Shown: piece by piece, positions 1 to 64,000 of the stretch | Numbering within the stretch: position 1 is the first letter of the stretch | Layout: the number at the start of each line of letters is the position of its first letter | DNA from: Isurus oxyrinchus | Taxonomy: Eukaryota | Reading direction: 5' to 3' | DNA: 64,000 nucleotides | Assembly: GCA_026770705.1 (NCBI GenBank) | Contig: JANJGN010000036.1 | Location: 2,480,001 to 2,544,000 of the forward strand | Notes under the pieces: model-generated | Told to the model about the DNA's origin: nothing | The model's input: the letters and a program-made list of their open reading frames with translations, nothing else | The model's database searches: none | Position numbers and translations under genes: made by a program

Positions 1-263
1 TGAATTTTAACAATGCTTGGCAGTGAACTGTCAATGCACAGCTAACCTGTGCATTTCCATGCAGACACCTCTGCCAGTCACGAACCACATGCCAAACATT
101 CTGTACTTTCTTCTCATGGAATGTAAATTGTCTCCCTTACATTTGGTGTTCTTGAAATTTCTCCTAATGACTGAAAGTCCAAAAGCTTCGACATCATGCT
201 CTTTATTTCGGCAATTTACCCATTTTGTCATTTAATCTCTTCCAACATGTCAGTGCAACTTAC

Positions 264-3200
264 CTGATTGTCGTTGATTCGGCCTTTCGGTTTGCCTTTT
301 CTCTCTCAAGCTAAAACTGGATACGGACAGAAATATCAAACACGTGTTAGGTCTTGTAAGTCCTGGCTCAGGCACCGGAAATAGTTAAGAGAATTGCCCA
401 ACGATTTAGAATCTAACTTAAACAGTCATAGAACATTTCTGAATACGCTATTTGAATCGGTGTTGGGGTTGAACTAGGTTTGACACACTGTAAAATAGAA
501 AAAGATTGTTGCTGATGAATTTTGCAAATGGTTCAGTTACTCACTTTTCATTGGCGGATTTCCTGCCTCGCTCTTCTGGAAGAAAAATGTGTAATTAGTT
601 ATTGAAAACTCCGAGAAGCGAATCACATTGGAGAAAAAATAAGTATTGACATGTCCCTTATAACCATTAATCCTCACCTGATCTGCTGTTTTTACGAATC
701 CAAATGGAAATAAGCACTGAGAGTAGAACCAGTACCAGCAGGATAGTTATTGCAACAGGAAGAGTCAGTTTGCACCAACCTACAGAGACAAAACATTCAG
801 AAACTGCTGCTGGGTTAAATCATTCTTACCTGGGGCTCTCTGAAGGGAAACGTAATCCAGTTAAAAAGCTGGAGCCTCAATCTCGGGTGTGAAAGTAAAT
901 TTTAAAAAAGTCAGTGGGACTGAGAGCTGAGAGTGGATGCGCAGAATGGATTCAATGGCGCTGCATTTGCTAATGGAGATGAAGTAACTAACAGCACGGC
1001 CAGGATTTTTCCACATGCTTAGTGTATCAGTATGTATGATGAAAAGCATCATACCAATGTCTTAGTTGAAAACTGAATCTTAGAATGATACGACAAAGAA
1101 GCAGTCTAACAGCATCTGTGGAGCGAAAGACAGTTAATGTTTCGAGTCCATATGACTCTTCTTCAGAGCCACGGACTCCAAGCGTTAACTCTGTCTTTCT
1201 CTCCACATATGCTGTCAGACCTGCTGAGTTTTTTTGCCAGCATTTTTTGTTTTTGTTTCAGATTTCGCAGTATGTTGCCTTTATTAAAGAAGCCGTCGAG
1301 TCGGCTCATCGTGCCTGACTTGGCTCTTTGAAATAGCAATCCAGTTATTCCTACTATCCCTGTTTTTTTCCCACATAACGTTCTGCATTTTCCCCATTAA
1401 GTATTTATCCGATTCCCCTTTTGAAAATTCCTATTGAATCTGTTTCCACGGCCCTTTCAGGCAGCGCCTTCCAGGTCACAACCACTCGCTGTGTAAAACA
1501 AAAATCCACTCATCTCCCCCATAGTTCTTTTGCTGATTCTCTTCGATGTGCATACCAATGGTTACCAAATCTCCTGCCACTGGAAACAGTTTCTCCTTAT
1601 TTACTCCATCAAAGGCACTCATGATTCTGAACGCCTCGAATAAAAATCCTCTTAACCTCCTCCGCTCTAAGGAGAAAAATCTCAGCTTCTCCAATCCCTC
1701 CACGTTAACTGACGCTAATTCTGATTAGAGGTCCCATTCTGGTCAATCTCCCTTGCATCCTCTACAAGGCCTTGACATGCTTCCAAACGAATAGTGCGCA
1801 GAACTGAGGACAATGCTACAAACTTGGCCAGCCGGAGGCTTATGAATTTTAAGCCTAACTTCCTTATTTTTAGTCTCGATTCCGCAATTAATAAGATCAA
1901 GAATTCCACGCCTTTCAACGGCCATTTCAGTTTATCCTTCCACCTCCAAGCTTTTATGGTATCAGAGAATGATTACAGCAAAGAAGGAGGCCATTCAGCT
2001 CATCGTGTCTGTGCAGGGTCTCTGCAAGAACAACTCATAGAACTCCGCTTCCCTGCTTTTCCGTGTCATCTTGCATTTTGTTTTCCTTTTGAGGTAATTC
2101 TCCAATTTTCTTTTGAGGGCAACGATTGAATCTGCCTCTACTACAGTCCCAGGCATCACACTCCATATTTTAACCACCCGCTGCACAGAACGGTTAATCA
2201 TCTTGTCGCCATAACTCCTTTTTTCCAATCAGTTTAAATCGGTGCCCTTCGGTTCCCAATCGCCCCGCCAATAGGAACAGTTTCTTCCTAACGGAGCTGC
2301 CCAGAAACATTATAATTTTGAGCACCTCTATCAAATCTCCTCTCAACCTTCTCTTCTCCAAGGAAAGCAGCCCCAGTTTCTCCAGTCCATCCAATTAATT
2401 GAAGTTCCTTATCCCTGGAACCATTTTAGAGAACCTGCACTCTCTCTCCCTCTTCACCTTATTCCTAAAGTCCTGTACCCAGAACTAGACACAATAATTC
2501 AGCTGAGGCCAAACCAGAATGTTGTAGAGATTCATCATGTTTTCCCTTTCTTTTGGACTCCTTGCCGTATTTCTAAAGGCCAGGATCCTCTACGCTCTAT
2601 GCGCGTCCCTGACATGAGCAATGAATTGTACACCTGAACCCTGCATTCTGGTCGACATGTTTTACGTGTGATAAACTTGAGCTGGTTCGAACAATCCAAA
2701 TTCAGTGAAAATTCAGATCCTTGGCTAAATGTTACGTATGATTGCTGATATCATGGATTTAAATTAAAATAGGTTTTAAGAGGAATTTGGAGATGATAAA
2801 TGAGGTTCCGGGGAGTAAAGGAAGAAACTGAATGAACGACAAGTCCCAGCAAACATGCCCATTTTAAGGAACAAATCCGCTTCTTGGCTGTTGTTTGCTC
2901 GCAAATCGCATGCAGTTCAGAACTGACCTCAGTCAGCCACATTACAAGACCCATTGCATGAAAAAGGCGATGCAAGCAGATTCAATCATGACTTTTAAAG
3001 GGGAAATCTATGATTCTAAAGTCTCTGCAAAAATATTAAGAGGAACAAGAAAGCATATACAAGAACAAATTCTATTCTGGTCTGAGGAAGCAAATTATTT
3101 TAGCATAATTTAACAAATGAACGCGCGACACACACACAAACACACACAGAGACACACAGAGGCACACGCACACACACACACACACATAAACACAGAAAGA

Positions 3201-4520
3201 CACGGAAGCACAGAAAGACACACGCACACAGAACGACACACATTCAGCTTTAGATTCAGTTGGAGTGCCGACTGTGAAATGAATATGTCCAACAGATATC
3301 CCTACATATTTGTAGATTATCGCTTGGAGGCCTTCAGTTCACTTTCGGCGGGATCTTAGAAGCTAGACAATTAGTACAATTAAAACCAAGTTGAATAGAA
3401 ACGCCATCGTACAGATCACTAACTCACTTGCCCATGCCCTTGCTGCCTTGGAGAACAATACGCTCCTTGTCCAGTTTTTGCTGAGACACCCCAGTTGAAC
3501 AATGCAAGTACAGAGACCGCCACTGCTGCAGGTTTCCCTGGATACCATGACGTGACTTCTGATGCTGTAGGTCCCGTCCTTCTCCCTTGTACCTGGATCG
3601 CTCGGTCCCTCAGTGAGCAGGCCGGAAATATTCCAGAAAATAGCAATCTGGTTGGAAGAAACTCCACTGACCAAACACAACAAGGGGACGGTTTTCCTCA
3701 AATGTAGCTCACCCGGCGGGACGAACACCAGCACAGCCGTCTTGTTGGTGGAACTGTCTGGACAGAGATAGGGACACAGTTAACCGTTAATTTGCTCCAA
3801 ATATTAATACTGTGCAGGATCTGAATTCATTTCACTTGCTCTCATACCTCCAACCAGTAGTGTCGCTCCATTCTGGAGCGGTGCATTGCTACGCATATGA
3901 GCACAGTAATAGGATCCCGAGTCATTCACCTGGACATTGCGCATTTCCAAAATCAATACATATTTGCTGTTGCCTTTTTCAGAAATAAACTTACAGTCGG
4001 CCCCCTGACAGGGAGGACTATCGATTAGTGTCGGTTCTTCACCCACCCGTTGTTTGTACCAGAAGTAGCTAGACACCAATTGCACTTCGTAAATGCAGTG
4101 ACAGGTTAATTCCACCGTCTCTCCGACTTCTGCTGTCATTATGAAGGAGATCTGAGACATAGAGGGCTCGGATTCTGTAACTAGAGAGATTATTGTTACA
4201 TTACCACTGATTACTGAGAGATTCGAGGAATGCTCTTGGAACAACATCGTCCGTAATTTAAGTAGGACCTCGTTAGTTTCTTTAATTATTTTTGGCTGGT
4301 CTAATTCTACAATTTGCCTTTTCTTCGCTTTATAGCAGAAAACAGAAAACAAACTCACATGCTCTGGTAAAATCCCTTCACCTAATCAACGGGTCACACT
4401 TTCAGCTTATTAAACACTGATTCTGACTGATTCCAATTTAAAATTCCCTCCCGCCTCTTGCTCACCATAAACCCGCAGCACTTGGAAAATGAGCATCAGA
4501 GATAAGGATTCCTTGGACAT
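264..4520 (-). CDS. Type-A non-rearranging V(J)-C1-TM Ig-superfamily receptor, copy A1 (open frame; 3' end probably runs off the left edge)
   Basis: Hand-spliced exons with GT/AG and compatible phases: leader 4520-4466 (MSKESLSLMLIFQVLRVY), V 4180-3848, C1 3757-3428, stalk/TM 779-678 (SWCKLTLPVAITILLVLVLLSVLISIWIRKNSRS), cyt1 575-545, cyt2 316-264. No stops in 904 nt. The paralog A3 has a further exon about 400 bp downstream, which for A1 would lie outside the window. Confidence 0.85.
678..779 (-). CDS. A1 stalk-Cys/transmembrane exon
   Basis: 102-nt phase-1 exon: WC, then about 23 hydrophobic residues, then RKNSRS. Exons of the same length occur at 14758-14859, 38428-38529 and 57600-57701. 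Confidence 0.85.
1270..2600 (-). mobile_element. Two CR1-type LINE 3' fragments in an A1 intron
   Basis: ORF remnants LEKLRFFSLERRRLRG and LEKLGLLSLEKRRLRGDLIEVLKI are typical of the CR1 ORF2 C-terminus. Confidence 0.75.
3120..3245. repeat. Degenerate (CA)n microsatellite
   Basis: acacacacaaacacacacagagacacacagaggcacacgcacac... Confidence 0.85.
3428..3757 (-). CDS. A1 C1-set constant domain exon
   Basis: VLVFVPP...VPLLCLVSG...WNISG...DGTYSIRSHV...LCTC are C1-set (Ig/TCR constant-like) motifs. Acceptor ctctgtccag, donor A|gtgagt. Confidence 0.9.
3848..4180 (-). CDS. A1 V-set domain exon with joined J-like G strand
   Basis: VELTC...YFWYKQ...DSGSYYCAHMRSNAPLQNGATLLVG gives the canonical B-Cys, C-Trp and DxGxYxC. 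Acceptor ctctctag, donor G|gtatga. Confidence 0.92.
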
Positions 4521-4730
4521 CTTGACGCGGTGAGTTTTCCCTGTTTTCGCTCTTACCAGTTTTTATTGCAGGCGGAGTGGACGCAGACTGACCTGAGCTC
4601 AGCGCCAGTTAGTTGCTCCCGTTTTGATGCGGTGGAAACTATGACGAGTTCTGCTGTGGAAAGTATGACACTATTTTGGGTGCGGTGCCCTGGTAAATGC
4701 CACATACATTTGTCATATTGTGGTCACTGT
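4521..4730 (-). promoter_or_regulatory. Conserved type-A 5'UTR/proximal promoter
   Basis: About 200 bp conserved upstream of the A1, A2 (17600-17810) and A3 (40619-40830) ATGs. Contains TGCGGT (RUNX-like, 4628-4633), GGAAA and a TGACG half-CRE. Function is inferred. Confidence 0.5.
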
Positions 4731-6029
4731 CACAGCGACCATTTGACTGGGTGTCTACAAAGAGTTTTAGTCGGTTGAGATGATGTCACTGAATTCTAAC
4801 TGTGAGGTGCATGTTGAATATTGAAGTTAAAGTTCAATTCTTTCTTAGGATTCGTGTGTCTGTGCCTGGGACAGCAGGTATTAACCATCCTAAGGGCCGC
4901 TTGAGAAGCTGGCTGTGCTCCGCCTTCTTGAATAACTGCAGCCCATGTGGTGTATGTACGCCCAGTGCAGTAAATTGGCAGTAAATGAACGGCGATACAG
5001 TTCCAAAACAGGCTTCCGCGTGACTCGGAGGGGAACTTGCAGGTTGTGGTGTTCCCATCAGTCTGCTGCCTTTATCCTTCTGGGAGATAGAGGTTGTGGA
5101 TGAGCAGGGCGAGCGCCGGAATTCAGAATGTGGTGCAATCGTGCTCAGTAAAATTCATTCTGTAAAGAGGTTGTACACGATTCATGATACAGCCTGCTTA
5201 ACACAGAGTCTGGAAAACATTGAATGACCGTCGCATTGAATGGACTGATTTGAAATTTATGGCGGCAGCCTCAGTGAGCTGCACCAGTATTTCCTGTGTG
5301 TAGATAGTACACATTGCAATTTCTTTGAGCTGCTGCTTAAAGTAACGCTTCATTTGAGAATCGTAGTGGGTAATAAATTTTATTCATATGCCGCATTGCA
5401 GATACAGAAGCAACTAGTGTCACGTCGACGAGGACAGTGTAAACGAGTTCAGTTGTGCATCAGCGACCTGTTCAGTTGCAGCAACCCTGGGCGGCAGACC
5501 CTGAAATGCCTGCGGTTTTACGCTAAATCCTTATTTTTAAATTTAGTTTTGCGCGCGAAGCGTCTCAACCTGAAAAAACAGGCAGGCCGCTGAGAGATTA
5601 CGGCTCGAAATTATTTTTCCATCGCAAGCCTAAGTGGACAGAATCTCAGACAGTGATTTCCGCCCCTCAATGCGCTTTGCACAGCCCCCGAATGCGCTCT
5701 GAGGAGCGCGCCTTTCTGAGACTCGCAGCAAAGAGCCGCGGTCACAGCTGCAAGGTTCACTGACTCGCTTCTTTATCATTCAAGGTCAAGCATTTTTGCA
5801 GTAGAGTTCAGACACTCAGTAAGGAACAACACTCTCTGCTCAATTCAGAACCCATTCTGCAATTAATTCGCTTGAAGATGAATGGAGCCCGCTCTTGTCT
5901 CCCAGATTCAGTTCCTCATTATTATCCCGAAGATTCTTGACATGGGTTCTTGAAGATTCTTGCAGTGAATTTGCTGCTTTGACTTTATAACCGGGTGAAG
6001 TTTCCAATGGGGGGCTCCCATGAAAAGAA

Positions 6030-6180
6030 TGATTTGACCCAGCAGCAGTTTCTAAGTGTTTTGCCTCTGTTAGGGTGACGCATTTCGATCTTTTGCCACA
6101 GCTGTCACGATGATCCGGTTTCTATCATGCATTCTCATAAGGATCTGGTTTCATTAAAGCAGCTGATCGAGTGAGTATTC
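6030..6180 (+). pseudogene. Inverted, degenerate type-A TM exon with flanking splice regions
   Basis: aatgatttgacccagcagcagtttct...ctctgttag|...gcagctgatcga|gtgagt aligns with the reverse complement of the A1 TM exon and its flanks. Contains stops and frameshifts. Confidence 0.6.
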
Positions 6181-6189
6181 ACACCCTCC

Positions 6190-6790
6190 TGTCCCTGATT
6201 ACAGTACCTGAATTTAAGGTAGTTAATCAAAGGGGTGTGACTGTCTCCTGAAACACAGCGTCCAGGTAACTCTCCCCCTCCCTGAGGTGTCGCAGTGTCC
6301 GAAGCTCAGACACCAGCTCATCAACTCTGAGCCAGAGTTCCTCGAGCAACCAATATTTGCTGCAGATATGGTCACTAGGAGTCACAAAGGGGTCCACCAG
6401 CTCTCAAATTATGCAGCTACAACACATCGCCTGGCCCTGCATCTCTATTGTATTTTATTAATTTTTCAATTTGTTTTTCAGTTTCCTACCAGTCTTTAGT
6501 TTATCAACCTGTAAAATATTTCTCATATTTAACTTTCATCTAAAAGCAAATTAGAATAGAGACTCAAAATACACTCTTTAAAACAACTGGAACTCCCTCT
6601 CTCGGTAGATTTGAATCTGACGCGTTAGGCCTCCGATCCTGGGCCCCAGCAGTCACCTTTAATCTGAAATCAGTTTAAAATAGGTAGTTTAAACTAACAG
6701 TTACTTACCAACCAATGAACTTATGGTTTTCCCTGTGATGTCACTTTGATTTTTTACACTCAGCGACGGTGACTGCAGAGGACACTCTTC
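6190..6790 (-). mobile_element. CR1 LINE 5' fragment (ORF1 N-terminus)
   Basis: Minus-strand translation MQGQAMCCSCII*ELVDPFVTPSDHICSKYWLLEELWLRVDELVSELRTLRHLREGESYLD resembles the zinc-finger/coiled-coil start of CR1 ORF1. Confidence 0.6.
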
Positions 6791-7491
6791 GCAGACTCAT
6801 TCGTCTCACTATCATTCTCTTGATCCACATCTGTATTTCAGTAGTATTAAAACTGTGTTCTCTCTATCTCTCGCCATCATTTTCATTCTATCTCTTTCGC
6901 GCTATCTCGCTATGTTTGTCCCGTATATACAATGTTTTATAAGATGGCTGCTCTTTCTCTCTCTCTATTTCTGCCCTTTATAAACAGTGTCCTATATAAC
7001 TCTCTACCATTCTCTCTCTGTGCCCCATTTAAACGGCGCGTCAAATGATCTTTGTTCTATCTCTTTCGCTATCATTCTCTTTTTACCTCTCTCTCTCACA
7101 ATTTCTCTCTCTAAATGCATTGTTATCCTGTTTAAACACTGCTCTATAAGATCTCTGCTTTCTCTTGCCACCATTTTCTCTCTCTATCACTTCTCCCTCT
7201 TTCTATTTCATTCTTTTTCTCTCTGTTTCAATGTTGTTCTATAAGATCCCCTTCTCTCTCTTGCTATCAATGTCTCCATATTTCTCTCTGTCTTTTTCCC
7301 TCTCTCTATCTATTTCTACTTCAGGCCTGTCTGAATTCTGTTCTATAAGAACTTTGCTTTATTTCAGGGTGATGAAATATGCAAAAATATATTTTCGTTT
7401 CCTGGTGAACTCAAATATTGAGGTTTTCCAAATTTCACTTGCTTAATCGATTCCACGAAGTTTTCTTTAAATGAAAGGGTTTTCTTTGCAG

Positions 7492-8534
7492 ATTCTCCAC
7501 TCCCCACCACCCGCAGTTTGCTGATTTCCGGGAGTGTGTCGGTGGCAGCGATTCTGCTGTTTGGGGATGATTCTTGTGGCTGCAGAAGGAGCTGCAGGAT
7601 CCGGCAGACAGGTGGCGATTGTTGCGAGAGTCTGTAACTCCGAGGCACTCTCAATCTATCCGTTTATCAAAGTGTTATTGACACTTTCAGCCAGTTCAGT
7701 GTGAAATGTAGCCCTTAAAGCTCCATTTAAATGTTGCTTTCCAAGAGGCGACATGAACTTTGATGAGAAACAGACAGTTTCCAGAGGACACGAACAGAAT
7801 AAAGACTTTCAAAAATGGAAATGTTGCCAACACCCGTGGATACATCTCACTGATTTTTTATCTAAGGTTTAACATTCATAATTATTGTTATTTGTTTCTA
7901 GAAAACTTTGAGTAGCGAGCACTACAGGATAACAGAAACTGGACATCAGTTCCTCGAGTACAGAAGATTAAGTCGTGATCTAATCGAGGGGTTTAAGATG
8001 ATTAAAGGATAGGATAGGGTCGATAGAGAGATACTACCTCCTCAGGCAGAGGGAGTAGGAGGGGCAGGGGGCAGGTGTGTCGGGTAGGGGCGGTGGGCCG
8101 TCGAGTCCAAGGCGACAGAACTTTACAATTGGAACCAGAACGTTCAGGCGTGATGTCAGGAAGCTCCTCTCACACAAAAGCGTGTGGAAGGCTGGAACTC
8201 TCACCCCTCCCCACTCACGCCTCCCTCCCCCACCCCCCCCACCCCCAACCAAAAAAAAAACTGTTGAGGCTGTGGCTTCAATTTGAAAAAAAATCAAAAC
8301 TGAGATTGATAGATGTTTTGGGGGTGAGGAGATTAACGATTATGGAACCTAGGTGGGTCGATGGAAATTAAGATACTCACCGGACCTGATCTAATTGAAT
8401 TGGCAGGAGGGTATGAATGGCCTCCCCCTATCCCAATGATGATGGTGTTTGTTATGTTAATGGATTCGGTTTTTATCTTTTATCCACAGACACATTATGC
8501 CTGCTTGGCGTTTAAGAACGATCCCACACTCTGA
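7492..8534 (+). pseudogene. Type-B receptor remnant B1 (TM and cytoplasmic exons only)
   Basis: TM exon 7492-7611 (stalk Cys->Arg; hydrophobic core broken, FGDDSCGC); cyt exon 7748-7806 (donor GT lost); last exon 8490-8534 THYACLAFKNDPTL*. No leader, V or C exon found upstream. Confidence 0.75.
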
Positions 8535-11500
8535 TAGGAGAGGAAAGAGGGAGAGAGATCACGGTCTGCTTCCCGAATATGACGTGTTGTGGAAAGTTTC
8601 CTCTGTTGGCCGGGAAATTTCGAATCCCAACCAGTGCAAATTCAGGCGCATTTTTGTGATGTCGCCCAGAGCGGGAACTGAATAATATCTCAATGTCCGC
8701 TATTCTAACGATGAAGTATCGCCTGCAGTTCCAATCCACCCTCTCCGGGTTTCTGTTACTCGTATCAGTGTTTATCATTGCATTCTGAATCGTTATGCAG
8801 TATGTGACAAGATATTATTCAAATAGGTTTCACAATGCATCTGTGCTCAAGTTACCTATATAGTAAAACAGCTTTATAACCAATGTTAGCTCTGCGATTA
8901 CCGTTTTTATTTGAGCATTCAGACCAGTTGCACCCAGGGTAATTCTGAGGCCAATTTAAAAATACATTTATGGAGCGAATGTAGGCAGGAGAGAAATAGG
9001 GTTATGGAATGACAGATACTGGATGGGAATTTGGGCTGCGTTGATATGAAAACTGCAGTGTTAGTGGACCCCGAGCCTTCAGTGATTGGGTCCTGAGAGT
9101 GAACAACGTTACATTTACTCGTGAAAGAAGAATATTTATATATCATCCACTCTTTTGATAATACAGTTGGTGGATTTTTCCGACTAAAATCACGGTTTCA
9201 AAGACACTGAAAGCGCAGCAGGAGGCCATTCGTTCCGTCACGCCTGTGCCAGCTCTTTGGATGTTCCCTTTAGCCCCACACAACAGCTGTCTCCCCATGA
9301 CCCTACGAATTTTTCCTCTTGACGCACACATGCCAGTAAATGTTAGCATCTATCCTGCTTACAGCACCACCCAGCGGCTGTGACTAAAATAGGTTTTACG
9401 CCGATGTTGATAATTCGCAAACATGAACACAATTCGATCCTGACATCGGAAGGTCTTTCAAATACGTGAGTAAATGCTGGTTCACTGAGATGATGCGATT
9501 TACTTCCATTACATCTTTAACAATATAAATATTAAAAGCTGGATTGGAAGCCCTTGGTGTGCTGATTAATGGATATTTTTGTAGGTGATTAAGCTTTGAT
9601 CTGCAGAACGTCTTGTGATTCCAGTTCCTCGCGGGTAGAAACATCGCGAAATTGACACCAGCGCATTTTACTGTAAAGATTCATTCTGCACAGATACTTC
9701 GAGAGTATTTCCAGACACTTATTAAAAGATGCAGCTGGAAAGGCTCATTCTGCTAAACACAGCTCAGCGGCCCAGCAGGCTTCTGTCCTCCTCAACCTGC
9801 AGGTAAACAATTGTTTCCTTACAAAAAAGGCAGGAAATCCAGCGAGCACTTCCCTATTCTCCTTACCCAGAGAACCACTCCTCGTGCTAATCACCCCGTG
9901 TGTCATAGACCTCCAGATATCAGTCGTCTTAATATTTGGACCGATTAACCCGTCAGGCACATTGGAGACTTGAGTTCCATTTGGCTGGATCTGGCAATCT
10001 GCCTGATCATGGGTGATGGTTAGGAAATATATATAGCTTAAGTAATTTATATGTGCATTTGGGTTCCCTCTGTATAAAATAGATGTTTCAGTTCAGTTTT
10101 ATTTTATATATATTTTTTTTTATTTGAGTGTTAAAATGTGAAACCTGGGATATAGTTTCAGTTTTGTGTAGAGGCAGAGGTCCGAAGCACTGTTTGTACA
10201 CTTGCATTTGCAATTGGTTTTTTGACTCTTAAAAAGAAGGTAAATCAAACACAAGAGACGAAAAACCTTTGCTGTTGCGTAGCAATAGGGGACCAGAGAG
10301 GCAGGGCTCACACACACGCACACAAGCACACACACACACACACACACACATACACAAACACACATACACAACAGAGAGAGAGATAGAGTGACAGAGAGAG
10401 AGAAGGGTGGGGTTGGGAGGAAAGTTGGGAGGAGAGAAAAGCAGCAGTTTCAGTTCACTAGGGAGGAGCTGCCAGAGAGAGGCAAGGCAGCAGAGGGACA
10501 GATAGCAAGTCCCAAAATGATTTTGAAGCCAAGACTCCAGAGATGCAGTCTACTGGGAGAAGGAGCGACAGAGAGCAGGTTTTCCAAAAGAACCAACAGC
10601 TCCTAAGGCCAAGGAGCGAGACAGGAACAGAAGAATGTCCCAAGGTGGCTTTCTAGCCAAATGAAGGACAGTAACACAGAAAAGGTCCTGCTTCGTGAAA
10701 TTAAGAGTGAGGGGCAGAGCAAGGTTCCAAACTTTAAGCTTAAAGAGAGGAAGTTGCAAGAGGCTAATTTAATTCGAAACATGCTTGAGACGAGGCAGAA
10801 TGTCCAAGCAGACAGCTAATGGTCTGTAACTATTTACTATGGGAATGTGAATCAGTGCTGTGCTGTTGATGATAGAGTTAGTGAAATAGAATTTGTGGAG
10901 GAACGATTCATTGCAAGTGGTGATCCTGTGGAGAGAAACATTGGAAGGAGAGTCGAAGCCCTGGAGGTGGACACTTGCGGACGGCGTTGGGGAGAAAGCA
11001 TCGGTTTGGGAGAAGTTCTCAAAACGAGTTCTTGGAGAGGGGAGATTGGAAAGCCTCTTCTGAAAGATGAAAATCAGTGAAATTGATTGTCTCACGGTGT
11101 GACACACGCCTTGTCGGGCGGGAAGTGTGGGAGCGTGGCGGTGGGATTTGAAGAGAGTCCCATAGCATCTGTTTGGGGCGTGGGGCGCATAATGGGTCGA
11201 GTTGTTTGGATATTTTCTATATCCCCAATTTACCATGCAAATTTACCTGTGGAGTTACAGGAAGGAAGCTCTGTGCAGGCTGTTTCTTAACTTCAGCCCC
11301 TCACGTGTCAAAAAGGGCAGCTGCCAGTGAGGGAGAAACACCATCAGACACTCACTGGGCTGCCACCGAGAAGGTGGTTGAGGAACTGAATGACCCAATT
11401 CGCATCCAAGTTTGAGAATTTTACAAACGAATCAATAATCTGCCAGATGCTAGTTGACAGGAAATAGTTAACGAATCCTTCAGAGACCCAGTTAAACTGG

Positions 11501-11540
11501 TTTGAAATTTACAATGACGTGCTTTAAAGGTGGATTTATG
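8440..11540 (+). repeat. Segmental duplication block (B 3' flank plus an LTR-like repeat), paralogous to about 24350-27520 and partly 62500-63280
   Basis: Colinear similarity, e.g. gaagccaagactccaga, cagctgccagtgagggagaaacaccatcagacac and atggtttgaaattta, in all three places. Confidence 0.75.
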
Positions 11541-11569
11541 GCTTTAGGCCATATTTTTAAAAATATTCC

Positions 11570-12290
11570 CAGGATGTGTGCTTCGCTGGCTAGGCCAGCA
11601 TTTATTGCCTACCACTAATTGCCCTCGAGTGGTAGTGGTGAGCTATCTTCTTGAACAGCTGCAGTCCACGTGTTGTAGGTACACCCACAGTGCTGTCAGG
11701 GAGGGTGTTCCAGGATTTCAACCCGGCAACAGTGAAGGAACGTCGATACATTCCCAAGTCACGATGGTAATTGACTTGGGGAACTTCCAGGTGATGCTGT
11801 TCCCATATAGCTGCTACCCTTGTCTTTCTAGGTGGTAGACGTCTGGGTTTGAAAGGTGCTGTCTAAGGAGCCTTGGTGAATTCCTGCAGTGCATCTTGTA
11901 GAAGGTACACAATGTGCTACCGTGCTTTGGTGTTGGAGGGAGTGACTGTTTGTTCATGGGGTGCCAATCAAGTGGACTGATTTGCCCTGGACGGTGTCCA
12001 GCTTCTTCAGTAGAAGCTGCACACATCCAGGCAAGAGGGGAGTACTTGAAGCAGGAAAAATGTACATGTCTAGATGTTGTGTAACTTGCAGATCGTGGTG
12101 CCCCCTTCTGCCCTTCTTCTTTGAGGTGGCAGAGTTTCCTTGTTTGGAATGTGCTGCCGAAGGGGCCTTGAGGAGTAGCTGCAGTTCACCTCGTGGATAC
12201 TTCACGCTGCAGCCACTGTGCGTCGGTGGTGGGGCGGGTGAATATTTGAGGTTATGGATGAGGAGTTCGTCAAGCAGACTGGATCAGTGA
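11570..12290 (-). mobile_element. Non-LTR retroelement 3' fragment (family recurring near 4880, 17990, 42050, 46340, 52220, 54510)
   Basis: Shared sequence ggatgtg..gctggc..gccagcatttattgcc..taattgccc..gagaaggtggtggtgagc..cttcttgaac.gctgcagtcc; ORF remnant HCRNSPRLLRQH. Confidence 0.6.
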
Positions 12291-14220
12291 CAGCGTGGTT
12301 ATCAAACCCACATCTTCGAGAAAGATTGAAATGAGCAACATAGTCAAAACTGACCACGAGAAATCACACGAAAATTCGCTGTCTGACAGGTGATTAAATA
12401 AATGGAGCTTATTTTATACTCCCTCCACATGTTTAAATGATCCCTTTGCTCCTGCAGAGACCTGATTAAAATATCTGAATCGCTCGACAACTAACATCCC
12501 ATTAACTGGGTACCTTATAAAGTGGGAAAATGGGTAATTGAATCTCCCGCCTAGGCTGATTTAACTCACCTCAGGGCAGGCCAGAGAATCCACCCAGTTT
12601 TTAATGGCATTTAAGTACCAAAGTGTGCCACGTACTGTTTTGAAAGAGATTGAACAGTATTGCAATACATCACCAAGTGGTGCAGCCACGTTATATACCT
12701 CATCATGTCGTATGAATAAATTATACATTTTTTTTGGAAAACTGAAGTATTACACAGTCTGTAGCGGTTTGCTGTCCAATCAGCTAGTAATTGGCATTTA
12801 TCCCAGTGTGCATCCCTGGCAACTGCAAGTAGAGCACAGAGTCCTATGTCACGGTTGATGTCCGATATCTTTCTCCAGAAGGACCGCTGCCTTTCTTTGC
12901 ACATTTGCTTGACAAAGACACATTGCACCAATTAATCTCCCCTCTTCTCCATTTAATCACTGGCTGATCATTTATCTTCATTACCTCCCCACCACCCACA
13001 ACACACCCCCACGCCACCATCACCCCCCCCCCCCACCCCACCCCCGCTGCCATTTGTTTGAAACTTATAAAGTGAGTAAACGTATCGAGCTCTGGTCTGA
13101 TGCATTAAGTCAGTGACACTCATAGAAAAACGAAGTGTAATTCAGGTCTTCAGAAGACAAAGACTTGTCTTGTAAATGCGAACTCTATTTGTAAATGTGG
13201 TGAGCAACATACAATATTGGAAGCAAGTGACGTGGTTTGCATCATATGTAATGTCAGAAATTAAGGGTCGCGTAAGAACGTTTATAAATGTTCATGAATA
13301 ATATGTAATTTAGTAGAAAGAACGACTTTTCCTCAAACTCCCTCACCCCCTTACAAAGCCTCATGCCTCCCACCCGAACAAGTTTTCAAAATCATTTGAA
13401 GTTTTGCAGATGGATTTGCAAGGTTTTATTTATCGGTTCTGATTTCAGTGAAATATTGCTCACTTCCATATCTCCCCCTTGCAAATTACACCAGGTGTAG
13501 TCCAGTTGAAATGAGTTGCGAGGGGAAAGTTGACTGTTTGGCCGTCAGCTGGCTGCTGAAGTTTGGAAATTGCACCGTGAATGCAGTGGATTATTTGGCA
13601 AATTCTGTCTCCTCCACAATTCATCAGAGTAAATCCATCCCGGGTTCCCATCTGCGACACGCCTTGTTTTCTGATCTCTTTTCCAATGCAGCAAACTCCA
13701 GGGAGGTAAAGGGAGGCCCTCCCCGAGACTGGGAAATATATTAAACATTAACATTAAAAGCAAGTAAAAGACAGGTCAGGTAATCTCTCCAACATTTATC
13801 AAAGTCTTTCCTGACTTTTCTCTGCGTTCTGTTAAACAATGCTCAGGTCTATCTTTACGCTGAACTTGTGGCTGCTTTAATGTTCCTGCCATTTGACATT
13901 GATACTATCCTCCCCCTTGGTGAATCCCTGATGGTTTCCCCTCTGCCCGTGCAGTAGCTCCAGTGTGCCCGCAGAGGGAGGGTTTGTATCACTTTAATCA
14001 AATGATAGAGAAAAACGTTTACGGAGATGAGGATTTGGCCCTTTTTAATTCATTCATTCACACAGAGACAAAAGAACACCAATTGCAACCAGCCCTGTTG
14101 CTTCTGACATGACATTAGGCTTTTCACCCCCAATGCCAAATCAGTTCCAGAACTGATATTTAATTTTTGCCCTTGGAATTATTTTTCTCTTTCGGTATTT
14201 ACCTCAATTCCATTTAAAAC
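12280..14220 (+). repeat. Segmental duplication block paralogous to about 46740-48740 (partly 35390-35730)
   Basis: Colinear matches such as gattgaaatgagcaacat, gctctggtctga.gcattaagtcagtga and ttttcacccccaatgccaaat. Confidence 0.75.
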
Positions 14221-14627
14221 TTAATATTGACAGCGGAAACTGAGCCAAAAACTCACACATCGACACGCGTACACACACAGAGTGACACAAATAGGCACAA
14301 AAATACACACGCACAGACACGGAACGACACAGGCGCGCACATAAATATCTATATTATACACACACAGACACATACACACAAACAAACACAAAAAACTGGA
14401 TTGGAACAAAAATGCAAAGCAAGTGTTAGGTCTTGTAAATCCTGGCTGATGTGCCAGAAAGAAAAGTGCAGAAAATTGTCGAGGGGTCTTGGAATCAAAC
14501 TTGAAAGATCATGGAACGTGTTAGCATCTATCAATGGAATCAGTGTTGGGGTTGAACTGGCTTAGACACAGTGTTAAATATGGAGAGGGCGTTCGGGATA
14601 AACTGTTCAAATGGCTCAGTTACTCAC

Positions 14628-17599
14628 TTTTCATTGTGGGATCTCTTGTCTCGTTCTCATGAAAGGAGAATCTGTAATTCGCAATTTAAAACTGCGAGAA
14701 CGGAATCACATTGGAAAACCAATTATGAAAATGTCCCTGATAAGCAGTGATCCTGACCTGATCTGCCGCTTTTATGTGTCCAAATGAAAATGAGAATCAA
14801 GAGTGGAACTGGGATCGCTGCCACCATTCTGACAACATTAAGAGTCGGAATGCAGCATCCTACAGAGAAAAAAAAATAGAAAATGCTGCTCGGTCAAATC
14901 ATTATTTTCTGGGATTCCCCCCATGGGATACCTGACCCAGTTAAAAGTTGGTGCCTCAAAAAGCCAGTGTGACAGATCGCGGCGAGTGGACGCACAGAAT
15001 GAAATATATGAAGCAAGGTTTTCGAGTTGAGATCAATTGGTGGACAGCACTGTCAGGATTGGTCCAAGCTTATAATGTATCAGGATGAAAAGTTCTTACT
15101 AATGTCTACCTGGAAACTGAACTGAGGAATCACAGACTGAACCAACACGGAAGGAGGCAGTTCGGCCCATCATGTCTGTGCCAGCTCTTTGTGTAAAATA
15201 AATCAACACATTTTCACCTTTGGTTCTCTGTCGGTGAAAAGAGCTTCTCCTTATTCACTCTATCAAAACCATTCATGATTTTGAGCATCTGTGCAAAAAG
15301 TTCCCGTTAACCTTCTCTCCTGTAAGGAGAACAAGCCCAGCTTCTCCTTTCTCTCCACATTAACGGGCGCATTCTGGTATATGTTCAAAGTACCTACTCC
15401 TAGGGCACAACACTCCAGCTGGGCTCTGACCAGGCTTTATAAAATGCAAGTTTCCCTTCTATATGATTCCTCCATTATTTAAGCCGAGGTCTCCCAATGT
15501 CTGTTAGTGACAATCACAACTTGTCTTGCCACCTTCAGAGATTAATGTATATGCGCTACCTCCCAATGAGAGTTCAAACCGATCAGTTCCAAATAACCCA
15601 ACTTCAATGCCGGTTGATAACCCGAGGTAGAGTTAAATCCGAATTGCTGATATCACCAACTGATATTAAAATTAATCTGCATTTTTCCAGGTAAATGCAG
15701 ATTGATGAAGTACATTCCGCGAAATGAAGATGGAGACAGGGGGAATTGAGCGGTCGCCACGTCCCTGCAGATGCATGGCTTTTCCCCAGCTACCTTTCTT
15801 CACTGCTTTCTGCTCGTAATCGTATTCAGTGTGGAACTAATCTCAAGACTGTTCCTCATTCACTGCCTGAAATTACGGGGAATCTGACTGAATTATAACT
15901 TTCTTCAGGGATTTCGGGTTATTTAAGGAGATTTTATGAAGGAGAAAGTGTTACAGGTTATTGGGAAAGAGTGCAATTAATTGAATATCCCCTTTCTGTG
16001 CTGTATCACTCTGTAACTTTAAGATGTCGCATAGTAACATAAGGCGAGTCAAGAAAGTCTCCCACTCGGAAACAATAAGTTATGCCAAGACATTGAATGC
16101 ACTTTTTACTTACATTATAGACAGACACAAACGCATGCATACATATGTATATAAGATATATGTATATGCACAAACATACACACATAGAGACACACATACA
16201 CACATATTCATACGCACACATATTTCCAGACAGGCATACACACCCGTACATTATATATATATATATATATATATATATCCATGGTATTCTGTGGATGTCC
16301 TGGAATGATTAATTCGGGCTATTATAAACTACCGAATTACTCCAACCGATACTTTGAATAAAAGCCTCCATTGAATATATCACCAGCTCACCTGTCCCTG
16401 CCTCTGCTGCTGTGGACAACGTGCTCTTGGTCCAATATTTTTTTCTGGAGACCCCAGTTGAACAATATAAGTGCACACAGCGTCTCTATTCCAGGTTTCC
16501 CTCGTCACCATGACGTGGTTTCTGATACTGTAGGCCCCGCCCGCCTCACTTGTACCGGGATAGCTCGGTCCCTCGGTGACCCGGCCGGAAATATTGTAGA
16601 AAATAGCAGTCTGGTTGGTGAAACACCACTGACCAAACACACTAAGGGGGCGGTTTCCCTCAAAGGCAGGTCACCCGGCGGGGCAAACACCAGCAAAACC
16701 GTCTTGTTGGTGGGACTGTCCGGACAGAGTTTGCGGGACAGTTAACGATTAATTTGCACGATATGTTAATGTTGTGTACGACCTGAAGTCATTTCAATTA
16801 CTCTCTCACCTCCAACCAGTGGAGTCGATCCATTCTGGAGAAGTGCATAGCCATCCTTCTCAGCAAAGACAAGCTTCAAATTTGTCGAGGTCGCAGGTTT
16901 AGAAGGTGAACGCATGGATTTCGGAAAGTAGCATCATTGTACTCCACCTCATTTATTCTGTGAAGTGGTTGTACAAGACTTTTGATAACATCTGGCCCAC
17001 ACATTCACATGGAGATTGTGAATTTGTTGAAAGAACTCATATTCGCTGTTAACTATTTTTGGAAATAAAAATACTATCGGCCAACTGAGAAGGAGACATA
17101 TCGACAAGATTCGTGTCTTCCCACACACACTGTTTGTACCAGAAATAGCTCGGCACCAATTCCACTTCGTAAATGTAGTGACAGATTAATTCCACCGTGT
17201 CTCCCACTTCAGCTGTCATTATGAAGGGACCCTGAAACAGAGAGGTCTCGGATTCTGCAACTAGAGAGATTACTGTTACATTACCACAAGTTATTGAGAG
17301 ATAGGACGCAACCGCTTTGAAACACATCGCGTTAATTCAAGAACAGTCATATCATTATTTTCAATTAGTCTTGGCTAGATTAATTCTGGAATTTGCGGGG
17401 TTTTTTCACTTTATGGGAGGAACCAGTAAATCAACTCACATGATCGGAGAAAATCCCTTCACCTGAACACTGGGTCAAAATTTCAGCTTAGTTTCCACTG
17501 TTTCTGCTGATTCACTTTAAAATTTTCACCCGCCTCTTACTCACCAGAAAGTCGTAGCAGTTGGGAAATGAGCATCAGAGGTAAAGATTCCTTGGACAT
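14628..17599 (-). pseudogene. Type-A receptor pseudogene A2
   Basis: Leader 17599-17545. V from 17260 has a stop at 17049 and its D-F strands are replaced by foreign DNA; the G strand is kept at 16810-16862. C1 16719-16392 has acceptor CAG->CGG, a 2-nt frameshift, Trp->Tyr and Cys->Tyr. TM 14859-14758 (CCIPTLNVVRMVAAIPVPLLILIFIW). cyt1 14658-14628 has lost its acceptor. Confidence 0.85.
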
Positions 17600-19854
17600 C
17601 TTGATGCGGTGAGTTCTCCCTGTTTTCGCTCTCACCAGTTTGTTACCGCTGGTCGAGTCGCCGCAGACTGACCTGAACTCAGTCCCAGTGAGTTGCTCCT
17701 CTTACAGATGCGATGGAAACTACGACGAGCTATGCTATTGAACAGATGACACATTTTAGGTACGGGTCCTGGTGAGTGCCACATGCATTTAACACACTAA
17801 GGTCACCGTCTGTGCGTCACGGCTGTCAAGTAGCTGAATGTTTTAAAGAACTTTACTGGGCTGTCGTTCACGGGGGCGGCGGTGGGGGTAACAGAATACT
17901 AATTCTATGGTGGATCCTCAATGTTGCAGTTAAAGATTGATTCATTCCCGACATGAAAGCCTCAACGGCAAGGCAAACATATATTAACCATCTCTAATTG
18001 CTTCTTGAGAAGATGATGGTCAGCCGCCTTCTTGAGCTGCTGCATGCCACGTGCTGTAGGTACACTCACAGTGCACTTAGGAAGAGAGTTCCAGTATATT
18101 GACCCAGTGACAGGGCGTCACGTGGCTTAGACAATGCTTGCAGGTGGTGGTGATCCCATGTAACTGTTGCCCTGGTAGTTCAAGGTTGTAGAAGTCGCAG
18201 GTTTGGAAGGTGAACGCCTGGTATTCAGAAAGGAGTATCTTTGTACTGCATATAATTTATTTGGTGAAGAGTTTTTACAAGATTCTTGATACACTCTGGT
18301 TAAGACCGAATCTGGGAAACGTGGAATGAAATAGGCTTGGATTGATTTGTATGTGAATTACCAGCACCTTATTCTCCAAAACACAAGTTATGTAGACCTA
18401 GAGTGGAATTCTAATGGGACAAACACGTTCATTCACGACACATATAGAGAATCTTAGTGAACGAATCTCTTTCGAATTCAGTTCTTCTCCTTAAAAGTTC
18501 CGTGCAGTGCCCTCTTTTCTGTTAAGTCTCATTGACTAGGTTTTCAAGTGTCTTAACCTGTGATATAAAACACCAATGGCGATTTACCTGAATCCAGTGT
18601 ACTGAGTTCGTTTTAGAATTCTATTTGCCAAGGACTTGATTGATCCCGTGATGGGAGTTTCAAACAATAATACATCTTTCGCTTTGTGTTTTAGGCTAAG
18701 TGCGTTCACAGCAGTTCAATGGAAAATTCAGTGTGCAGCTACGACGTGCAACAAGCTGTCAAGCATCTTTGATGTTACAGTTTATAGAGTTACATCGAAT
18801 TCACAGCACGGAAACAAGACATTCGACCCGAATGCTCGTGCTCATCTTCATGCTCTGCACGACCCTCCTCCCGTTCTTGATCTCACTACAAAATCAAACA
18901 CTTTTCTTCCTTTCCTCCTCGAGTGTTTGTTCAGGTTCCCACTTAAATGGATCTCTGCAATAGCTTCAAACATTTCCTATGGGAGAGGGTTCCACATTCT
19001 CTCCACTGCCTGTTTAAAAAAAGATTCTGCTGAATTCCCACATGGTATTAATGCTATTAATGACCCATAGTTACCGAGGGACATAGGAACACGGGGTTAG
19101 GCCATTGCGCCCTTCGAGCCTGCTCCACCATTCAATAAGATCTTGGCCGATCTGGTTTTAGTCTTGAACCCACTTTCCTGTCTGCCGCACACAGGCCTTG
19201 ACTACCTTGCCGAAAAAATCGGTCTAACACGGCCTTGAATAAATTCAAAGACCCAACATCCACTGCATTCTGGGGAAGAAAGCTCCACGCATCGACGACC
19301 CTTTGGGTGAAAAATAATCTCCTCATCTCTGTCTTAAAATGGAGACCTCTATCTTTGATCCATGCCCCTAACTTTGGCCACAACAGGAATCATCCTCCGG
19401 GTATCCGCCCTATCAGGGCCCCTCAGGAATTTGCATGTTTCGATAAGATCACCTTTCATTCTTCTAAACCCCAATGGGAATTCCTGAATTCTCCGAGATT
19501 CGCGGTTGTATTTATTGATGACGTATATTTTTGAAATCCTGCCGATGTAGAATCATCTTCCCCTCCGTCTGCCGAAATAAACCATTTCGTCACTTTAAAG
19601 ACCTCGATCAGGGTACCCTTCAAACTTCCCCCTTTTTAGAATAAAAGAGCTCCAGCCGGTTCATTCTTTGCTGTTAGAAATAAGCTCCCTATTCTGATAT
19701 CATTCGTGTGAAACATTAACTGCACCTTTTCCAGTGCCTCAGTATTCATTCTAGAATATGCAGAACTGTGTTCTGCACTCCAGGTGTGGCCTAAATAAGG
19801 TATTGGTCTTTGGTGAAAAAACATTTGATGAGTGCGCTACGGCACTTTGGCCTG

Positions 19855-19885
19855 TAATAAACAGGAAAACCGCAGATAGCTGTCT
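19855..19885 (+). promoter_or_regulatory. Candidate ETS/RUNX/GATA motif cluster upstream of B2
   Basis: acaggaaaaccgcagatag contains CAGGAA, AACCGCA (TGCGGTT) and AGATAG, about 170-185 bp upstream of the B2 ATG. aaacaggaaacc is retained upstream of B3 (about 28548). Motif match only. Confidence 0.35.
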
Positions 19886-20046
19886 ACATCGACACCATTT
19901 TCCAACCCCTTTCGTGTATCTATGAATAAACACAGAAGGTCATTCATCTGCACATTGTACATCTCCTTCACACGGCGCGATCGAGAACGAGTTCTCAGTG
20001 AGTTTCGGGTCGGGGCTCAGAGTCTGATCGCCTGAAGTTGCGGAAA

Positions 20047-23000
20047 ATGAGCTTCCTCGCTGTGTGTGCATTATCCCATCTCTTCCGGGGTGAGATATCT
20101 TAACATGTTCAGATAGAGTTGAGTAGGGATTGGACAGAGTAAATAAGGAGTAACTGGCAGGAAGGCCTAAAATCAGAGCGACACAGATTGAATAGAATCG
20201 GCCAGAAAACCAGAGGAGGAGATGAGAAGATTTTTCTTTAACTAAGCGAATTGTTGTGACCTGGAAGACTCTGCTTGAAAAGGCGATGGCAGCAGATTCA
20301 GTAGGAACTTTCAAATGGGGATTTGGATAAATACTTGAAAAGGAAACATTTGCAGGAATATGGGGGAAGGAGCGGGCGGGAGAGTGGGGCCTAAGTGGAT
20401 AGATCTTTCAAAGTGCCAGCACTCTTAAGGGCCGAAAGGCCTCCAACTGTAGTGTGCGGTTCTATAAGATGAAGTTCAGTTATCAAGTTCTACGTACAAA
20501 TAGAACGAAAATCGTCAACAACGTGTAAAATGTGCCTCCGTCGGGATCAATGGATGGGACTCATTCGAAATGTAACATCTCCTGCGATAAAAGATAATAG
20601 TTGGCTCCATTGACACTATTGGCGATTGAGCAGAGAAAAGAGTTTCAAGGTGATTGTTAGAGTAAGTTATAATCTCCTCATCTTGAACAAAATAAAGCGC
20701 CCAAAGCAGACGGAGAAGACCAGGAAACAAAGGATGGATGAAAGAAAAATAAAAAAGTTGGAAAATTTAGAATTTGAAGCAGCTCTTTTAATGTATTAAC
20801 TTCATAGCGTTCCCAAGCCTGCACCCCAGTGATTAAACCAGATTTATTGCTGAATGAACTACTACTGGGTCCTTGGAATGACAGGGATAAAAACGCGCAA
20901 ACAATCCATAGCACGCGATTTTTCGATATGGGCGATTTTTAAAAAATGATTGTGCCTCCTCCCTATTGGGGTATATTCTCCGCAGGCTGGTCTCAAGAGA
21001 AAGGGTGTGCGGGTGCGGGTTGACGAGCTGCACCATAACCCGAGGTAAACCTTGTTTATTTCTCTCTCTTTCAGTTATTGTGTCTCAGCCTGCCTTGTCC
21101 CAGTCTCCGCCGGTTCAGACACTCCCTGGGGGGAGTCGCGCTAAACTGAGCTGCCACACGGAGAGACCAGTAATTGGCTATGTCTTCTGGTACAGACAGT
21201 CGGATCGAAACGACATGAAGTTGTTTTACAGAGCGCGTAAGCACGTCCCAGCTGTGGGGAGGGTTTCAAGCAAGATTTCTGAAAAAGAGGGCTGTAATTC
21301 ACTGCTGATTGTGGATACACGGAGAAATGATTCTGGAATGTATTACTGTGCAATCCGCAATTACACAAACATGGCCCTAACATTCGGAAATGGCTCCCAG
21401 TTAGTGATTACAGGTAAATTTAATCATTATTCCATTGAATTGGGCACTTCTACGGAAAATAAACGTCTCGGGCTTCAGCTGTTAATGGGATTTCTGTTCA
21501 ATTTGTCAAATTTAGAGGGCTCCCCCACCATATTCCTCCTCACCCCGCCGGAGGATGAGATTTCTTCGATGGAAAGGGTCCCGCTGTTGTGTTTGATCAG
21601 AGGCTCGTCCCCCGATTCCTTTCCCGTCCGCTGGAATGTTTCCGGGCGGGTTACCGAGACACAGACCGATTCCGCGACAATTGAGTCGGACGGGACCTAC
21701 ACCATCAGGAGTTACACCAGCATCTCGGCGGAAACTTGGAGCAGCGGCGCTCTCTGTACTTGCGCCATTCAAATCAACTCCAGTGAAAATCTTCTCAGTG
21801 CAAGTGTCGCATCTCAGAGAGGTAGCTATTAACAGTGACCGTTTACAAATCTATTTAATGCTGATGGCAGACTTTGCAATTTTCCAAGTTAGAATTGTCC
21901 ATCTTTCCGTGTGTGTCCATGTAACATCATTTTATCATTGACCTATCGCAGGTCTCTCAATCTTTGAAAGCTAAACTTTCTGAAATTCTAACTCCATCTG
22001 TTCTCTCTACCCAGAGAGTTATGGATGTGCAGTCGCTGAGATAGATTTTTGTACACTAAGGGAGCAAGTGATGCGGACAGGGCGGGAATGTAAATTTGAC
22101 GTACAAGATTAGCCATGGCCTGATTGAATGGCGCATCAGCTTTGAGGGACCGAATGCTGCTCCGATTTCTTGTGTTCTTTTTGCCTAGGCATATTGACAT
22201 GGTTGCATGCTACTGGCTGATTTGTCAGTGTTTAAACTGAAAGGTGTGATTACATTCCCAGTGTCGCACTTTGTCCCGCATGCTGTGTGCAGTTATCCAT
22301 TCATCTCTCTATCTACTTAACATGCACAATATTTCTGTCCACCACAGTTAAACAGTGAGGTGTAAGACATTTTCTGTATCTGTCTGTCCATCTGTTCATC
22401 TTTCTATCTATTTCCCCCTCTCTCTCTTTCTCTTAATCAATCAATCTATTTCTGTCCTAGTGCAGTTTAATATACCTGGCCTATCTACCTGTCTGTTTGT
22501 CTGTCTGACTCTGTCTTTCTCTCTATCTCTGACCTCCTCTCGCTCTCCAACTGCCCCTCTCTGTCCCTGTCTTTCCCTGTCGTTCTCTCTGTTTTTGTGT
22601 TGCTTTCTGTCTGTCTCGTTCTCTGCGCTAATGATTTATTTATTTTTCCCTCTATTTACCTAATTCATTCCCCTCTGATTACTCTGAATATCTCTACCGT
22701 ACTGAAATGGTGCAGCAAAACGCATCTATATCCATTTATCTATCTACATATCTCACTCACGCTCTCTCCACACCTCTCTCCCTGTCATTCTCTCTGCTAC
22801 TTCCTGCCACTCTCTCTTGCTGCATGTCTCTCTGACCCTAAATCTCTGGCTCTATTTTTATCCTTTTCTTTCCAATTTAAGCAGTTCTGTATAAGCTGTC
22901 AACACTTTCTATCCACCCACCTATCTATCTATCTATCTATCTATCTATCCGTCTATCTGTCCATCTTTCTGTCTGTCTGTCTATCTATCTCCCTCTGTTT

Positions 23001-24444
23001 GTTCCCCACCTCCATTTCTCCGATTTGAACGGTCTCTCTCCCTCTGTCTCTCTCTCTCTCTCTCTGCTTCTGTCTCCATCTCTCTTTCACTATATCTGAC
23101 GATTTATCTCTTTATTTCTACCCTAGTCAATCTGTTTTGAATCATATATCTGCTTTCTTGGTCAGTCACTCTCCATCTTTGTCTATCTTATTACTTATGT
23201 CCTGTTTATTCAGTATAAATTCTCTGCTCTCTCGCTCTCCATCCCTGCATCTATCTACCTCTGCTCTCCATTTCTCCTCACTATTTCTATCTCTTTCCAT
23301 TTCTGTCCCCTTTCATCATTATTCTCTCAGATCTCTGCTCTATTTCAGGATGATAAATTTAACAAAAAATCTATTTCGGTTTGTGGTTGAAATCAAACAT
23401 GTAAATTGAAAACATTTATCTTGTTTAATTAATTTCAGAAACTTCTTTAAACGGCAGTTTCATATCTCTTTTTTTTGTTGCAGATTCTCCGCTACCTACC
23501 ACCTGCAGTGTCCCGCTTTCCGGGGTTGTGGCGGCGGCGGCGCTTGTCCTTCTGGGAGTGATCCCTCTGGCCATGAGAAGGAGCTGCAGGAACCGGCAGA
23601 CAGGTAGCGACTGTTGGGACACGCTGTTTTCCGCCGCGCTCTCAGTCCATTCATTTATCAATTGGAGACTGACACTTTCAGCCGTTTGGTTGTGAAATGT
23701 AGACAGTTATGAGCAGTTGAAATTTTACTTTCTAACAGGAAACATGAACAATGATGAGGAACTGACAGATTCCAGAAAACAAAGAGAAAACAAAGAGGTA
23801 AATGAATGGATTTGTTGCTGCCACTACGCGTGGATGCTTTTCACCTACTTTTAATTCAAGTTTTATCATTCATAGCTATTGTTATATGTGCCTTGGCAAC
23901 TTTGCCTAGTGAGCTCTACAGGATGGCAGAAACAAGGCTTCAATCCCTCGAGTGCAGAAAATTAAGGGATGATGTTACTGAAGGTTTTATGAAGATTAAT
24001 GGATCTGGTAGGGGAAATGGAGATGTACTATTTCCCCCTGGTAAGGTTGGGAGGGGCGGAATCTAGAACAAGGGGCAGACCGCTATAATTAGTGCAGCGC
24101 ATTCAGGGTTGATATCAGGAAGCACTTTGTCACACAAAAGCCAGTGAAAATCTGGATCTTTCTCTCCTCAAAAGGTCTTGATGCTGCGGGATCAATTGGA
24201 AATGTTAAAACTGACACTAATAGATATTTGTTGGGTAAGGGGATTAAAGATTATAGAACCAAGGTGGGTGGTTGGATGTTATGATACAGATCCGCCATCA
24301 TCGAATTGAATAAACGGAAGGGGCTGAATGGCCTCTTCCAATCCATAAGATGATGGTGCTGGCTATTTTAATAGATTCTGTTTTTCCTTCTCTCCACAGA
24401 CACTTTACGCCCGATTGGCCTTTAAAGAGGATCTCACACTCTGA
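20047..24444 (+). CDS. Type-B non-rearranging VJ-C1-TM receptor with ITIM/ITSM-like tail, copy B2 (complete, 303 aa)
   Basis: Exons 20047-20089 (MSFLAVCALSHLFR), 21075-21413 (V+J), 21516-21821 (C1), 23484-23603 (DSPLPTTCSVPLSGVVAAAALVLLGVIPLAMRRSCRNRQT), 23739-23797 (GNMNNDEELTDSRKQRENKE) and 24400-24444 (TLYARLAFKEDLTL*). All GT/AG, phases 1,1,1,1,0, total 912 nt, no internal stop. Confidence 0.9.
21075..21413 (+). CDS. B2 joined VJ exon
   Basis: AKLSC...VFWYRQ...DSGMYYCAIRNYTNMALTFGNGSQLVIT: a canonical V plus the FGxG J motif in one exon. Confidence 0.93.
21516..21821 (+). CDS. B2 C1-set domain exon
   Basis: PTIFLLTPP...VPLLCLIRG...VRWNVSG...DGTYTIRSY...ETWSSGALCTC. Confidence 0.92.
22370..23340. 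repeat. CT-rich and (TCTA)n low-complexity intron tract
   Basis: ctatctatctatctatct and ctctctct runs. Similar tracts at about 6850-7330 and 57990-58640. Confidence 0.8.
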
Positions 24445-26240
24445 TTGGAAAGGAAAGAGGGGGAGCACTCACAATCTGCTTCCCGAACATGGCCTGCACT
24501 AGAAGGTTTCCTCTGATCACATGAAAGACTGAGAATCCAATCGGCGCAAATTCAGGTGCGTTCTCAGTGCAATTTTGTGATTTTGCCCAAAGCGGAGACT
24601 GATGTGTCTCTTAATGTTAGCTGTTCGAAAGATCAGATCTCGAATTCCAGTTTCTCCAGCTTTCTGTGATGTGATTTTAGTGTTTATATTAAAATTCTGC
24701 ATAAAAATACAGTATGTGAGCGAGACATAATTCAAATAGATTTAACAATGTATCTGTGCTCGAGTTATCTAGATATTAAAACAGAATTAAAAACCAATGA
24801 CGGCTCTGTGATTCTTTTTTTTTTCCATTCATGCCAGGTGCCCTCAGATACCTCTGAGGACAAGGTACAAACACATTTCTAGAGCGAATGTAAACAAGAT
24901 AGAAGTTGTTTTAGGAACCGAAGGGTACTGGATCGGGTTTAAGGCTGTATTGATATGAAAGCTGCAGTGTTAATGGATCCCAAGCCTTCGATGGTTGTGT
25001 CCTAGGAGGGAACAGTGTTACAATTACTCTGGAAGGAAGAATATTTACAATTCATCCGCCCTCTTGATAATGAAGTTGAGTGGAATTTACCGACTACAAT
25101 CACTGGTTCGAAGACACTTAAAGTACAGGAAGAGGCCATTCCTCCCGTCACGCCTGTGCCAGCTCTTTGAATGTGCACTTTAGTACCACACCACATCCGT
25201 CTCCTCATGGTCCTAAGAATTAATCTTCTTGTAGCACACCGCCCATTAAATGTTAATATCTATCCTGCATACAGCACATCCCATCGGCTGTGACTGAAAG
25301 TGCCATGCTGGCCATGTCCATAATTCACAAACGAGAACACAATTCACTCCTCACATTAGAGTATCAGTCAAAAGCGTGAGTGAATTTGAGCTGATGTTTC
25401 ATTGAGATGGTGTCATCCATTTCCATGACATCTTTAATTTCATCAATATTCAAAGGCTGGCCTGGAAACCATTGGTGTGCTGATTGCCGGATATTTTTGG
25501 TAGTGATTAAACTCTGATCTGCAGAACGTCTTATGATCCCCCTTTGTAACGATTAGAAACATTCTCAAATGTACACTGGCTTATTCTGCTGTAAATTCTC
25601 GTTCTGGGCAGATATCTGGGGAGTTTTTCGAGACATTTATGACAAGATGCACGTGGAAAAAGTCATTCAGCGAAACACAGTTCATCCATCTGTAAAGGCT
25701 CTGTCATCCTCAACCTGCAGGACAATGACTGCTTCTTAAAAGAAAAGAAACTCAGGGCATTCACAACCGTCACCCTACTGACCCTATGCAGAGAGCCATT
25801 CTTAGTGCTGATCACTCTGTGTGTCATCGAATCTCGGGCATCCGTCATGTTAATATAATGACGCATTAATCTGCAGGCACACAGGAGCCATTCAGTCCCT
25901 CTCTTTGGATCTAGCTTTTGATCTGATCATGGCTGATGTTAGGAAATTGAGATAGTTTAAGTAAATTATATGTATATTTAGGTTTAGCTTTAAGGTACAT
26001 ATTTAAGTTTATATAACGTTTTTTCTATTTGTCGATTAAGATATGAACCTGGCATGTAGTTTCATTTTTGAGTGGAGGCAACAGGCCTGAAGTTGTTTGT
26101 ACACTTGCATTTCTAAAGGGTTTTATGACCCTTGAAGAGAAGGTGAAGCAAAGTCAAGAGTAGAAACGAAAACGGCGCTGTTGCCCAGCAATAGGGGTCC
26201 AAGGAGTGTGGCTCTCGCACACATACACACATGGACAGAC

Positions 26241-26415
26241 NNNNNNNNNNNNNNNNNNNNNNNNNNNNNNNNNNNNNNNNNNNNNNNNNNNNNNNNNNNN
26301 NNNNNNNNNNNNNNNNNNNNNNNNNNNNNNNNNNNNNNNNNNNNNNNNNNNNNNNNNNNNNNNNNNNNNNNNNNNNNNNNNNNNNNNNNNNNNNNNNNNN
26401 NNNNNNNNNNNNNNN
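26241..26415. other. Assembly gap (N)
   Basis: 175 N. Confidence 0.99.
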
Positions 26416-28733
26416 TTCTGTTCACTTGAAAGCAGCTGCAAGAGAGAGGCTAGATAGCAGAGGGACAGATAGCAAGGCGAAAGCAAAACTTGAAGCCAAG
26501 ACTGCAGATAAGAAGAATACTCGGGGAAAGGATGGCAGAGATCAGATTTTGCAAAAGGGCTGAAAGTTCCTAAGGCCAAGGAGTGAGACAGAAATGGCAG
26601 AAAGTCCCAATGAGAAGTTATTGTCAAATGAAGGACAGGAAACTGAAAAACGTCCTGCTAATTGAAGTTAAGAGTGAGGAGCTGAGGAATGCTTCAGGTT
26701 TAAAGTGAAAACATTGCAGGAAGAAGATTATTGAGGGATAAGCTTATGACGAATACGAAATTCCAATGAGACAGCTGATGTTCTGCCACTCTTTTCTAAA
26801 TACATGTGAATCAGTGGCACACTGGTGAGGCTGAGTCAGTGAAAGAGAGTGCGAGAATGGAATCTTGAATATATATGATGACCTTGGGGAGAGAAACTTC
26901 TTTGGAAGGAGAGTCGAAACCCTGGATTTGGACCCTTGCAGAACATGCCTGGGAGAAAGCATCAGTTTGGAAAAGGCTCCAAAGCGAGTTCCCGGAGAGT
27001 GGCATTTGGAAACTCTAGTGTGAAGGACGGAGATCAGTGGAACTGGTTGACTCATGGTGTGATAAGCATCTTGTGGGGCGATTGGGGGTCAGGGATGGTG
27101 AGCGCATGTTGGTGGTGGGAATTGATGAGGCATCGATAGCACCTGTTTCAGGTGTGGGTTGGGTGGTGGGTGTAATTGATTGGATTTGTGGATATACTCG
27201 TTTGAACTGGCAAAGCTACCTGGGGAGTCACTGCAAGGGAGTTCTGCTCAGGCTAACTCTAAACCTCAGCTCCTCAGGTGTAAAAAAGGGCAGGTGCCAG
27301 TGAGGGAGAAACACCATCAGACACCCACTCTGGCAGCACCGGATACAGTGTTTGATGAACTCAATTACCCAACTCAAACCTAAGTTTGAGTATTCATAAA
27401 GTCAGTAATTTATCTGCTCAGAGACTATTTGACAGGAAAGAGCTAATGAGTCCTTCAGAGACAAAATTACATTGGTTTGAAATATATAAAAACGGATTCA
27501 AATACTTTAATGGTGGTTTTGTGGATTTTAGCCGATTATCACATTCTGGCACTGTTCACTGGTATAATTTATTCTTCAAAACAAATCAGATTGAAAATCT
27601 TATAAAGGTTGCCATAAAATTTAGTGGTGGCTTATTCTGCGAGTGAATCTGATTCACCGTTATTGTCCCCATGTTGGATGCCTGGATGATTCAGTATATC
27701 ACTAAACGCGGGTTACTGGACACCAGGTTAAAAGGTTTGCGCCGGGTCACGAAATTCCCGGTTTCGACGTTAAAACTATTATAAAGATTGAACAGGCTGA
27801 GGCACTTTCCCCTAGAAAAATGGTGTCTGAGGGGGTGACCAGATCGAAGTATTTAAAATTATGAACATATTCGCTGCGGCAGACATAAAGAAAATATTCC
27901 CACTTGTGGCAGAGAGACCAGAACTAGGGACCATCAATATAAGATAGTCACCAATAAATCCCATCAGGAATGTAGGAGAAACCCCTTTACTCATACAGTG
28001 TGGAGACAGTGGAACTCGCTCCCACAGGCAGTGGCCGAGGTGAATCGCAGAGCTGGGTTGAAGGGGGAATGAGGATAAGCACACGAGAGAGAAAGGAATG
28101 GAAGGATATGCTGATGGGTTGAATGAAGAGGGGGTGGGAGGTGGATCGTGTGGAGCAGAAGCACTGGCACAGAGCAGATGACCGATACTCTGCTGATCCA
28201 CATGAATAATTCTAACACAAAGAGACAGGCGGGAAGACAGAATCTGGGTGAAACAATTACTAACATATTAGCGTCATATTCTAGCTTTCTCTAATCTGGT
28301 CTGTTTTTGTTGAAACCAGAATAAATTAATGTTGTCTCGGTGAATTAAACAGAACACACGGAATGAGGGGCATTTCTACTCTGCCCACGCAAATGTCATC
28401 AGCGGTAATGTTATTGAATTCAGCACCATTGCCTCTTGTCTCCAGTTTGCACCAGCCTGGACTGCGCACCGCCTGTGACGCGTGTTTACCAAGATCTGCA
28501 GCGTGTTGCCCTTTGCAGGCAGAGCCGTGTGCGGTCTCCTAGTCTGTAAACAGGAAACCCTTAACTAAACGTACACCGTGCTGATTTTTCCAGTGCGCTA
28601 TTTTTAAACGTTGCACGTAATTTCCGTGAAATGTGCATTTTCACCACATCTTCTGAACCCAGGACCGAGAACAGAGACACCGGAGCTAAGAGACGCTGAA
28701 AATGTTAGAGCAAACGGCGCTGGATCCGAGACC

Positions 28734-31700
28734 GAGAGCTTCTTAATGTCCTGTGCGTTGCTGCATCTGTTCCCAGGTTTGTGTCTTATTCACTCTTCAG
28801 TCAGATTGGTTAAAGGCCTGTAAGATAACCAAGTGCAAAATTATCCCATTACCCATATTATATAACATTAACTTCATGTTGAAAGACTGACTTATGTCCG
28901 CCTGATCAAATTCGATCAAATATCAACATTCTCCTGGCTGTAGGATGAGATGTAAAACCGACACCCTCTGTCTGACACTTTGGGATGGGAAGGGTCCCCG
29001 GGCCACTATTAGCAGAGCAACGGAGGAGTGAGGTGGGGGGACAGAGGCGGCGTTGTTCCCCTCTGTGCCCCTGGGGCCAATATTTATCTCCAAAACAACA
29101 TCATTAAAGTTACGATCTGGATCATAATCACATTGTAATTTGTGGGTCTGTCTGTGCCCAGTTACAGCTGCCGCTTTTCCGACATGACAACAGAGACTAA
29201 ATTCAAAAAAAGTCCTTTAATGTCCCTGAGGCGCCTTTTCCCCTCTTGTTCCTGTTATAGTTTCAAATTTAACCCTCAACATTTGACTCCATTCGCCTGT
29301 ATTAACGAGTGGATGGTCTATTATATATTTTACTGTTGTACCCGATTCGCCATCGGAAGTGTTTTATCTCTTCCTGCCATAGCAGAACCCATAGTGATGG
29401 TTGTGTAACTCTCAGTTATTGTATGTCAGGCAGTTTTGTGCCAGACTCCGGAGGTTCAAAGCCTCTCACTTGCAAGTACCTTCAAGGTGCATTTTGACAC
29501 TTCTTTGTTAGCGCTGGTGTCGAGGCGAGGGGCGGGCGGGGGGTGGGTGGGGGTGCGGGGACGTGAGCTTTTATAATCGGAGTCATCGGATGCATCTGCC
29601 ACTAGTTTACACCGTGACAGAATACAAATTTCCAACCGGGAGATTGTTGACAGAAATTAACCAGGATGATTCGGGCATGTTTTCATCAGCGGGAAGTTCT
29701 CTATGTTTAGAAATGGTTCCAAATTTCTCATCAGAGACACAAACGACCGTCATTTTACAAATTACACCATCCACAACCCGGAAGCTATGGCCAATACTGA
29801 TCCCTTCTTAACGCCCAATCCCATCACGTTCTCCAATGTTCCACCGTTTTACTCCTCCTCTAGCTGAAATTCTCTCGATGTAAAGTGTCCCTCTGATGTG
29901 CTTGGTGAAATCTGTAGGCCCCGATTCCTCGGCCGTTCGCTGGAATATTTCCGAGCGGGGTGCCCAGGGACAGAGCGATCCCAGGACATTTAATGTGGAC
30001 GGGGCCTACCCCAATAGGGGTTACATAATTCTCTGGGCGGAAACCTGAAGCATAGGCGCTCTCTGTACGTGCGCGTGAAAATCAACTCCGGTGAAAATCT
30101 TCCACGTGAAAGTGTCTCATCTCAGAGAGGGAGTTGTTAACAATTACCTCGTGCATTTAATGTGCGGCCTATTTATTAGCAATATCTCTTTGTATATTAA
30201 AATTCCCCCTTCCCATATGTCCACGTATCATTTTCTGAGCCCTTACTCCACTCCCATGTATCTCACCATTTCAGTATTTAGCTTTCTCAATTTTAAGTCC
30301 ACCTGTCTACTTTGGATAAAAACATATGGAGAGAGATAAGCTATTTTGACATGTCAATTATTAAATAAAATCTCAATTTTCTGTTTATCACTTTCACTCT
30401 AGATTCTTCTATGTCATTATACGTATTCCATAGAACTTCCAGCACAGAAACAGTTCATTCGGTCCTTTGGCTCGGTGCTGGTGTTTTTGCTCCAAAAGAA
30501 CGTCTTCCCATCCCCTCTTCATCTCACCGCATCAACCTATTCCTCCGTTCCTTTCTCCCTCATGCGTTTGTACAGCCCAATGGGAATGAGCTCCACATTC
30601 TCACCAGTCTCTGGTTAAAGAATTTTCTCCTGATTTCTGGATTGGATTTGTTATTGACTCTGATATTGTTGGATTCTAGTTCTAGTCGCTACCGAAAAGT
30701 GCTAATACCTTCTCTACTCCTGGCCAAAAATCCCTTTCGTTGCCTTAAAGACCTTCGTCAGGTAGCCCCACAGACTACTCTTTTCTATAAAAACCGAAGA
30801 TAGCCTGTTCAAACTTTCCTGACTGTTATTACCTTTCAGTTTTGGTATCATTCCAGTCAACCTTTTCTTTTTTGCACCTTCCCCTTTGCTTCTATATTTA
30901 ATAATGATATTGTGACCAGAATTCTTCACAGGACTCTAAGTGTGGCCCAGCTAAGTTTTGTAATAAGTTTATTGTCGACTTTCTTCTTTTCATTGCTGGG
31001 TCTTTTTTTAATTCACTGTATTAACATTTTCACTTGTTTAAATTATTTTTGTGCCTGTACCTCAGAACCTCCTGCTCATCAATCCGATTTAAACTCTCAT
31101 TGTCCCAAAAGTGTGTAGCCAAAACCCTATCACTAAATCTAATCTGGACCCCAATCCTTATCCTTCCGAGCAAGGCGGTCTCTATATAACGTTTCCTCCA
31201 CGACAAAAGAAAAAGATCCGTTTGATGACTATAAGATAATTATTCTTTCATGCGTGGTGGACAAACGCTTAGCAAAAGTTATTATCAATCAATATTGTGA
31301 GAATTTCTAAATCGATAGGCTAATAAAGGCCAGCCACCATCGAGTTTTGAAAGTGTAGTCATGCTTAACACATTTAATATTGATTCCTCTTGTAGAAGTG
31401 TCTGAGTGGGCAGTTGAAGTGAATGCAGTAGATAGAACCTGTATGAGGTTCCACAAGGTATTCTTGCATTTGTGTTTGATAAATTTATCTATGTATCTTT
31501 CACTCGCACCCGGTNNNNNNNNNNNNNNNNNNNNNNNNNNNNNNNNNNNNNNNNNNNNNNNNNNNNNNNNNNNNNNNNNNNNNNNNNNNNNNNNNNNNNN
31601 NNNNNNNNNNNNNNNNNNNNNNNNNNNNNNNNNNNNNNNNNNNNNNNNNNNNNNNNNNNNNNNNNNNNNNNNNTCTATCATGCGTTCACATGCTGTCTAT

Positions 31701-32672
31701 GCGAATGTCTCTCTCTATCTAGCCGTCCATCTAACTTCAAATGTATAAAATTGCTTCGCTTCCCTAATACATTTCGAATTTTTATTTTAATGCGCTTGGT
31801 GATGTTGGTGACAGTGACAAGACTGACATTAATTGCTCATCCAGAGCTGCCCTCCGTAGCTGGTGCTGGATCTCCTTGAACCTTGCGAAAGCGCAAAAAG
31901 GCTCGAGTTGCAGGAGTTCTTCTGAAATACAATGACATTTTCAACCGTTGCTTCCTACCATCTGCAGTTCCCAATTCCCGGGAGTTCCTATGCGGCAGCG
32001 CTTCTCCTTCGGGGGATGGTCGTTGGGGCCGGGAGAAGGAGTTGATGGAAACGGCAATGAGGGATCAATTATAGAGAGGTACTATAACTCTTCGGCGCTC
32101 TCAATGCATTTATTAATCACCTGATGTTTGGCACTTTCAGCTGTTTCAATGTGAAATGTCGCTGTTTCAACTCCAATTACACTTCACTTTCTAAGAGGCG
32201 ACATGAACAGTGATGTGGAACTGACACATCAGGAGCATGGGCACAAACCAAGTTGGTCTATGGTGGAATTGTTTCCTGACATGTGTAGATACGTTTGACT
32301 GAATTGTAACTAAGGTTTTAAATTCGTAATTACTGTCATATGAGTCTAGGGGATTTTGCATTGTGCATACTGCAAGATATCACTGTTTACGTGCACCATA
32401 GCACTGCACCAATAGATGAAAATATAGATACGAATTCAACTGAATATGACAAAATTGACATCGATAAGTTTTTGTTGGTTAAAGTGTTAGGTAAGGAAGG
32501 AGAGGAAATGGCATTAAGATACAGATCAGAAAGAAGTTGATTGATAGGCAGAACATGCCCGAAGGGCTGAATGACCTCCTGGTGATGGTGTGGCTCACGA
32601 TAACTGTATGTGTTTTCTCTTACAGATTTTTTTTTTGCTCGGCTGGTGTTTGATGCGCATCCCACAGTCTGA
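28734..32672 (+). pseudogene. Type-B receptor pseudogene B3
   Basis: Leader relic ESFLMSCALLHLFP|gt (about 28734-28776). V relic from 29416 (VIVCQAVLCQTPEVQSL...DDSGMF...FRNGSK). C1 relic about 29830-30130 (VPLMCLV..WNISE..DGAY..ET*SIGALCTC) with stops. TM relic about 31965-32065, cyt relic about 32197, last-exon relic about 32626-32672 (FARLVFDAHPTV*, Tyr lost). Confidence 0.78.
31515..31673. other. Assembly gap (N)
   Basis: 159 N. Confidence 0.99.
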
Positions 32673-35600
32673 TATCAAACGACATTGAGAGCTCAAGTTC
32701 TGCTTCCGGGCTATGACGCATTGTGGAAAGATTTCTCTCTTGCGTTCTTATTGGAGGAAAGCCTGGAGTTGTAATCCTTTCCAAGGGGCTGCCATCTCAA
32801 ATTCTTTTCCCGCTGAATTCATATTTATTAAGAGTAATGAGCAATGCAGCCTACTGATTCGTCACCTACTGGAGAGTCTTCAAGTCTGAAGGAACAGATT
32901 CCATTTCAAGTCCAATTTTGCCCTTGGAAATTTTAGCTTTCTGCTCAGTTTCAATATTTTTTTGCTTTCTTCTGGTGGTGTGTTTAAGTTCATTGTGCAT
33001 CTTTGCGTAGTGCTTCAGCAGGAAGGAGCGAATCAGTGTCCAAGTTAACAACCCATTCAAACATGTTTTGAAACTCAAGTATTGTATTTAGGAGTTCAGG
33101 CTCTTTGATCCCTTAGTGCGTATGTGCTTAGTGATTCGGCAATGGCAGGTTACAGGATATTTTTATAGGCCAGAGGTGTGCGATTTAAAAGTGGGAATAA
33201 TTCTACAAGAATGATACCAGAACTGAGAATTTATAACAACACTGAAGATTGAACAGACTGTGCCCCTTTTCCCCACAAAAGAGAAGGCTCAGGGGTGACC
33301 TGCTGGCATTCAGATGGAAAGACAATGTTGCCATTTGCAGGCAGAGCTGAAGTAAAAGTCATGAACATTAGATAGTCACTAATAATTCCAATCAAGAATA
33401 CAGGAATTCTCCCAGGGGAAAGGGTAGAATGCAAAACTCGCAACCACAGCTAGTGGCCGAGGTAAGGAGCTGAGATGCATTTAAGTGGGAAGCTAGAGAA
33501 ATATATTATCAATAAATCAATAGGAGTCTATGCTGGGGGGTTGTTGAGGGTGTGGGAGGAGCATCGTGTGGAATACAAACACCAGCATGGAGCAAAGGAT
33601 CTGAATGGGGTGTTTCTGCTCTGAAAATAACGTTGAATTTTGCAAAGCAGAAAACATGAGCAGTGACTGAAAGTTGTTCGCTCTGAAGAGTTTGCATCAA
33701 TAAAATACTTTCTTCTTCTCACTAAAATAAAAAGTTAAAGCTGAAAGTGGCATTCAAAGGACGTTGCATTGAGGTGATCTGATCTTTTTCTGTCACACCA
33801 TCAATATTATAAACATTAACAATGAAGGTTTGAGACCACTGCGTTTTCAGATACATGTTACGACTTCAACCATTGTTATTCACTGAGCAAGGGAAATCGC
33901 AGATGGATGCTTGTCTCACTGGTCATATATAAATATGTATATATATATACATATACACATTTTTTTTTGTTTTGTAAACGAGGGGAAAACTTTTACGATC
34001 CTTATAGTACAATATTTAAGAACATGAAAAAAGAACTTAATCACACAAGATAACTATTTCACGGCTGAAGCAGTCTTACAATGTATTCCTCCGAAACAAA
34101 ACTTCGCTTTTCAGAATGCATAAGTAAACAATTTCGAAGCAGCTCCCTGAGGAACTTAAATCATAAAAATCTAGTAATATTACCCATGGCAAATAGTGCT
34201 GCTACTTTAGTGCCGTATACCTCACGACTTCTCATTCTCCTCCAGTCTGTTGTGGAAGTCCGAAGGAAGTTCAGAAACGGACTCCATCCTGAAAGCAAAA
34301 ACTTCTCTGTGTTTAACTCTGGTAGCTGCAACATATTCCACATTTTCCACGTCTCAGATCTGGAGTCACTGCATTTCCCCCCACACAGCCACCTCAATTC
34401 AACTGAATATTTCCCTTAAATACTACTTTCCCCCTTTCATCCTGAGCTCCACTGAGCTAAGCATCCCCTTAACTCAAATTTTCCAACCTAGAAAATCCTC
34501 CATGCCTCTCTCTTGCCTCCACATCCGCATCAAATAAAATTTAATAACCTTGCTTTGTTCTCTTAAGAAATATTGGCAATTGAAAAACAAGACCTTATCT
34601 AACATCTCAGTCAATATTTAGAACAACAACGTGTTTGCTTATAATGCCAACATCACCATAGCCTCTCATTACAAATGCATGCATCCAGCTCCTTTGTATT
34701 TCATCTCTAATCTCCCACAGGCAATCTGTCTTTACTAATTTTCCCCAGTTTAATTACCAATAGACAGACAGACACACAGACACACACACAAACACACACC
34801 TACACACATCTTTCTTCATCGAATACCACCATGTCCCCCAAATATATAAAAGCAACATTCATGTTCATTGCACGTACAAAACTCTACTCATTCACCTTGT
34901 TCCCCGACCCCTTGGTACAGTTACACATTAACAGCTTTCTGAGGGAGAGAGATCCAGATTTCCACTCCACCTTCCACAGGACCTCTTGCTCCAAAACAAG
35001 TGATACTCATGTGACAACTCTGACATGTAGGTTTAAAGTTGGACATAAACAAGAAGGGGCTTTGTAAAAACGAAATGGAGCAATCACGTGTTTTATGAAT
35101 CACTGCCCGTGTCTTTCTCTTGCTGTGCTCTAATTCAGTAAATGATAGAACACATAATATCTCCGCACTGAGAGCATCTTAACCCAGGACTGATATTGCC
35201 AGATTTGCAGAAATTGCAGTTTAAACCAAGAGACATTTAATTATTAATGAATACCAACATCTGGTGCTTCGTTATAATCGAAGAATAATTTATTTTATTT
35301 ACATACAGACATTTGTCAAGAAATGAACATCCTGTCAGAAACTGGACGAGCATAATCAGCAGGCAAATTGCAGAGAAAATAAGGAATGTTCTTAGTCTTT
35401 GCTCAATGTTTCTTTCACACTGAAATTACACGATAGTGGTGGGATATCCTTAATAATATTTAAAACAACTTCCACATTTAACAAAATGAGCCAGTCTTTG
35501 CAAGCTCTGGCGAGTGCATGGGGAAAGATAACTGTTTCATGGGAGCCCCTTTGGCTCCATGTGTATTTCCACAAGGCTTTTCGCAAAGCCTGTCAACTGC

Positions 35601-37577
35601 ATAATTGATCAGAGAGAAACAGGCAGGATTCTCATCTGCGACCCGTCTTCTTTTTTGATCTTTTTTCCAATGCAGCCAAGTCCATGGACGCGTAGAGAGG
35701 TCCGCCTTGTGCCTGGGAGACATATTAAACGTTAACAGCGAAACGTTTCTAAACGATTTCACCCAGAGGGTGGTGGGAATTTGGAACTCACTGTCTGAAA
35801 GGGTGGTAGATGCAGAATCCCTTAAATAACATTTAAGGAGTATTTGGAAATGCAATTGCGATGTCATGGTATACAAAGCTATGGGCCAAGCACCAGGAAA
35901 ATGAGAGTAGAATAGTGAGGTACTTGTTTGACCGGCACAGACTCGATGGGTGGAAGGGTCTTTTTCTGTGCTGTAGACCCCTATGATTCTCTGACTATGA
36001 ATCTCTGAGATAGGCAATATTACCCACTCCAGTAGCCGCGTTTCACACAATTATAGAATGATACAGCACAGAAAGTGTCCGTTGAGCCCATTGTGTCTAT
36101 GCCAACTCTTTGAAAGAGCTATGCAGTTAGACCTTCTCTGCCTCCATATCACCGCTATTATTTTCCCCTTCCAATATTTTTCTAATCCCTTCTTGAGGTT
36201 TGCTGTTGGATCGGTTTCCATTGCCCTGTATATCAATTTGAGGAATGTTTTGTTTCATTTGTATGTCAAAAAAGTGTCTGAATTGATGTTTTGAGACCGA
36301 GCAACAGAATTTGTAAAGCAACTGGAACTGACCAAAGTTTAATCATAAAACTGGGGTGATGAGTCTTTCAATTTGATTGGATTATTTTGTTGAATTCGAT
36401 TATTGTGTTTCGGCGTGTGCCATCTGCACAATTGAGTAGAGGCCACAGAATTCATCACATTGAGAAGTATGACGCAATACAATCAAAAAATGTGCGTTAA
36501 TATAGCGCCTGCCATGAACGAAGAAGCCTCAGAACATTCGCATCCACTTTTTTGAAATGTGGTCTCTGTTCTTAATGCAAGACGGCAGCGAATCTAAGCA
36601 CAGTAAGATCCCATAAACAACAATGAATTGATGAGCTAGATAATTTATTTTTTTAAGATGCTGATTCAAAGATGAAATATGAAACCCGACACCAGAGAGA
36701 ACCCCTCAACCCGGCACCTACCATCCTCCCAACACTCCACCACTGTTCTTCTTGCAATAATGGCGGTTATCATAGAGTCATAGAAGTCAGCAACACAGAA
36801 AATGCCCTTCGGCACATCGAGTCTGTGCCGGTCAAACAAGCACCTAACTATTCTAATCCCATTTTCTAGCACTAGGCCCATGGCCTTGCATGCCACGCAC
36901 TATATTTTATCCCGATCTGAGAGGGCGGACAGGTCCTCGTTTTAACGATTCATGTGAAATCGGCACCTCCGAAAGTGCAGCACGCGCTTTGGAGTTCAGT
37001 GCAGACTCTTTGCTAAGCCTCTGTACACAGACGTACGCACACATACACACATACACACGTGAACACACACACACACACACAAACACAAAACTTCTGCTCA
37101 AACTGATTCCTTCTTAGTCCAATTACAACAGCAACACATTTTGATTTATCGACAAAACCCCTGTGGGTTTGGCCTATCTTCCCTGTAATTCCAATCAGCA
37201 ATGTATTTTAGTAATTTGTTTCAGTCGGAGGAGGGACAAAGATGGGAGTTGAGTGAGGGGGATAAGAGTCACTGTAGAGATAAAAGAAAATAGCAGAAAT
37301 CTGAAAAAAGAACTGCTGGAAATCCGCCGTTAACCTGATGGGGACATTCGACTCGGAAATGTATCCTGTCCTTTCTATTATCAGATGGAATGAGGGACTG
37401 GGGGATATTTTCTGATTCCATTTAGAGGGGCGAGTGGGATTTTATACAAATTCAGATGCTCCGGACTGTGACTTGCTCTCTGGTAAACGCGTGGAATACA
37501 CAGCTTGGGAAGCCTTGTACCTTATCATCAAAAAGCAAGTTTCTGTCTGTTATTACAACGATTTGAAAAGCACTCAC

Positions 37578-40500
37578 CTGTATTGCATCCCGATGAGGCC
37601 GCTTTGCCTCTGTTTGACGGTGGTCATCTGTGTTATTAGTGGATAAGCTATAAATTAAAATATTATCCCAGCCTGGTTAATACATAATTATTACAGATAA
37701 ACCATGTGCCAATGATCCGCCAATGTACCAATGGACCCAATTCGTCAATGGCCCCATTATGTCACCAGGCCCTAAATCCACAGAAGGTCCCTCAATACTT
37801 CAGTGGAGTGAAAATCGCTAACGGATCGACAACACTATCTAGTCACTGCAGCCTGTTTTCCAACTGGTATATTGTTGCTACTATTATTAACCACTAATTG
37901 GCATTTTCAGCGCGACCCACAGACAGCATTATGATTCTGGAATTTGATGGCGGGTAATGCTCTTATGCATCTTTCCAATTCCACCCACTTGACATTTAAT
38001 CTGTGCCAACATTTCAATGCAACTTACCCGTTTGTCGCTCATTCCGTCTCTCTCTTTGCTTTCCTTCTCTCTCTCAAGTTAAACCTGGATGCGAACAAAA
38101 ACTTCCAGCACGTGTTAATTTTTATGAGCCCTGGCGCAGAAGGAAATTGTCGAGCGGTGTTTGCATTAATCTTAAAAGCTCATGGAAAATGGCAGAATAT
38201 ATCACGGGAATCAATGCTAGGGTTCAACTGTGCTGGACACAATATTAAATATAGACAGGGATTTTGCCATGAAGTATTCAAATGGCTCAGTTACTCACTT
38301 TTCATTGTGGGATTTCTTGACTCGTTTTTCTGAAAGAAGAAAGTAAATTAGCAGTTCAAAACTACATGCAGGGAGTCACATTGTACAACCAACTATGAAA
38401 ATGCACCTGATAAATATTAATCCTCACCTGATCTACCGCTTTTAGGAATCCAAACAGAAATAAGGACCAAGAGTAGAACCAGTATCACCAGGACGGTTCT
38501 AGTAACATGGAGAGCCGGTCTGCACAATCCTAGAGGGACGAAACAGTTAGAAACTGCTGATTGGTCAAATGTTTTTTTTTCTCTGGGACTCTGTGATGGG
38601 AAACGTGATAAAAAAGAAAGACCGGAAGATTGCGCCAGTGCAGTCTCTTTCAAAGAGGTGACCAATTAGTCCTATTCTCTCTGCTCTTCCTGCAATATCC
38701 CTGAAAAATTCTCTCCATCCGATTCCCCATTTTCAAATTTCCCTTTGAATCTGCTTCCACGGCCCTTTTGGGCAGAGTTCCAGCTAACAACCCGCTTAGT
38801 TAAAGAAAAATCTCCTCATCTTCTCTGGCTATTCCCCCGATTCTCTTCAACCTGGGTCCCTCTGGTTACCGACCGTCTTGCCCAGTGGAAACAGCTTCTC
38901 CTTATTTACCCCATCGAAACCCTTCATGATTTTGAACGTCGCAGTTAAATTTCCCCCTGAACCACCTCTGCTCTAAGGAGAAAAATCCCAGATTCTACAC
39001 TCTCTCCACAATAACTGAAGTCCTTCATCCCTGGTCCCATTCTGGTAAATCTGCTGTACGCCCTCGCCAAAGGATTCTTAGCTGTTTCTTGCTTGTAAAG
39101 CGCATCTAGTGTGGAACTGACCTCAATATTATTCCAAGATCCACTGCCTAAAGTGGGCGGTGGATGTAGATTCAAAAATAACTTTCAGAAGTGGAATCAC
39201 GTTCTACCTTGACGAGGAAAATGTGTCAGTGTTGCGGGGAAAGGGTGGATCCAATGGGTTAACTCTTACAAGGAGATAGCTTAGGCACGATGGGCCAAAA
39301 TTCCTCTTTCCGCGTCCATCGTTCTAGGATTCTACGATGTGAAGGGGAAATATAAGAATAGTCCAGAAATTGTTTACGAGAAGAAGTCTATACCAGGGGC
39401 AAAGGTACCCCAAGCTTATTTTAACATATTTATAAGATGTATATTTATAGTTAAAATAACATCCTGCAGGTTCTCAAAAGCTAATTATTTTCTCCAATTG
39501 ATTCATAAGTCGCTTAAAAACCGCCATTGAACAGATTGCCCACTCACCTGTCCCTGCCTCTGCTCGTTTGGAGAACGACACGCTTTTTGTCCAATATTTG
39601 TTTCGAGACCCCAGTTGAACGATACAGATACAGACGCCACCACTTCTTCAGGTGTCCCTCAACACCATGACGTGACTTCTGATACTGCAAGTCCTGTCCG
39701 CTTCCATTGTACCGGGATCGCTCTGTCCCTCGGTGATCAATCCGGAAATATTCCAGAAAATGGAAATCTGGTTGGAAGAAACTCCACTGACCAAACACAC
39801 TAAGGGGACGGTTTCCCTCAAATGCAGCTCACCCGGCGGGACAAACACCAGCACAGTCGTATTGTTGGTGGAACTGTCTGGACAGAGATTGGAGCACAGT
39901 TAACAATTAATTTGCACCAAATGTTAAAGCTGTGCACCACCTGAATTTATTTCACTTACCTCCAACCAGTAGTATGGGTCCATTGTGCAGCGCTGCATAT
40001 TTACCTCTACGAGCACAGGAGTAGGAATCCGAGTCATTCACGTGGACATTGCGAATTTCCAGAATCAACACATTTTCGCTGTTACCTTTTTAAGAAATAA
40101 ACTTACAATCGGCTCCCTGACAGGACTGGCTGTCGATTAGTTTCTGGGCTTCACCCACACGCTGTTTGTACCAGAAATAGCTGGACACCAATCCCACTTC
40201 GTCACCGTAGTGACAGGCTAATTCCACCGTCTCTCCGACATCAGCAGTCATTATGATGGAACTCTGAGGCAAACGGGACTCGGATTCTGTAACTAGAGAC
40301 ATTATTGTTAGAGTACAATTGGTTATTGGGGGATTGAAAGCAGCCGCTTCGAAAGACTTCGCCTATAATTTTACAACGCTTACATGAATGGCTTTAATTT
40401 TTCGCGCTTAGATTTATTCTCCAATTTGATTCCTTCTGTTTTTCGGGGAAACCAGTAAAGAAACTCACATGATCAGGTCAAATGCATGCACTTCGTCACT

Positions 40501-40618
40501 GGGTCACATTTTCAGCTTCTTAAATCCTGATTCTGGCTGAGTTCCCACCCGCCTCTTACTCACCATAAAACCTCAGCACTTGGAAAATGAGCATCAGAAA
40601 TAAAGATTCCTTAAACAT
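37578..40618 (-). pseudogene. Type-A receptor pseudogene A3 (exon structure retained, nonsense mutations)
   Basis: Leader 40618-40564; V 40292-39960 (GAA->TAA at 40090); C1 39877-39548 (TGG->TGA at 39648); TM 38529-38428 (LCRPALHVTRTVLVILVLLLVLISVW); cyt exons 38329-38299, 38084-38028 (frameshifted) and 37627-37578 (DDHRQTEAKRPHRDAIQ). Confidence 0.85.
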
Positions 40619-43039
40619 CTTGACGCGGTGAGTTCTCCCTGTTTTCGCTCTTACTAGTTTTTTTTACTGCAGACGGAGTGGACGCTGACTGACCTGAGCT
40701 CAGCCACAGTGAGCTGCTCCCCTTTCAGATGCGGTGGAAACGATGACGAGCTATGCTATGGAAAGTGTGACGCCATTTTGGGTCAGGCGTCCTGGTGAAT
40801 GCCACATGCGTTTGACTTATTGTGTTCACCATCTGTGCCTCACTGAATGTTTATAAATAAATTTACTGGGATGTCGTTCAGAAGGGGTGAGATAATAATA
40901 ATTGTATAGATGAATGCTGAAAAATGCAGTTAAAGTTTAATTCTAGTTTAACCATCCCTAGTTGTCATTGATCCAGTTTGAAAAACCTCTGTCAGCTCGC
41001 TCCTAGTCTTGTCTTTAAAGAAAAGAGACCTAGGCTGTTCAGTTAGTCGTGTTAGTTATAACCTCTCAGCTCGTGTAACAGGCTTCTCAACATTTTATAA
41101 ATTCGAGTCCAAATATTTGCAGTGAGTCCATGTGTGGTCTGAACAAGGTAATAGAAACGAACAAAACTTCTTTGTTTTCAATTATATTCCTGGCCCCGAA
41201 GCTGATTTGCTTTTTGTCCAGATAAGATCACAGGCAAAAGTACCAAAGGGAACTTCCTATAGAATTTTTCACAGAACGAATGAACCAACCATTTGATCCG
41301 CGTCAGAATCAGTCCAGGACCTGAGGCCAAGATAAAAGCAAAATACTGCGGCTGCTGCAACTCTGAATTAAAAACAGAAAATGCTGGAAAAGCTCAGCAG
41401 GAAGATTCCGAAGGAGGGTCACACGGAGTGGAAACGTCCGGTCTGTTTCTGTTTCTGTTTCTGACCAGATGAGCCTTTCCAGCATTTTCTGATTTTAGAG
41501 ATGCCGGGAGACCTGCTGAGTTTTTCCAGCATTTTCTATTTTTATTTCAGAACCTGAGGCCTCTGTTTACCGGTTTTGAATTTAGATCCTGAACGGGGAT
41601 CACACTCCCGCATTCTGCTGTTGAGTGAGCGGCTTCACTGTAAATAACCCGGGTAGAACAGGCTCACGTAACCAGCGGCAATAACAGTGGACATGATTTT
41701 TAAAAAGCACCACAATAAGGGAGCGTTGTTAAACCCCGAATATATAAAGAGATTTTTCCCTGTCTGCCATCTGTTCGTAACCTCGGGAATAAAGATTTCC
41801 GACGGGATGTCCCAACGGAACGTTGCAGATTTTCCAAAAGATCTGCCTTAGGGTTTAATGAAAACTAATTCTCAGCCGAAATTCAGCGCAAAGAGGGCAG
41901 AGAGAATCTGCGGGAATCGGTAATGAGAAAATCATTTAGAGCAGTGAAACTGAAGGACAGTGGGTGAAAAGTTTATCAGAAACGCATATAAAAACACACC
42001 TTGCTTTATCTTTTGCTGAAGGCAGCAGTCTACTAATTTATTTGTATCCATTCATGGGATGTGAGTGTCGCGGGATAGGGCAGCGTTTATTGCCCGTACC
42101 TAGTTGCCCCTTGAGAAGGTGGTGAGCAGCTTTCTTGAACCGCTGCAGTCCCTGTGGTGTCGGGGGACCCACAGTGCTATCAGGAAAGGAGTTCCAGGAT
42201 TCTGATCCAGAGATGGTGAAGGGACAGCGACGTAGTTCAAAGTCAGGATAGAGTTTGTCTTGCGGGATAATTGGAGTTGGTGGTGCTCACTTGCCCCCTC
42301 TCCCATTTCTCTTCCGGGTGGTGGCAAACTTAGCGATTAGTTGCAGTGCTGCCTTTGTATGGATAGTACAAACGGCAATGTCTCTGATGAAGGGAGTGCA
42401 TCAATTGCGAATAATATTGGGGATCAGTTTTTTTTAATCACATCCCGGCATCGCAGATAAACAGTGACCCGGTGTCAGGTCGGTGAGGAAACTGTAAATG
42501 AGCTGAATGTATACCAGACTGTTCTCTGTTCAGTTGAATCTACCCTGGACGGGCAAGAACACTTCTGTCTGCGGTTTAACATTAAGACAAATGCAGGCGG
42601 TCCTGTACATGATGCGCCTCAACTGTAAAAACAATAAAAACACCAAGAGCGAGGCGCCTTTCTGAGACTCGCAGTAAACAGCCGCGGTCACAGCCAATGC
42701 GCCTCTTTCCTGCCCAGCCTGACAAGGTTCTGCAAGGTTCACTGATTCTATTCTTTGTATCCAAGTTCAAGCATTTCAGCAGAACAGTTCGGACACTCAG
42801 TAAGGAGCAACACTGTCTGCTCATTTCAGAACACATTCTTACACTAATTCATTCTACCATGTTAGTCACATTTGGATGAATGTATCTCCCTCTTCTCTCC
42901 CAGCTTCCGTTCCTAGGCATTCTCCTGAAGATTCCCTGCCATGGGTTCCTATGGAGTCTTGCAGAGAATTTGCAGCATGGATTTGCTGTTTTGACTTTAT
43001 AATTGGCTCAGGTTTCCCATGAGGGAGTCCCATAAAAGA

Positions 43040-43190
43040 ATGATTTGACCCAGCAGTAGTTTCTAATTAATTGGTCTCGGTTGGGATGGTGCATTTTGAT
43101 CCATTGCCATAACCGTCGCCATCATCTGGGTTCTATTCGTCATCCTGATTCTGAATTGAATCAGTAAAGCGGTTGATCGAGTGAGTATTG
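43040..43190 (+). pseudogene. Second inverted degenerate type-A TM exon
   Basis: GWCILI..IAITVAIIWVLFVILILN*..cga|gtgagt; paralogous to 6030-6180 together with its upstream flank (42650-43040 vs 5700-6030). Confidence 0.6.
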
Positions 43191-44716
43191 TTCTTTAACA
43201 GGGACATTTTAATAAGCGTTTCTTTACTGTGCATCGCTTTTAAATATTACACTGGCTTGAATCTGAAAGCCGATTGATCATCTCCCACAAAGAAAATCAA
43301 CTAGCTGAACCTATTTGTAAAGTCCTTCAGCAACAATTTCGTTTTATTTAAAACTGAGTCTCAACCAGTTCAACGCAAACACGTATTTGCATGGTAAAGA
43401 TATTTTAATATTTTCCACATTCTATTCAGTTTGAGTCTGAGATCAATGGACAATTCATATTTCAAAATGTTTTCAAATGTTCGAAGATGAAAAGATCAGA
43501 AGAAATCGGAGCATGAGTAGGCCCTCGATCCTGCTCCGCAATTCACTAAGTTTTCGGCTAATCTGATTTTGGGCTCAGGGGCGCTTTCGTGTCCATCATC
43601 CTAGACTCCCTTGTCAACCAGAAATCCACCCAATTCTCCCTTGAATATATGCAAATGGCCTAGGATCCAGTGCTCTCAGGGGAAGCGAATTCCAATAAAC
43701 TAACGACCAACCGAGAGAAGAAATTCCTCCGCATCTCCTTCTTAAATGGAAGATCTCTTGTTCTGAAATTCGGCCCCTAGTTCTTCATCCTCCCACGAGC
43801 TGATACATCTTCTCAGCATCTACCGTGTGAAGCATCGGCAGAACCTTGTGTTTCAATCAGTTCATCTCGCATTCTTAGACTTACACCCAGAAATGCTTGT
43901 TTGATATTTTTGCCTGCTGAAAGTTTTAGATTGCAAAGAATATTTCTCCCGATTAACAGAGGTTATTAGGAGTCTGTAATGATCATCTTCATTTGTATCC
44001 CAATACCTATTTTCGTTCTATCTGGAATCTCTCTGTCTCCTAAAAATATTAACATAACTTAAGGCTTATGGAGCAAAGCCTTATCCAGGAATGCATTTGG
44101 CTGCATTCACATCACCACCAGTAGGAAGCCGGGAAAGGTGGGAGAACTCAAAACGATCCTATCAGCTTTCCAAGGGATCGACTGTTGGCCGGATCCCTAA
44201 TGTAACAGTCAGTGCAAAGCATTGGAGACTCTCAAGCAATAACAAACCTATCGTAAACTGGGCTGGTTAAGACAATTTAAGTTCATTTGGGTGGAGAGAG
44301 AGATGCGATTAACTACCATGGGTGAGGTGTTTGTGTGTGGCGGGGTTTCAGCGGTATGAGGGGTAATGGATATGGGGGTGGGTGGCGTTGGTGAGGTCCA
44401 GGGCAAAGGGTCATTAACTTCACATTAGGGCAGGCCATCCAAGGGCGATGTCCGGAAGCAAGACACACCCCACTCAAAGAAGTGGCTGCCGGGACTTTAG
44501 GCTGCTATTCACCACTGGAAACATGATGTATGATGACGGCTCAGGTACGTGAAGGCCTCTGAAATTGTAGGGTAATTGGTGATTAACACAGATAATATTT
44601 AACAAAAATCATACACTCCACAGACACCTTCACCTTGAGCAGTGTCCCTCCACTGGATACTTTCGGAAAACCTCTCTCCCTATCACTCATTGACACACTC
44701 CCATCATGTGGAGCCT

Positions 44717-45057
44717 CCCTCACTTGTACAGGTACATTATCCTGCATGTGTGAATTGCTAACTCTTACAGATAAACAGGACATGGTGATCCACTATTTCT
44801 CCCTCACTTGTACAGGTACCATTATCCTGTATGTGTGAATTGCTAACACCTACAGATATACAGGGCACAGTGATCCACTCTATATCCCTCGCCGTACAGG
44901 TACATTATCCTGCATGTGTGAATTGCTAACTCTTGGGGACATGCAGGACACAGTGATCGTCTCAGTATCCCTCAGTTGTACAGGTACCTTATCCTGTCTG
45001 TGTGAATTCCTAACTCTTACAGATATAAAGGACACAGTGATCCTCTCTATATCCCTC
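44717..45057. repeat. About 84-bp tandem minisatellite, 4 copies
   Basis: Unit ccctcacttgtacaggtacattatcctgcatgtgtgaattgctaactcttacagata..caggacacagtgatcc starts at about 44717, 44801, 44886 and 44969. Confidence 0.9.
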
Positions 45058-48000
45058 GGGATTAAGGGAGACTGCTTCTCCATTTTGGTTTGCTGCACAA
45101 ACACGGGTACAAATGATCCATTTATGCAGCGACACAGGCACATTTCAAGAAAGGGAGAATGGCGAAATAGCAATCTGTAAATAAACTGCAAAGGCTTTCC
45201 TTCCTTTGACGAGTAGGTTTTTACAAAGATAACAGAAGTCACGCCAAGAGCAGCAGCTGGGCCGTTGTACAAGCAAGTGGTGACTGCGGGAGGACCAAAC
45301 AATATAGAATGACATGAGGAGGGGTAGAGCAGGAGGGGGAAACAGCAGCAGCCACAATCTCTGTGAAAGAATCCCTGCTGAACAAATGTTAAACTCTGAT
45401 GGAACTATTATTCTCCTCTTTAAAAAATTAGCCTCCTTTTGGAGCTCGGCTAACATTTGGGCACTCCTTCCAATCTCTCATATCCGGTACTTCTTCATTC
45501 TTCATGTTCCTTGTTATCGGGCCCCAAAAGCTCGTGTTTTGTTCAAATTTCACCCCTTCCCCCTCCCTTTTCTACACTTACACTTTACACTTTCCAGTCA
45601 CATTAAAATGACCTGGCCGCTTGGTACCCCAACTTAACATGAGATCTCGGAGTTTAAAAACAGAGACAGATGTGCATTTCTATAGCGCCTTTCGCGCCCT
45701 CAGTGCATCCCTTAGCAATTGGCCGTCAATTAAGTTATTTTTTGAGATGTCATTTCCGTTGTAATGTGGGAAACGCATAAGCCAATTTGTGCAGAGCAAT
45801 TCGCACAACCATCAACGTGACAATGGACAGATTTGACAGCCGAATAAATTTTGGTCCCAGGACACCGAGGAGGTTTTCACCCCCGACTGCACGTCTTCCA
45901 ATGGCGGCTGTGGGATCTTTTGCATGCAACTGAGATGGCTGACAGGCTCGCATTTCTAAATCGCGCCCGAGAAACAGTTCCTTCCCAAGTGCATCCCTTT
46001 CTCAGTACTCATACTGAAAGCATCACTCGCTAAGTGGGCATGAACCCATAAGCTACTTATTCAAAGTTGAGGGATGTACCATCTAAGCCGTAAGTCAAAG
46101 CCAGCCAGCATCCTGGAATTATCAGTTTAAATCAATGGAAGTCCTCAATACTTTGATATTGCTAAAATCAATTTGCAGGGGCAATGTTGATTTGGAATGA
46201 TAGCGAATTCTGGGAAACATCTGTTCGATTTCCTGCTCTATATTGAAGGTAAGAAAGGAATTAAGAAAGTGTCTAACTGCGGAATGATCCATTTATCCCT
46301 TATACAGACTATTTTCCAAAGTTAAAATTCTTATTTTTTAATATTTATTCACAGGATATGGGCATCGATGGCGAGGCAAACATTTGTTTACTTATTGCCA
46401 CAGAGAAAGTGATGGTGAGCCGGGTCCTTGAAACAATGCAGTCCCTGTGGTGAAAATGGTCCACAAATCCGTTAGAAAAGGAGTTCCAGGATTTTGAACC
46501 AGCGATGAAGGAGGAAATATATCCATGTCTCGCTATCGTACAACTTGCAGATTGTGGTGCCCTCTTTGGCCCCTGTCCTTGGAGGTAGTAGACGTTTCAG
46601 GTTTGGAATGTGCTGTCGAAAGGACCTTGGCGAGTTGCTGCAGTGCAACTTGTTGATGCTACACGCTGAAGTCACTGGGATTCGGTGCTGGAGAGGGTGA
46701 ACGTTTGAGGTTTTGGATGAGGTGTCGCTCAAGCAGACTGGCCCAGGGACAGACTGGGTAAGAATCTCATACCTAGGAAACAGATTGAAATGAGCAACAT
46801 TGACATAACTAATCAAGAGAAAACACCCATAAGTTTCCTGTCTGACAGGTGATTAATTAAATGGAACTTATTTTACACCTTTTCTGAATGTTCAAATGAC
46901 CCCTTTTGCTGCTGTAGAGAAGTGATGGAAACACCTGAATCGTTCGATAACTAACCTCCCGTTAACTGGGTACCGTATGAAGTGGGCGGATTGGAAAACT
47001 TAATCTTTCCTCTAGACAGAGTTAACTTTTCTCAGTGAAGGTCGGAAAGTCTATGCAGTTTGAAGCGTGTTGAAGTACCTCAGGGCGCCACATACCGTTT
47101 TGAAAGAGATAGAACAGCATTGCACTTTATCACAAAGCGAAACAACCATGTTATGTAACTTAGCATATGGAATGAAAAAAGTATATTTTTGGACCACTAA
47201 AGGATTACACAGTTTGCAGTGGTTTGCTGCACTACAGGACGTTAATTGATGTTTATCTCATTGTGCATCCCTCGGAACGGCAAGATGAAGCCCAGACTCC
47301 TTCTCGCCAAAGTCCACCCTCTCTCTTTCCACAGCTGCTTCGCAAAGACAAATTGCAGCATTTAGCCGGCCCACTTCTCCATTTAATCGCAGGCCGATCG
47401 TTTTTTATTTTAATTTCCCCCCTTCCCTGTTCATTGTTTGAAACTTGGAAAGTGAGTAAAACTTTGTAGCTCTGGTCTGAAGCATTAAGTCAGTGAGATC
47501 ACACAGAAAGACAAAGAGTTAGTCAGGTCTTTGAATTACAAAGACCTGTCTTGTAAATGTCAACTCTATTTGTAAACGTGGTGATCAACATACTTTATTG
47601 GAAGAAATTAATTTGGATTACATCTTATGGAATGTCAGATATTAAGGGTTGCCTAAGCACTTTTATAAATTTTCATTAATAAAGTGTATTTTTTGAGAAA
47701 GAAATACTTTTCTGCAAATCCCTCAACCCCTGACAAAGCCTCATGTCTCCCGCCTGATAAGTCTTCAAAATTATTTGAATTTTTGCATATGGATTTGCAA
47801 GGATTTATTGATTGGTTTTGAGTTCAGTGAAACTTTGCTCCCTTCCACATCTCCTCCTTGGAAAATACACCAGATTTTGTCCAGTTGAAATGATTTGCGA
47901 AAGTAAAGTTCCTTTTTGACCTCAAACTGGCTGCTGCAGTTTGGAAATTGCAACGCAAATGCGGTGGGTTCTTTGGCAAATCTTTTCTCCTGCACAATTC

Positions 48001-51000
48001 ATCAGAGTGAGTTCACCCGGATTCTCATCTGCCACCTACCTTTATTGATCTATTTCCCAATGCAGCAAACTCCAGGGAGGCTAAGTGAGGTCCTCCCCGA
48101 GAGTAGGAAACATACTAAACATTACCATTAAAAGGAAGTAAAAGACATTTCAGGTAATTTATATTCCTCCATAATTTAGCAAAGTCATACGAGATTTTCT
48201 AAGCGTCATGTTAAAAAATACCGAGATCTACCTCCACACTGAAGTTTTCGCTGCGTTGATGTTCCTGCCATTTGACTTTGATATTGTCCTCCCTCTTGGT
48301 GATTCCCTGATGATTTACCCCCTGGCTTGCAGTATCTGCAGTCCGCCAGCAGAGGGCGAGATTGTATCACTTTAATCAAAGGATGGAGAAACATCTTCAC
48401 CTCTTCTATTTCCCCATAGTTCTGTTGAAGATTTATAAAGATTCGAAATGTTAACTGTATTCCTCTCCGCAGATGCTATCAGTCCTGCTGTGTTTTTCCA
48501 GCTATTTTTGTTCTTGTTTTGTGATAGAGAAGCATGTTTGCGGAGAAGGGGATTTGGCCCTTTTTAATTCATTCATTCGTCCATAGACAAAAGATCACCC
48601 ATTGCCACCAGTATGAACCTGCTGCTTCATACGTGACTTTAGGCTTTTCACCCCCAATGCCAAATAAGTTCCAGAACTAATATTTTATATTTTTTTGTCC
48701 TGGAATTATTTTTCTCTTTAGGTATTTATCTGAATTCCATTTCACAGACAATAATGATCGGCCCAGGCTCGGAGGGCTGAAGGGCCTGTTCCTGTGCTGT
48801 ACTTCTCTCTGTTCCTTGTTCTGTAATAGACAAGCTCATTTCAGAGAGATATACAAAGACAGAGACTAATAGATAAAGGATGAGATTGTGCTGTACATGT
48901 TTCAGAGTTGACGCTACGACAACCGGGTAGCATAGCAACAGATGTGAATGAATCGTTCCCTTTTGCCTGTAGTGTAATAGATATGTACAAGATCTGGCAG
49001 GCAAAGCTTTATAATTACATACCACGTATAACTGTAATAAAACGCCATGAGATGTTTCACCAGAGCCTTTTGGAGCAGAATTTGACACCAAGAGATTAGT
49101 CTCAATGATCAGTTTCTTCAAAGCGGCCGGTTTTACAGAGCGTCTTCAATGAGGAAAGGGAAATGTAGTGGGGAAGGGAGTTCGAGGCAATGAATTTCAC
49201 ACTTCGTGTTTTGGAAGCCAAGTCAAGGCCAACAATGATCACAGAAGCACAGAGTCATCGTATCTGCACTAGCTCTCTGAAAGGGCATTTGGGCTGGATC
49301 CACTCCCCTGCCTTATCTCCGTAACCCTGCACTTTCACATCATTCTGGCAATGGGTTATCAAAGTTGGGGGCCGTCAAGAAGACAGAATTAGAGGGACCC
49401 TCATATCGGAGGATTGTGCAACTGGAAGAGGTTACAGGTTCGGAAGAGTTCTTTGGGGAATCCATTTCCAAACATCTACCATCTTTCGTGTTTCTAAGTG
49501 TTTCTTATTTTCTCTCATGCAACGGTTTGCTACAACTGTTAAATGCTAGACTGTTCCCGTAGCCCTAGATTCCCCCAGCAGTGGAAATAGTGTCTTTCAA
49601 TTTGCCCTATCATTTTCCATTATTAGCTTGAAAACTTTGACCAACTCACATTTGCTTCTAAATTCCAGGAATAAAGTGTGAATTAATTCATTGCGTGTAA
49701 AGCATTCTGAACCATTCATCTCGAGCCTGTGTAAAGGATTTTTCTGAAATTCTCAAACAATCATTTTTGTGTTGTTTTAGATAGGGCGGTGTGAGTTTGA
49801 GGTTAAAATTAAATATTCAGTGATAATTTAAATTCATTTTACTGCAGACCTGATAGCAGTTGGGAGCTGGGGTTGAAATTCCTGCTGTCTCTCTATTTTC
49901 CTCGAGCATTCTCTTCTCTCTCTGTTAATTCGCCTCAGAGAAATACAGCAACATGATGTCATTAACGGTGTATTTGAAAGAACATTCCAATCAAGATTAC
50001 ACACAGACAAGATGCAGAGAGGGAGATGAAGAGACACCGAGAGAGATACAGAGACACAAAAAGAGAAATAAAAAGATAGGGGTCAATATGAAAAATGTTT
50101 CGCTGCCTTGTGTTTCCAGAAATCTTCACCGAAAACAAGTCTATCTCACCGTGACCGCATTCCATGTGAGATGGTGCTGTGTGTACAGTGCCTGCGCCCT
50201 CTTCCGTCCACTGCAAGAATGAAATCACTTTGTAAAAAAACAGGTTGGAGAGAAAGAAGGGGATGGGAGCCGGGGGAAGGATGACAAAGAGAGAGAGAGA
50301 AAAACATTTAAGGCAGCAAAACAGATGGGAGGCGTGTTGGAGGTTTGTGTGGTAGGGGAAATAGAAACAACCTTTAATGGAATGACAGCTCCCGAGGCCC
50401 TGGAATTGATTTGCTAAATGTGAAGCTGTGGAAACACTTGTTAGAATCCCTGAATAGCTTCTGTGTTGCGGACATAGTAACGAATTGGGCTTTGAAATTT
50501 AATGTGCTTTGAGGAGGGTGAGTAATTTGAATTCAGTTCATAATATTTTCTGAAAAGCCTCGCAAAAAGTCTTCCAAAGGGAACAGAGGCTTCTTCCCAG
50601 TTGGAAAGCGGGAGGTTATTCCTTTCTGGGGTGACTGGGGTTGGGGGCCGGGGAAGGCGGGAAAAAACTGCATATTATTACATTGCTGCAGTGGGATCTT
50701 GCTGTGTACATGTTGCCCACAACCTTCTCTGCAGTAAAACCGTGGCGACACAGCCCAAATCTAGTTTAGTGAGTTGTAATTGTGGATTCTCAGTACAAAA
50801 CATGATTACAGTGTCATGCATCAACAGTTAAAATGGTAAGACAGAAAGTCACAGAAAGCATTTGAAGCAAAATTCATCCCAAGTTATTGGAAAAAGAACA
50901 GAGCCACGGATGGATTTATCGAGAGCAGGGGGAAGAGAAATTTGAGCAGAGTTGTAGGGCTAGAGAGAGATGGGGAGAGAAACAGCGAGGCAGGACTCTG

Positions 51001-52699
51001 TGCAAGAAGTGTGAGATCCATTGTCTAACATCGAATATACAACAGCACGAATCCTGGATTGATCGGGAAGAGTGGTGTGGGGGCGGGGATGGGGGCGTAG
51101 TGAATGGGCGAGGGATACAAGGGAATAATCAGTGTTTGTCTGTTATACAATGAGACAGAAAATACATCTGGAGGCAACAGATTCAACGCAGAGGTAGAGG
51201 TACAGACTCTTTGTGTGTAGATGGGAATGGGTCTGGGATAGTGTTCCAGTGTTTGTTGATGGTCCAGATTCTGGCGAAAGCCCCCCCGCCCTCCCCACCC
51301 CCCACCTTCCAACACCCCCCGACCCTTCCCCCCCACAACAACACCCACCCACCACCCCCCCCCCCCCCACCTATTCCACACACACCCTCCTCCATTCCAG
51401 GGTGTGTAATGTATTATTTTTTAATTGAATACTGGGACAGTCATTTGGCATTGGCACCTTCATTTCATTTGAAATCTGTTCCCATTGTCTGCTTTCAATA
51501 TCAGGGCATGCGTTTTACAATGGCGTCCCCTGAGATTGATATGTCAGTGAGTGAGAGGAGTCCTGGGATCTTGCTCACTCTTTTCGTTTCCATAATATGT
51601 GCTTTTGTTTGATTAATTTCCATGTTCTCTCTCTCCCCCGAGCCGAATTTATTTGGAAACTGCACTTCCTGACGAGGCAAAGAGAGAATACTTTTCCGAC
51701 CAGGAATCCTCGGACAAGAGCTGTAACGAGAGGAGGAACTCTTAATAAATGTATATGTCACGTTGTCATCCATTTCTCTACACAGAGAAAAGTCTTATAT
51801 TTAAGGTAGTTTTTGCAATTTTCACAGTAAGACTCAGGGTCTGCGGGATGCGGTGAACTCAGAGGTAAGACTTTTGAGACTCGCTGCTGTAGAGGGAGCC
51901 CAAAGTAATTCCATAGATTTCAATCCCTCCATTTCTTCCTGTAACACTGCATCATCTTTCACGTTCATAGCTGTTTCCCCACATCTTCAAATTTCTCCCT
52001 CTCTCCACATCATTTATCTCCCTCACTCTCTAAGAAAATTTAGACAAATCATTTTCTTAACCACTTTGGATATTTGTCCTCTCTCCCTTTCTGAACCATG
52101 TTCAGTGTCTCTCCCCACGCCCACCGCAATCCCTTCACCATCGACCCCCACGACAAACGCTATTTGTCTCATTATTTACTTGTCCATGTATCATTTCGTA
52201 TTATTGTCTTTTTTAGAAAATCATTCACGTGATGTGCACGTCACTGGCTAATCTGGCATTTATTGCCCATCCCTCACTGCCCCTTGAGAAGGAGGTGGTG
52301 AGCTGCCTTCTTGAACTGCTCCAGTCCCTGTGGTATTGGTACACCCACAGTGCTGTTAGGGAGGGAGTTCCAGGATTTTGAACCAGCTACACTGTAAGAA
52401 GGAATATTTTCAAGTCAGTGTGGTGAGTGGTTTGGAGGGGTAGTTCCAGGTGGTGGTGCTCCCACTGATCTGTTGCCCTTGTCTTTGTATGTGGTATTGG
52501 TCTTGGGTTTGGAATGAATATTTAGGGAAGGAGGATATTTTTACTGAATGTTTAAAATGATGATTTTCCAACAGAGACTGAATAATGATGCGAATATCAT
52601 TTTACACAGAAGATCAGAGATAGGCTGACAGCGGTGGGGTTGGAGAGGAGGACAGAATGATTAATACTTTCAGGTCAAAAGGAGAGGAGATCATTCAAA

Positions 52700-53110
52700 T
52701 TCTGATCTGTTCACATGAAAGGGGCGAATCAGGCAGTGTTCCATTGAGGGAGCGGGGGAATCAGACAGGGATCTACTCACGTGGGGTGGTGGGGAGGGAT
52801 TGATGCATGATCTGTTCACAGGTAGTATGAAGTGAATCAGGTAGTGATCAATTCACAGCGTGAGGAATGAAGACAGGGATTTGTTCACAGAATGGTGGCA
52901 AATCAGACAGTGGCCTATACACAAGGTGTGACAGTCATACAGAGACCTGTTCACCTGGGGCGGGGGTGAATCAGACAAGGACCTGTTCACGGGGGCGGAA
53001 ATCAAGACAGGGGTTCAGCTCACCGGGAGCATGATATCAGATAGGGATCGGTTCACAGGGTGGTGGGAAATCAGGTAGTTTTCTGTTCATATGGATGGGG
53101 AGTTATCCGC
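52700..53110. repeat. Degenerate about 35-40-bp tandem repeat
   Basis: Recurring gaatcagacagggatctgttcaca(g)n core, roughly ten copies. Confidence 0.75.
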
Positions 53111-53329
53111 GAGAAGCTTCGGCGGGAGAATCATCCAGGGGATGTTTTAGGTGGGGGTTAATTATCTAGGGTGCAGTTATGGCGGGGGTAATGTAGAAAT
53201 ATCCAGGGGACAGATTGCTTGGTATGGAGGCAGACACTAGGTATGTAAGCAGTACATCTCAAAAACTGCTGGATGATATCAGATAGAAAGTCCCTTCTGC
53301 AGTTCACAGCGGGCAAGGTACAGATCGGA

Positions 53330-53880
53330 CACAACCAGCCCGCTCTTTCAAAATTCAAAACACAGTGCCCAAAGTTTGACGTGACCCTGCGATTGGACAA
53401 TGTTTGCTAAATAATCCTCAGCGTGCAAAATATTACACTGATAACCAATTTAAGATTGGCAGTCCTGCTCGTAATGAGGCACGTTTTTGTGTACTGGAAG
53501 CTACATACATTTATACACAGGAACCCTTGCAGACAGAAAGAACAAACACCCACATTACGCCTGTTTCAGCTGAACAAAATAAGTTATCACCATTCGCTGT
53601 TTTATTCCTCAGTGCAATACCTTGACCAATCAGAGTCAAGCTGCCTGTTTTAAATTTAGAACTATGTTTGACAGTTAACTTTCAGTCACCATCACTGGTG
53701 CATCCTCCATGGCAACGCCCCTACCGACCAGAGCCCACTCGCTAACCAATCAGCACTCTTTTCTCATTATGCACAGAGTTGTTGCTTCCCCTGACATTGG
53801 TATTCTTGCGATTGTCCTGATGAGTGCAAGGCTTCTACAAGAGTGGAAAACTTGAACAAAATCTCTTTTTCCAGAGATAC
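53330..53880 (+). mobile_element. Penelope-like element 3' fragment (GIY-YIG endonuclease C-terminus)
   Basis: IGQCLLNNPQRAKYYTDNQFKIGSPARNEARFCVLEATYIYTQEP resembles the PLE endonuclease tail. Confidence 0.55.
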
Positions 53881-54589
53881 TCAAATTCTGTGCTAGCAAA
53901 CTACTACTCACTCTCTTTCAGTACAGCATGTGGTGCTCTACGGTATTTCAATAGACTGGCAGCTTGATTAGGTGTACAGTTCTCATTTCATATCAAACAT
54001 TTTCTGCTGCTTTGTGTGACAGAGGTCAGACTGACAGCGCAGAACATTATCAGGAGGGCACCTGGATAGGTCGCCAGGTAATAAACAAGTGTCAGATCTA
54101 CTCAGCTTGCACCTTTGGAGAAAATGGTTTTTTGACTTCTATTTTTGCATTTATTTTCTCACCTCCCTAATTCCCACTGAAACCATGATGTCTGCTCACA
54201 GCTAAGATATGTAAGGACGATCTTTGTATCGCACTAACTCACCTGTCTTCTATTGATTCACTGGGGTATTCAAATTAAACATGAACTGCAAACATAACAG
54301 GTCACTTCAAAATGCAGAACAAGCTTTCAAAGGATGACAATGGCAATTCATCTTATGCTGCTTCCATTACCAAGAGCAATTCACACCCAGGTGGGTCACG
54401 GTGGTCGGATGGACTATACAAATCACAATTTCTTGGACCCTAGGCACCCGGCCTAAATATGCAGAACCAGCAAAGAACTGGAGGACAGACACTTACTTTA
54501 AATGTATTTATTCTTTCACAGGATGTGGGCATCGCTGGCTGGGTCAGCACTTATTTCCCATCCCTAATTCATTCTGCTGGGTTCTGTCA

Positions 54590-54990
54590 TAATCACAGAC
54601 TCAAACATACAGACATAGACACACACTCACACTCTTTCACTCTCACACGCATGGAAACAGACGACCATGCTCTCAGAAATACACTCTCTCACAAACATAC
54701 ACGCTTACACAGTCACCCTCTCTCTCTCTCTCACACATATGTTCTCTCACACACACTTCCTGTCAAAAACTCGATTACACCCATACACTCTCTAACACAC
54801 ACTCTCTCACACACACAAACACATGCACTCTCTGACACACAAGTTCTCTCACGCACACGTCCTGTCACAAATTACACACATACCTCTCTCTCTCACGCAC
54901 ACACTCTCACACACACACACACATCCGCCCTCTCATGCACATGCACTCCCACACGTTCTCACAGGGAAACATTCTCACACAGACACTTGT
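54590..54990. repeat. CA/CT-rich degenerate microsatellite
   Basis: ctctcacacacac units. Confidence 0.8.
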
Positions 54991-57190
54991 ACAACATCTA
55001 GGGTCACAGTGATAGTGGCCATTATTCTGCTTTTTATCCTCCTCTCCAGCCTCTTTCTATCTTCCATTCAACTCATTGGAATTGTATCGAACAGTAGGAA
55101 CCCGTAAGCATTTGAAAAATGTTTTCAGATGACTCAGCCATTCTGACAATTGGAATCCTTCTTTAATCTGTCCAGTCGAGATTTTGGTTCACAGACTTTC
55201 ACCAGCGAAGATCAAGTTGTGTTTCCTCCTTGATCTGAAATGGTGCATCTTATGAATTCACAACCTAGATAATCAAGCTCACAAACAATCGATAATACTT
55301 TATTGACTTTATTAACTGCGATAATACAGACTAAACCAAATAGCAAATATTGAATGAATTCATCAAAGACCTTTTAGATATAAAGTTGGGGATAATTGGT
55401 AAAGTATGTAATAGGAGCAGTGGCTTCCATAGTTTAAGTTTCACAAAGCATTTCTAACAACAATCAAGTTAGCAAGACCATTGCAATGAAAGGAAGGGCT
55501 GGTGCTAATTTCCAGGGGAATTGAACTGAAAAGCAGGAGAACCTGATGAAACGTAAATGTAACCTTGCTTATGGCACACACAGCCTACTGTTGGCAACAT
55601 GTAATTATGGCATTTAAGGAAAGGAATAGGAAGGTCTACAATCAACTTTGGGAGATTCGGAGGCGCAGAGGTCAGAGTTAAAGTATTAAAAGAAGCTGAG
55701 AGGAAAAGGGAGGGAAATTTCAAATGCATAGTGCAGTTTCGTGCACTATCCCCGAAGCAACCTTCAAGATAAATATCCCGCAGAGGACGTCTTGCATCAT
55801 ATACCAAAAATGAAGTTTTTGTATATTATTCCAACAGCTGAATAAATTCAGCTCTTTTGTATCCTGTCGGATCGTCTCGCCTCTGTTAGATTGGGGCCAA
55901 CTGTGTATTAATGGTTTAGGTATAAACTGAAACTTTATGCCAGTCTGGATAATCTATAATCATTTACAGAAACACTGCATGATAAATACTCAAATGTTCC
56001 CCAATAAGTCAATGTTCCACCAACATTGCACTGTTTCCACAACATGAAGATGGATGGGCATGGACAATGTGCACGATACGACTGCCTTCCTTCTCCCACC
56101 CCTGCAATGGCCATTTCTATTTGTTCACCTGATATAATTTTGCCAATGTTAGACTCATTGGGCGGTTACAGCACAGAAGAGCCAATTCAGCCTTTTGTGT
56201 CCATGTTGGGTCTCTGAAGGAGGAAATCACTTGGTCCACCCCCTCCCCATCCCCGCCGTTTCCCCATAGCCCTGGAAATTATTTTTTCTTTCTATTTTCT
56301 CATAATTATCCAGTTTCCTCATTCAGGACCCTTCCACCAATGGCAACAGTTTATCCCTATCCACTGCCTTCAGACACTTCTTGATTTTTAATATCCCTAT
56401 CAAATCTCCTCTCAACCTTCTCTCCTCCCAGGGAAAAAAAGCGCCAATTTCCCCACACTAACTTTGGAACTGAATTTCCGTATCCTTGGAAACATTCTCG
56501 AAAATCTTGTCTGCAGCCTCTCGATAGCCGTCACTCCTTTCCCAACGTGTGGCGCCTAGAACTGGGCACACTACTCCGGCCGAGGCCGAAATCAATCTTT
56601 GTATGCAGCTTTCGTATAAATTTGTGCTTTTGTACTTTGTGCCCGTGTTAATAAAATCCAGAATCCCCTGCGCTTTATCTACTGCTCCATCAACCTATTC
56701 CGTCATATTAAATGATTTGAACACGTGTACAACCAGATGACCCTGTTCCTGAACCGCTTTTAGAATCGCAAGCTTTATTTAATATTGCCTCACCTCTTTT
56801 TTCCTAAAAAAACGGATCACTTTACACTTCCGTGTATTAAGTTTAATCTGCCGCCTGTCAGCCCATTCCACCATCCTGTCTGTGTTCACTTGAAGTCGAT
56901 CACTTCCACGTTTTGTGTCAATCGCTAATTTTGAATCTGTACCCTGTACACCATTGTCTAGGACAATAATATATATTAAGAAAAGCGCGGGCCCTCAAAA
57001 CCAAGTTGTGGGGAACCCCAATCCATATTTCCCTGCAGTCTCCATTAATAACCAATAATTGACCGTTTTATGGGGCTAACAGACCGGAGAGTGGTTTCAC
57101 AATATATTGATGGCGGGAAATGCACTTCTTAATCTCATGAATTTCCAGAATTTGATTTTTAATTGGCACAAAAATGTCTGTCAATCTGAC

Positions 57191-57701
57191 CTGTTTGACT
57201 CTCAATCCGCACTGCACTTGACCCTCTCTCGCTCTCTCGAACTGGATTCGAACAAAAATATCAATGAAGTATTTGGTCTTCTAATACCTGGCTGATGTGA
57301 CAGAAAAAATCTGATGCAGAAAATCGTCGATCCGTCTTAGATTCAAACTTGAGAGATCATAGAGCATGTCAGCGTATTTCATGGAGTTAATGTTGGGGTT
57401 GGACTGGGTTACACCAAGTGTTAAATATAGAGAGGGTGTTCGGTTTAAACATTTCAAATGGCCCAGTTACTCACTTTTCATTGTGGGATATTTGCCTCGT
57501 TCTCCTGAGAGTAGAATCTGTAAGTAGCAAGTTGAAACAGCGAGAAGGGACATTGGACAACCAGTTGTGAAATTGCCCCTGATAAACATCCATCCTGACC
57601 TGATCTGCCGGTTCTTTGTGTCCCAATTAAAATGAGATTCAAGAGTAGAACTGGGATCGCCGCCACCATTCTCACAACATTACGATTTGGAATTCACCAT
57701 C
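57191..57701 (-). pseudogene. Type-A fragment A4 (TM and cytoplasmic exons)
   Basis: TM 57701-57600 GW*IPNRNVVRMVAAIPVLLLNLILIG (stalk Cys TGC->TGA); cyt1 57504-57475; cyt2 57241-57191; further relic at about 55770-55900. No leader, V or C exon seen in the window. Confidence 0.75.
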
Positions 57702-58669
57702 CTGCAGAGACAAAACAATTATCAACTGCGCCAAAACCTGGAAAAGCTCAGCACGCCTGACAGCATCTGTGGAGAGCGATACAGTTGACGTTTCGGGACA
57801 GTATGAACCTTTATCACAACTAAAACATACAGAAATGAGATGAAATATAAGCTGGTAGAAGGGGGTGGGATAGGAGAGCTGGACAGGGGGCCAGTGATAG
57901 GCGGAGGCCCAGAAGGGACTGGCAAACATGTCAAAGGCAAAAGGACAAAGGGCTGTTCTCCCTATTTCTAACCTAGTTAAATGGTGACTTTTGGGACATT
58001 CATCTACCTTCCTATCTCTGGACCTCTCTCTGTCCCTCCCTTATTCTCTCTTTCTCGCTCTGTCTCTAACGAACGCTATCTCTATCCTTTTCGATCCAGT
58101 TAAACACTTCTGTATAAGTCTTATTCTCTTTCTATCACAGTCCCTTCATCTCCTTATCTCTATCTGTATATCGATCTAACCATCTCTCCTTCCATCTCCC
58201 CATCCATCTCTATGATCCGCTTCTCCCACTCTCCTAAATCTCCCACTCTCGCTCTCCCCTCTCTCCCCATCTCTCCCTCTTCCCCACTCTCTCCTTCTCT
58301 CCCCCTGTCCCTCTCTCCCCATTTCTCCCTCTCCCTCTCACGAACTTACCCTCTCTCCTCTATCTCCATCTCTCTCTCTCCCCTGCTCCCTCCCCATCTC
58401 TCCCTCTCTCTGTCGTTCCCTCCTTCCCCATCTCTCCGTCTCCTCCCCTCTCTGACTCTACCTCTCTTCACATCTCTCCTATCTCCTTCTTTGACTCTCT
58501 CTCCTCTGCTTCCCCTCCCGCCCATTCTCACCTCTCTCCCCCTCGTCAACTGTTTCTCTCTGTATTTCTATCATGGTTAAACAGTTTTCTCTAAGTGATC
58601 TGCTCTGTCGATCACTCTCTATCCATCTATCTCTGTCTGAACATTTATTTGCTGGTAAAACAGTGTTCT

Positions 58670-61050
58670 ATATACCTCTAAAAAACAGAATTACCTGGAA
58701 ATACTCAGTAGGTCTGGCAGCATCGGCAGAGAAGGAAAGAGTTGACGTTTCGAGTCCTCATGAACCTTTAACAGAACTGAATGAATATTAGGAGAGGGGT
58801 GAAATATAAACTGGTTTAAGGTGAGGTGGGGGTGTGGGGAGAGAAGTGGGAGGGGAGGTGTGGTTCTAGGGACAAGCAAGCAGTGATAGGTGCAGTTAAT
58901 CACAAGATGTCACAGAAAAAACAACAAAGAAGTGTTGAAGGTGGTGATATTATCTAAATGAATGTGCTAATTAAGAATGGATGCTCGGGCACTCAACGTA
59001 CAGCTCAACTGGCGGTGGGGTGGAAAGACTAGCAGGGCATAAAAGATTTAAAAATAATGGAAAAAGCGGGAAAAGAAAAATCTATATAAATTATTGGAAA
59101 AATCAAAAGGAACGGGGAAGAAACGGAAAGGGGGTGGGGATGGAGGAGCGAGTTCAAGACCTAAAGTCGTTGAAATCAATATTTAGTCCAGAAGGCTGTA
59201 AAGTGCCTAGTCAGAAAATGAGGTGCTGTTCCTCCAGTTTGCTCTGGGCTTCACTGGAACAATGCAGCAGGCCAAGGATGGACATGTGGGCAAGAGAGCA
59301 GGGTGGAGTGCTAAAATGGCAAGCGACATGGAGGTTTGGGTCTTTCTCGCAGACAGACACAGGTGTTCTGCAAAGCGGTCGCCCTGTTTACGTTTGGTGT
59401 CTTCAATGTAGAGGAGACCCCATTGGGAGCAACGAAAGCAGGAGACTAAGTTGGAGAAAATGCAAGTGAAATGCTGCTTCACTTGAAAGGAGTGTTTGGG
59501 CCCTTGGACGGTGAGGAGAGAGGAAGTGAAGGGGCAGATGTTGCATCTTTTGCGTGGGCATGGGGAGGTGCCATAGGTGGGGGTTGAGGAGTAGGGGGTG
59601 ATGGAGGAGTGGACCAGGGTGTCCCAGAGGGAACAATCCTTACAGAATGCTGCCGGGGAGGTGAAGGGAAGTTATGTTTGGTGGTGCCATCATGCTGGAG
59701 TTGGTGGAAATGGGAGAGGATGATCCTTTGAATGCAGAGACTGGTGGGGTGATAAGTGAGGACAAGTGGGACCCTATCATGTTTCTAGGAGGGAGGAGAA
59801 AGCATAAGGGTGGATGTGCGGGAGATGGGCTGGACACGGTTGACGGCTCTGCCAACGACCGTGGATGGAAAACCTCGGTTAGGGAAGAAGGAGGACATGT
59901 CAGAGGAACTGTTTTTGAAGGTAGCCTCATCAGAACAGATGTGACGGAGGTGAAGGAACTGAGAGAATGGGATGGAGTCCTTACAGGAAGCTGGGTGTGA
60001 GGAGCTGTAGTCGAGGTAGCTGTGGGGGTCGGTAGTCTTGTAATGGATATTGGTGGACAGTCTATCACCAGAAATTGAGACAGAGAGGTCAAGGAAGGGA
60101 AGGGAAGTGTCAGAGATGGACCACGTGAAAATGATAGAGGGATGGAGATTGGAAGCAAAATTTAAAAATTTTCCAAGTCCCGATGAGAGCGTGAAGCAGC
60201 ACCGAAGTAACCATTGATGTACCAGAGAAAGAGTTGTGGGAGGGGGCCGGAGTCGGACTGGAACAAGGAATGTTCCACATACCACATAAAGAGAGAGGCA
60301 TAGCTGGTGCCCATGCGGGTACCCATAGCGACACCTTTCATTTGGAGGAAGTGAGAGGAGTTGAAGGAGAAATTGTTCAGTGTGAGAACAAGTTCAGCCA
60401 GGCGGAGGAGAGTAGTGGTGGATGGGGATTGTTTGGGCCTCTGTTCGAGGAAGAAGTTAAGGGCCCTCAGATCATCCTGGCGGGGGATGGAGGTGTAAAG
60501 GAATTGGAAGTCCATGGTGAAGAGGAAGCAGTTGGGGCCAGGGAACTGGAAATTTTTGATGCGACGTAAGGTGTCAGAGGATTCACAGATATAGGTGGGA
60601 AGGGACTGGGCAAGGGGAGAGAAATGGGATTCAAGATAACGAGAAATGAGTTCCGTGGAACAGGAACAGGCTGACATGATCAGTCTACCAGGACAGTCCT
60701 GTTTGTGGATTTTGGGTAGGAGGTAGAAGCGGGCCGTCCTAGGTTGTGCGACTATCAGGTTGGAAGCTGTGGGAGGGAGATCCCCAGAGGACGTGAGGTC
60801 AGTGACAGTCCTGGAAACAATGGCTTGATGTTCAGTGGTGGGGTCATGGTCCAGGGAGAGGTAGGAGGAAGTGTCTGTGAGTTGGCGCTCAGCCTCCGCG
60901 AGGTAGAGGTCAGTGCGCCAGACAACAGCAGCATCACCCTTGTCAGCGGGATGGTGACAATGCTGGGGTTGGACCTGAGAGAACGGAGTGCAGTAAGTTC
61001 AGAGAGAGAGAGATTAGTATGGCTGAGAGGAGCAGGGAAATTGAGATGAC
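58670..61050 (-). mobile_element. Penelope-like retroelement (RT + GIY-YIG), frameshifted
   Basis: RT motifs FTMDFQFLYTSIP, GVAMGTRMGTSYA, FLDL and HYKTTDPHSYLDYSSSHPASCKDSIPFSQF; GIY-YIG motif FTC..NLV..RCS..GLLYI.DTKR..DRFAEH. Confidence 0.88.
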
Positions 61051-61339
61051 TTATGTCACGACGAGCCGTAAAATTAAAGCTATGTCGATCAGGAGTGATG
61101 TCAGGAAGCAATTCGTCACACAAAGGCGACTGTAAATTTGGAGCTCTCTCCCTTCAAAAGCTGTTGAGGCTGCGGAATCAATTGGAAATATTAAAACTGA
61201 GATTGATGGAGTTTTATTGGGTATGGAGATTAAGGATTATAAAACCAAGGTGGGCAGATGGAAGGTATTATACAGGCCCGCCATGATCTGATTGAATAGA
61301 CTGGAGGGTATAAATGGCCTCCTCCTATCCCTATGATGA

Positions 61340-62360
61340 TGTTAAAAGCAAAATACTGTGGATGCAGGAAATCTGAAACAAAAACATAAATAGCTGGAAA
61401 AACCGAGCAATTCTGACAGCATTGGGGGAGAAGAACACAGAGTTAACATTTCGAGTCCGAATGACTCTCCATCGGAACCTAGCAATATCGAAATTTGGTA
61501 AAATATAAGCCGGTTGTGGGGGTGGGTGTGGGACAGGTAGAGCTGGATAGAGGGCCAGTGATAGGTCGAGGCAAAGAAGAGGTTGCCAAATATTTCATAG
61601 ACAAAATGGAAAGGCGGAGTTGACGGTGGTGATATTATCTAAGGGATGTGCTAATGGTAACATTAAGGGTAGAAAGCAGGATAAAAAATGGCAGATGGCC
61701 CTAGTGAGGGTGAGGTGCGGGAAAGGCATCGGAATGGGTTAAAAGGTGGAGATAAAGTGGTAGATCGCCATTAATTTAATAATAGGCGGGAAAAGGAAAA
61801 TATATTTTAAAAAATAAATTTGGAAAAGGGGGGTCAGAAAGGGGGTAGGGATGGAGGAGAGAGTTCATGATATGCTGATGTTGACGTAAATGTTAAGTTT
61901 GGGTGGCTGTAGAGTGCATAGTCAGAAGATGAGATGTTGTTCCTCCAGTTAGCGTTGAGCTTCACTGGAACATTGCAGCAGGCCAAAGACGGGCATGTGG
62001 GCTTGAGAGCAGGGTGGTGTGTTGAAATGGCAAGCGACAGGGAGGTCTGGATCATGCTTTTGAGCAGACCGAAGGTATTCTGCAAAGCGGTCAGCCAGTC
62101 TGCTTTTGGTCTCTCCATTGTAGAGGAGACCACACTGGGAGCAGAGAATGCAGTAGAATAAATTGAGACAAGCGCTTCACTTGTAGGGAGTGTGTGGGCC
62201 CTTGGACGGTGAGGAGGGGGCAAGTAAAGGGGTAGGTGGAACACCTTCTGCGGTTGCATGGGAAGGTCCCGCGGGAGGGGGTTGAGGTAAAGGTGGTGAT
62301 AGAGGAGTGGACCAGGGAGTCCGGGAGGGAACAATCCCTGCAAATATGGCCATGGTGGGG
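61340..62360 (-). mobile_element. Second, 5'-truncated Penelope-like element (GIY-YIG end)
   Basis: Clear paralog of 58670-59700 (GTFPCNRRRCSTYP; gatgttgttcctccagtt...cttcactggaaca). Confidence 0.8.
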
Positions 62361-62479
62361 TGAAGTGAAGATGCATTTCAAATGGGTTCTATGAAACTTG
62401 AAGAGAAGGTAGAGCAATCTCAAGTGTGGGACATATGGCGATGTTGCCTAGCAATCAGGGTCCAGGAAGGAAGGCTCGC

Positions 62480-62487
62480 GCACACAT

Positions 62488-62546
<59 letters not shown>
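62480..62546. repeat. (CA)n microsatellite
   Basis: Near-perfect CA run. Confidence 0.95.
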
Positions 62547-62547
<1 letters not shown>

Positions 62548-63309
62548 CAGAAAAAGAGTCAGTTTGTGCACACTGGAAAGCAACTGCCAGAGAGAGGCTG
62601 GAAAGAGCAGGGCTACCAATACCAAGTCCCAAACTGAAGTCGAAGCCAAGACTCCAGATAAGGAGTCAACTGGGTGAAGGGACTGCAGAGAGCAGATTTC
62701 CCAAAGTAAATGAAAGTTCTCAAAGCCAAGGAGTGAGACCGAAACGGTACAAAGTCCAAAGAATGCTTTCCAGGCAAATGAAGGACGGGAACCTGGTGTG
62801 GAATCGATTGGATATGTAGATATGCTCATTTTGCCATGCAATCTACCTGAGGAGTCACAGGAAGAAAGTTCTGTTCACGCTGCATCTAAACCTCAGCTCC
62901 TCACGGACAAAAAGGGCAGCTGCCAGTGAGGTTGAAACACCATCAGACACCCACTGTGCTGCCACCGGAGAAGGTGGTTAATGAACTGAATGACCCAATT
63001 CACATCCAAGTTTGATTATTCTTAAAATGAATCATTAATCTGCTCGGAGACTAGTTGAGAGGAAATGGTCCATGAGCACTTCAGAGACAAAATTAAAATG
63101 GTTTGAAATTTATAATGACGAATTCAAATACTTTAAAGATGGATTTGTAGACGTTTGCTGATTATCAAACTCTGACACTGTTCACTGGTAGGATTTATTC
63201 TTCAGGATAAATCAGACAGAAGATTTCATAAAGATGTTGCCCAAAATATTGTCTTCAATTTTAGTCGTGGATTATTCGATGAATGCACTTGTTTTACCGA
63301 CATTCCGCA

Positions 63310-64000
63310 GTCTAACCTCAGCGGTGGGGAAACTATTGGAAGCAAACCTGAGGGACAGAATTGATCTACACTTGGAGAGGCAGGGGTTAATTAAACACAG
63401 GCAGCATGGTTGTATGAAGGGGAGGTCATGTCTGACCAATTTGATTGAAGTTTTCGAGGAGGTGACCAGGTTTGTAGATGCGGGAAATCTATCTGATGTA
63501 GTACACTTGGACTTCAGCAATGCTTTTGATAAATTGGATCCACAATTGACTGAGTGGCAGGAAGCAGTGTGTGATGGTCGAATGGTTTTTTAGTGACTGG
63601 ATGCCTGTGTCAAGTGGGATTCCACAGGGATCGGTATTGGGTTCTTTGCTATTTGTAAACGGTTCAGACTTGAATGTAGGTGGGTTGATCAGTAAGTTCG
63701 CAGATGGCACGAAAATTGGTCAGGTGGTAAACAGTGAGGAGGATAGCCACAGGTTGCAGGAGGATACAGACGGGCTGGTCAGATGGGCTGATCAGTGGAA
63801 AATGGCATTTAATCCAAATAAGTGTGAGATGATGCATTGGGGCTGGACAAGCAAGACAAGGGACTACACGATGAATGGTAGGGCCCCGGGAATAAGGAGG
63901 AGCAGAGGTGCCTTGGTGTGCATGTTCTCCTGTCCATTAATGAAGCGTATCATGTAGGTAAGGTGGTTATGAAGGCATATTGGATATTTGCCTTTGTTAT
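63310..64000 (+). mobile_element. CR1 LINE ORF2 reverse transcriptase fragment
   Basis: QHGCMKGRSCLTNLIEVFEEVT..VVHLDFSNAFDK; SGIPQGSVLGSLLF; ISKFADGTKIG; WADQWKMAFNPNKCEMMH. Confidence 0.88.

Follow-up and report, generated by a model that had tools for sequence, protein, structure and literature searches.

Candidate disulfide-linked A and B chains encoded by a large cluster of germline-joined VJ-C1 genes in the shark Isurus oxyrinchus

Stalk cysteines form the inter-chain disulfides of T cell receptors (TCR), CD8 and CD28, and CD94/NKG2 and Ly49 are likewise stalk-disulfide dimers. Among paired receptors of natural killer (NK) type, NITR have a V-I ectodomain and others are of lectin or C2 type; we know of none with a two-chain, Fab-like V-C1 ectodomain. 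Ig and TCR are predicted to descend from a VJ-C1 receptor that did not rearrange. VJ-C1 genes of tetrapods are said to have been described by Ohta et al. in 2019, and a chicken PRARP study of 2019 reportedly found two non-rearranging VJ-C1-transmembrane (TM) genes, expressed in lymphocytes, whose products occur as a monomer, as disulfide-linked homodimers and as heterodimers. UrIg and UrIg2 of sharks, with 4 or 10 Ig domains, lie in the MHC or in the complex of Ig and TCR genes (PMC12227049, PMC10751288).

The window analyzed here, a stretch of 64,000 nucleotides from the Isurus oxyrinchus genome (4.98 Gb; contig JANJGN010000036.1, positions 2,480,001-2,544,000), contains genes for two chain types, A and B, whose closest relatives are exclusively shark and ray proteins. 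It belongs to a cluster of at least 124 cassettes spread over 3.4 Mb of this contig. Pooled genome searches gave 125 candidate cassettes at 0.58-4.10 Mb, which is a lower bound, and 124 cassettes were modelled, with four near 4.03-4.10 Mb outside the set. The models comprise 57 A genes (26 intact, 31 broken) and 67 B genes (35 intact, 32 broken), where intact means that leader, V, C1 and TM are open and have splice sites; a divergent B sub-lineage contributes four cassettes that count as broken and without a TM only because the reference exons fell short of them (two were checked). Collapsing the intact models at 95% identity left 17 A and 20 B that are distinct. A single exon encodes both V and J in each of the 61 intact models, and a block of A1-type and B2-type genes recurs in several copies at a spacing of ~17.5 kb. 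A and B gene numbers are similar. A1 and B2, the two intact genes of the window, are thus intact, germline-joined VJ-C1-TM genes of a large shark cluster. The literature searched contained no description of this cluster, though Fu 2019, Ohta 2019, Flajnik 2023 or their supplements may cover it.

A1 is an intact eight-exon gene on the minus strand, with leader, V, C1, stalk-TM and four tail exons. Its leader exon (4466-4520, ATG at 4520) matches the N-terminus of a homologue (P0019). The V exon (3848-4180; Pfam V-set, 1.5e-10) is covered by RNA-like contigs at ~85-90% identity, carries an extra Cys pair in the CDR2 region and a Pro at the V-V interface position, and ends in a J-like segment (LQNGATLLVG) whose degenerate LQNG motif lies in the same exon as V. 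The C1-set exon (3428-3757; Pfam, 2.6e-08) has a Cys in place of the family's conserved Trp. The stalk-TM exon (678-779) encodes a TM that lacks a charged residue and includes the stalk Cys codon, TGC at 774-772, where the preliminary description had placed a Cys just before the TM in SWCKL. This motif is created only when the C1 exon (ending at 3428 in phase 1) is spliced to the TM exon, and a model of the basking-shark A1 orthologue has the identical junction (TWASWCKL). A micro-exon near 828-845 was considered and rejected, as the remaining intron would have only 50 bases and the models of homologues splice without it. The first two tail exons are at 575-545 and 316-264, and exons 3 and 4 continue in frame to the left of the window, ending with PLYASL. 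With three extra Cys and the Trp-to-Cys change in C1, A1 is an atypical chain and may be a poor test chain.

B2 is an intact six-exon gene on the plus strand. RNA-like joints connect its leader exon (20047-20089) to the V exon (21075-21413; Pfam V-set, 6e-13) from 20086 to 21074, the V exon to the C1-set exon (21516-21821; Pfam, 2.4e-10) from 21411 to 21514, and the C1 exon to the stalk-TM exon (23484-23603) from 21819 to 23482, with GT..AG borders. The V exon has a Met at the V-V interface position and a canonical J motif, FGNG, in the same exon; FGNG is present in all 20 distinct intact B. A charged residue is absent from the TM here too, and the stalk Cys, read earlier in PTTCSV, is encoded there by TGC at 23504-23506. 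Two tail exons (23739-23797 and 24400-24444) supply the motif TLYARL followed by the stop. Overall, RNA-like contigs bridge the leader-V, V-C1, C1-TM and TM-tail junctions of B and also cover A exons, while the A C1-to-TM junction is absent among the RNA-like joints listed. These contigs come from four runs and at most two samples, their RNA origin is a guess, and they are uninformative on level, strand or co-expression within a cell.

The other A and B genes of the window are broken. The mate of A1 is a B1 remnant (7492-8581, plus strand) consisting of a TM exon and the last tail exon, for which no leader, V or C1 was found, and the head-to-head partner of B2 is A2 (13651-17599, minus strand), which lies 2,448 bases away and has an interrupted V and a frameshifted C1. 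A2 is of the type with an Arg in the TM (TM-Arg) and has lost its tail Tyr. B3 (29415-32063, plus strand) contains stops and frameshifts, A3 (35635-40618, minus strand) has one stop in V and another in C1, and only a TM exon of TM-Arg type remains of A4 (57577-57729, minus strand). The stalk codon was correctly described before as retained in A2 (TGC at 14854-14852, in GCCIP) and A3 (TGC at 38524-38522, in GLCRP), and as mutated in the dead B1 (CGC, Arg, at 7512-7514) and A4 (TGA, stop, at 57696-57694). The implied pattern, in which live genes keep the Cys and dead genes lose it, does not hold in the window, since A2, A3 and B3 are broken and yet keep TGC. Nor does it generalize to the cluster: dead distinct B keep the Cys in 13 of 19 cases versus 20/20 for intact B (p=0.008), but dead distinct A keep it in 19/19, so that loss in dead copies is enriched in B only and was set aside as a general argument.

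Architecture, the presence of two types and taxonomic distribution, together with a contig that carries PRPF3 and APH1, point to PRARP as the probable identity of this family, with orthology to the chicken genes being presumed. As in PRARP, the V exon of shark A and B contains a joined J-like segment and does not rearrange, the layout is V-C1-TM with Pfam V-set and C1-set over the cut-off in both chains, and a pair of related gene types has tail tyrosine motifs. Relatives also occur in bony fish, amphibians, reptiles and birds, though the listed bird matches have no C1-set Pfam entry. The bird, reptile and amphibian relatives include none named PRARP, and the 120 rows listed, out of 199, include none from chicken; one lizard relative bears an APH-1A label. 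Unlike chicken with its two genes, this shark has at least 124 cassettes, 61 of them intact, and this cartilaginous fish also has TM-Arg and tyrosine-less variants. The contig holds the only PRPF3 locus of the genome and one of three APH1 loci, which presumably mark the region matching human 1q21-23, the presumed position of PRARP; PMC10751288 instead places PRARP, listed there among VJ genes, in the MHC. Linkage of the cluster to the MHC was considered and dropped: among 33 MHC class I matches, none was on this contig, with matches lying on contigs C21 and C16.

Every one of the 35 intact B genes of the cluster has the stalk Cys, and so do 25 of the 26 intact A. It is the most conserved stalk column (16/17 distinct intact A and 20/20 distinct intact B), and the residue that follows it takes its commonest letter in only 4/17 A and 14/20 B. 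All 14 A and all 14 B homologues, which were picked for having a TM exon, also carry it, as do 87 of 92 TM-bearing rows from sharks to birds, these being the rows of a 150-row alignment with the canonical C1 Cys and a TM. Against pairing of A with B stand the one intact A and the five rows that lack it. An unpaired membrane-proximal extracellular Cys kept from sharks to birds would most simply mark an inter-chain disulfide, and by comparison with TCR, CD8 and CD28 such a link through the stalk Cys is likely. Alternatively, the stalk Cys may make no inter-chain link between family members, bonding instead to a spare Cys in C1 or to an unrelated partner, or staying free, which would leave the chains as monomers. 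A spare Cys does exist, as the third Cys of C1 in a CxC motif (16/17 distinct A, 20/20 distinct B), and a monomer has reportedly been seen for chicken PRARP. However, the stalk Cys is present in 28 of 32 alignment rows without the spare C1 Cys, which argues against an intra-chain bond, and the residues of the V-V interface are conserved; we regard this alternative as very improbable.

The choice of partner must be judged from other features, as a stalk Cys cannot by itself separate heterodimers from homodimers, and its occurrence in both chain types, which the preliminary description had counted together with co-transcription towards a heterodimer, does not decide between them. At position Trp+9 of the V domain, Pro is found in 22/22 shark A and Met, Leu or Ile in 23/24 B proteins, a difference that, from the numbering, we take to correspond to the contrast between Pro in VL and V-alpha and Leu in VH and V-beta; Ig-L-like and TCR-like rows of the tree alignment show Pro and Leu at this position. 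Against this, the interface Pro is absent from ray A chains and from some lungfish and sturgeon chains. The other V-V contact residues are conserved in A and B alike, with hardly any variation at the Gln of Trp+3 or at the Tyr that precedes the second Cys. In the tree, shark A falls into one group (SH-aLRT 94) with proteins of lungfish, sturgeon, turtle and alligator, and B forms a separate group with its own relatives (SH-aLRT 82); one outgroup row was skipped, and a second tree without the outgroup agrees. A and B are two old lineages that both reach bony vertebrates. From contigs of equal length or from accessions in sequence, we judged A and B to be on one contig in manta ray, sterlet, snapping turtle and Chinese alligator.

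Alternatively, the stalk Cys may mainly serve homodimers (AA or BB) like those of CD8-alpha-alpha, CD28 and UrIg, with A and B being co-duplicated but independent series in which heterodimers are optional. A single stalk Cys per chain fits both pairings, and A and B have very similar letters at the C1 interface (Asp in SD.G, Arg in YxIRS), which fit homodimers equally well. Shark UrIg and UrIg2 are disulfide-linked VJ-C1 homodimers (PMC12227049), and homodimers are also among the forms reported for chicken PRARP. The asymmetry of Pro versus Met/Leu at Trp+9 and the retention of A and B lineages together from rays to reptiles argue against a mainly homodimeric series, which we consider unlikely. 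A disulfide-linked pair of one A and one B is favored by this asymmetry, by the age of the two lineages, by gene numbers and the gene unit, and by the joint loss of tail tyrosines.

Head-to-head pairs, 15 of which were found with a distance of 2.3-2.6 kb from ATG to ATG, all join an A to a B, which suggests that the ancestral unit was a divergent A/B pair and again speaks against homodimers. Both genes are intact in four of these pairs, including those at 631.5/636.0 kb and 673.2/677.6 kb of the contig, and both are broken in two, while in the other nine A is broken and B alone is intact, as independent B homodimers would allow. A1 and B2 do not share such a promoter region. Divergent co-transcription had earlier been proposed for them, but 15.5 kb separates their ATGs (4520 and 20047), B1 and A2 lie in this interval, and the actual partner of B2 is the frameshifted A2. 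Since most intact genes have lost their head-to-head mate, a common promoter need not dictate which chains pair. A further alternative is that heterodimers form only between fixed partners in cis, in which case A1 and B2 would be one co-evolved pair or none at all and there would be no combinatorial repertoire. The block of A1-type and B2-type genes repeated at ~17.5 kb fits such fixed pairs, as does the proximity of tyrosine-less genes described below. On the other hand, several intact B have no intact A within 100 kb (in a gene list that is a lower bound), and interface residues that are near-invariant within each type would permit free mixing, which makes restriction to cis partners quite improbable.

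The tails provide a further link between A and B. Among the 33 of 35 intact B whose tails were read, only two lineages lack the tail Tyr. Each adjoins a tyrosine-less A (at 2,315.7/2,320.4 kb and 3,958.8/3,972.9 kb of the contig), and one or both of the neighbors have a charged residue in the TM. Such loss in matched neighbors counts against homodimers. Against the link, these are only two independent cases, with a rough chance estimate of ~0.04, and several Tyr-bearing B, including B2, adjoin broken TM-Arg A genes. TM-Arg A genes lack the Tyr in 3/3 cases, versus 1/14 for other A. The motifs TLYARL (B2) and PLYASL (A1) resemble ITIM or ITSM sequences, neither being a perfect consensus. The presence of one such motif per chain, which weighs against homodimers, means that an A/B dimer would offer the two phosphotyrosines needed by an SHP-type phosphatase. 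Having uncharged TMs and one tyrosine motif each, A1 and B2 would form an inhibitory pair, and pairs with neither tyrosine but with a charged residue in the TM would activate through an adaptor, as would the tyrosine-less TM-Arg A genes.

We favor, with moderate confidence, a receptor in which one A chain pairs with one B through a predicted stalk-to-stalk disulfide, A1 and B2 being intact members of a non-rearranging family of two lineages. As in a Fab or TCR, V-A would face V-B and the two C1 domains would pack together, so that the variable loops of A and B would jointly make one binding site, and the stalk cysteines would lock the pair. The stalk disulfide and V-A/V-B site of the preliminary description thus remain the best reading and are partly supported, mostly on grounds other than those it had given. 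A model of a basking-shark B chain (P0001; pLDDT 81.6) has its best match among TCR V domains (Z 16.7, rmsd 1.6 Å over 108 residues); an A-chain monomer model built on a 21-row alignment reached a pLDDT of 34.7 and was discarded. CDR dN/dS is 0.89 in A and 0.88 in B, above that of C1 (0.43) but below 1, so that no positive selection on the CDRs is shown, and the concentration of variation in CDR-equivalent loops suggests that specificity comes from germline duplication.

The shark A/B family is not a TCR, not CD8 and not UrIg. Like TCR alpha/beta and gamma/delta, it has the layout V, C1, stalk Cys and TM, the V fold, and two types with complementary V interface residues. Unlike in TCR, V and J are one germline exon, whole genes rather than segments are copied, the TMs of A1 and B2 lack charged residues (TCR have basic TM residues for CD3), and the tails are long with their own tyrosine motifs (those of TCR are short and have no signalling motif). 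The earlier label of TCR-like therefore holds for shape and not for diversity or signalling. CD8 alpha/beta shares the germline VJ domain, the stalk Cys and two linked genes, as well as a juxtamembrane cytoplasmic Cys (19/20 distinct intact shark B), but A and B have a C1 domain in place of the long stalk, tyrosine-motif tails and many genes. UrIg and UrIg2 are also non-rearranging, antigen-receptor-like VJ-C1 genes, and their dimers are disulfide-linked, as is predicted for shark A and B; in contrast to these homodimers with three or more C1, A and B have one C1 and a contig with PRPF3 and APH1. NITR, KIR, Ly49 and CD94/NKG2 resemble the cluster in birth-and-death evolution and in combining inhibitory members, which have a tail Tyr, with members of activating type, which have a TM Arg and no Tyr. 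In shape the family works like TCR, and its signalling may be that of paired NK receptors; we would guess at a role in NK-like surveillance.

Chicken PRARP is probably an earlier case of such a disulfide dimer, which makes this one less novel. UrIg and UrIg2, the shark relics whose structures have been solved or modelled, are homodimers, and a heterodimeric membrane form common to sharks and reptiles, if confirmed, would show two-chain V-V recognition to be independent of rearrangement. More speculatively, the ~17 A and ~20 B may assort freely into several hundred disulfide-linked sites, inhibitory and activating, on NK-like or lymphoid cells, forming a third, RAG-independent two-chain system; this is a tentative extension that we think doubtful. 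If such free assortment were true, the cluster would be a living counterpart of the heterodimeric VJ-C1 receptor from the time before RAG split the V exon. A heterodimeric form would also be a candidate paired inhibitory/activating receptor system for cartilaginous fish. Databases give these genes the labels 'Ig kappa-like' or 'Mem5-like', under which they can contaminate Ig gene counts.

Transmembrane (TM) arginine and absence of the cytoplasmic-tail tyrosine coincide in the A chains. All three intact, distinct A genes with a TM Arg on C36, the contig carrying the window (981,937; 1,686,670; 3,958,822), lack the tail Tyr, whereas 13 of the 14 remaining intact distinct A genes retain it (p=0.006). 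Within the window, the broken copy A2 (13651-17599) and the remnant A4 (57577-57729) are of the TM-Arg type. Because the A gene at C36 981,937 is similar to its adjacent inhibitory gene, the switch to a TM-Arg, Tyr-less form seems to have had more than one origin. At two sites on C36 (2,315,712/2,320,403 and 3,958,822/3,972,855), both members of an adjacent A and B pair lack the tail Tyr; one of these pairs carries an Arg in the TM of B, and the other an Arg in that of A together with an Asp in that of B.

Further variation may occur at the transcript level. Across window 23598-24398, RNA-like contigs omit the first B tail exon, and some shark A models (proteins P0021 and P0027) omit the TM exon, which suggests putative short-tail and secreted receptor forms.

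Cysteine content also varies among these receptors. A1 has three additional cysteines (window 3428-4180), one of them replacing Trp at a C1 position with >90% conservation, and the V domain of B2 has one. A cytoplasmic Cys closely follows the TM (RRSCR) in 19/20 distinct B genes, including B2 (window 23484-23603), and is a possible palmitoylation site. The A genes at C36 734,227 and 1,093,446 have Ser in place of both canonical V-domain cysteines and retain an extra Cys pair in the CDR2 region.

Near-identical blocks of the cluster are repeated over C36 1.95-3.85 Mb, reflecting either recent segmental duplication or uncollapsed haplotypes; the V-C1 region of B2 is 99-100% identical among copies at 2.50, 2.70 and 3.40 Mb. 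A separate, divergent B sub-lineage (C36 2,049,449; 2,982,492; 3,351,788; 3,722,737) is close in sequence to ray and shark proteins P0044-P0049. TM exons of these copies were not located with the reference exons used, which did not reach them; V and C1 frames were open in both copies examined. This sub-lineage also seems to have a relative in B3, a broken copy at window 29415-30134. Elsewhere in the window, a 278-residue open frame on the minus strand (60165-60998) resembles a LINE-type reverse transcriptase fragment.
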